Origin: Patescibacteria group bacterium
GTDB taxonomy: Bacteria > Patescibacteriota > Microgenomatia > Levybacterales > UBA12049
Reading direction: 5' to 3'
Assembly: GCA_023473545.1 (NCBI GenBank)
Contig: JAMCXO010000002.1
Span: forward strand, 6,340 to 70,339
Length of the DNA: 64,000 bases
The translations under genes were made by a program, and so were the position numbers. Each line of letters starts with the position of its first letter. Within the stretch, counting starts at the first letter, position 1. Positions 1-64,000 of the stretch are shown piece by piece. The notes below the pieces were generated by a model that worked only from the letters and a program-made list of their open reading frames with translations, ran no database searches and was not told the origin of the DNA.

Positions 1-1447
1 CCGTTGTCTTGCCGCCCCGTTTAACCGCAACCACCTTTCGATAGGGGGTCTCCAGAAAGCCATAATTATTTACCCTGGCATAAAGAGCAAGATAGGTAAC
101 AAGCCCTATGTTTGGCCCCTCCGGCGAGCGGATCGGACAGATTCTGCCATACTGAGAACTGTTAATATCCCTTATGGAAAATGCCGCTCTTTCCCTTGAT
201 ATCCCGCCTGTTCCCATTACCGTCACCCTTCTTAAATTATCTATTTCGGAAAGAGGATTTGTTTGATCTATAATCGTAGAGAGCTGGGAAGTCCTAAAGA
301 ACTCATTTATCGATGCCATTATGGGACGCGCGTTAACCAAGGAGGCAACCGAAATAGGAACGTCTTGCTGCATAAGACTCATTCTTTCTTTAATACTTCT
401 TTCAAGTCTTAAAACACCAACCCTGAACGCGGTGGTTGCCACCAGCTCCCCAACGCCTCTGATTCTTCTGTTTTCAAGACTATCTATATCGTCAATAGTG
501 CCCTTACCCTCGCTTAGAAGAATCAGATAATTAATGGTTGCTATTACGTCTTCAACGCTAAGAACACGATCCTCACAGGGTTTAAAAGATGTTACATCTC
601 TTAATCTTTTATTTATCTTATATCTGCCAACCACTCCTAAATCATAACGGCGCGGGTTAAAAAATAAGCCCCTAAAACTTTCCCTTACCTTATCTAAAAC
701 TATCGGTTCTCCCGGATGCATTTTCTTAAATATCTCAATCAGGGCTTCTGTTTCGCTCGCGGTAACGTCTTTTTCCAGAGTAGCGTTTATAAACGCCATA
801 CCATCCTTGTCTAAATCCTGAAATGCCTGGGTTATGGCTTCGTTTGACGAGATCCCTATTGCCCTAAGAAACGTCGTTACCGGAAACTTTTTTCTCCGAT
901 CTATTTTTACCAAAATTGTGCCATGGCGGGTTGTAACAAACTCAAGCCATGAACCGTGAGTCGGACGCACCTCTCCCATGTAAAGCTTTTTGCCTGTAAT
1001 AGAATCCTGAAATTCTGTAAAAAACACACCCGGGGCGCGCACAAGCTGATTAACCACTGCCCTCTCCACGCCATTTATAATAAATGTTCCTCTTTCCGTC
1101 ATTTGAGGAATATCGCCTAAAAAAACCTCCGCTTTATGAGGTTTTCCGGTTTTTTTATTGGTTAAAATTGCCTTTACGTAGAGAGGGGCGTCAAATGTAA
1201 GTCCTTTTTCTATTGCTTTTTCCCAGGTCACGGAAGGCTTACCCAAGCGATAATCTTCCAAAGATAAAACCCAATTCTTTTCTGTAAAATCTTCAATTGG
1301 GGATATCTCTTTAAGAATTTCTCCTATGCCTGTCTTTTCAAACCAGATATAAGACTCCCTTTGCATAGCCAAAAGATCCAGTTTTGGCAAAAAAGAGTAT
1401 TTCCTGCCCCAATAGTGTCTAATATTGCTATTATCGTTACTAAGCAT
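1..1447 (-). CDS. rpoB: DNA-directed RNA polymerase subunit beta, N-terminal about 482 aa. The start ATG is at 1447..1445 and the gene continues past the window start, which is why it is absent from the ORF track.
   Basis: Manual reverse-strand translation gives MLSNDNS...GDIPQMTERGTFIINGVERAVVNQLVRAPGVFF...SPEGPNIGLVTYLALYARVNNYGFLETPYRKV, which matches canonical RpoB N-terminal blocks. Confidence 0.9.
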   Translation of the reverse strand, partial: MLSNDNSNIRHYWGRKYSFLPKLDLLAMQRESYIWFEKTGIGEILKEISPIEDFTEKNWVLSLEDYRLGKPSVTWEKAIEKGLTFDAPLYVKAILTNKKTGKPHKAEVFLGDIPQMTERGTFIINGVERAVVNQLVRAPGVFFTEFQDSITGKKLYMGEVRPTHGSWLEFVTTRHGTILVKIDRRKKFPVTTFLRAIGISSNEAITQAFQDLDKDGMAFINATLEKDVTASETEALIEIFKKMHPGEPIVLDKVRESFRGLFFNPRRYDLGVVGRYKINKRLRDVTSFKPCEDRVLSVEDVIATINYLILLSEGKGTIDDIDSLENRRIRGVGELVATTAFRVGVLRLERSIKERMSLMQQDVPISVASLVNARPIMASINEFFRTSQLSTIIDQTNPLSEIDNLRRVTVMGTGGISRERAAFSIRDINSSQYGRICPIRSPEGPNIGLVTYLALYARVNNYGFLETPYRKVVAVKRGGKTT

Positions 1448-1674
1448 TTGGAATAAGTTCAAAAGGACATTCGGATTATGAAGAAAATAATCCTTTTAAC
1501 AACAAAAAGATACAAGCAAAGCCCCCTTTTGTATCTTATTAAGGTTAGTTACGTATATAACATACGTTTTATACTCCTGTCAATAACCTATAGTATTGTA
1601 TGGGGTTTGAGTACTATACGAAGCTTTACTTTTAGAGAATTCGGTATTTTTCGGTTCGTGGTATAATTTGTAGT

Positions 1675-3468
1675 ATGACCTCCTTGGAAATTTTAGAAAA
1701 ATATCTCGCATTTTTTACCAAACGGGGGCATATAAAAATCCCCAATTCCGCCCTCGTTCCGGAAAACGACCCCAGCACCCTTTTTACTTCATCGGGCATG
1801 CAGCCCTTATTGCCTTATCTTTTAGGAGAAAAGCACGGCCTGGGCAAAAGACTTATGAACGTACAAAATTGTTTTCGTGCGGTTGACATAGATTCGGTTG
1901 GAGACAATAAGCATATAACTTTTTTCCGAATGCTTGGTAACTGGAGCCTTGGTGATTACTTTAAAAAAGAGCAGATCGCTTGGATTTGGGAGTTTATCAC
2001 CAAAGAGCTAAAAATACCCAAAGACAGACTTTATATAAGCCTTTTCAAGGGCTTCGGAGACATCAAAAAAGACGAGGATTCAAAAGAGATCTGGAGCAAA
2101 ATCCTCATCGGTGAAGGCCTAGACCCAAAAGAACGAATCTTTTTTTACTCCGAGGAAAACTGGTGGTCAAGAACCAACGATCCCAATACTATGCCCGAGG
2201 GAGAACCGGGGGGGCCGGATAGCGAAGTGTTTTATCGCTTTGATGCTAAACATAATCCAAAGTTTGGCAAGACCTGCCATCCCAACTGTCCCTGCGGCCG
2301 CTTTCTGGAGATTGGCAATAGCGTTTTTATGGAGTTTAAAAAAGGCAAAAACGGATTTGAGCACCTGCCTCAGAAAAATGTTGATTTCGGCGGCGGACTG
2401 GAGCGTCTTCTTGCCGCGGTGGAAAATGAGCCGGATATTTTTCAAACAAGCCTGTTTGCGCCAATTATTCAAGTAATCGAAGAAACTACCGAAAAAAGTT
2501 ATCTTAAGCATAAAGAAAAAATGAGGATTATAACCGATCACTTAATCGCCTCAGGTTTTATCATCATAAACAACATAAAACCGTCCAATAAGGAACAGGG
2601 ATATATCTTAAGAAGGCTTATCCGCCGATCCCTCGATAACTTTTACCTCCTGAACGGGAAAAACATAGCGCCAATTCTTAAATCAATTGCAAAGGAATAC
2701 GGCAAAAGCGATCAGCCCTTAATAGAAAGGTTCGAGGAGATTAAAGATACCATCTTGGAAGAAGAACAAAAATACAATATAGCTCTCACCGGTGCTAAAA
2801 AATTCATTATCAAAAAATATAAAAAAACAGGCGATGAGTTAATGGGAGCTGTTCGGATTTTGGCAGAAGATGCCTTTCTGCTCTACTCAACCCACGGTTT
2901 ATCCCCCAGCCAAATCAAAAGCCTGGGATACACGTTTGACGAAAAAGCCTTTGCCGAAAAAATGAAAGGCCATCAAAAGTTATCAAAAAAAAATGTCCAT
3001 GAGAGGTTCCGCGGCGGATTAAAAGACCACCAGGAAAAAACAATCATGGGACATACCGCAACCCATCTCCTGCATCAGGCATTAAGAGAGGTTCTGGGCA
3101 ATCATGTCTATCAAACAGGAAGTAACATAACAACGGATCGCGTAAGGTTTGACTTTAACTACGAAAATAAATTAAGCGATAGCCAACTCACGCAGGCGGA
3201 AACTATAGTCAATAAAAAAATTAGCGAAAACCTGCCGGTGCACTTTGAAATGCTGCCTATTGATAAAGCCAGAAAGAAAGGCGCAATAGGACTTTTTGAC
3301 GCAAAATACAAAGATAAAGTTAAGGTTTATTTTATAGGAACCTATTCGATCGAATTCTGCGGAGGGCCGCATGTAGATTTTACAGGAAGATTAAAAAGCT
3401 TTAAGATAATAAAACAGGAAAGTATTGGGAATAAACAAAGAAGGATATATGCCAAAGTAAACAATTAA
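1675..3468 (+). CDS. alaS: Alanine--tRNA ligase, short form (catalytic and editing domains; the C-terminal C-Ala domain is absent).
   Basis: N-terminal class II AlaRS motifs (FTSSGMQPL, RMLGNWSLGDYFK) and the editing-domain HTATHLL and CGGPHV motifs. At 597 aa it is shorter than the usual 870-880 aa. Confidence 0.9.
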   Translation: MTSLEILEKYLAFFTKRGHIKIPNSALVPENDPSTLFTSSGMQPLLPYLLGEKHGLGKRLMNVQNCFRAVDIDSVGDNKHITFFRMLGNWSLGDYFKKEQIAWIWEFITKELKIPKDRLYISLFKGFGDIKKDEDSKEIWSKILIGEGLDPKERIFFYSEENWWSRTNDPNTMPEGEPGGPDSEVFYRFDAKHNPKFGKTCHPNCPCGRFLEIGNSVFMEFKKGKNGFEHLPQKNVDFGGGLERLLAAVENEPDIFQTSLFAPIIQVIEETTEKSYLKHKEKMRIITDHLIASGFIIINNIKPSNKEQGYILRRLIRRSLDNFYLLNGKNIAPILKSIAKEYGKSDQPLIERFEEIKDTILEEEQKYNIALTGAKKFIIKKYKKTGDELMGAVRILAEDAFLLYSTHGLSPSQIKSLGYTFDEKAFAEKMKGHQKLSKKNVHERFRGGLKDHQEKTIMGHTATHLLHQALREVLGNHVYQTGSNITTDRVRFDFNYENKLSDSQLTQAETIVNKKISENLPVHFEMLPIDKARKKGAIGLFDAKYKDKVKVYFIGTYSIEFCGGPHVDFTGRLKSFKIIKQESIGNKQRRIYAKVNN

Positions 3469-3471
3469 TTT

Positions 3472-5706
3472 ATGAAACTGCCTTTTTCTTTTTCCCTGCA
3501 AAAAAAGGAAAACCCTGAATACTTCTTGGCCTTGCTCCTAAGAGAGGAAAAGGCCGAAGCGGTAATTTTTGAACAGTTTCACGGAAAGGTTAAGGTAATC
3601 GGCGAAAACGAAGAATACTTTAACGAATCTATAGAGAAAGCCTCTGATGAAATGTGGCTTGATACCCTGGATAAAATAATCTCTAAAGCCGAAGAAGCGC
3701 TTCCTGCCAATATCCAAACCCAAAAAACAATCTTTGGATTAAAAGAAAGCTGGGTTCTTAAAACACATATAAAAAGAGAGTATCTGGAGAGGATAAAAAA
3801 AATAAGCAAGGAGCTTAATTTAATTCCGATAGGATTTATCGTCATTGCCGAAGCGGTAGCGCATCTTTTGGAAAAAAAGGAAGGTGTTCCTATCTCTGCC
3901 ATATTGGCAGAGCTTGATAAAAAAAATATTACCCTATCCTTAATCCGCGCGGGAAAAATTGTTCATACCCAAAGCTCGGTAATAGAAGAATCTATCGTAA
4001 AAACTACGGATAAATTGCTTCATTTTTTTACCGACTACGGAATTCTTCCGTCCCGAATAATTCTTTTAGACGCGGAAGAAGATAATCTAAACCAAGAATT
4101 TATCTCCCACCCATGGAGCAAAAGCCTTCCTTTTCTGCATTTCCCTCAAATCGAAACACTGCCCGGAGGTTTTGATGCCCAGGCTGTTTTGTCGGGCGCG
4201 GTAAGTCAGATGGGATTTGAGTTACTGGGTGAAACCCCGGACAGAAAACCGCTCAGACAAACCCAGACACAGGAAGAGGCGGCGGGAGAGGGAGTGCCTC
4301 AGGCAGACAAAGGGAACGGAGAAAGCCTTTTGGAAAAAGACAGTGAAGATCTAGGATTTATCAAAGAGGGAGACATTGCCCAAATAAATCTGGACAGAAG
4401 TAATATATCGAATATATCGGAAGAGGCGGAAGAAAAAGCTATCGGAAAAGAGCTTCCCGAAACTAAGGCAGTAATAAATAGATTATCCGTCAAAAGACTT
4501 CTAACATTCTCAAATGCAATCTTTATCTCTTTAAAAGGTATTCTTGCCAAAATGCATCTGCCTTCTCTGCCCGCGTTTAGAAAGAACAAGCTGTTCATTC
4601 TACCCCTTGTCTTTGCTTTAATGATAGCTATTTTTGTTTTGTATCTTCTAAAAGCCTCCGCCAAGGTAATTTTATTTGTAAATCCAAACTCTTTGGAGAA
4701 AACGCAAAATATTACCTTTTCTCCCAATGCCGGTACGGATTTTTCTAAAGATATTATACACGCCAGCCCCATATCCGTATCCGAAACAGGCAGCGTCTCA
4801 ACCAACTCAACCGGCACAAAAGAGATTGGCAATAAGGCAAAGGGGAGTATAACAATTGTTAGTCTCTTGCCAAATCAACAAACATTTGAACAAGGCACAA
4901 GTGTAAAATCATCAAACGGACTGGAATTTACGACAGATTCAAGCATAACAGTGGCATCCAGTTCGGGTGCAACGGATCCTCAAACTCAGAAAGTAAACGT
5001 TACCGCAAAGGATATAGGAAAAAAATATAATTTGCCCTCTGGAACAAAATTCACCATCGGTTCATTCGATAGCTCATCTGCTCAGGGAGAAAATGATACG
5101 CCCTTTTCCGGAGGATCAAAAAAAGAGATAACCGTTGTGTCCAAGAATGATTATGACAAACTACTTGCTGAATTGCCTAAAAGCCTAGAGGACAAGGCAA
5201 AAAAAGACATCGCCCAAAAAGTCTCCCCGGATATGGGAATCATTCCCCTTCTAACCGGCGAAACCGTAACCGCCAAATACTTTGATAAAAATATAGGGGA
5301 TCAGACAGCCCAGGTAACCCTTAAAGCAACGGTTTCCTATCAAAGTCTCTCCTATAAAAAAAGTGACTTAAACACTTTCTCCTTACACCTTTTCCAAAAC
5401 CGTGCCCAAAGCGAAACAGTTACGGCAAGCGGTGTAAGCCTGTCTTTAAAAGATATTAAAGAGAATAGCGATAAAACAGTAAGCGCCAATCTTAAAGCAA
5501 CGGCTTCTCTTTTACCAAAGATAAATAACCGGCAATTAATAGAACAAATAAAAGGCAAACCAATCCAGGACGCGACAAGAATATTATCAAAACTGCCTCA
5601 GGTAAGGGATGTTTCCGTAAAGCTTTCTCCTGCCTTACCCTTGCTGCCCGGTCTTCTCCCAAGAATGGGGAGAAACATAATCATAATCATAAAAAACAAT
5701 GAGTAA
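3472..5706 (+). CDS. Hypothetical single-pass membrane/surface protein. It has an N-terminal cytoplasmic region, a TM segment near residue 380 and an S/T/G-rich repetitive extracellular region. It lies immediately upstream of the sortase and overlaps it.
   Basis: Long ORF with a hydrophobic segment (LFILPLVFALMIAIFVLYLL) and a repetitive S/T-rich C-terminal half. No family recognised. Confidence 0.5.
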   Translation: MKLPFSFSLQKKENPEYFLALLLREEKAEAVIFEQFHGKVKVIGENEEYFNESIEKASDEMWLDTLDKIISKAEEALPANIQTQKTIFGLKESWVLKTHIKREYLERIKKISKELNLIPIGFIVIAEAVAHLLEKKEGVPISAILAELDKKNITLSLIRAGKIVHTQSSVIEESIVKTTDKLLHFFTDYGILPSRIILLDAEEDNLNQEFISHPWSKSLPFLHFPQIETLPGGFDAQAVLSGAVSQMGFELLGETPDRKPLRQTQTQEEAAGEGVPQADKGNGESLLEKDSEDLGFIKEGDIAQINLDRSNISNISEEAEEKAIGKELPETKAVINRLSVKRLLTFSNAIFISLKGILAKMHLPSLPAFRKNKLFILPLVFALMIAIFVLYLLKASAKVILFVNPNSLEKTQNITFSPNAGTDFSKDIIHASPISVSETGSVSTNSTGTKEIGNKAKGSITIVSLLPNQQTFEQGTSVKSSNGLEFTTDSSITVASSSGATDPQTQKVNVTAKDIGKKYNLPSGTKFTIGSFDSSSAQGENDTPFSGGSKKEITVVSKNDYDKLLAELPKSLEDKAKKDIAQKVSPDMGIIPLLTGETVTAKYFDKNIGDQTAQVTLKATVSYQSLSYKKSDLNTFSLHLFQNRAQSETVTASGVSLSLKDIKENSDKTVSANLKATASLLPKINNRQLIEQIKGKPIQDATRILSKLPQVRDVSVKLSPALPLLPGLLPRMGRNIIIIIKNNE

Positions 5707-6427
5707 GTATTACTACAAAAAAACAAAACACGCTAACCAATTAGCAAAAATCACCAGCCTGCTTATTTTTATAACCGGGATCGTTATCGTTTTCTATGTC
5801 TTTTTTCCCATAATATCCTGGCAGATATATTTTGCTCCTGTTTTCGCCTCGAATGACATTATCGTCCCTATTCCAAAGACGAGTATTGTAACACCTAATA
5901 ATATCGGCAGTCTTATTATGTCGCAAGTATCAAATATTGCGGGCACCAATTACAGCAACGCCCAGAACTGGTTTCCGAATTTAAAAATCGAGAACCAAAA
6001 AGCGGTAGAAAACATACCTTCATTTACCCTTTCAGTTCCGAAACTAAATATTAAAGACGCGGTTGTTTCAACCAGGGATTACGACCTTGATAAGCACTTG
6101 GTTGACTACGGCGGAACCGCTATTCCGCCAAATGCAGGCAACGCTGTTATCTTTGGACATTCCACTTTGCCTCAGCTATTTAATCCCAAAAATTACAGGG
6201 CCATATTCGCTACTGCCTATAAACTAAATATTGGAGATAAGATATTTGTAAAAGCGGCAGGCATTACCTACAAATACGTAATAGACAATATAACAGTTGT
6301 AAATCCAACAGACACCTCTATCTTTAATCAAAACGTTAACGGGAGTTTCATAACCCTTGTAACCTGCACGCCTCCAGGCACAACCTGGAAGCGGCTGGTA
6401 ATTAAGGCTCAACTTAAAAAAATATGA
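5699..6427 (+). CDS. Sortase family transpeptidase.
   Basis: N-terminal TM anchor and the catalytic triad context: His in VIFGHSTLP, Cys in the TLVTC motif, and a downstream Arg (WKRLVIKA). Confidence 0.75.
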   Translation: MSKYYYKKTKHANQLAKITSLLIFITGIVIVFYVFFPIISWQIYFAPVFASNDIIVPIPKTSIVTPNNIGSLIMSQVSNIAGTNYSNAQNWFPNLKIENQKAVENIPSFTLSVPKLNIKDAVVSTRDYDLDKHLVDYGGTAIPPNAGNAVIFGHSTLPQLFNPKNYRAIFATAYKLNIGDKIFVKAAGITYKYVIDNITVVNPTDTSIFNQNVNGSFITLVTCTPPGTTWKRLVIKAQLKKI

Positions 6428-6525
6428 ATATCAAAAGAACTATCTCCTCTATTTTCTTTTTGTTTCTATCTATAGTAAAATATATTGTGACCCAGGCCAT
6501 TAGACAAATAAAAAATGATATTTAA

Positions 6526-7485
6526 ATGAAAAAGTTAATCACGGCTTTAGTATTTTGTCTCGTTATCTTCTCCGCTGTTTTCTTATGGTGGACGAATGGA
6601 AATTCTGCGGTAAATACCAACGATAAAACAACCTCTATTTTCGTAATTAAAAAAGGGGAAGGAACACGGGAAATCGCCAACTCGCTTAGCAACAAAGGTA
6701 TTATTAAGGATCCTGTGATATTTTTTCTGCTTATCAAAAAATTAGGACTTGGCAGCAAAATAGAAGCTGGGGACTTTAGATTATCTCCCTCTATGACGCC
6801 TGTTGAGATAGCCGGAACACTAACCCATGGCACTCTTGATATATGGGTTACCATACCGGAAGGAAAGAGGGCAGAGGAGATAGCTGACATTTTAAAACAA
6901 AATATACCAACCTATAAAAAAAGCTGGAACGCTATCCTGGAACAGAACGAAGGATACCTTTTTCCAGATACCTATCTTATCCCCAAAAGCGCCGATATTA
7001 ACCTTATAGTCTCTATGATGAGGAATAATTTTGATAAAAAATACAACAGTATAAAATACCTTAAGACCACTAACCTTTCGGAAAGACAAACGGTAATTTT
7101 AGCATCAATCATAGAAAGGGAGGCCAAGTTTGCCAAAGACAAACCCCTTGTCGCCTCTGTTCTAATGAATAGACTAAAAAATTCAATGGCGCTTGATGTT
7201 GACGCTACAATCCAATACGCCCTAGGCTATCAGGAAAACGGAAAAACATGGTGGAAACAAAATCTTACCAAAGAAGATCTTGCTATTAATTCTTTATATA
7301 ACTCCTACACCAATATCGGTCTTCCGCCGACACCAATATCAAATCCCGGCATTTACTCGCTTAAGGCAGCCCTCGATCCTGCCAAAACGGATTATCTCTA
7401 CTATATCTCGGACAAAAAAGGAAATCTCCATTTTGAAAAAACGCTTAAAAAGCACAACGAAGATATTGTAAAATATGGAATTTAA
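6526..7485 (+). CDS. mltG: Endolytic murein transglycosylase MltG (YceG family).
   Basis: N-terminal TM and the YceG-like domain architecture; length and conserved blocks (EGxRxxEIA, PYNTY-like region) are typical. Confidence 0.8.
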   Translation: MKKLITALVFCLVIFSAVFLWWTNGNSAVNTNDKTTSIFVIKKGEGTREIANSLSNKGIIKDPVIFFLLIKKLGLGSKIEAGDFRLSPSMTPVEIAGTLTHGTLDIWVTIPEGKRAEEIADILKQNIPTYKKSWNAILEQNEGYLFPDTYLIPKSADINLIVSMMRNNFDKKYNSIKYLKTTNLSERQTVILASIIEREAKFAKDKPLVASVLMNRLKNSMALDVDATIQYALGYQENGKTWWKQNLTKEDLAINSLYNSYTNIGLPPTPISNPGIYSLKAALDPAKTDYLYYISDKKGNLHFEKTLKKHNEDIVKYGI

Positions 7486-7760
7486 TTCCCCAATGCCCGT
7501 TTTTTCCAATCAGAGATAAACATGAAGTTTCTTCTGAAGCTCCATGAACTCGTAGAGTCTGCCTGATAGAAAAATATATTTCCTCTCCTGGTATAATTCT
7601 GGTTTTACCATCCTTCGGCTTAAAATATTTTTCTTTATTTTTTTAAGGCAAGCTGTCATAAAAATAGAATTAATTGCGTATTAGTTTAAACTAATTATCC
7701 TCTTTTGTCAGTAATAATAATTGCCGAAAAAGTGCAATAAAAATTACAAAATATAGTTTA

Positions 7761-7790
7761 TTGATTAACCCTGCTTTTTTCCTGTATAAT
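7761..7790 (+). promoter_or_regulatory. Sigma-70-like promoter for the crp-family gene. It has a TTGATT -35 element, an 18-nt spacer and a TGTATAAT extended -10 element, and the leader is very short.
   Basis: Read directly from the sequence. The -10 element ends about 10 nt before the ATG at 7801. Confidence 0.35.
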
Positions 7791-7800
7791 CCTTTAGAGA

Positions 7801-8448
7801 ATGGGTTTTGACCCCTTGTTCGCCAAAAGTCGCTCAATTATCTACCAAAGACACGAGGTAATCCTTCGTCCCGAGGATATCCCCGGCGGGGTTTATTATT
7901 TAAAAAAGGGTTTTATAGAACTTTACGCCCTTTCCGAAGCCGGAGAAAAGCTAACCTTGATCATTTTTAAACCCGGTGATGTTTTTCCGCTTGCCTGGGC
8001 AGTAGGAGATATCCCAAATAGATATTATCTTTCCGCTATGACAGGCATTGAGCTTAAGAGATGTTCCAAAAATGATTTTTTGGCATTTATCAAAAATGAG
8101 CCGGCCGTGCTTTACGAGCTACTAAACCACGTTTCAGTCAGACTGCATGGACTTTTAGAAAGAACAGAGTACTTGGTTTTTGGTTCATCATACGATAAGG
8201 TTGCCTCTATTCTTCTTATCTGCGCCATGCGTTTTGGCAAAAAAGAAAACGGCAATATCATTATCCAGGTTCCTCTTACCCACAAAGACGTGGCAGAGCT
8301 GGTGGGATTAACGCGGGAAACAACCAGCCTCAAGATAAAAAAGTTGGAAAAGGAGGGTTTGATCGCCCGCCGGGGGAAATTTATCATCGTTAAGAATATG
8401 AAAAAACTTAAAAAGGCTACCTCTCTTGAGGATGTCAATATTTTCTGA
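7801..8448 (+). CDS. Crp/Fnr family transcriptional regulator (cNMP-binding domain plus C-terminal HTH).
   Basis: Beta-roll cNMP-binding region (YYLKKGFIELY...GDVFP) and a C-terminal HTH (VPLTHKDVAELVGLTRETTSLKIKKLEKEGLI). Confidence 0.8.
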   Translation: MGFDPLFAKSRSIIYQRHEVILRPEDIPGGVYYLKKGFIELYALSEAGEKLTLIIFKPGDVFPLAWAVGDIPNRYYLSAMTGIELKRCSKNDFLAFIKNEPAVLYELLNHVSVRLHGLLERTEYLVFGSSYDKVASILLICAMRFGKKENGNIIIQVPLTHKDVAELVGLTRETTSLKIKKLEKEGLIARRGKFIIVKNMKKLKKATSLEDVNIF

Positions 8449-8473
8449 GGCTAAACCTTAAAACTACAAACGA

Positions 8474-8767
8474 TCAAGGGGCCTTCCTTCTAAAAAAACG
8501 TCTCGTATTGTTTTTAAGGGCATGGCTTTCTGTTTGAGGTTCTTCAGTTTTTGCTTCGGGCTCTTCTTCTTTTTGGTAATTCTCTTCCTCGCTTAGATTA
8601 TCTATCATATCTCCCAATTGCGAAACCCCTTCAAGTCCTTCTTGGGTAAGAACCTCAAGAAGTTTTTTGCCCTTTTTTGTTCCCACCAAAAAAACAACCC
8701 CCGCTCCAAGTAAGGCACCCCATAGGAAACCGTTAAAGAATGTATTGCCCTTTTGATTATTGTCCAT
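8474..8767 (-). CDS. YtxH-domain small membrane protein.
   Basis: FLWGALLGAGVVFLVGTKKGKKL motif followed by an acidic tail. It is paired with a DUF948-like gene, as in the Firmicute ytxG-ytxH arrangement. Confidence 0.5.
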   Translation of the reverse strand: MDNNQKGNTFFNGFLWGALLGAGVVFLVGTKKGKKLLEVLTQEGLEGVSQLGDMIDNLSEEENYQKEEEPEAKTEEPQTESHALKNNTRRFFRRKAP

Positions 8768-9029
8768 CTTCGTCTCTCTTATTCTTTTTGCTTAAGATCT
8801 TTGCCAGGGCGGATCCCACTTTAACCCCTGTTACAAGGTTGGAAAGGTTTGAGATCGGACCCGAAACGCTTTGGGTAATAGTACCCGTATCGTCCAAAAC
8901 CTTATTTGCTTTAGAAACTGTCCGGCGAAGCTCTCGAAGAATAAAAAATACCTGTACGCCTAACACCAGCAAAAGAAGGGTGAGAAGAAGTACCACAAAA
9001 AGAAGCGCTATTTGGGCAGTATTAATCAT
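8757..9029 (-). CDS. DUF948-family (YtxG-like) membrane protein.
   Basis: N-terminal TM followed by a coiled-coil region; the adjacency to YtxH supports the call. Confidence 0.45.
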   Translation of the reverse strand: MINTAQIALLFVVLLLTLLLLVLGVQVFFILRELRRTVSKANKVLDDTGTITQSVSGPISNLSNLVTGVKVGSALAKILSKKNKRDEDGQ

Positions 9030-9076
9030 AACTCTAGCGTACCATCAAGAAATTTTCCTGTCAACACCCCAAGCAG

Positions 9077-9706
9077 TCAACCCTTAACCCGCAGATGATA
9101 ATAGTTCTCCGTTTTTTTGCCAAAATGATTTTCCGAAACAATGTCTATTGTCTCATTGCCGGGAAAGGCTCTTATTTCCTTTTGAAATGTACCGTCTTGC
9201 CCAACCGGAACCGGTCTGCCGTTAATAAAAAGGCTGGCATTGGGATCTGTTTTGCCTTTAACAATAATTGATTTACCGATAACCTGGCCTTCTTTAGGAG
9301 AATAAACATCAAGGTAGGGCCCGATAACAAATGCCCTATATTGAAAAAGGACATAGCCTATTACAGCCAATACAAAAACAAAGACCACGGAGGATGAACT
9401 GATTCTAAAACTATTGGTTGTTATTTCATTTTTTCCGGAAACCCCCTCCGGCATAACCTCAAGAGATTCTTTTTCGTTAAACTCCCTCTTAAAAATTGCC
9501 AGAATATCTTTATATGGCAGGCCGAGAAACTGGGCGTAATTCTTTAGAAAGCCTTTTATATATGCGCTCGAAGGCAATTTTTTATAATTTCCCTCCTCAA
9601 TCGCTAAAAGAAACGAAGGTTTAATCTTTGTGGCCTGGGAAATTTCATCAAGATTAAGCCCTCTTTTTATACGTTCATTGCGCAGTCTTTGCCCTACCTT
9701 TATCAT
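9077..9706 (-). CDS. rodZ: RodZ-like cytoskeleton-associated protein (XRE HTH, TM segment, C-terminal domain).
   Basis: The N-terminal HTH (GQRLRNERIKRGLNLDEISQATKIKPSFLLAIEEGNY) is typical of RodZ, and a single TM follows. Confidence 0.6.
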   Translation of the reverse strand: MIKVGQRLRNERIKRGLNLDEISQATKIKPSFLLAIEEGNYKKLPSSAYIKGFLKNYAQFLGLPYKDILAIFKREFNEKESLEVMPEGVSGKNEITTNSFRISSSSVVFVFVLAVIGYVLFQYRAFVIGPYLDVYSPKEGQVIGKSIIVKGKTDPNASLFINGRPVPVGQDGTFQKEIRAFPGNETIDIVSENHFGKKTENYYHLRVKG

Positions 9707-9715
9707 AAATCTATT

Positions 9716-11839
9716 TTAATTTATCTCCTGAGGATTTTGCAGAAACTGCTCGGGGTTTTTTATCATTACATCCCTAGGCTTTGCGCCTTCTCCCGGCCCG
9801 ACTATACCAGCATCCTCAAGCTGGTCTAGAATCCGGGCAGCCCTTGCGTACCCAATCGAAAGCCTTCTTTGCAAAAGAGACGACGATGCCCTGTCGTGCT
9901 GGCAAACTATCCTGACCGCTTCTTCAAAAAGCGGATCCTTTCCGTCCGAGCCAGTTATCATATTACCCTTTTTAAGAGATACCTGCTGTCTCACAACCTC
10001 TTCCGTGTACTCAACATGAGGCGCCTTTGTTCTTAGGTAATCTGCGATTCTTTTTACCTCTTTATCGGAAACAAATGTTCCCTGTATTCTGGTCGGTTTA
10101 GCCTGGTCAGGCGGAATATAGAGCATGTCTCCCCGCCCTAAAAGCTTTTCCGCTCCCGGCATATCAATGATAACCCTGGAGTCAATCATGGAGGAAACGT
10201 TAAAAGCAATCCTGCAGGGAATGTTTGCCTTAATAAGGCCGGTAATAACGTTTACCGATGGCCTTTGTGTAGATAGCACCAGATGGATTCCTGTGGCTCT
10301 TGCCATCTGGGCAAGCCTCGCGATCGCATCCTCAACCTCAACAGGCGCAAAGGCCATCAAATCCGCCAGTTCATCTATAACAATTACGATATAGGGAAGT
10401 GCCTGAAAACCGGAAAGCTCGTTATAGGAATCTATATTTCTAACCCCGGCCTCCGCAAAGATCTTGTAGCGCTCATCCATCTGTTTCATTGCCCATTTTA
10501 AAGAAGAAAGAATTTGATCCGTCTCAACTATCACCGGAGTCAAAAGATGGGGAATACCATTGTAGGTCGTTAACTCAACCCGTTTCGGATCAATTAAAAT
10601 CAACTTCACCTCGGAGGGGGATGCCCTGAAAAGGATGGAAGAAATAACAGAATTGATCATAACGGATTTTCCCGATCCAGTTGTACCGGCAATAAGAACA
10701 TGGGGCATTTTGGCAATATCCGCCACAAAAGGATTGCCGGACACATCAAGCCCCAGGGCAAAGGTGAGTTTTGATTTATTCTTTCGCATGGCAGTTGAAG
10801 AAAGCATGGTTTTAAGGGATACCACCTCAAGGGAGCGATTGGGAATTTCTATGCCAACCAGGTTTCGTCCCGGGATAGGGGCTTCTATGCGTATTTGTCC
10901 TGTGGGCGCTTCTGTTGCCAAAGCCAAATCATTGGCTAGAGAAGTAATCTTTGAAACCTTTGTTCCCAAAGCTATCTCTAAAGCGTATTGCGTAACAGCA
11001 GGACCAAGATTAACCTCAACCACCCTAGCCTCTATACCAAAACTCTGAAGTGTTCTTTCTATGATGGTTGCTATACGTTTCACATCGCCCCTGTCGGCTT
11101 TTTTGCCCGGGTTATCATCCAAAAGATTTAAAGATGGGTATTCCCACATGAGCGAACCTGTCAGGGCGTTACTCACCAATTTTTCCGAGAGATTAGGAGT
11201 TTCTTGATGCGGCTCTTTCCGAGAAGGCAAGGCTACGGTCTGGGCGCTTGACATATTGGCAATATCCCTGCTCCCTCCCTTTATAGCTATGGACTTGCTA
11301 TTAACAATCAATGGCTTTTTAGTTTTAAATACGGAAAAAATTCTTTTTGGGAAGAATCTATAGACATTATCCTTAGCAAGGATAATCATTCCCAATAATT
11401 CGTCAAAAGAGGTGTCAAAAAAAACAATGACACCAACCACTATACCGCCTGCAAAAACAAATTTCGAACCAATATCGGTTAAGAAACTCGACAGAAAAAA
11501 GAATAACTGGCTTCCCATAGAACCGCTTCTGGATATGCCTATCAGGGATATAAAAAATAAAAGAAAACCTAAGGCAACATTTGGCTGGGAGAGAAAAATT
11601 TTTAGCCTAAGAAATAAGAAAGCGAAAAACAAAAGAACAAAAGGCAAAAGAATAGAAAGAAAACCAAACTTTTTATCCAGGAAAGAGTTTAGAAATAAAA
11701 AATTACTGCCGGAGGGCAAAAATGATAAAAACGCCAAAACGCTTGACAGTATCAATCCTATAGCAAAGATTGTGTATATTGTTTCGTTTTTGAGCCGTAA
11801 TTTAAATGACTTTCGCCTATAGCTTCTTTTGCGCGCCAT
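9716..11839 (-). CDS. ftsK: DNA translocase FtsK/SpoIIIE.
   Basis: N-terminal TM helices; Walker A GTTGSGKS; FtsK motor blocks; C-terminal gamma-domain-like winged helix. Confidence 0.9.
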   Translation of the reverse strand: MARKRSYRRKSFKLRLKNETIYTIFAIGLILSSVLAFLSFLPSGSNFLFLNSFLDKKFGFLSILLPFVLLFFAFLFLRLKIFLSQPNVALGFLLFFISLIGISRSGSMGSQLFFFLSSFLTDIGSKFVFAGGIVVGVIVFFDTSFDELLGMIILAKDNVYRFFPKRIFSVFKTKKPLIVNSKSIAIKGGSRDIANMSSAQTVALPSRKEPHQETPNLSEKLVSNALTGSLMWEYPSLNLLDDNPGKKADRGDVKRIATIIERTLQSFGIEARVVEVNLGPAVTQYALEIALGTKVSKITSLANDLALATEAPTGQIRIEAPIPGRNLVGIEIPNRSLEVVSLKTMLSSTAMRKNKSKLTFALGLDVSGNPFVADIAKMPHVLIAGTTGSGKSVMINSVISSILFRASPSEVKLILIDPKRVELTTYNGIPHLLTPVIVETDQILSSLKWAMKQMDERYKIFAEAGVRNIDSYNELSGFQALPYIVIVIDELADLMAFAPVEVEDAIARLAQMARATGIHLVLSTQRPSVNVITGLIKANIPCRIAFNVSSMIDSRVIIDMPGAEKLLGRGDMLYIPPDQAKPTRIQGTFVSDKEVKRIADYLRTKAPHVEYTEEVVRQQVSLKKGNMITGSDGKDPLFEEAVRIVCQHDRASSSLLQRRLSIGYARAARILDQLEDAGIVGPGEGAKPRDVMIKNPEQFLQNPQEIN

Positions 11840-11862
11840 AAAATTATTATATCACTGATGCT

Positions 11863-13524
11863 CTATACCTCAATCACAATGGGAAGAACAAGCGGCCTGC
11901 GGTAAAAATCTTTAAACAAGCGTTTCGCTACCACATCGCCTAAAAGCCTTCTAATGTATATCCAGTTGATAACCTTCTCATTCTTTACGCCTACTGCCTT
12001 CCTGAAATCCGCCCTCACCCTTTTTTCTAATCCCCCAAGGCTTCGAAGAGTAAAACCTTTAATAATAATGTCTATTCTGCCGACTATCTTTGCCGAAACC
12101 GAATCAACCTGCGCCAGAACAATGACCATTCCGCCCTCTGAAAGCCGCTGCCTGTCCCTAAGGACAAAGCTCTCAATTTCTTCTCCTGAAATCTCATCAA
12201 CGTAGACCTTTTTTACAGGCACTTTTTTGCCCGGCATTGCAGAGGAGCCGGTAAAAATTACCTCCTGTCCGTCCTCTACCAGAAAAATGTCGTTTTTTCT
12301 ATAACCAAGCTTTTGGGCCAGGTTTCTGTACAAAAGCATGTGCCTAAAAGAACCCCCAATCGGCAGAAGCTTTTTGGGCCTTACCAGGGATATAAGTTTT
12401 TCCATCTCGCCTAAAGAGGCATGGCCTGAAACATGAAAATCCCTAGTCATAGGGGAATAAAGCACGCGCGTTCCTTTCTTGGCAATCTCATCTACCAGTT
12501 CGTAAATAGATAATTCGTTTCCGGGAATCGGATCCGAGGAAAAAATAACCGTATCCGAATCAGACAATACAACGTTTCTCTGCGTGCCGTTAACAATCCT
12601 TGAGATTGCCGAATCCTCCTGTCCCTGAGTACCGGCAACTATCAAGGTAAGCGATGAGTCTAAATGATTTTTAAGATTATCTACCTCCACCTCCTCTTCA
12701 TCCTTCAGGTCGAGGTAGCCTAATTTTTTACCCGCCTCTTTAATCTTCGCAAGAGAACGGCCTATAAAACATATTTTTCTGCCGGCTTTTCTGGAAACTT
12801 CTATTACCTGATTAAGACGCGCGATATTTGAGGAATAGGTCGTTACAATAAATTTACCTCTGCATTTTTCTATTTCTCTCAAAAAATTTTCTGTTATATT
12901 TATCTCGGAGGGGGTTTTCTCTAATCTCTCGGCTCCTAGACAATCAGACATTAAAGCCGCCACTCCCGACCTAGCTAGTCTTTCTATTTTTTCATAATCC
13001 GTTTTTCTGCCGTCATACGGCGCGTCATCCAACTTAAAATCACTGCCGTGATAAAAATTACCAACCGGCGTCTCGATAAAGATATGGGCCGTGTCCGGAA
13101 TGGAATGGGTAACCCGTATAAAGCTTATTTTAAAATGCCCAACAGAAACAATCTGACTGTCAAAATCCACCGTTTTCGCTTCGGCTTTAACGCCAAACTC
13201 CTTTAGTTTCTCATTTGCCAAATAAGAAGTAAGGGTTGAACCGTAGATTGGAAAAGCGGGCAGCTGGGGCAGAACAAAAGGCAGGGCTCCGATATGATCT
13301 TCGTGTCCGTGGGTTAACACCATGCCCACAATTTTTTTCGATTTTAAAAGGGTTAATAAATATGAAACATCGGGAAACAAAAGATCTGCCCCAAGCATAG
13401 TTTCATCGGCAAAGCCTATGCCGCAATCAATAATCAGTATTTCATCTTTATAGATATAAAGATACATGTTTTTTGTCACGTCGCCGACGCCTCCCAGAGG
13501 AATAAAAGAAATCTGGTTATCCAT
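11863..13524 (-). CDS. rnj: Ribonuclease J (metallo-beta-lactamase / beta-CASP RNase).
   Basis: HGHEDHIG metallo-beta-lactamase motif; architecture and length (553 aa) fit RNase J. Confidence 0.9.
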   Translation of the reverse strand: MDNQISFIPLGGVGDVTKNMYLYIYKDEILIIDCGIGFADETMLGADLLFPDVSYLLTLLKSKKIVGMVLTHGHEDHIGALPFVLPQLPAFPIYGSTLTSYLANEKLKEFGVKAEAKTVDFDSQIVSVGHFKISFIRVTHSIPDTAHIFIETPVGNFYHGSDFKLDDAPYDGRKTDYEKIERLARSGVAALMSDCLGAERLEKTPSEINITENFLREIEKCRGKFIVTTYSSNIARLNQVIEVSRKAGRKICFIGRSLAKIKEAGKKLGYLDLKDEEEVEVDNLKNHLDSSLTLIVAGTQGQEDSAISRIVNGTQRNVVLSDSDTVIFSSDPIPGNELSIYELVDEIAKKGTRVLYSPMTRDFHVSGHASLGEMEKLISLVRPKKLLPIGGSFRHMLLYRNLAQKLGYRKNDIFLVEDGQEVIFTGSSAMPGKKVPVKKVYVDEISGEEIESFVLRDRQRLSEGGMVIVLAQVDSVSAKIVGRIDIIIKGFTLRSLGGLEKRVRADFRKAVGVKNEKVINWIYIRRLLGDVVAKRLFKDFYRRPLVLPIVIEV

Positions 13525-13527
13525 AGA

Positions 13528-14634
13528 TTAGATCTGGGGCAAAAACTCCTTTATATTTGTGCTGTTTATAGTAATGGATTGGATCTTGCCTTCGACAATA
13601 AGCCTGGCGGTTTTTCGGCAGATACCATCTATTGTTCTTCCCAAACTTCTAATGCCCGAATCAAATCCCAAAGGACGAATAATAAATGGCCAAAGATTGG
13701 GATCAATGGTTAACTGATTCGCCAAAAGCCCTGTTTCTTCTCTCGTCTTTGGAAAAAGATAATCCCTGCCTATGATGATCTTTTCCTCATCCGTGTAAGA
13801 GGGCATCTGTATTATTTCGAGTCTGTCCAGAACAGCGTTTGAAATATTTGTGGTGTTATTAGCAGTAGCAATAAACAATACTTCCGATAAATCAAAAGGG
13901 AAATCTATGTAGTGATCTGTAAAGTTCATATTCTGCTCCGAATCCAAAAGCTCAACCAAAACCCCCATTACATCGGACCTGGCATCGGAAGAAATCCTGT
14001 CCAGCTCATCCAAAAGGATGACACAGTTTTTTGTTTGGGCATGGGATAACCTTTTAACAATGTAGCCGGGCTCGGCATCGGGAAAAGCGCGGGATTGACC
14101 CCGAAGCGCCCTGGCATCGCCCATTCCTCCAAAAGGAATCCTTTCAAACCTTCTGCCCAGAACCTGAGCTACCGACGCGGCGAATGTTGTTTTTCCTGTT
14201 CCGGGCAAACCGACAAAACATAAAATAGGCGCCTTAGTAATATAAAACCCCTGTTTAAGATTAAGCATAATAAGAGCCAAATACTCCAAGATCCTATCCT
14301 TTATATTCTGCATGCCGTAATGATTCTTGTCTAGAATTTTTTTGGCCATGTTTAAATCAAGAACATCCTGGCTTTTGTTATTCCAGGGGAGTCCGACCGC
14401 CCAATTTACGTAAGAGGCGGTTGACTCATATTCCAAGATATAGTTAGCGCTTAAAAACCCAGCGCTGGCCCTCAAAAGAGCCAGTCTCTGAATCCTTGAA
14501 ATCAAATTATCTTTTAAATCCTTGGGAAGGATTGCCTTTTCTATCTTTTCTCCCAAGCGGCGGATTTGATCGTTAGTATCCTGTTTCAATTTAATCTGCG
14601 CGTCTGACGGGGTTGGTGTAGCGTTACTGTCCAT
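13528..14634 (-). CDS. Lon-type AAA+ ATPase lacking the S16 protease domain.
   Basis: Lon AAA+ blocks (ILCFVGLPGTGKTT, GGMGDARALRGQSRAFPDAEPGYIV, FIATANN...LDRLEII, C-terminal alpha subdomain). The ORF stops directly after the AAA+ module, 4 nt before rnj. Confidence 0.75.
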   Translation of the reverse strand: MDSNATPTPSDAQIKLKQDTNDQIRRLGEKIEKAILPKDLKDNLISRIQRLALLRASAGFLSANYILEYESTASYVNWAVGLPWNNKSQDVLDLNMAKKILDKNHYGMQNIKDRILEYLALIMLNLKQGFYITKAPILCFVGLPGTGKTTFAASVAQVLGRRFERIPFGGMGDARALRGQSRAFPDAEPGYIVKRLSHAQTKNCVILLDELDRISSDARSDVMGVLVELLDSEQNMNFTDHYIDFPFDLSEVLFIATANNTTNISNAVLDRLEIIQMPSYTDEEKIIIGRDYLFPKTREETGLLANQLTIDPNLWPFIIRPLGFDSGIRSLGRTIDGICRKTARLIVEGKIQSITINSTNIKEFLPQI

Positions 14635-14734
14635 AATTAATAATTAATATCTTACTACAAGTAAAATGTAAATGCTATTCCGACTTAATAGTAACAGGAT
14701 TTGTTAAAGAAAGCGAGCGAATGGCCTTCAGATT

Positions 14735-16996
14735 CTAATAATGAGGTTTTTTAAATGGCCTTTCCCTTCTTGAGGAAGACTGGGATTCCCGCTGCCAGTT
14801 TCTCCCCCCTTGACTTTGATATCTTTCTCTTCTGAACTGCATCGACAGAGGATGTTCGCGTCTTTGGGAATCAGGCCTCTCTTTTTTCTGTCCAAAATCT
14901 TTGCGCATAGACAGGTTTATTCTGCCTTGTTCATCTATTTCCCTAACCGTTACCTTTACCCTGTCGCCAATCTTAACCAACTGATGAGGGTCATTGACAA
15001 AGCCGTCTGACATTTCGGATACGTGAACCATTCCTTCCTTCCCCGGTGTTAACTCTACAAAAGCGCCAAAAGGAAGAATCCTTTTTACTTCTCCTTCAAA
15101 GACCTCCCCCACGCCAATTTCCCGGGTTATACTTTCAATCCAGGCTACCGCCTGATCGAGCGAGTCCTTATCCGTTCCCGTAACCGTTACGGATCCGTCA
15201 TCTTCAACGTCAACCGTTACGCCTGTTTTGGCCATGATGTTTTTTATGACCCTTCCGCCCGGACCAATCAGCTCCCCTATTTTATCTACAGGAATATGGA
15301 TAAGCTTTATCTTAGGGGCGTAATCGGAAAGCTTTGATCTGGTGTCCGGCATTACCTGAAGCATTTTTTCAAGAATAAAAAGCCTGCCTTTCCTTGCCCT
15401 TTCCAGAATCTCTCCTATCTGTGTTATTGTTAGTCCTGGAATTTTTACATCAAGCTGAATTGCCGTAATGCCATCTCTTGTTCCCGCCACCTTAAAATCC
15501 ATATCCCCTGAAAAATCCTCCAAACCAATAATGTCGGTTAGGATGACATACTGATCTTCGTTTGACACAAGCCCCATGGCAACCCCGGCAACAGGCTTTA
15601 AGATAGGAACACCCGCGTCCATCAAAGAAAGGGTTGATCCGCAAACAGAGGCCATCGAGGTTGATCCGTTGGAAGAAAGAATTTCCGATACCACTCTTAT
15701 CGTGTAGGGAAACCTATCCTGATTTGGGACAACGGCGACAAGCGCCCTCTCGGCCAATGCGCCATGACCTATCTCGCGTCTTGAAGGAACACCAATCCGG
15801 CCTGTTTCCCCGACAGAATAAGGAGGCATAGAATAATGGTGTATATAACGCTTTGATTCTTCTCCTTCGGGAGACTCTATTAACTGCTCCATTCGCGGGG
15901 AGCCTAGTGTTACAACGGTTAAAGCCTGCGTATCTCCGCGCTGAAAAATCGCAGAGCCGTGAGTTCTGGGCAAAACCGAAACCTCGGAGGCTATTGGACG
16001 AATTTCATCTATGCCGCGGCCATCCGGCCTTTTGCCTTTAGCTATTATATTTTCCCTTACTGCGGCAAAAAATACCTTTTCAAAGGCCTTGGCAACCATT
16101 TTTTTATCTATTCCGCTTTCCGGATTAGAGATCTTTTCCGATTCAAAAATTGAATCTATGATCTGTTCTTCCTCTGGGCTATTTGCTTCTTTCGAGGCGC
16201 TTTTAGGTATAAGGGCGGCGATTTCCGCCCCGTAGCTTTTCTTTATTTCGGAAACTAAATCCAAGAACAGCGGGTCTTTTTGCGCTATCTGTTTTTTCTT
16301 GCCTATCTTCTTGGCAATATCCTCTATAAAATTTATTACCTTGGCTGTCTCATCATGCGCCTTTTTTATAGCCGACAAAACGACTGTCTCGGACACATCC
16401 GAGGCGCCTGCTTCAATCATGACTGTTTTGTCTTTATTCTGCGACAAAACCATATCGAGTTCCGAAAGATCAATTTCTCCCTTGCCCGGATTAATAATGT
16501 ACTCCTCGTTGCCGTTATCCTTTTCCTTAACATATCCAATCCTTACCGCCGCAACAGGCCCTGCCCAGGGAATAGAGGAAATACTAAGGGCAAAAGAGGT
16601 AGCAACTATAGACAAAATATCTGGCTCATTTTCTCCATCAACAGACAGCACGGTAACAATAATCTGAACCTCTTTTGTGTATTCTTTTGGGAATAGGGGC
16701 CGTATAGATCTGTCTATCAGCCTTGCGGTTAAGATTGAATCATCGCTTGGCCTTCCTTCTCTTTTAACCCATCTGCTGCCCTTTATTCTTCCGCCCGCGT
16801 ATAATCTTTCCACGTATTCTATAGTCAGAGGAAAATAGCCCAAATCCGGTCTTTCCTTGCCCTCCACCACTGTTACAAGAACCATGGTGTCTCCTAAACG
16901 CGCCAAAACAGAGGCGGTCGCCTGTTTGGCAACCTTGCCAATGGTAAGGGTTAAATTTTTCCCTCCAAATTCCAGATTAAATGATTGCTGTTCCAT
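14735..16996 (-). CDS. pnp: Polyribonucleotide nucleotidyltransferase (PNPase) with an unusual C-terminal basic (R/Q/S-rich) tail of about 50 aa.
   Basis: Two RNase PH domains, KH and S1 domains, and a C-terminal RREHPLSMQFRRERYQSQGGRNWQRESQSSSRRERPFKK tail. Confidence 0.95.
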   Translation of the reverse strand: MEQQSFNLEFGGKNLTLTIGKVAKQATASVLARLGDTMVLVTVVEGKERPDLGYFPLTIEYVERLYAGGRIKGSRWVKREGRPSDDSILTARLIDRSIRPLFPKEYTKEVQIIVTVLSVDGENEPDILSIVATSFALSISSIPWAGPVAAVRIGYVKEKDNGNEEYIINPGKGEIDLSELDMVLSQNKDKTVMIEAGASDVSETVVLSAIKKAHDETAKVINFIEDIAKKIGKKKQIAQKDPLFLDLVSEIKKSYGAEIAALIPKSASKEANSPEEEQIIDSIFESEKISNPESGIDKKMVAKAFEKVFFAAVRENIIAKGKRPDGRGIDEIRPIASEVSVLPRTHGSAIFQRGDTQALTVVTLGSPRMEQLIESPEGEESKRYIHHYSMPPYSVGETGRIGVPSRREIGHGALAERALVAVVPNQDRFPYTIRVVSEILSSNGSTSMASVCGSTLSLMDAGVPILKPVAGVAMGLVSNEDQYVILTDIIGLEDFSGDMDFKVAGTRDGITAIQLDVKIPGLTITQIGEILERARKGRLFILEKMLQVMPDTRSKLSDYAPKIKLIHIPVDKIGELIGPGGRVIKNIMAKTGVTVDVEDDGSVTVTGTDKDSLDQAVAWIESITREIGVGEVFEGEVKRILPFGAFVELTPGKEGMVHVSEMSDGFVNDPHQLVKIGDRVKVTVREIDEQGRINLSMRKDFGQKKERPDSQRREHPLSMQFRRERYQSQGGRNWQRESQSSSRRERPFKKPHY

Positions 16997-17004
16997 AAAA
17001 TAAA

Positions 17005-17274
17005 TTAATCCGCGGTCTTAATAACAGAAAGCATTTTTGATGATCTTTTTTTATCCACCTTAGCTAAAAAATTCATAAGCCTCCGTCTTTTCGAGATCAT
17101 AGACAAAAGACCGCGCCTGCTTCTCATGTCGTGCCCATGCATTTTTAAATGCGATGTTACCTTGGTAATTCTCTCTGTTAAAAGGGCAATCTGCACTTCA
17201 GGACTGCCTGTGTCTCCTTTAACCGTTTGAAACTTTTCGATTATCTTCTTTTTGTCTACCGAACTAAGTGGCAT
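17005..17274 (-). CDS. rpsO: 30S ribosomal protein S15.
   Basis: GDTGSPEVQIALLTERI...HDMRSRRGLL are canonical S15 blocks; forms the rpsO-pnp operon. Confidence 0.95.
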   Translation of the reverse strand: MPLSSVDKKKIIEKFQTVKGDTGSPEVQIALLTERITKVTSHLKMHGHDMRSRRGLLSMISKRRRLMNFLAKVDKKRSSKMLSVIKTAD

Positions 17275-17466
17275 AATACTCTAGCTTCCTTTTTATTAAT
17301 CTTTAATAAGACAATTTCTATTATATCACCTTTTTCTCCAACTCTCAATGCATATTTCTCTAATCGTTCGAGGGCTCCCAAAACAGACATGGGGTTTTGG
17401 CAATTTTGATTAACCCTTTGCCTAAAATTTTATTTCTTTGGGAAATCCTAACCTATTGCCTGACTT

Positions 17467-17491
17467 ATTGCCCTCAAGAATTGCCCTCAAG
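17467..17491 (+). promoter_or_regulatory. Perfect tandem 12-bp direct repeat ATTGCCCTCAAG x2 (with a third degenerate copy upstream) immediately upstream of a TTGACA -35 element (17496..17501). Candidate regulator-binding site for the DsbA-like gene.
   Basis: Seen directly in the sequence; its position relative to the -35 element is typical of an activator or repressor site. Confidence 0.4.
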
Positions 17492-17522
17492 GTTATTGAC
17501 AACTAATAAATAATTCCTTAAA

Positions 17523-18479
17523 ATGTATCTCATGCCGGCTAAAATAAAAAAGACAACTGCTAAAAAGGCTTCTTTGCCTAAACGGATTCAAGGCGCATCA
17601 AGACCTCAATTTTCTTCCGAAAAGATCATTGAGCCCGAATATTTAAGCGTAAATCAAAAACAAACAAAACCCTACACCGCTATTCTTATAGTTCTGCTTA
17701 TTGTTGCCGGATTTTTTATCGGCATGCTTTACACAAAAGTACAATACCTGGAAAAGAACCAGCAGGACAACCAAAAAACCACAACTGTGGGCACTGCCGC
17801 AGCCCCTGCCGGTATTGGACCTTTACATGTTGCCAAGGTAATTGGTATGGATCCTGCCAAATTTAAATCTTGTTTAGAATCTAATAAATACGAGGCTCTT
17901 GTTAAGAGTGATCTTGCGGCCGGTCAAAAAGCCGGGGTGAACGGAACACCAACTACTTTTATTGATGGTTATCCTATGGTAGGCGCTCAACCCTATTCTG
18001 CGTTTAAAACCTTCATTGACCAAGAGCTTGCTAAATCTCAAGGCGGAACCCTGCCGATCGCGATTGTAGGCAAGGCTTACGCAGATTCTAAGATTCTGGC
18101 GCAGGCAAATAATCCCGCTGGACAAGTCTCGGCAATTCCCACACCGGCCAGGGTATCGGTTGGGCTGGGACGGTTTCCGATCATGGGCAATAAAAACGCG
18201 CCGGTAACCGTGGTTGAATTCGCAGATTTCCAATGCCCCTTTTGCGAAAGATGGTTCAAGGATGTAGAGCCGCAACTTATAAAAGACTATGTTAATACAG
18301 GCAAGATAAAGTTTGCCTATAGAAATTACGCGTTTTTGGGACAGGATTCTATCACCGCGGCAGAAGGCGCATATTGCGCTAACGAGCAGGGAAAATTCTG
18401 GGCTTACCACGATTTTATGTTTAACCACCAACAGCAGGAAAACTCCGGCTGGGCAAGTAAAGCAAATTTAGAAGAATAG
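17523..18479 (+). CDS. Membrane-anchored DsbA/BdbD-family thiol:disulfide oxidoreductase with circularly permuted domain order.
   Basis: The CPFC active site and thioredoxin N-half (PVTVVEFADFQCPFCERWF...KFAYRNY...GKFWAYHDFMF) lie in the C-terminal part. The canonical DsbA C-half (GVNGTPTTFIDGY...) lies in the N-terminal part, after the TM anchor. Confidence 0.7.
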   Translation: MYLMPAKIKKTTAKKASLPKRIQGASRPQFSSEKIIEPEYLSVNQKQTKPYTAILIVLLIVAGFFIGMLYTKVQYLEKNQQDNQKTTTVGTAAAPAGIGPLHVAKVIGMDPAKFKSCLESNKYEALVKSDLAAGQKAGVNGTPTTFIDGYPMVGAQPYSAFKTFIDQELAKSQGGTLPIAIVGKAYADSKILAQANNPAGQVSAIPTPARVSVGLGRFPIMGNKNAPVTVVEFADFQCPFCERWFKDVEPQLIKDYVNTGKIKFAYRNYAFLGQDSITAAEGAYCANEQGKFWAYHDFMFNHQQQENSGWASKANLEE

Positions 18480-18491
18480 GTCTATAAAATC

Positions 18492-18764
18492 CTAGGTTAT
18501 TATCCGAAAATCCCGAAAGTCTTCTTTAATATCCTCCCGAATGACTTCAAGATTTTTTATCTCAGCCAAAAACGGTCCTTTCCCAGAAACCATAATCACT
18601 GTCTTGATATTTTTTTCCGAACCCTGAAAAAGCGCCTCTACCTTGTTATCCCGGGTATTTCTAACCCAACCGACAATTCCCAAATTTTCCGCGTTTTTCT
18701 TGATAAAACGTCTAAACCCAACCCCCTGCACGAAACCCGAAATAAAGATATGCGCCTGTTGCAT
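18492..18764 (-). CDS. acyP: Acylphosphatase.
   Basis: VQGVGFR...GWVRN acylphosphatase signature; 90 aa. Confidence 0.8.
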   Translation of the reverse strand: MQQAHIFISGFVQGVGFRRFIKKNAENLGIVGWVRNTRDNKVEALFQGSEKNIKTVIMVSGKGPFLAEIKNLEVIREDIKEDFRDFRIIT

Positions 18765-18772
18765 GCTAAGAT

Positions 18773-19024
18773 TTATGATTTAAGTTCTTTCAACTTCCAC
18801 ATAAAAAGCGCGCCTTTATTCTTTGCTTTTGAATCCGAAACATAAGAAAGCGCTTTTTCCAAGACCGAACGGTGTACTGTTTTTGCCAATTTTATGTAAA
18901 GGCTTTTATGCTTTAAGTCATCCAGTTCCTCCGCCAAATAAATTCCAAATAACTGAAATTCTCGGGAAACATATTTATCTTTTGTTGGATTAAAGTCTTT
19001 AAGGATTTGTCTTATGGACTGCAT
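18773..19024 (-). CDS. Hypothetical small protein.
   Basis: ORF tightly packed between acyP and pth; no family recognised. Confidence 0.35.
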   Translation of the reverse strand: MQSIRQILKDFNPTKDKYVSREFQLFGIYLAEELDDLKHKSLYIKLAKTVHRSVLEKALSYVSDSKAKNKGALFMWKLKELKS

Positions 19025-19040
19025 ATTAAAAATATTAATA

Positions 19041-19658
19041 TTATTTAGTATTAAATCTGTTCATGGCGTAGTTAGGACCGTTTTCCAAGGCTTCCTGAAT
19101 CGCCTTTGACCCTCTTTTTATAAGTTCCCTTACCTTTCCCCATTCCTGGGCGGTAAATTTAGACAGAACAAAATCCTCAACGTTTTTAACTCTTTGATTC
19201 TTGATTGTTGATTTTTGATTCTTCCGTCCTATCCCCATTCTAAATCGCCAGAATTTATCTGTCCCCAAGCTTTTTATTATTGAATCAATTCCATGATGCC
19301 CGGCCGATGCGCCGGCAAACCGAATGCGAATACTGCCCAAAGGCAAATCTATATCATCATGCACAACCCAGATATCGCTACTCTGCATCTTGTAATAGGC
19401 GGCAAGCAACTCAACTGACATGCCGGAATTATTCATATAGGTTTTGGGCTTGGCCAAAATTACCTTTTCTGTTTGCCCGTGTTTTCTCTGCCATTCCATC
19501 TGAAAAACACTGCTCTTCATTTTTTTTTGGTCATTCCAGACAGTCTTCTCAACAGATTCAAAATCCTTTAAAAATCTTTCAACAATCATAAATCCCAGGT
19601 TATGTCTGGTTTTTTCGTATCTATCGCCCGGATTGCCAAGGCCGACAATCAGTTTCAT
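19041..19658 (-). CDS. pth: Peptidyl-tRNA hydrolase.
   Basis: N-terminal LIVGLGNPG...RHNLGF signature. Confidence 0.9.
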   Translation of the reverse strand: MKLIVGLGNPGDRYEKTRHNLGFMIVERFLKDFESVEKTVWNDQKKMKSSVFQMEWQRKHGQTEKVILAKPKTYMNNSGMSVELLAAYYKMQSSDIWVVHDDIDLPLGSIRIRFAGASAGHHGIDSIIKSLGTDKFWRFRMGIGRKNQKSTIKNQRVKNVEDFVLSKFTAQEWGKVRELIKRGSKAIQEALENGPNYAMNRFNTK

Positions 19659-19705
19659 AAATAATTTAAGATTTAATATTCATTTTCCTAAATTCCTAAC
19701 GCGTG

Positions 19706-21097
19706 TTAGAAAAGCCCTAGTTGCCTTTCGTCGGATACCATCTCTCTAACCGGCTGTCCCTGGATCTTTTCTTCGGCTCGTTCAATCTTAACCTTACCAT
19801 ACTCTCCGTCATAACCCGGATCTATAATAATGTTTCCTTCCCGAACCTTACTAATCGCCTGCGCAATTCTAGAATCCGAATATTTCTCGATATCCGTTAC
19901 GCTAGACAGCAAAAGCACGTTAAATTCGGACCCAAGAGATGAACAAAGCATGTCGTAGATACCTGTTACCTTACGGCTAGAGACCGTAGAATGCATAGCC
20001 TCGGCTATTATCTCAAGCAAAGGAACAAGTTTAACAAAAGGGGGATGATTTTTTGTTTGATCTATATACCATTTTATGCCCTTATCGCTCATTTTTACAG
20101 AAAATACCTTTCCGTAAAGTCTAGTTGATAACTGCATTACCCTATTAAGCACTCCTTCTGTTAGCCTTCGATGACAGACAGGACATATCTCTCCCTTCGC
20201 TTTTAAATCTTCCGGTCCATAAACTACCCCGCAGTTTCGATGTCCTGAAAAATGATACTTTCCTTCTTCCGGATAGAACTCGATAGTGTAGCCTATCTTT
20301 AGTTTTCCATTTCTTCGCATAATAGCAAGTCTTATATCCTCGTATGTTATTTCCTCGTTTGATATTTGTAACTTGTCATTTGAAATTCCGTTTTTGCTGG
20401 AAACAAAAACAGTTGCTTCTCTTCCCATCTTGGCCGGGCTGTGCGCGTCGGAAAAAGAAAGAATCGAACGATTATCCAACTCCTCTACCTGCCAATTCAT
20501 TAAGGGATCGCTTGATAAACCTGTTTCAATCCCATAAACAAAACGCGCCGAATCGCCAAATGCTTCATCCAATGAACCAAAGCCCGAAGCCGAACCGTAA
20601 ATCCCAAAATGAGGCGTCCAGATGTGGCAGGGGATCAATATTGCCCTGGGGTCAATGGAAGAAACTATCTCCAAAAGATTTTTCGAAGAAAGACCAATAA
20701 TTGGCCTGCCGTCCGAGTGTAGATTGCAGCCTCTTCTCGTCAACTCCTTATTAATCTTTTCGCAAATCTCAATGCTGGGGGAAAAAATAAGATTATGTAT
20801 ACGCCTTAGTTTCTCTCCCTGTGTGTAGATACTGGCAATCTCTGTTGACAAAAGAAATAAGACATCGTTCTCGTCTTTGATTTTTGATCCCTGATCCTTA
20901 AATCTATACAGTCCTTCCCCGCTTTCCTTGAGTTGGCTTTGTATTTCCCGAATCCATAATGGATGCGTAAAGTCTCCGGTTGAAATAATGTCTATGCCCT
21001 TTTTTCTGGCAAAATCAGCCATGACAGGCAGGATCATATTTTGGGAAACCGCCCGGGAATATTTGGAATGAAGATGAAGATCCGCAACAAACTGCAT
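19706..21097 (-). CDS. PHP-domain protein, endonuclease Q-like (TIGR00375-type), with a C-terminal Cys-rich zinc-finger.
   Basis: N-terminal PHP motif (ADLHLHSKYS) and C-terminal CG...CPVCHRR zinc-binding motif. Confidence 0.5.
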   Translation of the reverse strand: MQFVADLHLHSKYSRAVSQNMILPVMADFARKKGIDIISTGDFTHPLWIREIQSQLKESGEGLYRFKDQGSKIKDENDVLFLLSTEIASIYTQGEKLRRIHNLIFSPSIEICEKINKELTRRGCNLHSDGRPIIGLSSKNLLEIVSSIDPRAILIPCHIWTPHFGIYGSASGFGSLDEAFGDSARFVYGIETGLSSDPLMNWQVEELDNRSILSFSDAHSPAKMGREATVFVSSKNGISNDKLQISNEEITYEDIRLAIMRRNGKLKIGYTIEFYPEEGKYHFSGHRNCGVVYGPEDLKAKGEICPVCHRRLTEGVLNRVMQLSTRLYGKVFSVKMSDKGIKWYIDQTKNHPPFVKLVPLLEIIAEAMHSTVSSRKVTGIYDMLCSSLGSEFNVLLLSSVTDIEKYSDSRIAQAISKVREGNIIIDPGYDGEYGKVKIERAEEKIQGQPVREMVSDERQLGLF

Positions 21098-21146
21098 GTC
21101 ATACCTATTTTATCATAAAAAATCCTTGATAATTCGAAAGCGCGGC

Positions 21147-21674
21147 CTAAATAATTTTGTAAATATAGATCTTATTTTTTGTGTCGGATTTAACGGGAGG
21201 CAAATCCATTTTGTAGCGATAGCTGACAATTCTTGTTCCCGGAGTTAGTTCTTTCTTAAACTTAGGCAGCAAAAGACTCAAGACCTTAGGAACAAGATAG
21301 ACAAAAACAACGGTTGCGGGCGATAAATCCTCATCAAAAAAATTCTTTCTTTTTATAACCACTCTTTTCTTTTCTCTAATGATTAGAATTATTAGAATAG
21401 CGATGATTGTCCTTAGGGGATCAATTTCAATACCAACCCCCTTTGCGCCGAATTCTCCGGCGGCTACCCTAAGGGCTGTGGCGTCTCCGCATCCCAGATC
21501 ATAAACGGTATCTTTTCGTGAAACACCGGCCAGCTCACACATGATTCTGGCTGTTTTTTTATCTGTTTTCCACCAGGGAGCCCAGGGGCTATCCGGAGGC
21601 CAGATCCAGGACAAAACAATCAACAAAAAAACTACCAGCGATATTAGCAGTATATTAAAAATAATAAAACCCAT
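21147..21674 (-). CDS. Small membrane-anchored class I SAM-dependent methyltransferase-like protein.
   Basis: N-terminal TM; SAM motif I VYDLGCGDA and post-I GIEID. Confidence 0.4.
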   Translation of the reverse strand: MGFIIFNILLISLVVFLLIVLSWIWPPDSPWAPWWKTDKKTARIMCELAGVSRKDTVYDLGCGDATALRVAAGEFGAKGVGIEIDPLRTIIAILIILIIREKKRVVIKRKNFFDEDLSPATVVFVYLVPKVLSLLLPKFKKELTPGTRIVSYRYKMDLPPVKSDTKNKIYIYKII

Positions 21675-21721
21675 ATATTGCCTATTTTCAAATCATCCAA
21701 ATTTTCCTAAGCTTTAATCTT

Positions 21722-22015
21722 TTAAAACTTCGAGATTACTTTTCCCATAATCTCCTTTTTCTCAATCCAGCCAAATTTTCCGCTGTCCAAACTATCTTTT
21801 CTATTGTCTCCTTCAACAAAATACCTATTCTCTTTTATTTTCTTAATTCTCTTAACAAAAACCCTTTCTGTGTTTCTATCTTTAAAAACTATGATATCGC
21901 CAATCTTGGGTTGGGAAATTAGATACGGAATATAACCAGCCAAAACCCTATCGCCTGTTTTAAACTGCGGTTCCATGCTGTGGCCAATAATCCTAAAAAA
22001 GGATAACAGAAGCAT
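21722..22015 (-). CDS. sodX: S26 signal-peptidase-like NiSOD maturation protease (SodX-like).
   Basis: Ser/Lys dyad context (GHSMEP, VKRIK) and SPase box E (GDNRKDSLDS). The start overlaps the sodN stop (TAATG). Confidence 0.65.
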   Translation of the reverse strand: MLLLSFFRIIGHSMEPQFKTGDRVLAGYIPYLISQPKIGDIIVFKDRNTERVFVKRIKKIKENRYFVEGDNRKDSLDSGKFGWIEKKEIMGKVISKF

Positions 22016-22512
22016 TATTTTGGCAGAACAATCTCTCCTCCTGTCGGATAAGAAGAGGAGACCTTAACTGTTTCCCGATTTTTGGTTTTCCAAAATATTT
22101 GAGCAAACTCCTGAACAGAGGAAAGCAGGTCGCTCGCGCTTTGTTTATCCACTTCCTGCCGGGTTTTGGAAGCAAGCTTCATAATTTTAAAAACCAGATT
22201 ATGCAAATCCGGATAGTCTTTTAGGTGTTCTTCTTTAAAATAATCCCCCCAAATGATTCTCACTTCGTGTTTAACCATTTCCGCGTGTTCTTCCTTTACC
22301 TTTGTGTATCTCGCGATCTTATGCATAAATTCTTTATCTCCTGTTTCAGTTTCTTCTTTTTTTAAATCAAGAATAAGATCGGTCATTCTAATAACAGTGT
22401 GGGCGGATACCTGGGCTAAATGAGGATCGTAAATGCCGCAGGGAATGTCGCAGTGGGCATAGGCAATTTGCCTGGGCACTATTCCTAAAAGAAAGTCAAA
22501 GGCAGTTTTCAT
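22015..22512 (-). CDS. sodN: Nickel-containing superoxide dismutase precursor. The pro-peptide MKTAFDFLLGIVPRQIAYA is followed by the Ni-hook HCDIPCGIYDP.
   Basis: The His-Cys-x-x-Pro-Cys-Gly-x-Tyr nickel-hook immediately after a short leader is diagnostic of NiSOD, and the adjacent S26 peptidase gene supports it. Confidence 0.85.
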   Translation of the reverse strand: MKTAFDFLLGIVPRQIAYAHCDIPCGIYDPHLAQVSAHTVIRMTDLILDLKKEETETGDKEFMHKIARYTKVKEEHAEMVKHEVRIIWGDYFKEEHLKDYPDLHNLVFKIMKLASKTRQEVDKQSASDLLSSVQEFAQIFWKTKNRETVKVSSSYPTGGEIVLPK

Positions 22513-22575
22513 AATAACTTTATCATAACATAGTGTTTTTAAATGTCAATAATTATGCTAAAATTAACACCATAA

Positions 22576-22650
22576 TCCGGTGTGGCTCAATGGTAGAGCG
22601 GCTCCCTGTTAAGGAGATGGTTGTAGGTTCGAGTCCTACCGCCGGAGCCA
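22576..22650 (+). tRNA. tRNA-Asn (anticodon GTT) with encoded CCA.
   Basis: Hand-folded cloverleaf: acceptor TCCGGTG/CGCCGGA (one G-U pair), D-arm GCTC/GAGC, anticodon loop CTGTTAA, T-arm GTAGG-TTCGAGT-CCTAC, discriminator G + CCA. Confidence 0.85.
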
Positions 22651-24111
22651 AAGTTGACGAGAGGCGTAAAAAGCTATCTTGTCAAACGGATTTATCCAGT
22701 CATATCGGGCTTTTTTACCCTTCAGTTCTAAGTTCTGAAGTGCCATCTTCAAAAGTAGCCGTTTTTCGTGGGCTTCAGAACTCTCAAAGACTTTTCCAGC
22801 GTTTTCAGCCAGCTTTAGCAGGTAAGATGAGGTGATATAGTATTCCTCATCGGCAAATTGTAGCTTCTCAATTTTCTTGTTGATAGCCTTTTGTTTTGCC
22901 CGATACTCTTTTCGTTTTTTCTCATAGTAGCTCTCAGTAATACTGCCGTCTATTTTGTCTTCCCAAGCCCGCTCAATGCGGTTCTCGTATTTTTTGTATT
23001 CCGATTGGTAGCGATTAAGCAGGCTTTGATGAAACTCTGATTTGTCCTTATGTGAGCTTTTCAGGGAAGTGGCTATATCCTCAACTACATCAGGGGGCAT
23101 TTGGAGCTTGTCAAACAGGCTTACAAACTGTTTGGTTAAGTCGTCTTCTGTTAGCCACTCAGCCCCGTGTTTACCGTTATATTGAGTGCAGTGGTAGTAG
23201 TGATAGACATTTCCGCTTTTCTTTATCTTACGCTCAGGCGTAATCATACAACCGCAGTCGGCACACCTGATTAAGCCTCTATAAGGAAAAGCCAAGCCCG
23301 CATACTTAAAGCGTTTTTTGTTAAACCCTGCTTTTATATCCTGCACTTTGTCAAAAAGTTCTTGGTCAATTACTCGGTCGTAGTTGTGCGTGTATTCTTG
23401 CCCATCATAAAGCATTGTCCCGCAGTAAAAGGGGTTTTTGAGGATAAAATCAATCTTGCCTTTGGAAAAGTCAAAGCCAAACACTTCTTTAATTTTGTTT
23501 CTTACTTCAAGCATTGAGTAACTGCCTGTGGAATACCACTGATACATTTTCTCAACTATCTCTGCCTCTGGTTCGTCAATGCCTATCCATTTTGAGCCGT
23601 CCTCTCTGGTTATATTTTTGTAGCCGTAAGGGGCTTTACCAGGATACTCGTTTTTGCTTATCTTGAACTTGGCGGTATTGATAGCGTCTTCTTTGAGGCG
23701 GTTAAGGTATTGCTTAGCAAGAAAGACCTTCAAGTCCCAATCCTGAATATCCCTGCCAACGCTATCTTTGTTGATAACAAGGTGGTCGTAAACAAAGTGA
23801 ATTTCCTTGCCATAGTCCAGCCGTAGTTCATCAATCTTAACGGCATCTCGGTAGTTTCTGGTTATGCGGTCAACTCGGTAGGAAATGATAACTTTTATGT
23901 CGTCGCTTGCCTTAACAAACTCAATCATTTCGTTAAAGCGTTTGCGTATCTTGTAGTCGGCACTTTCGCTAAAAACAAACTCTTTGACCACCTCAAAATC
24001 TCTTTTGACCGCATAATCTCTAAGTTCAGGGAGTTGAATGTCCTTGAGCGATAAGCCTTCTTTTTCTTGTTTGAGTGTTGATACTCTGGCTAAAATTACG
24101 GCTTTGGTCAT
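22636..24111 (-). CDS. Large serine recombinase (integrase): resolvase catalytic domain, recombinase domain and zinc ribbon. Its 3' end overlaps the tRNA-Asn 3' end.
   Basis: N-terminal resolvase motif (AVILARVSTLKQ...SLKDIQ; YRVDRITR), C-terminal zinc ribbon (RCADCGCMITPE) and coiled-coil. Confidence 0.85.
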   Translation of the reverse strand: MTKAVILARVSTLKQEKEGLSLKDIQLPELRDYAVKRDFEVVKEFVFSESADYKIRKRFNEMIEFVKASDDIKVIISYRVDRITRNYRDAVKIDELRLDYGKEIHFVYDHLVINKDSVGRDIQDWDLKVFLAKQYLNRLKEDAINTAKFKISKNEYPGKAPYGYKNITREDGSKWIGIDEPEAEIVEKMYQWYSTGSYSMLEVRNKIKEVFGFDFSKGKIDFILKNPFYCGTMLYDGQEYTHNYDRVIDQELFDKVQDIKAGFNKKRFKYAGLAFPYRGLIRCADCGCMITPERKIKKSGNVYHYYHCTQYNGKHGAEWLTEDDLTKQFVSLFDKLQMPPDVVEDIATSLKSSHKDKSEFHQSLLNRYQSEYKKYENRIERAWEDKIDGSITESYYEKKRKEYRAKQKAINKKIEKLQFADEEYYITSSYLLKLAENAGKVFESSEAHEKRLLLKMALQNLELKGKKARYDWINPFDKIAFYASRQLWLRR

Positions 24112-24112
24112 A

Positions 24113-25483
24113 TCAGTTCAAAATCATAGCCTCAACTTGTTTTTTTGCTTCATTTAATAACTTAGAGGCTTCGGTTTTTAGTTTTTCTACTTCTTGATAT
24201 TTTTCCATAACTTTATTTGAAATATCTTTCTGCTTTTCTAGTGGGGGTAAAGGTAATAAGAAGCTCTGTATTGTAGGAATTGTAATGTTGCCTTGAATTG
24301 CCCCGATACGCTCTCTTTGGACTAGTAATTTTGAAATATCGCTATTCAGCCAGACTGATGCATAATTGTTATTAAGTTGCTCATTAAGCCTAAACTTAAT
24401 CATAAAAGAGCCATAAGCAAAGCCGTCAGCTTTTTTAGGAACTACCGCTACTATACCTATGCTTCCACTTCTTGAGATGAGCAGGTCATTTTCGTAAACA
24501 AAACAGTTGCCTATTTCTTTTTCCTTACTTTTTGGTAGATGAACAACATCAGTTAAATCTATATGATTAGGTTTTAGATTTAATATCCTAAGCAATGGTA
24601 TACCGTCAGCCATATAATCGTTTTTAACAGAAGCCCCGTAACGGATTTCGGTTATATAGTTACCAAGCTCTTTAATCGGGTATTTGCTACTCTTGAGTTG
24701 GTTTATGGTCGTCGCAAACTTTGGATTGTGATAATAGGGGTCTTGGCGGTTGCCATCTAGGTCTTGTGAGTTGACGGTATAGATTTTTTCTTCCTCTGGC
24801 TCTTGGTAGTCTATGCCTAGCTGTTGCCTTACAAAGCCATCAATAGAGCTTAGTAGCTCGTCGGCTTGTTTTAGTTTTTGTTCTCTTGTTTCATAGGCTT
24901 TTTTTAATAAGTTGGTTATCTGTTTTTGTTTCTCTTCTGGCAATATGGGTATTAGCAGGTCTTCAACATCTTTAGTTTGTAATCTGGGCAATGTATTGCC
25001 CGTCATCAAGTAAGATGTTTGATTGACAACTAGATGAGAGCTAAGAAAAGCAAAGAGATAGTAGTTACTGCACTTGTGGGCTTCCAAAATATGGAACTCA
25101 GTTGAACATATCCCCTCGGTTGTAGCTAAGTGAACTTTGTTTAGGTATGGTCGTAATTTTGGAAAAAGAATGTTGCCAGCATTAAAGCTAAACGCACTAC
25201 CAAACTCTTTGCCTTGATCAACATCAGAAGCTATACCCGTATCACCTTCTATATTTTCAAGACCAAAATAGGGCGTGTCTTCGCTTGCTTCGCTAACAAT
25301 ATCTCTTTTGAATGTTGCTACTTGGCTAAGAGGCAAAACATCACAACTGAGTGATTTAATTCTTTTGACGGCATTTAGCCTAGTTGGGTGGTATGCACTA
25401 GGGTCAAGTCTTCCCTCAAGGTCATTGTAATTAACAAAATAAGTGTTCATATTAACCCTTGTAACCAGGTGTATTTTTAACAA
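24113..25483 (-). CDS. Restriction-modification specificity subunit (HsdS-like, two target-recognition domains). The true start is probably the internal Met at about 25450.
   Basis: Two TRD halves, each followed by a conserved coiled-coil spacer (EEKQKQITNLLKK...; LEKQKDISNKVMEKYQE). Confidence 0.8.
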   Translation of the reverse strand: MLKIHLVTRVNMNTYFVNYNDLEGRLDPSAYHPTRLNAVKRIKSLSCDVLPLSQVATFKRDIVSEASEDTPYFGLENIEGDTGIASDVDQGKEFGSAFSFNAGNILFPKLRPYLNKVHLATTEGICSTEFHILEAHKCSNYYLFAFLSSHLVVNQTSYLMTGNTLPRLQTKDVEDLLIPILPEEKQKQITNLLKKAYETREQKLKQADELLSSIDGFVRQQLGIDYQEPEEEKIYTVNSQDLDGNRQDPYYHNPKFATTINQLKSSKYPIKELGNYITEIRYGASVKNDYMADGIPLLRILNLKPNHIDLTDVVHLPKSKEKEIGNCFVYENDLLISRSGSIGIVAVVPKKADGFAYGSFMIKFRLNEQLNNNYASVWLNSDISKLLVQRERIGAIQGNITIPTIQSFLLPLPPLEKQKDISNKVMEKYQEVEKLKTEASKLLNEAKKQVEAMILN

Positions 25484-27278
25484 ACCGCTTATACTCCTCT
25501 CGGATTTCCGTTAGGTCGTTCTTTGGGTCTTTTCTGCCCGTTGCGTCGTAGCCTATATGGTCGGCAATAGCCATAAAGATAGGATAATTACCTAGTTTTT
25601 CGTTATCGCTTTTGCGTCTGAGGAAAACCAGAGAGGACTTAACCCCAGCTCCAAAGTGAGCAAAGGCAAATTGTGGTAGGGACACAATCGCTTCTATCTG
25701 GCATTTGTCCATTATGTAATCCCTTACATACTGCAAAGAGGAGTTAGATAAAATACCGTCGGGCAAGACTATGGCAATCCTGCCCGTTTTGGGTTTGACA
25801 AAGTTCACACAACGCTCAATAAACAGAATTTCTGTTTTTTGGTTTTTCTTGCCTTTGCCAAGCTCGTAATGGTCAAGGTAGTTTTTCTCGGTTGATTTAA
25901 CCGTTGCCCCAAAAGGGGGATTGGTGAGAATTAGGTCAAAACGGTCTTTGCCAAACTTAGTGTGCAGGTCGTTTATCTCGCTAAAATCTCTCAAGCTGTC
26001 GGTGCTGATGATATTGGTGTGTCCGTCGTCGTGGATAATCATATTCATCTTGCAGACCCTTGCTATCTGGTCGTTTATCTCAATACCATAAAGGTTATTC
26101 ATCGCAAAACTATGCCAGTATTCTTTGGCTTCCCAGTCGTCGTAGTTTGCCTCTGCGAAGTTTCTCACTTCATCAAGCGAGTTGAGCAAAAAGCCCCCGC
26201 TACCGCAAGCGGGGTCTAGGACTAAATCGCCTCGTTGCGGGTTCATCATTTCAACGCAAAACCTGATGATTTCTCTTGGGGTAAAGAACTGTCCCATCTT
26301 GCCCTTAAAGAAGTCTTCCATAAACCGCTCAAAAGCAATTCCTTTGGTGTCTAGGTCAATTTTGTTAATAGCTAGCCCCTGTAAATGTTCTACAACGCTG
26401 TAAACAACTTTCGGGTCAAGCCTGATGTCTTCCTTAAAGACTTCGCTGTCTTCCTGTTTGGCTTTGAGGTAAATAGAGTTGACCCGCTTAAATACTTCGT
26501 CGGCTGTTTCGTGTGTGCCAATTTGGAATTTGTAAGGCTCGCCTCGTTTGGTTAGCTTTTCGTCTCTTAACTTGCAGAACAAAAGTTTAGACACTTCATC
26601 AAAGGCGGTTGTTGGAGCTAATTTGCCACCTTGCCAGACAGTATCGTGGCTCTTGCCAAGAGCGGTTATCAACTCATCTTTGGAAACGGTTTTAAGCTCT
26701 TTGTCTTCTTCTCCTTTAATAAACCTGTATTTGGGCGTTCTGCCGTATTTAACGGGAATATCGGCAATGACATTTTTCTCTCGCTCGCTTGGCTTAAAAC
26801 CCGCAATATCAAAAGCAGTTTTGGTCGTGCCAGCTACCACTATGGCAAACTTGGCTCTTAGGCTGTTGGCGTTACCAAAGGCTTGCTCTATGGCTTGCTT
26901 AAACTCGGCGTCGGTTACCCCGTCTTTTTTGCACTCAACGATAAGGTAGGGGGTCTTGAGGTCATCGTCTTCGTAAATAACAATATCTGCTCGGTCTTCT
27001 GGGGTTCTTCTTGGGACAGTTACCTCAATGTCAATCTGGTTTTGGGGATATTGGTAGTCAAGGACAAGCTCAACAAAATAGGAAGCTCTAATCGTTTCTT
27101 CTGGGTTTTTGAACGAGGTTGAGTAATCCCTTGAGCAATGGTAGATAATGCGGGCGTTATCGTCAGTAAAAGAGATTAAGCCCTCTTGCTTGCCTCTTTC
27201 AATGTTTCTTAAAAAGATTGAGCCTCTGTCGTTGTTATTTGTCATTTTTCCTTTCATAACTGGTAATAAAGCGGTCAA
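25452..27278 (-). CDS. Fused restriction endonuclease-methyltransferase subunit (BcgI A-like): N-terminal PD-(D/E)xK nuclease (HSDR_N-like) plus gamma-class N6-adenine methyltransferase.
   Basis: Nuclease motif D(IVIYEDD)...LIVECKK in the first 120 aa; MTase motif I LDPACGSGGFL; motif IV LTNPPFG. Confidence 0.8.
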   Translation of the reverse strand: MTALLPVMKGKMTNNNDRGSIFLRNIERGKQEGLISFTDDNARIIYHCSRDYSTSFKNPEETIRASYFVELVLDYQYPQNQIDIEVTVPRRTPEDRADIVIYEDDDLKTPYLIVECKKDGVTDAEFKQAIEQAFGNANSLRAKFAIVVAGTTKTAFDIAGFKPSEREKNVIADIPVKYGRTPKYRFIKGEEDKELKTVSKDELITALGKSHDTVWQGGKLAPTTAFDEVSKLLFCKLRDEKLTKRGEPYKFQIGTHETADEVFKRVNSIYLKAKQEDSEVFKEDIRLDPKVVYSVVEHLQGLAINKIDLDTKGIAFERFMEDFFKGKMGQFFTPREIIRFCVEMMNPQRGDLVLDPACGSGGFLLNSLDEVRNFAEANYDDWEAKEYWHSFAMNNLYGIEINDQIARVCKMNMIIHDDGHTNIISTDSLRDFSEINDLHTKFGKDRFDLILTNPPFGATVKSTEKNYLDHYELGKGKKNQKTEILFIERCVNFVKPKTGRIAIVLPDGILSNSSLQYVRDYIMDKCQIEAIVSLPQFAFAHFGAGVKSSLVFLRRKSDNEKLGNYPIFMAIADHIGYDATGRKDPKNDLTEIREEYKRFVKNTPGYKG

Positions 27279-27438
27279 GGTCGGGTTTGTTTATGCGGTA
27301 TTGTTTACCCGCTTTATACGCCTTGAGCTTGCCGTCCTGTATCCAGCGATAGACCGTCAGATAAACCACCTTGAGCATTTTTGCCACTTCTTCTATGGTG
27401 TAGTATTTTTCTTCTGTCATATTAGCTGTATTTAACAT
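27235..27438 (-). CDS. Excisionase/MerR-like HTH DNA-binding protein.
   Basis: YTIEEVAKMLKVVYLTVYRWIQDGKLKAYK matches excisionase-family HTH proteins; the location in a mobile element supports it. Confidence 0.55.
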   Translation of the reverse strand: MLNTANMTEEKYYTIEEVAKMLKVVYLTVYRWIQDGKLKAYKAGKQYRINKPDLDRFITSYERKNDK

Positions 27439-28594
27439 TATTTAACATTTCTTCTTGATTTGCAAGTAGTTTTAATGGCTCAAAATCAGTTATCTGCTTT
27501 CGGAGTAGAGAGAATACGCTAACCTCATCAGCATAGTTAAGTTTTTGGATTTTCTTGTTTAGACTATACCAGTAGTAATTGCCGTGTCTTTTAGTCATCT
27601 GCCTGTAATCCCTTACACCAATTTCCTCAAGCAACATTCTGAAGCCAGTAAGCTCAAGAGCTTGAGTGGGTTTCAGTTTTGGGTTTGCTACCAATAGTCT
27701 CTCAAAGAACTTTTTAGGGCTGTCGTATTGATATGTCAGTAAAGTCGGATAGGCTTCTTCAATCTCGTTGATGTAATAAAGCAATACCCTTTTAGCCGTA
27801 TCTTGGTTAAAGATGTTTGTAAAAGTTGGTTCTACTTTTTTACCAATTTTGTTGAGGATTTGGTTGATTTTCTGCCGTTTGTTTAGCCGTATCTCAACTC
27901 GCAATACCTCAAATGGTTTTCGTTGGGTCAGAACATCAAATAAGCCAAGCTGCAGGGCATTATCCTTTTCTTCAGCTCGTTTTTCGCTAATTTTAGCTTG
28001 CTCTAAGTCCTTGATTTTGTCGTAAAAAACAATCTCAAACGAGTTAGCCCGATACTTGAAGCTATGCCCCTCGTTCCTAAAATCAGTTCTGTTTGTATCC
28101 AGCCGTTTATTGATATTGAGCTTGGTTAGTTGTTCAAGGTAAGTATAGGGCGTCGTATAGTCAGTTAAGGCTATATTTTTAGAGTAATGGACTGATGAAA
28201 CGGGAGCGTTTATCAGGTTTTTCTCAAAGAGGTAAACACCCATTTCTTTTAGGACGGCTTTAAGTTTTTGGATGATAGTAGGAAAATCAGTGTCCGTTAG
28301 CTCGTCAAAGTTATTGCCGTAAAGCAGTTTTGGAATAGAAAATTCAATTTTAAGCGGCATCTCAAAATTACCCTCTCGGTTTATCCGCTTGGTAACAGTT
28401 AGTCTGGGCTTATAAAGACCTCTCTTAAGTTCATTTGCAGTTGGGTTTTGCTTGCAAGTGATATTAGACCTACCACCCAAACGATAATAGCCAGTAGTTG
28501 GGTCAGTAAGCCCTCTGGTTGACGGACTAAAAAAGTCAGGTTCAAATATCGTATACATACCTGTATTAAGGGTTAAAACGATTGTGTCTATCAT
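27422..28594 (-). CDS. Hypothetical element protein, possibly a replication/initiator-type protein; no confident family.
   Basis: 390-aa ORF overlapping its neighbours on both sides in the element cargo. Confidence 0.3.
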   Translation of the reverse strand: MIDTIVLTLNTGMYTIFEPDFFSPSTRGLTDPTTGYYRLGGRSNITCKQNPTANELKRGLYKPRLTVTKRINREGNFEMPLKIEFSIPKLLYGNNFDELTDTDFPTIIQKLKAVLKEMGVYLFEKNLINAPVSSVHYSKNIALTDYTTPYTYLEQLTKLNINKRLDTNRTDFRNEGHSFKYRANSFEIVFYDKIKDLEQAKISEKRAEEKDNALQLGLFDVLTQRKPFEVLRVEIRLNKRQKINQILNKIGKKVEPTFTNIFNQDTAKRVLLYYINEIEEAYPTLLTYQYDSPKKFFERLLVANPKLKPTQALELTGFRMLLEEIGVRDYRQMTKRHGNYYWYSLNKKIQKLNYADEVSVFSLLRKQITDFEPLKLLANQEEMLNNVKYS

Positions 28595-28859
28595 AGTTGT
28601 TCATTACTTCTTCAAACCGCCTTACAATTTCGTTTTCTATTAACTGGGCAAACTCTCGGTTAATCGGATAAAAAATGTTGAGGCTTCTATCGGCTACCTT
28701 TTTAGTGGGGTAAACGAGCCTGTAGCTCCCATTAGGACGGGTCATAATGCCGATTGAGCCCAGATAGAGGTTTTGGTCTAAGACAAAGCTCGCAAATGCC
28801 ACTAAGCCGTTTTGCGGTTTTATAGGTATGATTTGAATTTCACTTAATCGGTTTGTCAT
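28566..28859 (-). CDS. SpoVG-family protein.
   Basis: LVAFASFVLDQNLYLGSIGIMTRPNGSYRLVYPTKK aligns with the SpoVG core (KAFASITLD..FVVHDIRVI.G.NGLFVAMPS.K). Confidence 0.55.
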   Translation of the reverse strand: MTNRLSEIQIIPIKPQNGLVAFASFVLDQNLYLGSIGIMTRPNGSYRLVYPTKKVADRSLNIFYPINREFAQLIENEIVRRFEEVMNNYDRHNRFNP

Positions 28860-28946
28860 AAGTCCTCGTTACATTTTCCCTGCGGTCAATTTCTATAAGC
28901 ACAGCAAAGAAATCAGCTAATCGCTTCTTTTCTTCAGGCGTCAAAA

Positions 28947-28967
28947 CAAACCCCTTTTTCAGGGGTT
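28947..28967 (-). terminator. Candidate intrinsic terminator on the - strand: stem AAACCCC/GGGGTTT with a 7-nt loop, followed by GTTTTG. It lies about 110 nt downstream of the 482-aa gene.
   Basis: Perfect 7-bp inverted repeat seen in the sequence, with a U-rich tract on the transcribed strand. Confidence 0.35.
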
Positions 28968-29075
28968 TAATCTTCTCAAGCTGAATGACTTTGCCGTTTT
29001 CCATTAAGCAAAGTCTAAGAAAAGAGGTGTGAGCTGAAGTTGTATTGCAGTTAGCTAACTGTTAGCTAATGCTGA

Positions 29076-30524
29076 CTAGAGGTATTTGGGATTTAGTTGA
29101 ACGGTTGATTTGTTGAAAATCAAAAGGTCATTAACGCCTGTCTTTGAGGCTATATGCTTAGACAGCCCATCGCAAGCGGGATAAAACTTATTTTTATTTT
29201 CTTTGGTTAGTTCCTCGTCTTTAGTATCCTCTATGGTTTCTATAACTTCGTCCCAAGACCACTCTTTTTTACGGCTCTTATCGTCTTTTAGCAGTAATTC
29301 AAGCAGTTTTGCCCTGAAGCTGTTTTTGTTTAGTTTGACCTTTTTGCCTTCAACATCCAGCTCGCCTTTCTGGGCATTGTAAGTAACCCTCAATTTTACT
29401 TTGCTTTGGTCTATTTTTAATTCGTCAGTTTTAGGCTTACTCTTGTTTTCCTCATTGGATTTTTGGCGTTTTTCAAATTCAGCCTTAAGAGCTTTATAGA
29501 AATCGTCAAACTTTATAAGGTCAATTCTTATATCTATGTTGCCGTATCCCACAACATCATCATTGTCATAATTGGCTTCCAGTGCGATACCTTCTCTAAG
29601 TAAGTATTGAGCACCTTCCCAGCGGTGCTGTTGGTAGCTTTTCCTTGTGCCTATGCTATCGTAGGGAAACAGCTCTAAAAATCTACCGATATACGGATAG
29701 GGAAATGATGGAATTACTACAGTGGTGCTTCTAGTCATCTGAAGTTGCTGGTCAATATCCGAGCAAACATCAAGGATTTTGAGAAGGTTGAGCCAGTCAA
29801 GATTATTGGGCTTTGATTTTTGTTTCAGCAAGTATTGTCCATACCAGTCATCAAAACCATCGTGGCATTTAACGAGAATAAAATTGGGATTTTTTGGTTG
29901 TTGATTAAGTGGGAGTAAACGATTGGTTTCTCGCCAAACAGTCAGGATTTTTTCTTCTTCTTGGAGTTTGTTCAAAATGCCGTATATTTCCTCTCTCTGA
30001 AACCCATCAAGACCGTTATTAGCACTTTTATAAAACAATTCTGTGGTTTGCCCTTTGACCGTAGCCTTTTTAGCTTCAACCAATGCCTTGAGAATAAGGT
30101 CTAGCTTTTCTTCATAGGTAATCAAAGTATCATTAGCGAGCTTTGTCGGGCTATCTGTTGGCTTCTTCCCCGTAAACTCTTGATATTCAGGTTCTTGTTG
30201 GATTTTCCAGAAATAGTCGTCAAAAGCGGGTAAAAGTTCAATATGCCAGCAGCCGTCGTCTTGCTGATAAGGTGGGTCGTAGGGGTCAAGGTCTTCAACG
30301 ATTTCTACTCTACTTATCCCGCTTGGCACTTGTAAAACCTTCAAAATCTGCTCATCCTTTTCCAGCTTGGTAAATAACTGTTTCAGTTCAATATCTCTAT
30401 ATTTGCGGTTAAGGTCGTTTGTCGGGTCTATTATCAACGGTTGACCCGATGGGGCTAATACCCGTGCATCGTTAATCGCTTCCAGTAGAAAATAAAGTTT
30501 TTCCTTGCCGTCCATCATAATCAT
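29076..30524 (-). CDS. Hypothetical 482-aa protein; no recognisable domain.
   Basis: Long uninterrupted ORF; it is the first gene of the co-directional cargo block. Confidence 0.5.
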   Translation of the reverse strand: MIMMDGKEKLYFLLEAINDARVLAPSGQPLIIDPTNDLNRKYRDIELKQLFTKLEKDEQILKVLQVPSGISRVEIVEDLDPYDPPYQQDDGCWHIELLPAFDDYFWKIQQEPEYQEFTGKKPTDSPTKLANDTLITYEEKLDLILKALVEAKKATVKGQTTELFYKSANNGLDGFQREEIYGILNKLQEEEKILTVWRETNRLLPLNQQPKNPNFILVKCHDGFDDWYGQYLLKQKSKPNNLDWLNLLKILDVCSDIDQQLQMTRSTTVVIPSFPYPYIGRFLELFPYDSIGTRKSYQQHRWEGAQYLLREGIALEANYDNDDVVGYGNIDIRIDLIKFDDFYKALKAEFEKRQKSNEENKSKPKTDELKIDQSKVKLRVTYNAQKGELDVEGKKVKLNKNSFRAKLLELLLKDDKSRKKEWSWDEVIETIEDTKDEELTKENKNKFYPACDGLSKHIASKTGVNDLLIFNKSTVQLNPKYL

Positions 30525-30775
30525 TACTTTTTCAAGAAATTATACTGTCTCTATTTTATCATTGTTTAACACTCTAAGGAAGGATTTTTAGAGGTTAGGC
30601 AGTAGCAAGGGCGGGTTGTTTCAATCCCAAGTTTTCAAAGAGGATTTTGAGGTCGCTAAGGGTTATACTAAACTCTAGTTGTTGGTTGCAGAACAAGTCT
30701 TTTAGGGGGAGCACTAACGTACAGAAATAACCAACAAATTACACAAACGAACACAGCCTCAATCCTAACATCCAC

Positions 30776-30815
30776 TTGACAGATGTAAGGAATAATTGGT
30801 ATAATCCTTACATCT
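30776..30815 (+). promoter_or_regulatory. Strong sigma-70 promoter (TTGACA, 18-nt spacer, TATAAT) overlapped by a perfect 11-bp inverted repeat AGATGTAAGGA-N13-TCCTTACATCT. Putative operator controlling the Fic gene.
   Basis: Consensus -35 at 30776..30781 and -10 at 30800..30805. The IR arms at 30781..30791 and 30805..30815 straddle the -10 element and the predicted TSS. Confidence 0.55.
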
Positions 30816-30835
30816 AATATTAAAATGTTAGGCTT

Positions 30836-31993
30836 ATGAAAATCGGTAAGCTCATCCAACAACCCAGTGGGTATCAGGCATTTATCCCAGACAAATTCCC
30901 TCCAAAAGAGCAAATTGTTCTGAACTCCAAAACCCAGCAGCTTCACGCCAAGGCTGTGCTTATGCTGGGTAAATTAGATGGCATTACTCAATTACTTCCT
31001 GACCTGGATTTTTTCATTTTTATGTATATCCGCAAGGAAGCGGCTAAGTCAAGCGAGATTGAGGGGACTCAAGCCACCATTATTGATGTCATTAAAAGCG
31101 AGGCACAAATTGAAAGCCGTTTTCCACAAGATGTTGAAAGAATCATTCACTATATCAATGCTATGGAATATGGCTTGAATCGATTGGAAACCTTACCGTT
31201 ATCACTTCGGTTTATTAGGGAAATCCATAAGGTACTGATTGGTGGTACGATTGACGCTCCCGGTAAAACACCAGGAGAATTTAGGACCTCCCAAAATTGG
31301 ATCGGCGGAGGTTCTCCCAATACTGCTAAATTTGTACCACCAACACACGCAGAAATGAACCGATGCCTAGATGACTTTGAAAAATTTTTGCATGCTACCA
31401 ACGAGTACCCGCCACTTATTAAAGCAGCTTTAGCGCATGCCCAATTTGAAACCATCCACCCGTTCCTTGATGGTAATGGCAGAACTGGCCGGCTTTTAAC
31501 TACTTTTTATCTTTGTAAACTGGGTATCCTTGAAAGGCCAGTACTTTACCTATCTGAATACTTTTTGAATAACCAAAAGGCATATTACGGGTCGTTAAAT
31601 TCTTATCACCAAGAAGATGCTGATGTTTTCGGTTGGCTTGATTTCTTTTTAGATGGGGTGGCTATCATTGCGACAGAGGCAATTGAGGCGTCAAAAAAAA
31701 TCAATATTTTACGCCAGAAAGATACTATTAAGATTCAATCTTTGGGGCGGAGAACAAAAACAGGCATGATAGTTTTGGAAAATCTTTTTAAGCTTCCAAT
31801 TATCAGTGTCAGAAAAGTCGAAGAATGGACGGGGCTTTCTCGTCCCCAAGCCAACGATCTAGTTAAAAAGCTTATAGAGCTAGGAATTCTTGAGCAAAGA
31901 AATAAAAATATCAAGTATGACAGGGAATTTTGGTATAAAAAGTATCTTGATGTTTTCGTGAGTAAAGAAGAAATTAAAAAATCAAATGAATAA
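30836..31993 (+). CDS. Fic/DOC family protein (AMPylation-type motif) with N-terminal inhibitory motif.
   Basis: Canonical HPFLDGNGRTGR (HxFx(D/E)GNGRxxR), an upstream SxxxEG (SSEIEG), and a C-terminal winged-helix-like region. Confidence 0.85.
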   Translation: MKIGKLIQQPSGYQAFIPDKFPPKEQIVLNSKTQQLHAKAVLMLGKLDGITQLLPDLDFFIFMYIRKEAAKSSEIEGTQATIIDVIKSEAQIESRFPQDVERIIHYINAMEYGLNRLETLPLSLRFIREIHKVLIGGTIDAPGKTPGEFRTSQNWIGGGSPNTAKFVPPTHAEMNRCLDDFEKFLHATNEYPPLIKAALAHAQFETIHPFLDGNGRTGRLLTTFYLCKLGILERPVLYLSEYFLNNQKAYYGSLNSYHQEDADVFGWLDFFLDGVAIIATEAIEASKKINILRQKDTIKIQSLGRRTKTGMIVLENLFKLPIISVRKVEEWTGLSRPQANDLVKKLIELGILEQRNKNIKYDREFWYKKYLDVFVSKEEIKKSNE

Positions 31994-32157
31994 ACCTGAC
32001 TTTACCCTCGATAAAATCAAATTTGCCATTGATCAACCGACATTCAAGAAAGCAATGGCGCTATACGAAAGTGGCAAGGTTACCCAAGTCGAAGAAAGTA
32101 TTCGATTGTGTATAGGAGTTGTAAATGGCACAATGTCAGCGCATTCGATAAATTGAT
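31987..32157 (+). pseudogene. Short ORF (56 aa) that looks like an N-terminal fragment of a larger protein; probable gene remnant at the decayed end of the element.
   Basis: MNKPDFTLDKIKFAIDQPTFKKAMALYESGKVTQVEE, then a stop. Over 1 kb of AT-rich non-coding DNA with further out-of-frame fragments follows. Confidence 0.25.
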
Positions 32158-32553
32158 AATTTTATCAGTAGACCTAATGGATTAACTTTTGAAAAGATTT
32201 TTACAAAATCTTACACAAATTTTGGCTGCCACACTTCTATAAACTTCGTTAATGAAAAATTATGGGATATTTTCCTTTTTATATAGTGAGGTCTTTCAAT
32301 TAACTCCATCTTCCATTGAGTAAAATCGCCATATTTTCTCAATATACCGACTTTTTACCTGGATCAAACAAGCTGCCCAACGAAAGCAATACAATATTTC
32401 CTTTTACCAACAACAGTGGAATATCATTAAAGATGCCATTGCCCAGCAAATGAAACTTGAATTAACTGCTACCTAAGTGCGAAACTCGTGTAATTCTCCA
32501 ATTATTCCTGCCATTTTTTATTCCTTTCTATTATAGTGTGATATAATCCAGCT

Positions 32554-32805
32554 GTGTTTAAAAAAACAAAAGGATTTATCTCTAGTTTAATAACAATTAT
32601 TTTATTAGTAGCCATATTTCCTACATTATTTATTATTACTTTTATTGATTTTCCTCTTTATTTTTCTTCGTTTCCCTTAATAGTTCCTATATTAGGTTTT
32701 TTATTAGCTGCAGAAACAGGACTTTTTCTTATCGCGATTTTTCATTTAGTTAAAAATCTTAGTCTATCCTTTAAATCTCTTTCTCGGAAAACTAAAGTTG
32801 CTTGA
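32554..32805 (+). CDS. Small hydrophobic protein (83 aa, about 3 TM segments) in very AT-rich DNA.
   Basis: Preceded by a TGATATAAT extended -10 at about 32536; entirely hydrophobic. Confidence 0.3.
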   Translation: MFKKTKGFISSLITIILLVAIFPTLFIITFIDFPLYFSSFPLIVPILGFLLAAETGLFLIAIFHLVKNLSLSFKSLSRKTKVA

Positions 32806-33205
32806 GAAAAATATTTAATGTGCGATATTATTTTATTTTTTAATTATCTCTTTCTTCTATTTCTTTCTTATTTAGGGATTGAGATAATTAAGTCTTCATG
32901 GCCTACTAATAAAAGTACGGCTATGATCGCTCTCATTCCGTTATTATTGGGATTTTTCTTCTTTGTTTTCCCCACAACGCATAGTGGGATTTATAGTTCT
33001 ATGCTTTGCATTCTTCCTTAATTTTTAAAGAGCCACTAACTACTTCTTTTTTGTTATATACAGTAATACAATATCTTTTTGGGTCTGGGAAATCAAGGTA
33101 GAACTAAAAAATGTGGGTGAATCTTGTAGAGTTTTTTCATTTCCTCTTTGCTTATAATAATTATGACTGATTAATCGCAACGGAACTTTCTGTTATAATT
33201 TCATC

Positions 33206-33739
33206 GTGAATCTTATTTTTCTTTACGGAGCACCTGCGGTTGGTAAATTAACCATAGCAAAAAGTCTTGAACAAAAAACAGGATACAAACTTCTGCATAA
33301 TCACTTGCTTCAAAATCCTATCTCGGAGATTTTTTCATTTGATAATCCTTCTAACAGGCTTCTTGTAAGAGAGTTCCGTATGCGGATATTGGAAGAGGCT
33401 ATCAGGAGCAATATAAATCTTATTTTTACTTTTGGTATTGCAGGCAACAAGCCTTTTGACCATATAGATGGTATTGTTAATACTGCTAAATTACACGGAG
33501 CAAAAATATATATTGTGCAGCTTATAGCCGATAAAGAAACTCTTTTAGAAAGAGTAGAAAATCAATCAAGGAAAGACCATGGCAAAAATTTATCAAAGGA
33601 TTACTTGAAGAAATTATTTAGTGAAAATTCTGACATGTTAGATAAATATCCGAAGTTAGACCATTTAACTATTGATACTAAAAGTTTCACACCAGAACAG
33701 TCTGCAATTAAAATAATTGAATTCTATAAAATTGCCTAA
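33206..33739 (+). CDS. P-loop NTPase/kinase-like protein (AAA_33 / small-molecule-kinase-like).
   Basis: N-terminal LIFLYGAPAVGKLT glycine-rich loop; about 177 aa. Confidence 0.45.
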   Translation: MNLIFLYGAPAVGKLTIAKSLEQKTGYKLLHNHLLQNPISEIFSFDNPSNRLLVREFRMRILEEAIRSNINLIFTFGIAGNKPFDHIDGIVNTAKLHGAKIYIVQLIADKETLLERVENQSRKDHGKNLSKDYLKKLFSENSDMLDKYPKLDHLTIDTKSFTPEQSAIKIIEFYKIA

Positions 33740-33833
33740 CTGAGGAAATGTTCACAAATCGGTTTAAGGATAATATATTATCGCCTTAAATTGTTCCTGA
33801 CCGATTTATTAAAAGCTCTGATATAATCAACTT

Positions 33834-34253
33834 ATGAAGTTACCGCCTTATGTAAAATCAAAAAAATACATTGATTTTTTGCCAGTGCTAGGAAAATCAA
33901 CCGCCAATGCAATATATCCTTTTATTTTTTTGCCTGAGAAAATATTCAAAGATTTAAAAGGAGCAAATCCAAATCCGCGTAACAAAGCCCTTTTAAGACA
34001 CGAAGAAACCCATAGAAAAAGGCAAGTTCGGCAAGGAATATTCAAGTTTTGGATAAAATATTTATTGAATCCTAAGTTCCGTTTTAATGAGGAATTAATG
34101 GCTGATATAGAATATATGAAAGTTATTAAAAATAATAATCTTAAGTTTAATATAGAAAAAAGAGCGAAGCAATTATCGGGGCATTTATACCTCTGGCCAG
34201 CAAACTATAAAAAGGCTAAAAATAAACTAGAAGAAGCTTGGAATAGGAAGTAG
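33834..34253 (+). CDS. Hypothetical basic protein with an HExxH motif (HEETH).
   Basis: ORF with LRHEETHRKRQ; no family recognised. Confidence 0.35.
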   Translation: MKLPPYVKSKKYIDFLPVLGKSTANAIYPFIFLPEKIFKDLKGANPNPRNKALLRHEETHRKRQVRQGIFKFWIKYLLNPKFRFNEELMADIEYMKVIKNNNLKFNIEKRAKQLSGHLYLWPANYKKAKNKLEEAWNRK

Positions 34254-34259
34254 TTTCTT

Positions 34260-34287
34260 GTCAAAATAACCCTGTCAAAATAACCCT
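34260..34287 (+). repeat. Perfect tandem 14-bp direct repeat GTCAAAATAACCCT x2, followed by a TTGACAAA half-copy. Candidate regulatory site upstream of the GH15-like gene.
   Basis: Seen directly in the sequence. Confidence 0.6.
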
Positions 34288-34413
34288 TGACAAATGCCCT
34301 TTGCCCTTTTTAAACTTGATACTATTAACCAAAAAATAAATCATGCGCGCGGATAGACTTTTTAAAATAGCGCCGGCTCCTGTCGGCGAGATTTATTTTA
34401 AAAACCTTACCTG

Positions 34414-35715
34414 TTGGTTATGGCAATTATAGAAAGACAAGGATATCTTTATCTGCCCACAGCCGCTTTACCGGAGATAGGATTTCCCAACGAACCTCTT
34501 AGCGCGCAAAGAGAAACCGACCTTCTCGAAAGCAGCGAGAAAGAATTACTTATCATTTTAGATGAACAGGATCCGGGCGGCTTGTTTCCTGCATCAACAA
34601 GATTATCCCGAGATATATTTAACCATTACGATTGCCATTGGCCAAGAGATGGATTCATAACTGCCAAAGCATTGGTAGATTCCCGCGTTCTTAACCGCTA
34701 TCCTCAAAATAGTAAAATGGGGAGAAGAATCCGTTCAAGCTCAAATCTTTATTTCGGAAAAACCCTGGAAATGCTTAATGAAGAAGCCGACAATGGCAAA
34801 TTTATGCCAGGAATAGAAAAAGGGAAAGAAATTAATACGGCAGACCCTCAAAAACTGCCTAGGATCCACACCAAAATTGACGGCTCTTTTTGCGAATGGT
34901 ATGCCAATAATCAGCCTGATTCATTTGGCCACTGCTTAACAGCCATTGGGCAGGCAATTCAGAACCGGGTCTTTATTCCAAACGAAAGGGGAATACAAAT
35001 CATCGAAAAAATAGCAGGATACCTTGTGCATATAGAACCTTGGAAATTCAAAGCCAGCAGTATGTGGGAGGATCAACAGGTGTTTCCTCCGCCTCTATCA
35101 ACTGTTGCCTTCGTAAGACAAGGTCTTTTAACCATAATGCCATTTATGCCAAAACGGGAACTTCAGGAAAGAATTGAGGAAACTGCCTTCCATTGCAGAG
35201 AATATCTGATAAAAAATTACCCTCGCGAAAAAACAACGCCAAATCATCCGGGAGAATTTGATCTGGCAACCGGCATCGCGCTGGGAGAAGGGGCTTTTAG
35301 CGATATTAAGGATATTGATCCCCGAGAATGGCTCGAGGCGGCAAAAAGCCTAGGCAGAGAAGACTGCCCCGGCAAGATACGATTTTGGGGAGACCCATAT
35401 CATAATCCTTATAGCCATTCGACAGAGGGTGTTCTCACAGAAGCACCGTGGCCGATGGGTCTTCTTTACGAAGCAAAGATATATTTAGATCTATATAAAC
35501 AAACATACGTAGAGAAATATAGGAACCTCGCTTTTGACAAACTGCAGAAGGCAATGGATATAGGAACACAATACGGTTTTAGACCTGAACTCCTCGAACA
35601 GTTTAGGCCTCATGAATTTAAACTTCCGGAAAAACCAAATCAACTCTTGTGGGATATGGCTGTCTACATAAGGGTGTGTCATGAAGCCGCCGAAGTTTTG
35701 CAACCGGCGGCCTAA
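34414..35715 (+). CDS. Glycoside hydrolase family 15-like (glucoamylase / phosphorylase-kinase-regulatory-like) protein.
   Basis: Weak resemblance to the (alpha/alpha)6 GH15 core (HWPRDG, SFGHCLTAIGQA); low-confidence family assignment. Confidence 0.35.
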   Translation: MVMAIIERQGYLYLPTAALPEIGFPNEPLSAQRETDLLESSEKELLIILDEQDPGGLFPASTRLSRDIFNHYDCHWPRDGFITAKALVDSRVLNRYPQNSKMGRRIRSSSNLYFGKTLEMLNEEADNGKFMPGIEKGKEINTADPQKLPRIHTKIDGSFCEWYANNQPDSFGHCLTAIGQAIQNRVFIPNERGIQIIEKIAGYLVHIEPWKFKASSMWEDQQVFPPPLSTVAFVRQGLLTIMPFMPKRELQERIEETAFHCREYLIKNYPREKTTPNHPGEFDLATGIALGEGAFSDIKDIDPREWLEAAKSLGREDCPGKIRFWGDPYHNPYSHSTEGVLTEAPWPMGLLYEAKIYLDLYKQTYVEKYRNLAFDKLQKAMDIGTQYGFRPELLEQFRPHEFKLPEKPNQLLWDMAVYIRVCHEAAEVLQPAA

Positions 35716-35785
35716 GCTCTTTATCCCTATTGGAATCTGGCAGATCTCAATGACAAAGGTTTTTGGAAATTCGCGGAGAATCTAC

Positions 35786-36802
35786 TTATTGATTACCAAT
35801 GTCTGCGGAACTACCCCTATAAACCTTAGGCGTAAACCAGTCGGGCGGAGGGTTTGTTGTATTTTTTCTGTCAAAAGAATCCTTAACGGCTCTTACGGCC
35901 TGCTTCTTGGGCTCTGTGCCGGGAAATTCTCCGGGGAGCTGATCCTGGCCGGATCTGTCTTGACTTTGGCCAAACTGAACCTGGTTTTGGCTAAGTCTAA
36001 CTTGATTTTGGACGGAAGGAGCAAGATTTTGTCTAAATTGAGGAAGCATGGCCTCCTCTTTTGCGTAAACTCTCTGCCTTACTGCTCCTTTGCGTATTAA
36101 AACCCCGGCCATCTCAAAGGCATCGCTACTTGTTGCCTGTTTCTGAAAATTATCTGTCGCGAAGGAGATACCCGAGAGTAAATTCTGGGCCGTATCTTGA
36201 TCCAGATCCAAATTTAAATCCAAAATAAGCCTTGCGACCTGTTCGGAAACGGATGAGAACTGGGGTGAAACAAAGGTTATTTCCCCAAAACCCTGATTAT
36301 CCGCTTTATTATCTATATTTATCAACGTTATATCCTTGAACTCTTCCGGATTAAAAAGGCTGCCAAGATCCGAAAGTCTGGAAGTGCCAACAACAAATAT
36401 GAGCCTTGGATAGCTTCCCGATCGGGTATATTTTATACCATCCCTATTAAAAGAAAACCCCAGCTCTCCTCCTTTAACTACAATATTTAAATAACCATTA
36501 TCTATGGTGTAGGAAACCTTGTCTATCTCGCCTTCTTTATACGGGAAAGAAACAATAAGATCTCCTCCGTCTTTGCCTTCCAGGCTGGTCTTTAACTTAT
36601 CTATTCCAACCAAAGAGGAAACCTGAACAATTGCCTCTTTCGGCGAAGCAATACTAACCTTTTTGCCGTAAGATCGAAGCGCGAGATACAAAGACAAGCC
36701 GGCGCCGAGAGAATCCAGATCGTAACCCGCGCCAACTAAAATACCAATCTCTTCGTTTTTTTCTATTTCTTCCCTTATTCTCTGAAAAATCATTCCGTCC
36801 AT
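35786..36802 (-). CDS. DHH-family phosphoesterase-like protein (NrnA-like position downstream of infB) with a low-complexity Q/N-rich C-terminal tail.
   Basis: NrnA-like N-terminal architecture with degenerate motifs; the tail (VQNQVRLSQNQVQFGQSQDRSGQDQ) is encoded by degenerate tandem DNA repeats at about 35930..36040. Confidence 0.45.
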   Translation of the reverse strand: MDGMIFQRIREEIEKNEEIGILVGAGYDLDSLGAGLSLYLALRSYGKKVSIASPKEAIVQVSSLVGIDKLKTSLEGKDGGDLIVSFPYKEGEIDKVSYTIDNGYLNIVVKGGELGFSFNRDGIKYTRSGSYPRLIFVVGTSRLSDLGSLFNPEEFKDITLINIDNKADNQGFGEITFVSPQFSSVSEQVARLILDLNLDLDQDTAQNLLSGISFATDNFQKQATSSDAFEMAGVLIRKGAVRQRVYAKEEAMLPQFRQNLAPSVQNQVRLSQNQVQFGQSQDRSGQDQLPGEFPGTEPKKQAVRAVKDSFDRKNTTNPPPDWFTPKVYRGSSADIGNQ

Positions 36803-36808
36803 AAATTT

Positions 36809-38257
36809 CTATGCATGGGATATTAGCACATCACCTAGACTAAAGTCAAGAAAGGGCGACAGAAGTACCCCGCATTCTCCTCCTTTTTCCACCTTGGATA
36901 CGATTTCTTTACCTTTTCTCACAGAAACCACATTGCTCTCTCCAATAATCTCTTCGCCTCTTACAAGTCTTACCTTATCTCCTTTTGCAATCCGTCCATC
37001 TCCAACCGAAATACCAAGCACGAAACTCTTGTCAAACGGAAATTTTGCCAGAACCTTAGAGACCCCCAAGATCCTTTCCTCCTCCTGCAGCTTCTTTCCC
37101 TCAACAACGTCTTTTAACTCGTCTACTAATTCATAGATAACCGTATAATTTCTAATAAGCACCTTTTCCTCAAGGGCAAATTTTCCAACTGCTTTTCTTA
37201 ATCCGGCATTAAACCCGATAATAATCGCCCCCTGCCCTTTTGCCATCATTACGTCTTTCTCCGATATTTCACCTGTTTTCTCCTTAAGAATAAAAATCGA
37301 GGAAGGCAGTAGGGCGGTAATCGTCTCCAGGGAACCGATCGTATCTGCCGAGAGAATAATTTTTACCACTGCCTCCTCGGTTGATGCCGTAACCCTGGAT
37401 TGATTTGTCTGCGGCTTATCCCCTAAAGATTCCGGGGTCTGCCCTTTTTTATAAACCAGGCTGCCGACTTTGATGACATCCTCAAACCCCAACACCTCGG
37501 CCGCCTCGCCTTGCCCAATTGTTTGTAAAAAAACGCCCCTTTCGTTTATTAATGCCTTAACCCTGCCTTTAACCCCTTCGGCAATAATCTCATCTCTTAA
37601 AGATAATGTGCCTTTCTTTACGATAACCGTAGCCGCGGGGCCTTTTTTGGAATCAAGATAAGACTCTATGGCAACGCCTTGAAAATTTTCATCCGAAGCC
37701 AAGGAGTATTCTTTATGCATGTCAAAAACAAGAAGTATCAGATCCAAAAGCTCCTTTATATGAAAATCTGTTTTGGCCGAAACCTCTATTGTCGGAATAT
37801 TCCCTCCTAGTCCCTCAAGCACCACCCCGCTTTTGCTAAGCTGTTCTCTAACCATTCGAATATTTTTATTAGGCAGATCTATCTTTGTCAGAACAACAAT
37901 AAACGGTATTTTATAATCAAGCAAAAGCTTGATGCTTTCTTTGGTTTGAGGCATTACTCCATCTGCCGCGGAAACAACCAGTAAGGCTAGGTCGCAGACG
38001 TTCGCGCCTCTTGAACGCATAGCGGAGAATGCTTCATGCCCGGGTGTGTCTATAAAGGTAATTTTTCTTTTAACGCCTTCGGAAACTATCTCGATGCCCG
38101 AGGCGCCTATTTTCTGGGTTATACCGGATACCTCCTTCTTAGCTATATCGGTGTTCCTTATCGCATCAAGAAGGGTTGTTTTGCCGTGATCCACATGCCC
38201 CAAAACCGTAACTACAGGGGGAAAAAACGCAAGGTGTTTTTTATCCGAATTAATCAT
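36809..38257 (-). CDS. infB: Translation initiation factor IF-2, short form (G domain to C-terminus; no long N-terminal region).
   Basis: G1 motif [20 protein letters not shown], and IF2 C-terminal beta-barrels. Confidence 0.9.
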
Positions 38258-38300
38258 AATAGACCTTAGGGGAAGGGGAAACTTTTAAAAAATATTTTAT

Positions 38301-39347
38301 TTACCTACCGTCTTCCTCTTTTATATCTCCCTCTTGTGATTTCGCAGTTTCCGCCTGTTGTTCTTCTTTTTCTTTAATTTTCTCGGGCTTCTCTTCTGTT
38401 TCTTCCTCTTCCATTTCTATTCTGTAACCTGTAAGCCTTGACGCCAAACGCACATTTTGCCCGTCTTTGCCAATCGCCAGGGACAGTTCATCTTTTGGAA
38501 CGGCTACGATAGCAATTTTGTTTTCCTCATCTATTTTTATGCTTGTATTCTTGGCCGGTGAAAGGGCTTGGGCAATATAGCCTTTAATGTCTTCCTGCCA
38601 TTGAATAATATCTACCTTTTCCAATCCTCCAAGCTCAGCGATAATAGACTGAACCCTTACCCCTTTTTGACCAACGCAGCTTCCCACCGGATCTATGCCC
38701 GGCTGATTCGAATATACCGCCACCTTTGTCCTGTTGCCGGGCTCCCTGGCTATTGTTTTTATTAACACGTTTCCTTGGGCAATTTCCGGAACCTCCCGCT
38801 TAAATAATCCCTCAAGCAAACCGTTATGTGATCTTGAAACGATAATTTCTTCGCCTTTTAGACCTTTTCTAATTTCCGAAACATAGACCGATAACCTCTG
38901 ATTCAGATGATATCTCTCGTTTGGGATTTGCTCGGACGCAGGCATTATCCCCTCGGCCTTACCGATGTCAAAGATTACGTTGGGCCCGGCAAATCTAAGA
39001 ACCATTCCGCTCACAACAGTTCCAACCTTAGTTTTGTAATCGCTTAATATTGCCTCTTTTTCTCTTTCTCTTATTTTTTGAAGAATAACCTGCTTGGCTG
39101 TTTGGGCGGCGATTCTGCCAAATCCCGGAGGCGTTACATCCTTATCCCCGCAAAATATACGGGCTTCTCCTGTATTTTTATTTAAAGTTGCCCTATAATC
39201 TTCTATTTCTATTCCCGGATGGTCCTTCCTGTAAGCCGCAAGAATGGCATTCTCGACTGCTTCAATAACAACGGAGGCGTCTATCCCTCTTTCTGTTACC
39301 ACCTGGTTCAAGGCTAGGACGAATTCACTTCTTTGTATTGCCGGCAT
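38301..39347 (-). CDS. nusA: Transcription termination/antitermination factor NusA with an acidic C-terminal tail in place of the AR domains.
   Basis: N-terminal domain, S1 and two KH domains; tail EMEEEETEEKPEKIKEKEEQQAE. Confidence 0.9.
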   Translation of the reverse strand: MPAIQRSEFVLALNQVVTERGIDASVVIEAVENAILAAYRKDHPGIEIEDYRATLNKNTGEARIFCGDKDVTPPGFGRIAAQTAKQVILQKIREREKEAILSDYKTKVGTVVSGMVLRFAGPNVIFDIGKAEGIMPASEQIPNERYHLNQRLSVYVSEIRKGLKGEEIIVSRSHNGLLEGLFKREVPEIAQGNVLIKTIAREPGNRTKVAVYSNQPGIDPVGSCVGQKGVRVQSIIAELGGLEKVDIIQWQEDIKGYIAQALSPAKNTSIKIDEENKIAIVAVPKDELSLAIGKDGQNVRLASRLTGYRIEMEEEETEEKPEKIKEKEEQQAETAKSQEGDIKEEDGR

Positions 39348-39399
39348 AGTTTTGTAAGTATATCAAATCAGGCCATGGCCTTCAAGCGGCGGATAGAAA

Positions 39400-40527
39400 T
39401 TAGCGGATCAGCTTAGCCGAGGAGGTGGCAGTAATGCCTTCTGGCGTAACCAAGCAGTGGCTGTATTTTATCTCACAGCCAACATATTTTTGAATCTCCG
39501 AAAAATTCCCATTTCCCTTCCTTGGAATAAGCACCCATTCCCAGTCATATTTTTCCCCTGTCGGCGGATTTATCAAAAGTCCGAGCCGTCCGGTTGCGCT
39601 ATCTCCATAGTCCAATACACTGGTTTTAATTTGAGCATTCTTCATCTTTTCGGCAAGTCTTATAAAATCATCAAATTCGCTTTCTTTGATGTCCGTATCT
39701 ATACTGTTTTTAAGCGTATTATATAGTCCGATTATCTTGGCCGGGTTTAGAAGTGTCTGGGCAGAAAAGATTTTGTCTCTAAAGGCCTTAATTACCTTTT
39801 CCTGTCTTTTCGATCGGGCAAAATCCGTTCCTTCGGGTCCCAGGGCGTGCCGGGAACGCACAAACTCCAAAGCCTGTTCCCCGTTCATGTGCTGGAGGCC
39901 TTTGTTAAAATGAATATGCATATAGCGGCAGGGAAACATTTGCAGGTTCGAAAGCGTAGCAGATAGGCTGGCCATTGCCTTAATTTCTTCCGGCGTACGG
40001 CCGCAAGAATCGTTCTTCTTGCCCTTTATTGGATACGCATAGTCATCAAAAGATCTGTCAACAGAAATATCAAGTCCTCCTACCAAATCCACCGCCTTTA
40101 CAAATCCGTTAAAATCTACGCGAAGACCATAATCTATGGGCTGATTTAAAATCCTGCTAACGGTTGCCTCCGCCAATAAAAGTCCTTTATGTTTGTTATT
40201 ATTTTGCCCCAGGGCGTATGCCGTATTAATTTTACCCTTTAAATCCGGCACCCAAAGATCCCTGGGTATGGATATAATGTTAACCTTATTTGTTTTTTGA
40301 TCTATACTCATAAAGATAATGGTGTCTGTGAGGTTTGGCCCGTCGTGACTGCCGCCGCCCGTACCAAGCAAAAGCAAATTTATATGATCGTCGTTTTTTT
40401 TAAGTGCTATGTTATTAGTAAACATAAACTGCCATAAGAAAGGCAGATTTTTATTGATAAAAAAAGCCGCCAGCCCAAGCAAGGCAATAAATACCAACGC
40501 AATATAAAATAATATTTTCTTATTCAT
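39400..40527 (-). CDS. LytR-CpsA-Psr (LCP) family cell-envelope phosphotransferase.
   Basis: N-terminal TM and the LCP core (LLLLGTGGG...DTIIFMSID...NIISIPRDLWV). Confidence 0.8.
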   Translation of the reverse strand: MNKKILFYIALVFIALLGLAAFFINKNLPFLWQFMFTNNIALKKNDDHINLLLLGTGGGSHDGPNLTDTIIFMSIDQKTNKVNIISIPRDLWVPDLKGKINTAYALGQNNNKHKGLLLAEATVSRILNQPIDYGLRVDFNGFVKAVDLVGGLDISVDRSFDDYAYPIKGKKNDSCGRTPEEIKAMASLSATLSNLQMFPCRYMHIHFNKGLQHMNGEQALEFVRSRHALGPEGTDFARSKRQEKVIKAFRDKIFSAQTLLNPAKIIGLYNTLKNSIDTDIKESEFDDFIRLAEKMKNAQIKTSVLDYGDSATGRLGLLINPPTGEKYDWEWVLIPRKGNGNFSEIQKYVGCEIKYSHCLVTPEGITATSSAKLIR

Positions 40528-40531
40528 TTTT

Positions 40532-41206
40532 CTATGAAGATTTTACGATTGCGGCAAATTCTAAAGGATCAAGACTTCCGCCCCCCACCAAAACCCCATC
40601 AATGTGTTCTTGGCTTGTAAAGCCGTGAATGTTCCCCGCGCTCACGCTCCCGCCGTATAAAACGGGCACGCCGCCGAGTTTGCTTTTGATTTCTCCCGCC
40701 ATTTTTTCCGCGTTTTCAGGAGTATCAGCAACACCGGAACCGATAGCAAATAAGGGCTCATAGGCAATGATGTAATTTTTAATTTTTAATTTTAAATTTT
40801 TGACTTGCTCTAAATTAGATATACAAATTATGGGAATTAAATCATGCCTTATGGACTGCTCAATTTTTTTTAAAATCATGTTCTCTTCTTCTCCAAAATA
40901 TCTTCTTCTTTCCGAATGCCCGATGATGACATAATCAGCAAACTCCTTAATCTGTCTTCCACTTACCTCTCCCGTATAAGCCCCTTCCTCAAAAGGCGAA
41001 ATATCCTGAGCGCCTAATTTGATTAATGATTTATAATTAATGATTAATGATTTAAGAATAGGCAGCAGGATAAAAGGCGGACAAACAATGATTTTCCTCT
41101 TGTCTCTTGTCTCTTGCCTGATGCCTGATACTTTCCGAAGCCACTCTTTGGCCTCCGGTTCGGTCTTATTCGCTTTCCAGTTGGCCACAATAAATAAAGG
41201 TTTCAT
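40532..41206 (-). CDS. tpiA: Triosephosphate isomerase.
   Basis: ANWKAN, IIGHSERR, and the AYEPLFAIGSG and YGGSV blocks. Confidence 0.85.
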   Translation of the reverse strand: MKPLFIVANWKANKTEPEAKEWLRKVSGIRQETRDKRKIIVCPPFILLPILKSLIINYKSLIKLGAQDISPFEEGAYTGEVSGRQIKEFADYVIIGHSERRRYFGEEENMILKKIEQSIRHDLIPIICISNLEQVKNLKLKIKNYIIAYEPLFAIGSGVADTPENAEKMAGEIKSKLGGVPVLYGGSVSAGNIHGFTSQEHIDGVLVGGGSLDPLEFAAIVKSS

Positions 41207-41242
41207 ATGGTAAAATTATAAACAGTCTATTCATTATACGCT

Positions 41243-43132
41243 ATGGACAATAATTTTCTCAATGAGCTGAATAAGGAACAAAAGAAAGCGGTTGAGCAAA
41301 CCGATGGGCCAATGATAATTTTGGCCGGTGCAGGATCCGGCAAAACCAGGGTTATTACCTATAAGGTGATTTTTCTTATTAAACAAGGGGTTGCGGCGCA
41401 AAATATCCTCTGTGTTACTTTCACCAATAAAGCCGCCAATGAAATGAAAGAGCGAATCCAAAAACTTCTCACTACGAACGAGAAACGACCAACGGCTAAA
41501 GACCAGCCGCTCATTACCACCTTCCACTCCCTCTCTGCCAAAATCTTAAGAATTGAAGGAGAGGCAATCGGCATTCCCCAAGGCTTTATCATTTATGATG
41601 AGAATGACCAGCTCGATGCGGTAAAAGAAGCAATGAAAAACCTTAATCTTTCCGCTAAGAATTACAAGCCTTCTTCCGTTCTGTTTTCAATCTCAAGCGC
41701 CAAAAACGAGCTTTTAACGCCTCCTGACTACAAAAATTTGGCCCGGGGCCATTTTCAGGAAGTTGTCGCAAGTATCTATTTTGTCTATCAAAAAATCTTA
41801 AAAGAAAACGGTGCTTTGGATTTTGACGATTTACTGATGAAAACCATTGAACTTTTTGAAAAAGAGCCGCCGGTGTTGGCAAAATATCAAAACCGCTTTC
41901 GCTATATCTTGGTTGATGAATATCAGGATACCAACCGAGCCCAGTATATTCTGACAAAAATGCTCTGCCTCAAATGGCAAAATATCTGTGTGGTAGGCGA
42001 TTTTTCCCAAAGCATCTACTCATGGCGCGGGGCGGATTTTACCAATTTAACTAAATTTAGACGGGATTTCAAAGAAGTGAAAATTTTTGAACTCCCCCAA
42101 AACTACCGCTCCACCCAAAAAATTCTGGACGCGGCCACCTCGGTTATTTCTCATAATACCACCCATCCGATCCTGACGCTTTGGACAGAAAATCCCCACG
42201 GAGAAAATATTACTGTTTATGAGGCAAGGAATGAGCAAAACGAAGGAGAATTTATTGTCAATCAAATTTTAAACTTTAAGTTTCAGTCCGCCAACCGGCA
42301 AACAGACTTCAAATATTGCGACACTGCTGTTCTTTACAGAACTAACGCCCAGTCACGGGTCATCGAGGAGATTTTTTTACATAGCGGCATCCCCTATGTC
42401 TTAATCGGGGGCACCAGATTCTATGAGAGGCGCGAGATAAAAGATGTCCTAGCCTACCTGCGCCTTTTAGCCAACCCCAAAGACATGATTTCCTACAAAA
42501 GAATTGAAAAACTGGGCAAGGGAAGAATGGGAAAATTTCTCAGCTACCAAGAGCACTTAAATAATACATATCATTTAGACAAAACAGCTAATCTGCCTCC
42601 TACCATCACGTTATTAGATGGCGTTCTAAAGACAACCGACTATCTTTCTCTTTACGACGCAAGGGACGAAGAAGACAAACAACGCCTCGAAAATATTAAG
42701 GAACTGCGCTCGGTGGCGGTAGAATTTCCCGGCCTAATCGCTTTTTTGGAGAATGTCTCTCTGGTCGAACAGGAATACCTGCCTGATCATCCGCTTCGAA
42801 ACGGAGAGAAAAAAGACGCGGTAGTACTTATGACCCTCCACGCGGCAAAGGGACTTGAGTTCAAAATAGTTTTCATGGTTGGCATGGAAGAGGGGCTTTT
42901 TCCCCATTCCAGAAGTCTAATGGATAAGAATGAATTGGAAGAAGAGAGAAGGCTTTGCTATGTTGGCATAACAAGGGCCAGGGAAAGGCTTTTCTTAAGT
43001 TATGCCCGAAGGCGCTTATTTTTTGGACAGAAAACCGCGAATGTGGTTTCAAGATTTATCTTTGAGCTGCCGGAGGATGTTCTCAAGAAAAATCTTAAAT
43101 CTCAAAATCAGAATGATCTTAAGTATCTATGA
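41243..43132 (+). CDS. ATP-dependent DNA helicase, UvrD/PcrA family.
   Basis: Walker A AGAGSGKT and UvrD helicase motifs throughout (TFHS, VDEYQDTN, YRS, VGITRAR). Confidence 0.9.
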   Translation: MDNNFLNELNKEQKKAVEQTDGPMIILAGAGSGKTRVITYKVIFLIKQGVAAQNILCVTFTNKAANEMKERIQKLLTTNEKRPTAKDQPLITTFHSLSAKILRIEGEAIGIPQGFIIYDENDQLDAVKEAMKNLNLSAKNYKPSSVLFSISSAKNELLTPPDYKNLARGHFQEVVASIYFVYQKILKENGALDFDDLLMKTIELFEKEPPVLAKYQNRFRYILVDEYQDTNRAQYILTKMLCLKWQNICVVGDFSQSIYSWRGADFTNLTKFRRDFKEVKIFELPQNYRSTQKILDAATSVISHNTTHPILTLWTENPHGENITVYEARNEQNEGEFIVNQILNFKFQSANRQTDFKYCDTAVLYRTNAQSRVIEEIFLHSGIPYVLIGGTRFYERREIKDVLAYLRLLANPKDMISYKRIEKLGKGRMGKFLSYQEHLNNTYHLDKTANLPPTITLLDGVLKTTDYLSLYDARDEEDKQRLENIKELRSVAVEFPGLIAFLENVSLVEQEYLPDHPLRNGEKKDAVVLMTLHAAKGLEFKIVFMVGMEEGLFPHSRSLMDKNELEEERRLCYVGITRARERLFLSYARRRLFFGQKTANVVSRFIFELPEDVLKKNLKSQNQNDLKYL

Positions 43133-44115
43133 ATAACGGCAATAATGAATACGCAGGGCATCCTTTGCAGAGTCTTGAGTGGGGAAAATTCAGACAAAAA
43201 ACAAAGGTAAAGGTTATTCGCCAAAACGGCTGGCAGATTACGATTCACAAAATCCCTCACACTCCTTGGGCAATAGGCTATTTTCCTAAGGGTCCCCCCC
43301 CGGATAAAGAAATGCTCAAACATCTTATACGAATTGGCAAAGATAATCATTGTATTTTTATTCAGCTGGAACCAAACGCGCAAAAAATTTCAAATTTCAA
43401 ATTTCAAATTTCAAATTTAGGATTACGTCCTTCCTTCCACCCTTTATTTACCAAATATACTTTTATTCTTGATTTAACAAAATCCGAAGAGGAATTATTG
43501 AAAAACATGCATCCTAAAACCCGGTACAACATTAAGATTGCCCAAAAGCACGCTGTGACAATCGTTGAGGATAATTCGGATAAGGCCTTTGAAGAATATC
43601 TAAAACTGACTAAGGAAACAACAAAACGGCAAGGTTTTTTTGCCCATGATGAAAAATATCACCGGCTGATGTGGGAAACCTTAAAAAGCCAAAAGCCAGA
43701 CGAAAATAAGCTAACCGCACATTTACTGTTAGCAAAATTCCGCCCTCCGAAATCTGGAATACGAGATCTGACCCTTGCCGCCTGGATTCTCTTTGTTTAC
43801 GGCGGCACCCTTTACTATCCTTACGGGGCGTCTTCCGATCAATATCGAAACGTGATGGCTTCAAGTCTAATGATGTGGGAGGCAATCAGATTCGGCAAGA
43901 AACTGGGTCTTAAAAAATTTGATATGTGGGGATCTCTTGGCCCAAATCCTAATAAGGAAGATCCATGGTATGGATTCCATCGGTTTAAGCAAGGTTATAA
44001 AGCAGAATTGGTCGAATTCGTCGGCAGCTTCGATTTGGTTATCAACCCTTTGCTCTATGTAATTCTTAGGATAACAGATCGTTTGCGTTGGTTTTTGCTC
44101 CGATTTATAAGATGA
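43129..44115 (+). CDS. FemAB-family peptidyl-transferase (peptidoglycan interpeptide bridge formation type).
   Basis: FemAB-like blocks (NMHPKTRYNIKIAQK...; LLLAKF...AAWILFVYGGTLYYPYGASS). It overlaps the uvrD stop and contains a heptamer repeat. Confidence 0.65.
   Translation: MNNGNNEYAGHPLQSLEWGKFRQKTKVKVIRQNGWQITIHKIPHTPWAIGYFPKGPPPDKEMLKHLIRIGKDNHCIFIQLEPNAQKISNFKFQISNLGLRPSFHPLFTKYTFILDLTKSEEELLKNMHPKTRYNIKIAQKHAVTIVEDNSDKAFEEYLKLTKETTKRQGFFAHDEKYHRLMWETLKSQKPDENKLTAHLLLAKFRPPKSGIRDLTLAAWILFVYGGTLYYPYGASSDQYRNVMASSLMMWEAIRFGKKLGLKKFDMWGSLGPNPNKEDPWYGFHRFKQGYKAELVEFVGSFDLVINPLLYVILRITDRLRWFLLRFIR
43391..43418 (+). repeat. Perfect tandem heptanucleotide repeat (CAAATTT)x4 inside the FemAB-family CDS, encoding ISNFKFQISN.
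   Basis: Seen directly in the sequence. The unit length is not a multiple of 3, so a gain or loss of one unit would shift the frame. Confidence 0.8.
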
Positions 44116-45842
44116 TGCTCGCCAGAAGGATACTAAATAGGTTAGAAAAGACAAATCTTCTTTATCTTTTTACCGTCATTTTTATTTTCGCCTTTATTGT
44201 TTACGGCCTATCGCTTTTTAACGGCTTTGTTTGGGACGACGAAGAGCAGGTTACGGCAAATTCCATCATACAGCATCTCTCCAATATCCCATACCTTTTT
44301 GCCACCAGCACCTTTAATAACGGAGGAGCCAGCGGCCTTTCCGGATTATACTATAAACCGCTAATGCCGGTATCGTTTGCCTTAAACTACGCAATCTGGC
44401 AAGGCCACCCGTTCGGTTTTCATCTGTTCAGTCTTGCCTTGCATATATTAAATACCTTTTTGGTGTTTATTCTTTTTAAGAAACTTTTTTCCTGGAAAGG
44501 ATTTAATTACGCAAACAGTATCTCCTTTCTGCTAGCGCTGTTATTCCTGGTTCATCCGGCAAATGTTGAAAGCGTTTCCTACATAGCAAGCACCCAGGAA
44601 CTTTTGTATACGTTTTTTACGCTAATTTGTGTTATTGTCTCTTTAACTTATTTTCTGGATAATAAAACCTCTTTTAAAATACTGCTTTTTATTAATGCCG
44701 CTATCTTGCTGTCTTTGCTGTCCAAGGAATCGGGTATTATCTCCATACCATTGGTAATAATGCTTAGTTTTCTTTTCAAGAAGAAAAAACTTTACGTTAT
44801 AGCCTCAAGCGCTGTTACTTTTTTAATTTATTTAACACTGCGCTTTGCTGTTGCCAAAACGCCTATTTTTAACAGCAAATCAATCGTGCCCATAGCCCAG
44901 GCAGATTTCCCAACCAGGCTAAAGACGGTTCCCTATGAATTGTTTTCCTATATTCGATTGCTATTTTTTCCAAAAGACCTGTTCGTTGCCCAATATAACG
45001 TAATTAAAAGCATCTCTGATCCAAGATTTTATTTATGCCTTGCTGCCTGTTTAATATTTTTCTCCATATTGATTATTTTCTATAGAAGAATCAAATCTAG
45101 GCTGTATCTGTTTTTTTTATTTTGGTTTATCTTCGCGATAGGGATTGTTTTAAATATTTATCCTTTGGATATGACCATTGCCGAACGATGGCTGTATGGC
45201 CCCATGATAGCGTTACTTGGCATGATCGGAACGGTTATCCTTTTCTGCGCTAAGAAAGACAATAGAATCATCGTCTGGTTTTCTATACTCTGTCTTTTTG
45301 TTATTCCTCTCTTTGCCGCAAGAAGCCTTATCCGCTCGATTGACTGGAAAAGCGACTTTAGCCTATTTTCGCATGATATTAAATATTCCGGTAATTCATT
45401 TGAGGCTCAAAACAATCTCGGCGTCGCGCTTTTTAGAAAGGGAAAATTCAAAGATGCCAAAATCCATTTTGAAAAATCAATAGCCTTATCTCCAAAATGG
45501 TGGACATCCTATAACAACTTAGGCGTTGTCTATGAACGGGAAGATAATCTGCCCAAGGCGTTAAGTCTTTACAAAAAATCCATCGTAAACGGCAACTATT
45601 ACTTAGGCTATGAAAATTTTGCCAAAATACTTTTCCGCGAGAAAAAATGGAGCCAGCTTATCAGATTTACGAAAAACGCCCTTGTTAAATTACCGCTTAA
45701 CGAAACGTTAAATAAATTGGCCGCGGTTTCCTATTACCGGACTAATAAAATGGCCAAAGCCAGGCTCTATGCCAAACAGGCTTTCCTGATTGATCCTTCT
45801 TCCGGAAACTACGCGTTTCTTCAGTTTCTTGAGAATAGATGA
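44088..45842 (+). CDS. Polytopic membrane protein with C-terminal TPR repeats (TMTC/PMT_2-like putative glycosyltransferase).
   Basis: About 10 N-terminal TM helices and C-terminal TPR-like repeats (NNLGVALFRKGKFKDAKIHFEKSIALSP, YNNLGVVYERE). Confidence 0.55.
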   Translation: MVFAPIYKMMLARRILNRLEKTNLLYLFTVIFIFAFIVYGLSLFNGFVWDDEEQVTANSIIQHLSNIPYLFATSTFNNGGASGLSGLYYKPLMPVSFALNYAIWQGHPFGFHLFSLALHILNTFLVFILFKKLFSWKGFNYANSISFLLALLFLVHPANVESVSYIASTQELLYTFFTLICVIVSLTYFLDNKTSFKILLFINAAILLSLLSKESGIISIPLVIMLSFLFKKKKLYVIASSAVTFLIYLTLRFAVAKTPIFNSKSIVPIAQADFPTRLKTVPYELFSYIRLLFFPKDLFVAQYNVIKSISDPRFYLCLAACLIFFSILIIFYRRIKSRLYLFFLFWFIFAIGIVLNIYPLDMTIAERWLYGPMIALLGMIGTVILFCAKKDNRIIVWFSILCLFVIPLFAARSLIRSIDWKSDFSLFSHDIKYSGNSFEAQNNLGVALFRKGKFKDAKIHFEKSIALSPKWWTSYNNLGVVYEREDNLPKALSLYKKSIVNGNYYLGYENFAKILFREKKWSQLIRFTKNALVKLPLNETLNKLAAVSYYRTNKMAKARLYAKQAFLIDPSSGNYAFLQFLENR

Positions 45843-45852
45843 ATCGCGGGAT

Positions 45853-47598
45853 TTATCTTTTTTGCTGATGGTACATGCTTATTAGCTCTTTTACGCTGGT
45901 GGCGTCTTCCGCCTTTTTATCAACGCCTCTAAATGAAACCAAGCGGGGAAATCTTAAGGCATACCCCGGCTCCTCCCCGGTCTTTCCGGCGGTATGGATT
46001 GGGGAGCGGGTAATTTCATCCGCCAAAACCTCAACAACAATCTTTGGTTCAACCCAAACGCTTGGCGTGATTAAAGAATTGACCCTTGCCGGCTTAGCCT
46101 GAACCTTAAATTTTGAACTTTGAACTTTTATTTCCCGCCACTCCTCATCCGTTAGTCCGGTGCCGATTTTGGAAACCGTTACAAACTCATCTTTTTTATC
46201 ATCATAAAGCCCTGCCAAAAGCGCTCCCGCGCCAAAGGCTGTCCTTTTCCCTTTGCCGGAAATATAACCTAAAACCACGCAGTCAATTGTATCGCGCAGC
46301 TCTCCGGCTGAATGCCGTTTGAGCTTGACCCAGTTAAAATTTCTTCCTCCTGCCTCGTATTTACTCTCAAGTTTTTTTACCACTATCCCTTCCAAACCTT
46401 TAGAGATTGCGTCATCAAGAATTAAACCAAGTTTTTTCGGATCCGAAACCCTTTGATCTTTGGTTGGAATAAGAATACCATTCTCTTTAATTGTCCCGTG
46501 AAGTATTTCAAGCCTTTTATAAAGCGGCTCGTCAATTAAAGATCTTCCGTTTTCATAAAGAATGTCAAAAACGAATGCCTTAAGAGGCAGTTTTTGGGCC
46601 ATTTCTTCAATACCGTATTTTCGGCGCCTTTTGGTGGTTTCCTGAAAAGGCAGAAATTCTTCGGACTCCAGATTGTATGCTAATGCCTCGGCATCAAGAA
46701 TTGCTGTTTTAGCCTTTACCTGCCTTATTGTTCCTTCGATAAGCTCTGGAAACATATTGGTCATGTTCTCAAGGTTTCTGGAAAACATAAAGACCTCTTT
46801 GCCATTCTTATGGATTTGGATCCTGAATCCATCGTATTTATACTGCGCGTCAACCTCTCTCATTTTCTCAATGACTTTATCCGTAGTCGTAAGACGCTCG
46901 CAGAGTTCCGACCTTATTGGCTTACCAACCTGGACTTTAAGTTTTTCAACCTCATTTAATCCTTTATCAAAAAGGGTTTTGGCAATAAGACCAAGATCTG
47001 ATGTTCGGTTATAAGCTCCTTCCAAAAGCTTTCTTTTAGAACGGTCTCCTAATTTTGCCTTTGCCAACGCGTCCAGAATGGTTGGGTCCCCAATGCCTAA
47101 GCGAAGATTTCCCAAAGGAATGCGAACCAGATGTTTTGCCGAGATCGGATCCAGTTTTTTAAGAAGATCTGATAGGAGGAACTGCTTTCTTTCAACCGTT
47201 CCGGTACCTTTTGTCTTGGCAATCTGAACCAGAATATTAAATACTTCTGTAACCGATAAATCTTGGAGTTTGGACTTTGGGTTTTGGGTTAGCTGTACCG
47301 CAACTATCCCCATGTCGCCTAGTTTGGTATACAATCCCAGAACTTCTTCTTTCTTGGAACCATACGCCAGTGCCATTGCCTGGGCAACCGTCTTCTCCGC
47401 CATGCCAATTTCTAAAGGCTCAAAAAAAGGGGCGATTCTCCCTTGCGTCAGATAGATAACCTTTTCTACCTCGCTTTTTGAACATTGTTTAAAAAGATCG
47501 GAAAGAATATCAATAAGGGCAAGGCGCGAGGGAGTTTTTTCAAGTTTTTCAAAATAATCCGCCAGAAGGGAAAACCGCATACAGAAGTATTTTAACAT
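45853..47598 (-). CDS. lig: ATP-dependent DNA ligase (archaeal/eukaryal-type).
   Basis: Motif I KYDGFR, motif V LEGIVVKK, and an OB-fold domain at the C-terminus. Confidence 0.85.
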   Translation of the reverse strand: MLKYFCMRFSLLADYFEKLEKTPSRLALIDILSDLFKQCSKSEVEKVIYLTQGRIAPFFEPLEIGMAEKTVAQAMALAYGSKKEEVLGLYTKLGDMGIVAVQLTQNPKSKLQDLSVTEVFNILVQIAKTKGTGTVERKQFLLSDLLKKLDPISAKHLVRIPLGNLRLGIGDPTILDALAKAKLGDRSKRKLLEGAYNRTSDLGLIAKTLFDKGLNEVEKLKVQVGKPIRSELCERLTTTDKVIEKMREVDAQYKYDGFRIQIHKNGKEVFMFSRNLENMTNMFPELIEGTIRQVKAKTAILDAEALAYNLESEEFLPFQETTKRRRKYGIEEMAQKLPLKAFVFDILYENGRSLIDEPLYKRLEILHGTIKENGILIPTKDQRVSDPKKLGLILDDAISKGLEGIVVKKLESKYEAGGRNFNWVKLKRHSAGELRDTIDCVVLGYISGKGKRTAFGAGALLAGLYDDKKDEFVTVSKIGTGLTDEEWREIKVQSSKFKVQAKPARVNSLITPSVWVEPKIVVEVLADEITRSPIHTAGKTGEEPGYALRFPRLVSFRGVDKKAEDATSVKELISMYHQQKR

Positions 47599-47624
47599 AA
47601 AAATATGCTATACTTTGCTTTTAT

Positions 47625-48215
47625 ATGGACAAAGAGAAAGAGGGGGAACCAAAAACAGAATTAACAATCCTGCCTCCTGCTGTTTCGCTGGCACTGGGCA
47701 CGTGGATAACAACCAATATCTTATCACAAGATAGAATCAACGCGCTACAGCAGCAGATTAAATCGGTTGGCGACCCGCTATTTAAAGGAGTGTTGGAAGA
47801 GGCTATGTCACAACTGCAGGAAAACCTAACGGGATTGGCAAGAGATCTCCGGGAAGGAAGGGTTGCTCTCGCGCAAAATCCTCAAAGCCCACACTTTGAT
47901 CAATCGCCACACTTTATATTTCAAAACGTAGAGCCGCCAGCACAAATGCCTACTGAACTGCCAGAGGGAGAACTATTTTTAGGCAATCCTCAAGCAACAA
48001 TGTTTATACTCACGTTTGCCGAACGTTTTGATAATTGGATTACTCCATTCGGACTCGACAGGAGAATCTATGCAAATTTATTACCGGTGAAAAAAGAAGT
48101 AGATGGACTAAAAAATGTTCCTAATGGTCTAATGATTAATATTGACAAAGATCGTAAAACGGCATCCTTAAATCCAGCGCCTGCCCAAAATCTTCCTGAA
48201 ACTTCGGACCTATAA
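47625..48215 (+). CDS. Hypothetical protein with higher-than-local GC.
   Basis: ORF only; no family recognised. Confidence 0.35.
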   Translation: MDKEKEGEPKTELTILPPAVSLALGTWITTNILSQDRINALQQQIKSVGDPLFKGVLEEAMSQLQENLTGLARDLREGRVALAQNPQSPHFDQSPHFIFQNVEPPAQMPTELPEGELFLGNPQATMFILTFAERFDNWITPFGLDRRIYANLLPVKKEVDGLKNVPNGLMINIDKDRKTASLNPAPAQNLPETSDL

Positions 48216-49259
48216 AACATACTTTGCTCCTTTTGTGCTTCCGTGCTTTTTGATAACCCCATGCTCTATCAATGCCTTAAGCTCATTTAAAATCGTATCC
48301 TCGGAAACCATTGGGAAAAGCATGTAGAATGCCTTATTCTGAAGATAGCCTGTTTCCTGAATATACTCGATGATTTTTAGCTGGCGCTCGGAAAGAAGAA
48401 CCGGTTTTCCGCCAAGTCTCTGCCTAAGCTTTCCGTCAACCGATATTCGCTCAACCTTTTCTTTTATTTTCGAAAGTTCGATCCCAAGACCCTTTGTGAA
48501 ATACTCAAGCCAGAGCGTTAAATCCCCGCCCTGGCTTTCAACGCTTTGTAATGCTCCATAATAACTATTGGCGTCTTTGTCAAAATACTCCTCGAGCGAG
48601 AAAAACTTTCTGATGTCATATCCTTCCATAAACAAAATAAGCGTTGATAACGCCCTCGCGACCCTGCCGTTACCATCTAAGAAGGGATGAATCCGCACGA
48701 GTTCATAATGAATAACTCCGGCTTTCAAAACAGGGTGTATAGTTTCCGCCGAAGACTCATCTACAAACGCAACTAAATCCGCGATTTGGGATTCTACCTG
48801 CTCGGATGGCGGAGGCCTAAAAGAAACCTCCAAGGTCTGATTATTTTTAATCACAACCTGCGTCTTTCTGTACTCTCCGCACTTTTCCCGCGGCAGAATT
48901 TTTTCCACAGTCATTCTATGCAATTTCCTAATCGTAGACTCCGTAATTCTTCCTTCCGTACTGCCGACTGCAAATTCCGAAATATAATCCATCACTTTTC
49001 TGTAATTTATAATCTCTTGAATATCACGCTCCCTGCCGATAACCTCCTGTCCCAAAATAACCCTTTCCGCCTGATCCAAGTTTAACCCATTGCCTTCTAT
49101 ATGGGTACCATAATGAACGGCTCGGACCAGGGCGCTGTCCCTAAACTGCTTTTCGTAAAAAGGTAAAAGAGGCGCGCCCTCAATAATTTCGCGGCATGCT
49201 TCAATAGCACCAATGTTTTTTAAAATTGCGTTGGTGATGGTAAATTTAGGCTGATACAT
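48210..49259 (-). CDS. Fic/DOC family protein (second copy in the window).
   Basis: HPFLDGNGRVARAL Fic motif and a C-terminal winged-helix-like region. Confidence 0.8.
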   Translation of the reverse strand: MYQPKFTITNAILKNIGAIEACREIIEGAPLLPFYEKQFRDSALVRAVHYGTHIEGNGLNLDQAERVILGQEVIGRERDIQEIINYRKVMDYISEFAVGSTEGRITESTIRKLHRMTVEKILPREKCGEYRKTQVVIKNNQTLEVSFRPPPSEQVESQIADLVAFVDESSAETIHPVLKAGVIHYELVRIHPFLDGNGRVARALSTLILFMEGYDIRKFFSLEEYFDKDANSYYGALQSVESQGGDLTLWLEYFTKGLGIELSKIKEKVERISVDGKLRQRLGGKPVLLSERQLKIIEYIQETGYLQNKAFYMLFPMVSEDTILNELKALIEHGVIKKHGSTKGAKYVL

Positions 49260-49273
49260 AAATCCTAAAATCT

Positions 49274-49573
49274 TTGATCTTTGATCCGATTTATTGTATT
49301 ATACCAACTATGAAAGCCAAGAAAAAACAGGAGAAAAAACTTCCCATAGAAGTGGTGCGCCAGATGCTCGTCCTTTCAACCAGCGGCTTTGGTTTGGTTG
49401 CCGCTTTGGCCTGGAATAATGTTATTCAGGAATTAGTCAATGACTACATTAAAAAATTGCTGCCTAAAGGCGGAAGCGCTATGTCGCTCTTAGTTTATGC
49501 CGTAGCTGTAACTGCCCTAGCTGTTTTTGTAACCTGGGAACTCTCTAAAATCATCGAGAGGCTGGAAAAATGA
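49274..49573 (+). CDS. Small membrane protein (one or two TM segments).
   Basis: Hydrophobic segments (LVLSTSGFGLVAALAWNNVI; LLVYAVAVTALAVFVTW). Confidence 0.4.
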   Translation: MIFDPIYCIIPTMKAKKKQEKKLPIEVVRQMLVLSTSGFGLVAALAWNNVIQELVNDYIKKLLPKGGSAMSLLVYAVAVTALAVFVTWELSKIIERLEK

Positions 49574-49577
49574 TCTT

Positions 49578-50462
49578 TTATAAAAAAGAGGCCATTATTT
49601 TAGGAATTTCATCTGCTAAATCCGAAGCGTTAAAGTAATATCCTACCCGTTTGAATAAACTATCTCCTGCCATTTTGTTAAAAAAACTACCGGCCAAGGC
49701 TGAAAGAAAGGCGCCGTTTTTACAGTAAAGCGCAGCCACCAGTCCGGATAGAACATCCCCTGTTCCGCCTTTTGTCATACCCGCGTTCCCGCCGTTGACC
49801 CCAGCGCATCCTTCGGTTGATGAACAAACAATATCATTCTGGCCTTTAAGCAAGATCACGCATTTGTACTTTCTCGCTATTTCTAAAACGACTGAATCAT
49901 GAATCAGGAATTTTGAATGATGGTTCTTATTCCTTATTCCTGATTCCTGATTTTTAATTCTTAATTCGTTCTCAAATAGAATCTCAAACTCCTTACGATG
50001 GGGCGTTAAAATGGCATTTCGAGGAATAATTCTAGGATCCATAACCTGAAGGCTCCCCCCGTCAATTATCCATTTTTTGCCGGGATATTTTTTTAAAAGA
50101 GTCTCCGTCAGCTTTTTTGTGTCGTCATCCCCCTCTTCCTGCCCTTCTAAACGCGGCAGGCCAGGACCGATCAAAACACAATCCGCCTCCTTGATATAAC
50201 TATCTATTTTGTCTCTGGGAACAATAATGCCGTCTCTAAATTCTTCTTTGCACCTCTGGACTATAGCGTTGTTTTCCGGGATAGAGGAGTAAAAAACCAT
50301 ATCAACAATTCTTGAAGCTATCTTTAAAGACCATAGAGACGCCGCGTGAAACAATCTTGATCCGCCAATAACAAGAAGCTTTCCGTTCTGTCCCTTGTGG
50401 GAATCTTTTCTCGGGAGATAGAGTTTCTTCAGTTCTTCCCTGCTAAATGGATACATAAACAA
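49578..50462 (-). CDS. nnr: ADP-dependent NAD(P)H-hydrate dehydratase (YjeF C-terminal domain family) with an internal low-complexity insertion.
   Basis: HKGQNGKLLVIGGS and GTGDVLSG motifs. The insertion (RIKNQESGIRNKNHHSKF) is encoded by the tandem micro-repeats at about 49900..49970. Confidence 0.7.
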   Translation of the reverse strand: MFMYPFSREELKKLYLPRKDSHKGQNGKLLVIGGSRLFHAASLWSLKIASRIVDMVFYSSIPENNAIVQRCKEEFRDGIIVPRDKIDSYIKEADCVLIGPGLPRLEGQEEGDDDTKKLTETLLKKYPGKKWIIDGGSLQVMDPRIIPRNAILTPHRKEFEILFENELRIKNQESGIRNKNHHSKFLIHDSVVLEIARKYKCVILLKGQNDIVCSSTEGCAGVNGGNAGMTKGGTGDVLSGLVAALYCKNGAFLSALAGSFFNKMAGDSLFKRVGYYFNASDLADEIPKIMASFL

Positions 50463-50501
50463 ATGCTCCTCCTGTCCAATATACTAGCATACCGGAAGCA
50501 C

Positions 50502-51509
50502 TTAATGCTGAAGGCTTAGAAAGCGTTCGACCTCCAAGGCGGCCATACAGCCAAAACCGGCCGCTGTTATCGCCTGTTTATATAAACTGTCATGAACGTC
50601 CCCTGCCACAAAAACGCCCTCTATGTTTGTCTTCGTATGATCATAAACCTTAATGAAACCCTTCTCATCCGCGTCTATACCCTGAAAAACTTTTGAATTC
50701 GGAATATGTCCGATTGCGACAAACACTCCGTCAGCCGGCATTTCCCAGGCTATTGTCTGGTCTTGAACTGCCAGTGCTTGACCCCCCATTTCCTCAGGCA
50801 AAATTTCTTTTTCTTGGTTTTGGGTTTTGATCTCTATCTTTGATCTTTGATCTTTGATCTTTGATCTTATTTGAACCTTCTCCACCTTCCTCTCCCCCAG
50901 TATTTCCGCAATCTCGCTGTTAAATATAACCTTGATTTTAGAGCTGTTAAACACCTTCTCCTGCATGACGGCGGACGCGCGAAAAGCATCTTTTCTATGA
51001 ATAAGGATCACCTCGCTGGCAAATTTTGTTAGAACCAGCGCCTCTTCCATTGCACTGTCTCCACCTCCTACAACTATAACCTTTTTGTTTCTGAAAAAAG
51101 GGGCATCGCATGGAGCACAGGTTGATACCCCTTTGCCAACTTTCTCCTTTTCGCCCGGAACCCCAAGCCATTTTGTATCGGCTCCTGTGGCGATAATAAC
51201 CGATCTTCCCTCGTAGGCTTTTCCCGCAACGGAAATCGCGAATGGAGATTTGGAAAAAGCAGTTTGAGAGAAATCTTCGTCCAGAAACCGCGCCCCAAGT
51301 CTTTCCGCTTGCTTTCGCATCGCTGTCATTAACTCAGGCCCCTGAATTCCTTCCGGGAAACCGGGAAAGTTTTCAACAAGAGTCGTCAGCATTAACTGCC
51401 CGCCCCATTTTGCTCCGGCTATAACTAGTGTCCTAAGATTGGCGCGGGTGGCATAGATAGCGGCAGTTAAACCCGCGGGGCCGGAACCGATGATAATAAC
51501 GTCATGCAT
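50502..51509 (-). CDS. trxB: Thioredoxin-disulfide reductase with an insertion of about 20 aa encoded by a heptamer repeat.
   Basis: FAD motif GSGPAGLTAA, redox-active CAPC, NADPH motif GGGDSAMEEA, and an extra KIKDQRSKIEIKTQNQEKE segment. Confidence 0.9.
   Translation of the reverse strand: MHDVIIIGSGPAGLTAAIYATRANLRTLVIAGAKWGGQLMLTTLVENFPGFPEGIQGPELMTAMRKQAERLGARFLDEDFSQTAFSKSPFAISVAGKAYEGRSVIIATGADTKWLGVPGEKEKVGKGVSTCAPCDAPFFRNKKVIVVGGGDSAMEEALVLTKFASEVILIHRKDAFRASAVMQEKVFNSSKIKVIFNSEIAEILGERKVEKVQIRSKIKDQRSKIEIKTQNQEKEILPEEMGGQALAVQDQTIAWEMPADGVFVAIGHIPNSKVFQGIDADEKGFIKVYDHTKTNIEGVFVAGDVHDSLYKQAITAAGFGCMAALEVERFLSLQH
50838..50865 (-). repeat. Tandem heptanucleotide repeat (CTTTGAT)x4 (+ strand) inside trxB, encoding SKIKDQR-type repeats in frame.
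   Basis: Seen directly in the sequence. Confidence 0.8.
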
Positions 51510-51552
51510 AAAAAACCAAAATCAAAACGCGAAGTGCTGAATCTTTGATTTG

Positions 51553-51879
51553 TTACGAAGCTAAAACCTCTTCTATTTCCTTCTTAAAGTTTTCTTTGCT
51601 TTGGGCCCCAACCATGGTCTTTATCGGCTTGCCATCTCTGAAGATAATAAGACTTGGAATACTCATTACCGCGTAACGAGAAGCTGTTTGCGAATTCTCA
51701 TCTACGTTGAGTTTTCCCACCTTTAATTTATCCTGATACTCCTTGGCCAGCTCTTCAACAATAGGAGAAACCATTCTGCAGGGGCCGCACCATGGAGCCC
51801 AAAAATCAACCAGAACAGGAAGCTTACTCTGCAAAACTTCCTGATCAAAACTAGAGTCGGTAATTACAAAATCCGCCAT
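51553..51879 (-). CDS. trxA: Thioredoxin.
   Basis: WAPWCGPCR active site; 108 aa. Confidence 0.9.
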
Positions 51880-51971
51880 TTATAAATTAACAATAGCAAA
51901 ATCTTTCTTTTCTGTCAACGGAAAAAATTAAACCGGAGGTATATTGGAGGAAAAAAGGGGTATATCCGGTA

Positions 51972-53558
51972 TTAAAAGGATGAAAGCTCTTCCCGTTTTG
52001 TGCGCAAAAACAAAAACCACTGCTCAAAGAATGAAAACAAACCCTTAAAAGGGGCTTCTATTAAGAAATCAAAGACAAAAAGAACAATACTTATCTGCGA
52101 TACTCCCTCTGTTAAATTTCGGCCAACCCGAACTATAGGCATAAAGAAAAAATCAATAAGGGGCGTTAAAAGACTTTGTTTCTCCAAAACATTATACATA
52201 TTCGCGGTTAAGATTATTCTGTAAGACAAAAAAGATACCACTGCTAAAAAAAGAAGGAATACTCCTTGGCTCACAATATTAAAATGAAGCTTGGTCAAGA
52301 TAAAAACTATTGCCCCAAAAGAAACAAAGAAGGCCAGAAACCATAAAAATGTAAAAACAATGTTTAATAAGGGCTGTTTTTGGTCTTTTCTTCCTTTAAT
52401 AACCAAAGGGTCGCCAAGAACTGGACTATCTTCATATAAAACTTCTTCTATAATCTTTAGTATTGCCCTAGAATTGTCATCTGCCGGAATACGGATAGAG
52501 ACCCCAACCAACACCATAAGAAAAGACGGCATGGCAATGTTCAAAAGCATAGACCCTAGAAAAACTTGTCCGTAGAAAATCCTTTCATAGGTTGACTCTA
52601 CTAAAATCGCGATTAGGGCCTTTGTTAAAAGAACAAAGGTAACGCTTCTCACAACCGCCCGTCTAACCTTGGAGGCAATCCCTTGATATCTTACCCTACA
52701 AAGGCCAAAGATTACCTGCTTCAATAAACTCGTATCTCCTACCAAAACCCTAATATTCCCTCTTTGGGTAGAAAGCGCATCCTCTAAAATCAGAAAGGGA
52801 GGGGTTCTTCTTTTGATATAAGAATAAATACTATCTTTAGCCGGATAGTAAATCTGCCTATTTATTTCTTTATATCCTGCCATAAAGTTGGCGGCAATCT
52901 TTTCAAGATTATCTTTTGTCCGTTCTCCAAAAAACTGTCTAAATAATTGATATCTTAAAAAAGCAATATCGTCTCTGTTGAATGCTTTTCTAATTGCCAA
53001 AAGAACCTGGGCGTCCCTTGTTTCGGTTGTTTCATCCAAAAGAGTAACATGATATCTCAAAATTTGAAACATAAAACTTGCCATAATTTCCCTTTCGGTA
53101 TTGGGGTTTACAATATGGGCAATGTCTGAGGAGACAAGCTGATAAATCCATTCGTTTATTGTTCTTTCCCGTAGTATTTCTTTTTTAATAAGAGACTGCC
53201 TAAGGGTCAAATAATAATTGATTGATTGATTAACCTCCTCTACGATTTTACCGCCTATCTGGCCATCGGGGATATAACGCGCCCATAGTAATTCGCGAAG
53301 CAAGGGTTCTGCTATGCTACTAGGATTTCCTCCGAGAAGAAGACGTCTTTTAAGGATTCTTTCAATAGCCGATCTTAGAATAACCTCCTCTTCTCTATAC
53401 TCCATGACATTGCGAAGTTTTTCGTATAAATAGGCTATTTGGGAAACAATGGGGTTTACTTTAAGCTTTGTTTCGTTATCGTGCGGCTCTTCTCTTTCAA
53501 AAGCAGAAATAAGTACATTTGCCAATCTCGCAAGGGGCTTGGTATCTTCTGTCGCCAT
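51972..53558 (-). CDS. Hypothetical protein with a soluble N-terminal half and a polytopic C-terminal membrane half.
   Basis: ORF plus hydrophobicity pattern; no family recognised. Confidence 0.45.
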   Translation of the reverse strand: MATEDTKPLARLANVLISAFEREEPHDNETKLKVNPIVSQIAYLYEKLRNVMEYREEEVILRSAIERILKRRLLLGGNPSSIAEPLLRELLWARYIPDGQIGGKIVEEVNQSINYYLTLRQSLIKKEILRERTINEWIYQLVSSDIAHIVNPNTEREIMASFMFQILRYHVTLLDETTETRDAQVLLAIRKAFNRDDIAFLRYQLFRQFFGERTKDNLEKIAANFMAGYKEINRQIYYPAKDSIYSYIKRRTPPFLILEDALSTQRGNIRVLVGDTSLLKQVIFGLCRVRYQGIASKVRRAVVRSVTFVLLTKALIAILVESTYERIFYGQVFLGSMLLNIAMPSFLMVLVGVSIRIPADDNSRAILKIIEEVLYEDSPVLGDPLVIKGRKDQKQPLLNIVFTFLWFLAFFVSFGAIVFILTKLHFNIVSQGVFLLFLAVVSFLSYRIILTANMYNVLEKQSLLTPLIDFFFMPIVRVGRNLTEGVSQISIVLFVFDFLIEAPFKGLFSFFEQWFLFLRTKREELSSF

Positions 53559-53582
53559 GGGGGTTATTATATACTAAGATCT

Positions 53583-54158
53583 TTAACCTTGCAGAGCCTC
53601 TGCTTCTTCTTTAGAGAATTCCTTCTTTTTGCCAATACCTGCTAACGGCAGGATAAATCTATCCAGCCCCCACCATCCGGCGGTTCTTGAGGCAAAAATT
53701 AAGAGAAGCTCCAAGACAAAGAGTATCGGGTTGGTGCTGACAGTACCTGCCAAAAGATAATTCATATTCATAAACGCACCAAAAAAAGCCGCAATGCCCG
53801 TAAAGATTCCCAAGATAAGGGCTATCCCAACTAAAACTTCTCCATAGGATACCAAATAGGAAAAAATTGTAAGATTATGCATCACCAGTCCTGTTAGAAA
53901 TTGCGCATACCAACCCTGTACCTGTGGATGCGCTCCCCCTGTCTTGGCTAGAGCACCAACAAGAAAACCATGCAAGGCAACTCCTGTCTTAGAGCCGACC
54001 CAGACAGGACTCTGAACTTTTTCTATCCCCGCCGAGAGCCATTCCCAGCCGACATAAAGCCTGACTATAGCCCAAAACCAGGCAAAGGACATATTAGCAA
54101 ATAAAAACCTGGACAATCCGGACTCGGGTATCTCTGTTGCGTTAGGTTTTTTATCCAT
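53583..54158 (-). CDS. DoxX-family membrane protein.
   Basis: Four TM segments with a DoxX-like N-terminal region (RLYVGWEWLSAGIEKV). Confidence 0.5.
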   Translation of the reverse strand: MDKKPNATEIPESGLSRFLFANMSFAWFWAIVRLYVGWEWLSAGIEKVQSPVWVGSKTGVALHGFLVGALAKTGGAHPQVQGWYAQFLTGLVMHNLTIFSYLVSYGEVLVGIALILGIFTGIAAFFGAFMNMNYLLAGTVSTNPILFVLELLLIFASRTAGWWGLDRFILPLAGIGKKKEFSKEEAEALQG

Positions 54159-54392
54159 CTTGAGAACTTCCTTGCTATTTTTCTTTCTCTATCTTTTTCC
54201 AAAGCCAGACACCAAGAAGTATTAAGTCAACCAGAATAATTATCTGAAAAATTAATCCTGTTAATAAACCTGCTCCGTTTCCCCATCCCCACATCATATT
54301 TATCACCCTTTTTACAGTATTTCCTATATAGAAGGGTTTGTCAATATACAGATCGTGTTTTGACGGGGGCGAAGACTACTTCCTGCCCGGAA

Positions 54393-54755
54393 TTATTGAG
54401 AGAAAGAAGAAGTATCCTGACTGTTCCGGGTAATCCCGGTTGATATTTGCGACATATCGGTTGAGTCAAGCGTTTGCATTGCCTCATTAAGATTCTGCTT
54501 GGTATTTATGGGTTGTGGGGTTACCTGTTGAATTTGATTTTGTAGAGCTTGCTGGGTTTGCCCTCGCGGTGTTTGCACTGGCTGATACTGTCTAATTTGC
54601 CCCCGAGGTTGCGCGGTTCCAGTCTGTTTGCCTACCATCACCATAACTATCACAAAAAGAATCGCTACTGTCCCAAGAGAAAAGGCAATTATTGTATATA
54701 AGCCCTTGTGGCTGTGCACTTCTGTTGGTATGGTTGATTGTATTTGTTCGTCCAT
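54393..54755 (-). CDS. Hypothetical membrane-anchored Q-rich protein (GC-rich insert).
   Basis: ORF with one TM segment; local GC is about 50% against a 35-38% background. Confidence 0.4.
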   Translation of the reverse strand: MDEQIQSTIPTEVHSHKGLYTIIAFSLGTVAILFVIVMVMVGKQTGTAQPRGQIRQYQPVQTPRGQTQQALQNQIQQVTPQPINTKQNLNEAMQTLDSTDMSQISTGITRNSQDTSSFSQ

Positions 54756-54757
54756 AG

Positions 54758-55546
54758 TTATGGTGTTAATGTCACGCTTGGCGTAACTCCCGATGTTTCA
54801 GCTGGACTACTTGACGATGTTGCGCTCGGCGCTCCATTTGAATTTATGCTCGGCAGCGTTCTGACTGCGACAATAAGGTTTTTAATGGAGGTTCTATAAT
54901 CTTCCAATCCTTTAAGCACTGCCTGCATGTCTGTTCTGTACTGGGTCATTAATGCCCCCGGATTATTGCCGGTACAGGAAAAGCCGGTTACATCAGATTG
55001 GGCCGCTACAACTAACGGCGTAAGAGTGTTTTCTCTGGTGGCAATATCCGCAACAAGAGAATCATAGGACGGAAGGGTTGTTCCTGAGGGAACAACCTTT
55101 GTCAGATAATACCGCTCAACTCCTTGAGCGATTGACGTAAAGGTTTTCTCCATTTGCGTTGCTAAACCAACCAGATGTGTTGAACGATGAACAAGCACCT
55201 TCTCAATACGCTGGCATGCTTGAAGTCTTCTTCCCTGTAAATGATTTTGCGCAAAGGCAGGCACATGAACTACGGCCTGCTGCTGCATGCTGTCTGACTG
55301 TTGAAGCGGTTGGCCATTTTGGCCTGCCGGCGCGGAGGCTGCTTGTCCTTCCTGTTGAGACCTATATCCGTCTCCCTGGCTATTTGGTCTATTAAAACCG
55401 GGATTAGCGTAACCTACGCCTTGGGGCCTACCAAAGGCTAAAACTTGATTTACAAATATAAAAACAGGGATAAGAAAAAGAAGGATTGGAATATATAAGA
55501 AGCGCTTATAAAAGAACTCTCTCATGTATTTAGCATACAATGCCAA
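54758..55546 (-). CDS. Hypothetical secreted/membrane-anchored protein (GC-rich insert).
   Basis: N-terminal TM/signal segment, then a Q/G/S-rich linker and a globular domain; elevated GC. Confidence 0.4.
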   Translation of the reverse strand: MALYAKYMREFFYKRFLYIPILLFLIPVFIFVNQVLAFGRPQGVGYANPGFNRPNSQGDGYRSQQEGQAASAPAGQNGQPLQQSDSMQQQAVVHVPAFAQNHLQGRRLQACQRIEKVLVHRSTHLVGLATQMEKTFTSIAQGVERYYLTKVVPSGTTLPSYDSLVADIATRENTLTPLVVAAQSDVTGFSCTGNNPGALMTQYRTDMQAVLKGLEDYRTSIKNLIVAVRTLPSINSNGAPSATSSSSPAETSGVTPSVTLTP

Positions 55547-55568
55547 TCATTCGGTGTCAAGCTTTTCG

Positions 55569-57848
55569 TCAAAAAATCTTGAATATCTTAGTTTGGCCTT
55601 TTTCAAAAACAATCTTTCCCAATTTATAAAATTTATTCTCGTTAAGATTGGGGTATTTCTGTCTCTCTAAATCTCCGATGAAAATATATTTTATATTATA
55701 TTTCTTAAGAAGGCTTTTGGTTAGTTTTAAATTATTCTCCTCATATAAATTCTTTACATCCGGTATTCTTGCAGCAGGAATATTGTAGGTTCCCCGCCAT
55801 AACCATTCGTGAACAGTCCAGCCCAAAACAGTGGGAATGCCCGTGTTTGCCGAAACCCTGGCGTAATCGGTATACGAATCCCCTTGGGCCTCCAAGATTA
55901 CCGGCTGTCCCTTAACATGCGCATTTAACCACTGTATAGCCTCATAATCACTGGGGTAAAGATCTTTAAGATAGGCTGTTCCATTTAAACCATGATAGGT
56001 CTTAAGATTATCATAATAAGAATTTATGGCAAAATAAGGATAGATTGATACCAAAAATAGACCGATGCCTCCTATAAGTATTGCCGCTAATTGCCAGTAA
56101 TTTACTCTTTTCTTTAGGCCTTCTTTAAAATCGGAAATTATTCTTGTTATGGCATAGGCAGAGGCTATCGAAAGCATAATAAAGGCCTGATAAACAAGTT
56201 TAAACATGGTATTTGCCCTAAAATAGGTTGTATAAATATCTTTCAGATAAAAAAATTCAGGCGCAATAATAAGAACGCTTGAAAAAAGAATTAAAATTAA
56301 AACAAAAAGATCAGAAGGGGGAAAATTTTTAATTCTAAACTTAAAATTTTCAATCAAATTCAAATGATTAAATTTTAATTCTTTAAAAACTTTTGAGTTT
56401 TGATTTTTGATTTTAACAATAATAAACAAAGCCGCCCAAAAATAGAAAAAGCCGTATAAAATAAATAATTGCCAGACAGGAGAAGTCTGGCAGTAATTTT
56501 TTTCGAAAAGAAAGGGCCCTATTTTGCCGATTTTTGTTAAAAAATGGGGGGCACAGTTAATGCCGATACCGGAAACAAAGGGTTTAAAATTGACATTGAA
56601 AGGCAAAGAAAAAATAAAAAAGCAAATAGCAATCAGCAGCAAATAAATAATAAATGTGTAAATCTTTGATTTTAAATTTCTAATTTTAAATGAGTCCATA
56701 ATTCTTAATTCATAATTCTTAATTCGTGGGGGTTCGGAAGAAGGATCTATTAAGATAAGATACCCCAAAACTAAAAAGGCAAGAAGAAAGTAGATCAACC
56801 CGTCCCAGGCATTTGTCATATACATCACCGCTAATAAAAAGCTTATTAGGGGAATTTGTAGTCTTAAATTTCTAATTTTTAATGGATGCTCAAGGTTTAA
56901 GTTTTTAAATAACGACAGTAAAACGGCAATTATCAAAAGCACAAATGGAACATCTAAAACATGTCCATGAAGATCCGAGACCACAAAAGAATAAATAGGA
57001 AATTCATGAATCGTGTGGTAAATAAACCGGGTCGCGTTAGGATACCAGTAATTATTCGGGAAGGTAAAAGGAGAAAACGGCATTTGCCAAAAAGGAAGAG
57101 GATTGTTCGAATTATAGCCCGAAAAGAAAGAGTATATTGTTTGGAGATTTCCTGCAAAAGAAACTAAAAACGCAGTTAGCAATCCCCCCATTACAACTTT
57201 TGAATTTTGAGTTGTGTTTTTAAGTTTACTAATCAAGTTGGCGCCAATCGAAAATGACTCCATAAACGTCAAGGCAAATAAAGTAGCAATCATTAAATTA
57301 AAAGTAATATTGGAAGGTATGTTTGAAATTTTGGTTAATACCGCTGTTACTAAATGTCCAAAATAATAATAATTTATGGGAAGAGGCGTAAACCACATAT
57401 CTTTTGGCGGGAAATAGGTGCTTCGTAAAATTGAATTAAGAAAACCAAAATCCATGAATTTTTCAAGTCCATGGATATCCGGCTGATGGGCTCTGATATA
57501 AACCCAAAATAAAAAAGAGGCTAAAAATAAAATTTCCTCCAGTAAATAAATCGGCCGGTTTTTTTTATAAATCACAAAGTAATCTTCTTTTTTCATAATT
57601 AAAAAATTGATAATCGCGAAAAAGGAAAGGAGCATAATAAGACTGGGTTTATTAAAGGCAAGAATATGCGCTACGCCCAAAACGAAAATGGCATAAGATA
57701 TAATAGCCGCGCCGATTATCTTTGAAAAAATATATCCGTTGTCAAAAAGATTCCTTAAGAAGAAAAAAGTAAAAGGCAGAAAGATACTGCCCACCAAGAA
57801 TAAAATAAACCACCAAGTAAGGGCGTTAATTAAATCGGCTATAGGCAT
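55569..57848 (-). CDS. DUF2298 / Chlor_Arch_YYY-family polytopic membrane protein (putative glycosyltransferase), with three in-frame low-complexity insertions.
   Basis: The PINYYYFGHL motif lies in the N-terminal third, alongside many TM helices and a C-terminal soluble domain (YTDYARVSANTGIPTVLGW). The insertions are encoded by tandem micro-repeats at about 56300..56420, 56640..56730 and 56850..56890. Confidence 0.6.
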   Translation of the reverse strand: MPIADLINALTWWFILFLVGSIFLPFTFFFLRNLFDNGYIFSKIIGAAIISYAIFVLGVAHILAFNKPSLIMLLSFFAIINFLIMKKEDYFVIYKKNRPIYLLEEILFLASFLFWVYIRAHQPDIHGLEKFMDFGFLNSILRSTYFPPKDMWFTPLPINYYYFGHLVTAVLTKISNIPSNITFNLMIATLFALTFMESFSIGANLISKLKNTTQNSKVVMGGLLTAFLVSFAGNLQTIYSFFSGYNSNNPLPFWQMPFSPFTFPNNYWYPNATRFIYHTIHEFPIYSFVVSDLHGHVLDVPFVLLIIAVLLSLFKNLNLEHPLKIRNLRLQIPLISFLLAVMYMTNAWDGLIYFLLAFLVLGYLILIDPSSEPPRIKNYELRIMDSFKIRNLKSKIYTFIIYLLLIAICFFIFSLPFNVNFKPFVSGIGINCAPHFLTKIGKIGPFLFEKNYCQTSPVWQLFILYGFFYFWAALFIIVKIKNQNSKVFKELKFNHLNLIENFKFRIKNFPPSDLFVLILILFSSVLIIAPEFFYLKDIYTTYFRANTMFKLVYQAFIMLSIASAYAITRIISDFKEGLKKRVNYWQLAAILIGGIGLFLVSIYPYFAINSYYDNLKTYHGLNGTAYLKDLYPSDYEAIQWLNAHVKGQPVILEAQGDSYTDYARVSANTGIPTVLGWTVHEWLWRGTYNIPAARIPDVKNLYEENNLKLTKSLLKKYNIKYIFIGDLERQKYPNLNENKFYKLGKIVFEKGQTKIFKIF

Positions 57849-57871
57849 AAATTTCTCCTGATGATTCTAGA

Positions 57872-58447
57872 TTAAGACAAACCCTGATTTAATCGAGGGA
57901 GAATATCTTTGATTGACGTAACGGCAAAAAGATTATTCTTTATTTTCCCATACTTTCTATTATTGAGCCAAAAAAGATTTAGCTGCGGATTCTTCTCCGA
58001 TAGATAGTCAACCAGATCAAAATCATCGTCAACGTAGGAAGAAAGGGAAAGCTTTTTAATAATTTTATCTTTAAATATATGGGGCTGCTCATTAGCAAAG
58101 TTAAAATACATCCCGCTAAAAATCTCGCCAAGTTTATCTCTTGCTATAATCTCATCGGTCTTTTCTCTTAAAAAGGCGAACCTTCCTGAGATAAGATACA
58201 ATTTATTTATATTATCCTTCCCTTTTAATTGCCTTACAAAGGCTATATTATCTTGCAAGGGCTGTCTAAAGATCGAGTAATGTATCAAAAGTCTTAAGTA
58301 GGCTTCCGGCTTTGATGGAATTCGATAAGCAAGTTTTCCGTTTTTATTTTTATAAAACCTGTCTATAACTGTCTCCGGTACAAAAGGCGGGTAATCAACT
58401 AAAACCCTGTCTAAATCAAAACCTATATTCATATCAATTTTGATCAT
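57872..58447 (-). CDS. HAD-superfamily hydrolase.
   Basis: Motif I FDLDRVL (DxD) and motif IV YVDDD. Confidence 0.5.
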   Translation of the reverse strand: MIKIDMNIGFDLDRVLVDYPPFVPETVIDRFYKNKNGKLAYRIPSKPEAYLRLLIHYSIFRQPLQDNIAFVRQLKGKDNINKLYLISGRFAFLREKTDEIIARDKLGEIFSGMYFNFANEQPHIFKDKIIKKLSLSSYVDDDFDLVDYLSEKNPQLNLFWLNNRKYGKIKNNLFAVTSIKDILPRLNQGLS

Positions 58448-59481
58448 GTAAATTTTGTCACCAATCCCAACAACTTAAAATTCCAACCCACCCGGTGGCC
58501 TTTGCCCGATTGATTGATAAATTCATTTCGGTGAGATTCGTACCACTTATAGTTTTCCAATAAAAGCTGCTGATTGGATTTAGTCGCCTTCCATCCTAAT
58601 ATCTTTTCTGCATTCTTTGTGTCAACATAAGAATTGACCGGCAGTGTTTTGTAATGCCAGGCTGATACAGGAGACAGATTTAATAATTCAAGAATTCTCA
58701 GCATCATCTGCGAAGGAAAAACAGGAAGCGAGATTATCTTTGTTCTGCTTTTGGCATACTTTATAACATATTCTAGATCTTTTCTCCAGGTTTTAAATTC
58801 CTGGGCCCCGATATTAAAAATTTGCCGGTCCGTTTTTGTCTTTAACGCCTTTACTATTGCCTCTATCACGTCCGACACCGCCAATAACTGATACTTATTA
58901 TTTCCTGATCCCAAAATAAATAATTTTTTGCCGTTATAAATCGCTTCAAACCAGATAGTAAAAACCCCCAGTCTCTCGGGTCCGAGAAAAGTTTTCGGCC
59001 TAATAATATTTACCGATAACCCTTTTTCTCCGTATCTAAGACATAGCTTCTCCCCTTCTGCCTTTGACTGACCGTAGTAACCGATGGGCGAAATACGATC
59101 TGTCTCTTTTTCGGGCAGATGATTAGGCACACCGTAAACCGCAGTCGAGGAGATAAAAACTAAGCGTTTTACTTTATTTTTAAGAGAGGCCTCAAGCACA
59201 TTTTTTGTTCCGTTTATATTTACGCCAAAGATAATTTTTTTACTTCTTTGGATTGGCAATGCGGCTGCCGCATGAACCACATAGTCTTGGTTCCGCAAGG
59301 CTTTACCAACCAGGCTTTTATTTCTTACGTCTCCTTTTATTACAGTTACCTTACCGATCAGATCTTTTGCTTCTAAAGAAGCAATATCAAGAAGGGTTAC
59401 ATTATATTTTTCCTGGAGAAGCCTTCTGGCAAGATGCACGCCTAAAAATCCGCACCCGCCGGTAATAAGAACCTTTTGCAT
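58444..59481 (-). CDS. NAD-dependent epimerase/dehydratase (SDR family; UDP-sugar 4-epimerase-like).
   Basis: N-terminal TGGCGFLG Rossmann motif and a YxxxK-type active site region. Confidence 0.85.
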   Translation of the reverse strand: MQKVLITGGCGFLGVHLARRLLQEKYNVTLLDIASLEAKDLIGKVTVIKGDVRNKSLVGKALRNQDYVVHAAAALPIQRSKKIIFGVNINGTKNVLEASLKNKVKRLVFISSTAVYGVPNHLPEKETDRISPIGYYGQSKAEGEKLCLRYGEKGLSVNIIRPKTFLGPERLGVFTIWFEAIYNGKKLFILGSGNNKYQLLAVSDVIEAIVKALKTKTDRQIFNIGAQEFKTWRKDLEYVIKYAKSRTKIISLPVFPSQMMLRILELLNLSPVSAWHYKTLPVNSYVDTKNAEKILGWKATKSNQQLLLENYKWYESHRNEFINQSGKGHRVGWNFKLLGLVTKFT

Positions 59482-59578
59482 AGAAACTATTGTACTATCC
59501 CTACTCTTACTAAAGCAAGACTGGCTAGAATCTCAATTAAGTTTTGAATCCCATGCGTTTCTTTATGGTTAGGGTTTT

Positions 59579-61294
59579 TCACGAGCTCTTTTTAAATATC
59601 ATAACCTTTGGATGGTCATAGACGGTAAACGATTCATCGGCTGATTGGTCGTTAATTCTAATATTAAGAAACGGAATCGTTGGATAAACAGAAAATTCAG
59701 CGACCTTCTTAAATCCGAGTTTTCCGCTAAACAGCCTTCTGTAGTAATTAGCTGTCTGAGGGTAGCACGAATGAGGATAAAGTTTAGCGCAATCGGACAA
59801 TTTCTGCAAAGGCACATAGAGTCTGTTAGAGGCAATAATAATATATTGCGTTTGAGATAGCTCTCTATCAATCTTTTCCCATTTAAATGGAGTATCAGGA
59901 TCATAAAGGGCTAAGGTTAAAATCCTATAATTTCCTCCGCCAAAAAGAGGCAACTCGTCGTCCCAGTGTTCAACTGCCAGGATTGATCCTTTAGGAATGT
60001 GTTTATTAATCCAGTTGGAGGCAAGAACGCGGGTGTTGGGACGGGTGTAAATATGAAAGAAAGATATTGGCCAAATCAATAAAAGAGCACAAAGCATTAA
60101 GCATAAGGTATTAACTATAAAGAGGCTTTTTGCTCTAAGTTTTATTAAATCGAATATTTTCGCTACGGATATGGCGGCGAAAAGGGCTAGCAAGGGATAA
60201 AGAGGAAGCATATAGCGCATAAATCCAATAGCAAATCTACCGACAACCAAAAAATATGACCAGAAGAAAACAGCTAAAATAAGCTCCCCTGCCCATTTTT
60301 CGCCTTTTTCCTTACGCAAGGCAAGGACGGTAAAATAAAAAGCGCCGATAAAAGAAAGCGTGGAAAAAATCGGTCCCAAGCCAAACAGAAATATATTTTT
60401 TATTTCGTAAAGATAGGGAATCTTCCCAACATACTGCAGGGTATAAGGAAAAGCGAAGGCATTATGAGTCATTCGGTATTGCTCTAAGGTCTGCTGAGAA
60501 AATGTTTTAAAATCAATAAGAGCGTAAGGCTCAAAGAGCATAAATGTTAAGCTGGCGCTAACTGCTATAAGAGCAGCCCGGACAATAAGTTTCTTTAAGA
60601 ATTTTGGCAGGTGGGGAAACCAGACGCGCACTCGGTGAGGGCTTTTAAAAAAAATAAGCAGAAAATCAATAATAAGCGACATACCCAGGGCAGGCAATAA
60701 CGCCATGGCGCTGACCTTGGTGGCCAGGGACAGACCAAAGAAAAACCCGACAACCACTGCCCTAACTAAGCTTGGCTTTTCGTAAAAATTGATTAAGCTG
60801 TAAAGGGTTACTAAAATAAAAAAGCTAAGAATTGTATCAACGGCGTAAAAATGCGATACCTGTATGGGAAAAAGGGCGATGCTATAAAAGAAAGCGGCCA
60901 GAAGCCCTGTTCTCTTGTCAAACAGCTTTTTAGCTAATAAAAATATAATAAGAATAGTAGCTCCGTCAAAAACCGACGACAAAAATCTGCCGACAAGATT
61001 TATGCTTTGGTAGGTTCGGAAAGCAGGGCCCAAGAAGATACCGGCTATACCGCCTGAGACCTTTAAAAGATAGAGGGGAAAACTGCCGTAAGCAAAAAAA
61101 TGGGGATCCAGGGAACTCCGGGGAGAAAAAAAATTCTTAAAGGAATGCGGCAGATGTAAAGGAAGCGTAAACATTACGATTGCTCTCTCGTCGGGATGGA
61201 GATGAAAACCCTGGTCCCAGTTAATGTCGTATAGCCGCAGGCAAAGACCTAACAGTACGATCACAAAAAGTATATAAAGATAATATTTTTTCAT
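59579..61294 (-). CDS. PMT/ArnT-like (GT39/GT83) membrane glycosyltransferase.
   Basis: First loop HPDERAIVM after TM1 (ArnT/PMT signature region); more than 10 TM helices; C-terminal soluble domain. Confidence 0.6.
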   Translation of the reverse strand: MKKYYLYILFVIVLLGLCLRLYDINWDQGFHLHPDERAIVMFTLPLHLPHSFKNFFSPRSSLDPHFFAYGSFPLYLLKVSGGIAGIFLGPAFRTYQSINLVGRFLSSVFDGATILIIFLLAKKLFDKRTGLLAAFFYSIALFPIQVSHFYAVDTILSFFILVTLYSLINFYEKPSLVRAVVVGFFFGLSLATKVSAMALLPALGMSLIIDFLLIFFKSPHRVRVWFPHLPKFLKKLIVRAALIAVSASLTFMLFEPYALIDFKTFSQQTLEQYRMTHNAFAFPYTLQYVGKIPYLYEIKNIFLFGLGPIFSTLSFIGAFYFTVLALRKEKGEKWAGELILAVFFWSYFLVVGRFAIGFMRYMLPLYPLLALFAAISVAKIFDLIKLRAKSLFIVNTLCLMLCALLLIWPISFFHIYTRPNTRVLASNWINKHIPKGSILAVEHWDDELPLFGGGNYRILTLALYDPDTPFKWEKIDRELSQTQYIIIASNRLYVPLQKLSDCAKLYPHSCYPQTANYYRRLFSGKLGFKKVAEFSVYPTIPFLNIRINDQSADESFTVYDHPKVMIFKKSS

Positions 61295-62937
61295 AGACTT
61301 TTCTTAAATATAAAAACTGTAGGCCGGTCAAATACGTCTGACGTTGTCTCGTAACGGAAAACAGGATCGCCTAAATAGGCGATTTTACAGAATATATCAC
61401 AGGGCGTCTGGTAAATAAGCTTATAGCCAAGTTTTCCGGAAAAAAGGGCCGAGTAAAATTTATAGCCATTAGGAAAACGGGTCCGATTAATAAATCTTGA
61501 CTTCATAATCCTTTGGCTGGGCAAGATAATATACTCATCATCTTTAAGTCTAAGCTTAAGATTTTGCCTTAGATAAGAATTGGAATCCAGACTATAAAAG
61601 TCGAAAAGACTAATATTTATAAAATACCGGTTAAAAGGAAGTATGCCCAAATCGTAGACCTCGCTTAAGATTCGCGCGTTTGAAGGTATATTATTTTTAG
61701 CCCATAAAGCCGCGGCCATACTGGTGTAACTTGAAGCATAAGTGGCAAGAACAAAGCTAACTGAAAATATTAAACCAATAATTGTCAACAAAATTAAAGT
61801 CGCGCGGTAGTAAAAAAATCTAAACTTATTAAGAATATCGCCTAATGCAACCCCCGAAATAATATAAACAAACGGCAGGGTTGGCACAATATATCTTGTC
61901 CATTTAACGAACAAAAAGGCATTGGGCAGGAATAAGACCAGAAAAAACAAAATCAGCAGTAAAAAATTCCTGCTTTTTGTCTTTAAACAAAGATAGCCAA
62001 GATAAAAAATCGAAAAAACAAAAATTAGGGTTATGATCGGATTTAACAAAAACGGATAGATTCTAAAAAATTGGTACAGTATTGGCACAGTGCCAAAAAA
62101 ATCACCGGTATAAAAAACAGGAATAGTTCCCAAGGCAACAGCTGATTCATAGCGCATGCTGGACAAAAAAGAATTAAAGTCTAAAAACGTATAAGGATTG
62201 GAAATTAGATAAACAACAAAAACAACAAATAAAAATAAAATGATGCGCTGTATAAATTCGGTAATGCCCGCGAATTTAATTTTTTTATTGCCTGCGATAT
62301 TTTTAAAATCAATTAGGAAAAAAATGCTAACTAAAAGAGGAATAAAGACAAGGGACGAAACCTTAATACCTACCAGTATGCCTGTTAAAACAGATATAAA
62401 AACGAGGCTAAGAAGGTTTGGTTTTTTAATGTAATTAATGCAAGATAGGAAAAGGACAAGCCCGAAAAAGGAAAGCCACATTTCAAACGTACCAAAATGG
62501 GCAAACTGAATATAGCCAACGCTAAAAAGAGAAAGCACTAAAGCAATTACTCCGCTTTTTTTACCGCCAATTTTACTGGCGGCAAAATAAGTCAAAGGTA
62601 TTAAAAATATACTCAAAAGCGCGGAAAATAGCCTGGAAACAATAATTGCCCGCAGAAGGGAAACGCTTAAAATAGGATAGCTTGCTGAAATCAAATTGAA
62701 GAAAACGGAGAGAAAATAGATTAAATATATCGGAAAACCGCCATAGGCAAAGAAACGCGGATTCATTTGACCCAAGAAATGCAGTTGGCTAACGGAGGAG
62801 GCAATATTTCGCTCGTCCGGATGAAAATAAAACGGAGAGCCCCAATTTAAATTAACAAATCTTAAAAATCCACCGATGGATACTAAAAACAAAATAATAA
62901 TTTTTGTTGAAAATTTAAGGCTTAAAAGTTTAGACAT
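61291..62937 (-). CDS. PMT/ArnT-like membrane glycosyltransferase (paralog of the preceding gene).
   Basis: The same architecture and an equivalent first-loop motif (HPDERNIASS); overlaps the neighbour's start by 4 nt. Confidence 0.6.
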   Translation of the reverse strand: MSKLLSLKFSTKIIILFLVSIGGFLRFVNLNWGSPFYFHPDERNIASSVSQLHFLGQMNPRFFAYGGFPIYLIYFLSVFFNLISASYPILSVSLLRAIIVSRLFSALLSIFLIPLTYFAASKIGGKKSGVIALVLSLFSVGYIQFAHFGTFEMWLSFFGLVLFLSCINYIKKPNLLSLVFISVLTGILVGIKVSSLVFIPLLVSIFFLIDFKNIAGNKKIKFAGITEFIQRIILFLFVVFVVYLISNPYTFLDFNSFLSSMRYESAVALGTIPVFYTGDFFGTVPILYQFFRIYPFLLNPIITLIFVFSIFYLGYLCLKTKSRNFLLLILFFLVLFLPNAFLFVKWTRYIVPTLPFVYIISGVALGDILNKFRFFYYRATLILLTIIGLIFSVSFVLATYASSYTSMAAALWAKNNIPSNARILSEVYDLGILPFNRYFINISLFDFYSLDSNSYLRQNLKLRLKDDEYIILPSQRIMKSRFINRTRFPNGYKFYSALFSGKLGYKLIYQTPCDIFCKIAYLGDPVFRYETTSDVFDRPTVFIFKKSL

Positions 62938-62970
62938 TAGGCAATTAGAAATTGATTAAAAATTAGAGAT

Positions 62971-64000
62971 TCATTTTTGGCGTAACAACAATGTTGCGAT
63001 TTTTTCTCCCAGTTCCACAGCATAATTAGTTCCCCTATCCCAAGGATAAACCTGCTGCATATTGGCTAAATAAACATTGTCTAAAGGCGTTTCAAAGGGA
63101 GGCATAACTTCGGAGTAATTGGTAAAAATGACAGGTTGGGCAAAAGGCGCCTTAAAAAGTTCAAAGTTCAAAATGCAAGATTCAAAATCAGGATTAATCC
63201 TTTTAAGATAAGGAGTGTAAATTTTGAGAAGTTCTTCTTTAGTCAGTTTCATATAGTGATGGCCGATCGGCAGATAATTTCCCAAATAAACAATGTGTTC
63301 ATTGTTATAATATTTTTTATCCATAAAGTTGGTATGTTCAACAATTGCCATAATAGGAGACTTACTATCACAGATGTTTAGCCAATAGGTTCCATCTTTA
63401 AGAAACGGTTCTTTTAATCTTAGAACTAAATTTATTGCGCCTAGGCTTTTTAGGCTTTTTAATTTTTTCTGGTAATCCAGGGGCAAATCTCGGACAATCT
63501 TTAGAAATAAAAACGAAGGCAAAGTTACGACAACCTTGTCGAATTCGCGGTCTTCGGTTTTTGAGTTCTGGGTTGTAATTCTGACTTTTGCATTTTGATT
63601 TTTGATTTCTTTAACTTCCGTATTGTAATAAAGTCTTCCGCCCCTTTTTTCAATTTCTTTCTGGAGATGCTGCGCAAAACCTAAAAATCCTCGCTCTGGA
63701 TAACGCAGGGACGGTGTCCTTTTTTTAATTCTTGCCCAAAACCAGGTAAAAGAAATGTTTTCTGTAAAACTTCCAAATTTGTTTACCAAAAGAGGTTCCC
63801 AAATCATTTCATATGTTTTTTTACCCATTATTTTTCTGAGTGTCTTTGCGGCATTTAATCCCTCAAGCGGCCTCCAGAAAGGATTTAAACGCAGAATGCC
63901 CAAAATAAATCCCAGGCGGATTCTTTGCCATATTGATAAAAGAGGAAATCGCATGAGACTCGCGGGTGAGTCTAGCTGATAAATATTACCTTCTATAAAA
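62971..64000 (-). CDS. FAD-dependent oxidoreductase (amine-oxidase / protoporphyrinogen-oxidase-like fold), partial. The N-terminus lies beyond the window end.
   Basis: The reading frame stays open upstream of the listed ATG to the window edge (…FIEGNIYQLDSPASL-MRFPLL). The C-terminal substrate-domain blocks match the amine oxidase superfamily. Confidence 0.55.
   Translation of the reverse strand, partial: FIEGNIYQLDSPASLMRFPLLSIWQRIRLGFILGILRLNPFWRPLEGLNAAKTLRKIMGKKTYEMIWEPLLVNKFGSFTENISFTWFWARIKKRTPSLRYPERGFLGFAQHLQKEIEKRGGRLYYNTEVKEIKNQNAKVRITTQNSKTEDREFDKVVVTLPSFLFLKIVRDLPLDYQKKLKSLKSLGAINLVLRLKEPFLKDGTYWLNICDSKSPIMAIVEHTNFMDKKYYNNEHIVYLGNYLPIGHHYMKLTKEELLKIYTPYLKRINPDFESCILNFELFKAPFAQPVIFTNYSEVMPPFETPLDNVYLANMQQVYPWDRGTNYAVELGEKIATLLLRQK

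Follow-up and report, generated by a model that had tools for sequence, protein, structure and literature searches.

Heptanucleotide tandem repeats read in frame within genes of a Patescibacteria genome segment

Genomes of the CPR/Patescibacteria are small and streamlined, yet their conserved proteins and rRNAs contain unexplained lineage-specific insertions. A 64,000-nucleotide stretch of DNA from a Patescibacteria/Microgenomates-type MAG (the window, identical in sequence to the public contig L001) raises the question of how short tandem repeats came to lie inside many of its housekeeping genes. The preliminary description of this DNA attributed the repeats to a dispersed family spread by insertion and not by slippage. 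The sites are probably heptanucleotide simple-sequence repeats (SSRs), made and homogenised by a DNA-level process that is common to this group of Patescibacteria; in proteins they appear to lengthen or replace stretches of the surface. All the repeat sites that had been named in trxB, nnr, the gene of a DUF2298 protein (three sites), a FemAB-family gene, an ATP-dependent DNA ligase gene, tpiA and one intergenic region exist.

The window contains 15 scored period-7 tandem arrays, compared with 1.35 expected when codons are shuffled within genes (maximum 4; none of 100 shuffles reached 15). Exact period-7 arrays with at least two copies number 22, compared with 4.7 in dinucleotide shuffles (maximum 11), and 22 of the 54 rows produced by TRF for the window have a period of 7. 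Scored arrays at other periods amount to six at period 5 and four at period 6 (3.3 and 2.3 expected from codon shuffles, respectively) and one at period 9 (0.04 expected, with 4 of 100 codon shuffles reaching one), and there are none in the window at periods 8 and 10–12. The enrichment is far above chance and specific to period 7, without a clear excess at the other periods from 5 to 12. The arrays are short, with at most five exact units each. An assembly artefact was considered and rejected, because the arrays are no longer than 43 nt, are in frame, and recur in independent assemblies.

Thirteen of the 15 arrays are intragenic and in frame, many of them in housekeeping genes, and the peptides that they encode are rich in K, I, N, S, Q, and R, with lysine accounting for 21% of residues compared with 8% in the window proteome; both features agree with the preliminary description. 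The antisense strand of the in-gene arrays contains stop codons in all but two arrays, mostly in all three frames. The in-gene arrays take the only stop-free orientation, AAnnTCA, which is read K-x-K-x-Q-x-S; the search pattern may account for part of the preference for AAnnTCA-type units. More than ten distinct 7-nt units occur in the window, and the sequences flanking them are unrelated. Greater sharing of units within a genome than between genomes is not convincing: among the 15 arrays six pairs share a unit, compared with about 3.5 expected in a rough count with a vocabulary of about 30 units. Judged by units and flanks, the sites are not copies of one element.

The same enrichment is found in relatives. 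An unbiased set of 80 trxB-centred loci (493 kb) contains 64 period-7 arrays compared with 2.4 expected, and periods 5 and 8 are flat. Pooling these loci with the window and loci L002–L005 (632 kb) gives 102 arrays, 40% of which are located in intergenic DNA, which makes up 18% of the bases, as expected from a position-blind generator combined with purifying selection in genes. The arrays of relatives are often positioned at orthologous sites but with different homogenised units. In protein clusters at ≥90% identity, lengths at array sites are mostly identical, and the few indels (5–7 aa) are outside clean arrays; therefore, the arrays are not wildly unstable. The trxB and DUF2298 protein clusters of the window organism have one member each. 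The repeat scan also matched cyanobacteria, Bacteroidota, and Pyrinomonadaceae, with 8 of 29 cyanobacterial arrays in the scan sample within ORFs compared with 18 of 25 from Patescibacteria. The repeat is of a known kind; its lineage and setting are new, and no report of heptamer repeats in CPR/Patescibacteria was found in the literature searched.

The array in trxB (50826..50868, minus strand) consists of four exact copies of the sense unit AAGATCA followed by degenerate units, corresponding to ATCTTTG/CTTTGAT on the plus strand, and encodes IRSKIKDQRSKIEIK. It is located at the start of a CPR-type insertion of about 31 residues (about 50769–50864), by which the protein exceeds solved TrxRs as well as CPR TrxBs that have a 15-aa linker. 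The insertion had been described as a 12-aa novelty; it is about 31 aa long and old. In the AF2 model, the insert is predicted to form ordered beta-strands with a block-mean pLDDT of 87–95. Orthologous trxB sites contain exact four-copy arrays of identical total length that are built from AAGATCA in the window, AAAGTCA in L002, and AAGCTCA in L005, and the copy number at this site is constant across lineages. Differing units at equal length indicate concerted evolution in place.

It could be argued that selection for a useful K/Q-rich heptad peptide, or the codon usage of AT-rich loops of low complexity, produced the periodicity as a side effect, since the array peptides are alike in composition, the K-x-K-x-Q-x-S motif is found repeatedly in trxB across many lineages, and order is predicted for the trxB insert. 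However, the units are identical even at synonymous positions, and in the heptad variants KIKDQRS, KVKSQKS, and KLKAQSS the changes at the three variable residues go together precisely as a single 7-nt unit requires. Moreover, the signal is lost on codon shuffling, 40% of the arrays in the pooled 632 kb are intergenic, and some arrays are located in rRNA genes. The peptide or codon-usage reading is largely refuted by these observations and is extremely improbable.

Replacement of units in place is also observed at other genes. The first array of tpiA (40773..40800, minus strand, sense (AAAATTA)~4) encodes KNLKLKIKNY in a segment that differs by 2–4 aa in length from homologs. The second (41020..41052, minus strand, sense (AATCATT)~4.7) encodes KSLIINYKSLIK, in a segment that has the same length in CPR orthologs and is 2 aa off that of solved TpiA. 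Two short adjoining arrays, CAAGAGA x2.9 and ATCAGGC x2.1, are located at 41097..41129 on the minus strand. The FemAB-family gene contains (AAATTTC)x4.9 at 43385..43418 (plus strand), encoding KISNFKFQISNL, and a small array of AAAAGCC x2.1 at 43684–43698 (plus strand). The length is near-equal in FemX and in the ortholog from L209, in which the second site is formed by another unit, AATCATC x4. The ligase array at 46100..46128 (minus strand, AAAGTTC-type) encodes KVQSSKFKVQ, and the L002 ortholog has the same site with the same length. A degenerate ligase array at 47263..47290 (minus strand), encoding LTQNPKSKLQ, corresponds to an exact (AAGTTCA)x4.5 in L005. At both ligase sites and at the second FemAB site, units have been replaced in place among orthologs, as at trxB. 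The L005 ligase has, in addition, a lineage-specific 13-aa insert derived from AAATCGC x4.5, and three sites of L005 have three different units. The claim that the repeats are insertions relative to orthologs holds for trxB (about 31 aa), nnr (about 15 aa), the DUF2298 loops, and peptidyl-tRNA hydrolase (pth, about 8 aa). By contrast, orthologs have loops of equal length, within a few residues, at tpiA, the ligase, and FemAB, an outcome that the preliminary description had itself listed as counting against insertion.

The insert in nnr, which encodes NAD(P)HX dehydratase, is composed of two inverted heptamer arrays (49885..49975, minus strand; the tract that had been named lies at 49893–49967) and encodes ELRIKNQESGIRNKNHHSKFLIHDS. 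Its hairpin arms, 49895–49918 and 49929–49952, are 83% complementary and positioned 10 nt apart, and form the longest local inverted repeat of the window. The folding z-score is −5.5 (as DNA), and −6.9 (49885–49975) or −4.2 with ViennaRNA default parameters. The insert adds about 15 aa relative to PDB homologs; it is missing from some CPR orthologs, whereas others contain both arms. The preliminary description pointed to a string shared between nnr and DUF2298. It is exact in nnr (49954–49968) and has one mismatch in DUF2298 (56712–56726), with TAATTCTTAATTCGT as the exact shared part. However, this 15-mer consists of one repeated unit together with three flanking bases, and the two genes read it in different frames.

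Relatives contain heptamer palindromes of 130–160 nt, the internal order of which is conserved, in several genomic contexts: in frame within one DUF2298 gene, where they form two of the loops, in DNA between genes, just past the trxB stop codon, and within 23S rRNA genes. Variant units follow the same order, including an exact 20-mer, in the two L209 copies and in an intergenic copy from L158, which belongs to another organism. Of two proteins in one cluster at ≥90% identity, one contains a 34-aa module that the other lacks, and orthologs with empty sites are found for nnr and DUF2298.

The palindromes, the nnr hairpin of inverted arrays with its absence from some orthologs, the unit order common to L209 and L158, and the presence/absence of the 34-aa module would all suit a small mobile or copy-and-paste element inserting in frame, similar to Rickettsia palindromic elements (RPEs) or MITEs, and RPEs illustrate that palindromic insertions can be in frame (PMC10969869). 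However, whole-window searches for direct and inverted repeats detected inverted arms only in nnr, and repeat searches together with alignment of flanks by eye show only shared units in the window, with no common consensus or termini. The units vary between sites and between orthologous sites. An nhmmer profile was built from the composite element of L209 and L158 (140 nt). Its many matches in other CPR loci show high compositional bias, and its best match in the window is not credible (E = 7.3). Orthologs at 67–74% identity also have the nnr hairpin, which is therefore old and not the result of a recent hop. A by-eye comparison of flanks recognised no target-site duplication at the array edges, which are too fuzzy for a clear call. 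The spread of a dispersed family by insertion, as originally put forward, is not supported, in view of the more than ten units, the lack of conserved flanks or termini, and the different units at orthologous sites, and a mobile element is an unlikely source of the sites. Copy-and-paste spread is conceivable for the hairpin subset, comprising the nnr insert and the palindromes of relatives.

The hairpins could also be viewed, together with the arrays, as functional nucleic-acid signals, such as sites for single-strand-binding or cold-shock proteins, or RNase III or terminator hairpins. The nnr arms are complementary in three orthologs, and the window has changed on both arms so that an A–A mismatch became a G–C pair; palindromes follow a stop codon and occur within 23S rRNA in the manner of intervening sequences. 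TAACTGA repeats have been proposed to be regulatory, and CspB binds heptamers (PMC4679880). However, most window arrays are no better folded than shuffles (z = −0.2 to −1.1), and the arrays and hairpins match no Rfam family, giving only weak miRNA-precursor-like matches typical of any long hairpin. The covariation is based on three sequences, and mutation templated by the hairpin would also produce paired changes. A signalling function is highly improbable.

The DUF2298 membrane protein contains three repeat-encoded loops, all on the minus strand. Loop 1 (56853..56884) is made of degenerate heptamers and encodes PLKIRNLRLQI. Loop 2 (56661..56725) contains (GAATTAA/GAATTAT)x4 and degenerate units, and encodes RIKNYELRIMDSFKIRNLKSKIY. 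Loop 3 (56325..56414; tract 56391–56414) begins with two units of AAAATCA and one of AAACTCA, continues with about ten degenerate units, and encodes KIKNQNSKVFKELKFNHLNLIENFKFRIKN. The loops are hypervariable: orthologs range from 698 to 885 aa, those of 698 aa lack all three, and loop 3 is either absent from orthologs or much longer in them. Three assemblies from different samples of one relative (L206, L207, and L208) are polymorphic in loop 1. L207 has (AATTTTC)x4 and an intact DUF2298 gene of 758 aa, whereas in L206 and L208 the unit is present three times and the gene is split. The sequences of L206 and L207 differ by one 7-nt gap, with no mismatches, over 2630 nt. This one-unit difference supports slippage. 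Several truncated members of the DUF2298 cluster begin directly after loop 1.

Such alleles raise the possibility that the arrays are contingency loci, in which 7-base slippage reversibly switches genes or tunes promoters as adaptive bet-hedging. The unit length is indivisible by three and the tracts are within ORFs; intact and frameshifted DUF2298 alleles one unit apart are present on otherwise identical contigs in three samples, and the truncated cluster members start right past loop 1. DUF2298, FemAB, and PMT-like genes act at the cell envelope, an intergenic array overlaps a −35-like box, and the trxA–trxB interval of relatives repeatedly contains arrays. However, housekeeping genes present in single copy (trxB, tpiA, ligase, nnr, and pth), in which an off state should do harm, make up most of the hosts. 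Surface or host-interaction genes are not preferred, the hosts including these genes as well as DUF2298 and FemAB. The arrays have no more than five exact units, the trxB site keeps its copy number from lineage to lineage, and the split DUF2298 allele may be just deleterious or neutral. The one-unit change that leaves the gene intact or split in a relative partly supports the frameshifting on/off switch that had been suggested, in which reversibility is putative. Adaptive contingency is unlikely as a general account.

The preferred explanation remains that the sites are SSRs generated at the DNA level. The generator would most likely be slipped-strand mispairing during replication, and the inverted pairs would result from hairpin-templated copying. 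Arrays may arise anywhere and be filtered by selection afterwards; survivors within genes would be those with a stop-free orientation and an in-frame total length in protein segments that tolerate change. Translation of three units gives seven residues, which for AAnnTCA are K-(I/F/L/V)-K-x-Q-x-S. Where change is tolerated, an array either lengthens a loop, as in trxB, nnr, DUF2298, and pth, or overwrites a segment of similar length, as in tpiA, the ligase, and FemAB. Because a one-unit change shifts the frame, every exact array is a potential off switch or mutational liability. For the same reason, enlargement by one unit in an essential gene must pass through a frameshifted state, which leaves the constant-length homogenisation of four-copy arrays unexplained. 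Another observation against plain slippage is that some composite elements of relatives keep the order of variant units in different places, which resembles the copying of longer pieces.

Among the long SSRs of prokaryotes with 5–11-nt units, heptanucleotide repeats are the commonest class, with slippage of the polymerase as their proposed cause (Mrazek et al. 2007, as cited in PMC4679880). The window arrays resemble them in head-to-tail 7-nt units far above expectation and in patchy phylogeny. According to the same account, in-gene units are usually multiples of three, although 7 nt is the favoured unit among 5–11-nt SSRs (Mrazek, Guo and Shah 2007, as cited in PMC4679880). By contrast, 13 of the 15 heptamer arrays described here are intragenic and keep the reading frame, and many of these lie in housekeeping genes. 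The cyanobacterial STRR heptamers are fixed-unit families. As in the STRR and TAACTGA heptamers, stop codons on one strand of the arrays permit only one orientation within genes. However, STRR1–3 and TAACTGA repeats each have one fixed unit and are mostly intergenic, whereas the units found here are numerous and vary from one lineage to the next; both TAACTGA and TCAGTTA, its reverse complement, are, by inspection, absent in any rotation from the listed window units. TAACTGA repeats occur in Beggiatoaceae, cyanobacteria, and Bacteroidetes, many of them just upstream of start codons (PMC4679880), a position similar to that of the relatives' recurrent arrays between trxA and trxB.

The nnr insert and the DUF2298 inserts of relatives are like RPEs and MITEs in being palindromic DNA of about 90–160 nt that is translated in frame as part of unrelated metabolic genes, adding peptide at tolerated positions; palindromes also occur outside genes. 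The RPE families show consensus sequences, and the RPE peptide is conserved (PMC10969869). By contrast, the window sites lack a consensus, one shared by dispersed copies being found only among relatives (twice in L209, and in L158); the palindromes are built from tandem heptamers, and no transposase link or target duplication was seen. The non-triplet unit within an ORF and the one-unit alleles of DUF2298 are reminiscent of SSR phase variation, the classical loci of which have longer tracts of mostly 1–5-nt units in surface or restriction-modification genes of host-adapted pathogens (PMC11868660). Here, the arrays are short, their units are 7 nt long, their hosts are mostly housekeeping genes, and switching is putative. 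As far as is known, repeats within Borg genes have unit lengths divisible by three. Borg tandem repeats are fast-evolving, arise independently, write compositionally biased peptide segments, and create disordered protein regions, as described in PMC9879509. The present arrays share the first three properties; however, their units are 7 nt long and the trxB insert, at least, is predicted to be ordered.

A pervasive and still-active 7-base repeat process would represent a concrete mutational source of CPR insertions, one that tolerates in-frame reading, remains at sites long-term while the sequence changes, and can disrupt a gene through a change of one unit. In host-attached organisms, it may additionally act as a switch for envelope proteins. 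When MAGs are annotated, these arrays can break up gene calls and give rise to low-complexity domains that are spuriously 'novel'. It is a bold and rather improbable extension that arrays and inverted-pair hairpins form one CPR-wide class of self-renewing DNA, renewed by template switching or an unknown copying activity, which supplies conserved proteins with new peptide segments and 23S rRNA with expansion or intervening segments, toggles envelope-protein genes by 7-nt steps, and is a main source of the lineage-specific insertions in CPR proteins and rRNAs.

The intergenic array, ATCTTTG x2.4 at 49270..49286, is located between divergent Fic and DUF5654 genes and overlaps the −35 of a promoter-like sequence (TTGATC, 17 nt, TATTAT). 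The repeat reported in the C-terminal tail of a DHH-family protein exists (35959..36011, minus strand), but it has a 21-nt (7-aa) period, 2.5 copies, and 72% matches, and is not a clean heptamer array. Arrays are also present beyond the range of 40780–56890 that was first flagged, at 14633, 19194, 63156, and 63582. ATAATTA x2.4 at 14633..14649 is positioned at the start codon of an AAA-ATPase ORF (13528–14634, minus strand) or just upstream of it, and overlaps that ORF by two bases. In pth, (AATCAAn)x4 at 19194..19220 (minus strand) encodes NQKSTIKNQ and adds about 8 aa in comparison with solved Pth. An amine-oxidase-like gene on the minus strand contains two arrays. AAAGTTC x2.4 (as written on the plus strand) at 63156..63172 is in the TGA-containing orientation, the stop codons of which are missed by the reading frame, and an AAATCAA-type array at 63582..63608 encodes EIKNQNAKVR.

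Tandem repeats with a period of seven nucleotides are over-represented in the window. They account for 22 of the 54 rows reported by Tandem Repeats Finder, and exact arrays of at least two copies occur 22 times, as compared to 4.7 in dinucleotide-preserving shuffles (maximum 11); the corresponding numbers for periods 4, 5, and 8 match expectation. A scoring scan with codons shuffled within each gene as a control identified 15 period-7 arrays, relative to a mean of 1.35 and a maximum of 4 in the shuffles, 0 out of 100 of which reached 15; these shuffles are simple, and the gene maps are crude ORF maps. In the same scan of the window, one period-9 array was found relative to 0.04 expected, periods 5 and 6 do not separate from the codon-shuffle control, and there are no arrays of periods 8 and 10–12. 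The window has a G+C content of approximately 40% and is identical across 21 kb to contig JAMCTM010000051 (GCA_023379465.1, 'Patescibacteria group bacterium'), which encodes the window's trxB protein. MAGs of Levybacteria, Microgenomates, and Gottesmanbacteria encode the nearest homologs of the window proteins, with identities of 60–79%.

All the repeat sites listed in the preliminary description are present; however, the repeat in the DHH-like tail has a period of 21 nt and differs in kind from the heptamer sites. Four additional arrays are located outside the range given in that description: one in pth (19194), one close to where the ORF that ends at 14634 starts, and two in an amine-oxidase-like gene (63.2–63.6 kb). 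The first 40 kb contain two of the 15 scored arrays, and the last 24 kb (40700–63700) contain 13; genes at positions 1–40000 include those for FtsK, PNPase, an AAA-ATPase/Lon-lid protein, IF-2, and NusA. The skew may stem from differences in gene tolerance or from a regional effect.

Thirteen of the 15 arrays are inside ORFs. In most of these, the A-rich sense unit follows the pattern AAnnTCA or AAnnTTA, with antisense stops in all three frames. This does not apply to the CAAGAGA and AACCCAA-type arrays, which are free of antisense stops, or to a short array at 63156 in the reversed orientation, the TGAs of which happen to be missed by the reading frame. Three 7-nt units correspond to seven codons; therefore, all three frames are used, and the unit AAGATCA encodes KIKDQRS. 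K, I, N, S, Q, and R are strongly over-represented in the array peptides, in agreement with the composition originally described. It had also been proposed that the sites belong to a dispersed family propagated by insertion. This does not hold for the window as a whole, because the arrays have unrelated flanks, with no similarity detected between those of different window arrays, and more than ten distinct units. The string shared by nnr and the DUF2298 gene is an exact 15-nt match, TAATTCTTAATTCGT; however, it consists of two unit copies and three flanking bases, and its frame of translation differs between the two genes. The window sites are likely to be heptanucleotide simple-sequence repeats (SSRs) shaped by slippage and selection.

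Arrays also occur at the orthologous positions in relatives. Among the trxB loci of four relatives (L002–L005), the site is occupied by AAAGTCA x4 (plus 2) in L002 and by AAGCTCA x4 in L005, whereas the L004 array is a degenerate mixture of AAAATCA/AAGATCA; the window has AAGATCA x4. Despite the different units, the TrxB linker is 47 residues long in the window and in the relatives with arrays at the site. In a peptide alignment that includes many further lineages, three variable TrxB residues co-vary exactly as a single 7-nt unit requires. Both ligase sites have arrays in L002 and L005, the latter of which has an additional 13-residue ligase insert derived from AAATCGC x4.5, and FemAB site 2 contains AATCATC x4 in L209, a locus from another relative. 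The differing units at the orthologous trxB, ligase, and FemAB sites indicate that arrays persist with unit turnover, each lineage replacing and homogenizing the unit separately while the array stays in place. Every single-unit step in an array within an essential gene shifts the frame, yet the length is constant while the unit homogenizes. The DNA of L003 and L004 is 88% identical around trxB, but unalignable across the array (L003 10640–10690, L004 1925–1990), with a 12-nt difference in length. L003 has a G+C-richer stretch, ACTACCTCGGGCCC, at the position where L004 has heptamers. In the L209 FemAB protein, the position of the window's AAATTTC array corresponds to residues 86–97, SSMVNSKWSMVN, a 7-residue peptide repeat that, judged from the peptide, implies a 21-nt DNA period similar to that of the window's DHH-like tail.

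The view that the repeats are insertions relative to homologs is borne out for trxB, nnr, the DUF2298 gene, and pth, but not for the tpiA sites, both ligase sites, and the FemAB site, where the segment length is equal or nearly so in homologs. The TrxB protein has approximately 31 residues more than solved structures and CPR orthologs. CPR TrxB linkers form two classes of 15 and 43–47 residues. The array makes up just the initial portion of the insertion, and some members of the long-linker class (L126 and L132) lack any heptamer signature there. AlphaFold2, provided with 33 sequences, predicts ordered β-strands for the insert (block-mean pLDDT 87–95), which therefore probably extends the protein surface as a structured element and not as a flexible loop. 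Nnr contains approximately 15 residues that are absent from solved homologs and from CPR orthologs of 266–275 residues, and Pth has about eight additional residues. The three DUF2298 tracts are in loops that are empty in 698-residue orthologs and up to approximately 70 residues longer in others, where they hold peptides such as KSQINSK, EIKNEKLKIKN, and NWNLFRIWNFEF. Some aligned DUF2298 orthologs (for example, P0136, P0167, and P0172) have peptides, such as NWKLKIEN and NWNLFGAWNFEF, with tryptophan at every seventh residue. These look like arrays in the TGA orientation rescued by TGA-to-TGG changes, and the L209 DNA (AATTGGAATTT...) agrees with such a rescue.

The nnr insert consists of two inverted arrays with 24-nt arms that are 83% complementary; it exceeds in length all other local inverted repeats of the window. 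Relative to shuffles, the hairpin has a z-score of −5.5 as DNA and of −4.2 to −6.9 with ViennaRNA defaults, depending on the stretch. Both arms are kept in orthologs at 67–74% identity. The hairpin is kept in three orthologs for which DNA is available; in the window, both arms have changed, replacing an A-A mismatch by a G-C pair. Relatives contain 130–160-nt hairpins with complementary heptamer-array arms (z −2 to −6.8). These are positioned in non-coding DNA (L034, L065, L081, L082, L111, L127, L138, and L158 1692–1825), directly 3' of the trxB stop codon (L005), within 23S rRNA genes (L002 12535–12687, L002 13758–13913, and L158 6248–6385), in frame in DUF2298 loops (twice in L209 and once in L206), and within the span of a 139-residue ORF on the opposite strand (L176). 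The 23S hairpins look like intervening or expansion segments; the L002 23S gene is 4645 nt long as compared to the 2925-nt model. The L002 gene also contains a group I intron (15357–15582; Rfam RF00028, 68 bits), and genes of PF05635 ('23S rRNA intervening sequence protein') adjoin syntenic Fic, ligase, and trx genes in relatives (L210 7240–7596, L210 8708–9127, and L005 8241–8627).

Both L209 copies of the long hairpin and one L158 copy arrange their variant units in a common order, and an exact 20-mer occurs in all three. The DUF2298 proteins P0203 and P0259 belong to one cluster of at least 90% identity, and a 34-residue module of this type, KSQITNHKSQINNNAQNPKNSKVLNFRNWRLFGVWNFEFG, is present in only one of them; a near-copy of the module is located in another loop of the module-bearing protein. 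This hairpin subset might represent a mobile element inserted in frame. The hairpins resemble the palindromic elements of Rickettsia, whose in-frame insertions lie in metabolic genes (PMC10969869); however, hairpin-templated copying would yield the same picture.

Heptanucleotide SSRs are already a known kind of repeat. According to the summary in PMC4679880, Mrazek et al. found heptanucleotides to be the commonest units among long prokaryotic SSRs with 5–11-nt units, proposed polymerase slippage as the cause of long SSRs, and noted that units within genes are usually multiples of three. By contrast, the arrays described here occur in a different lineage, a large fraction of them is read in frame within housekeeping genes, they are long-lived at orthologous sites with unit turnover, and they form inverted-pair hairpins, also in rRNA genes and ORFs. 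No previous report of such repeats in CPR was found in the open-access literature.

The preliminary description suggested that the arrays could act as frameshifting on/off switches. One Levybacteria-type DUF2298 gene is found on three contigs (L206, L207, and L208), which originate from three samples of a single project. L207 (2164–2290) contains (AATTTTC)x4 and an intact ORF of 758 residues, whereas L206 (601–720) and L208 have AATTTTC x3 followed by a stop codon and a downstream ORF of 408 residues. Alignment of L206 with L207 contains no mismatches and one 7-nt gap across 2630 nt. The contig names imply assemblies with k = 141, from which we infer that the 28-nt array is not an assembly problem. 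The comparison shows that a one-unit change at a coding array arises faster than point substitution, and that the intact and broken alleles each reach dominance in samples. The polymorphic loop is the one that holds the window tract 56853–56884. The support for a switch is real but indirect. Shortened members of DUF2298 protein clusters begin directly after loop 1. In the split gene, the downstream ORF has its initial methionine immediately behind the loop; thus, the two parts might be produced separately.

The enrichment extends to 80 loci (493 kb) recovered solely for encoding a TrxB relative, which contain 64 period-7 arrays as compared to 2.4 expected. Period 6 (33 versus 10.6) and period 9 (8 versus 0.4) are also elevated in these loci, unlike periods 5 and 8. 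When the 80 loci are pooled with the window and L002–L005 (632 kb, 102 arrays, crude ORF map), 52% of arrays are in ORFs and 40% in the approximately 18% of bases that are intergenic. The intergenic excess fits a position-blind generator combined with selection purging arrays from genes. Several pooled arrays fall between trxA and trxB. Arrays of different units, including TTAGCGT, TTAGAAA, CTATCTT, and CTAGTTG, recur in many relatives in the approximately 110 nt preceding the trxB start codon (L005 9910–9927 in the trxA–trxB spacer, L127 3939–3986, L136 3965, L139 3962, L142 3963, L149 3890, L195 3912, and L197 3916), at a roughly estimated three to four times the average intergenic density.

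A scan for (AAnnTCA)x4 in one genome per species, which is indicative only, matched at least 120 stretches; the matches listed include 23 from Patescibacteria, 24 from cyanobacteria, and many from Bacteroidota and Pyrinomonadaceae. Among the matches listed, sense ORFs of 120 residues or more contain 18 of 25 arrays in Patescibacteria (baseline 0.47) and 8 of 29 in cyanobacteria (baseline 0.45). On the minus strand of a Bacteroidales MAG locus (L032, approximately 3146), GGTGCTTGGAATTTGGAATTT comes after a long TTTTGAG array and is similar to the core of the 140-nt heptamer composite of the L209 and L158 copies. The likeness may reflect a cross-phylum shared origin or coincidence. In the window, a promoter-like site (49274–49302) that lies 8 nt before the start codon of the DUF5654 gene takes its −35-like hexamer, TTGATC, from the intergenic ATCTTTG array, and a unit change in this array would alter the sequence upstream of the −10 element.
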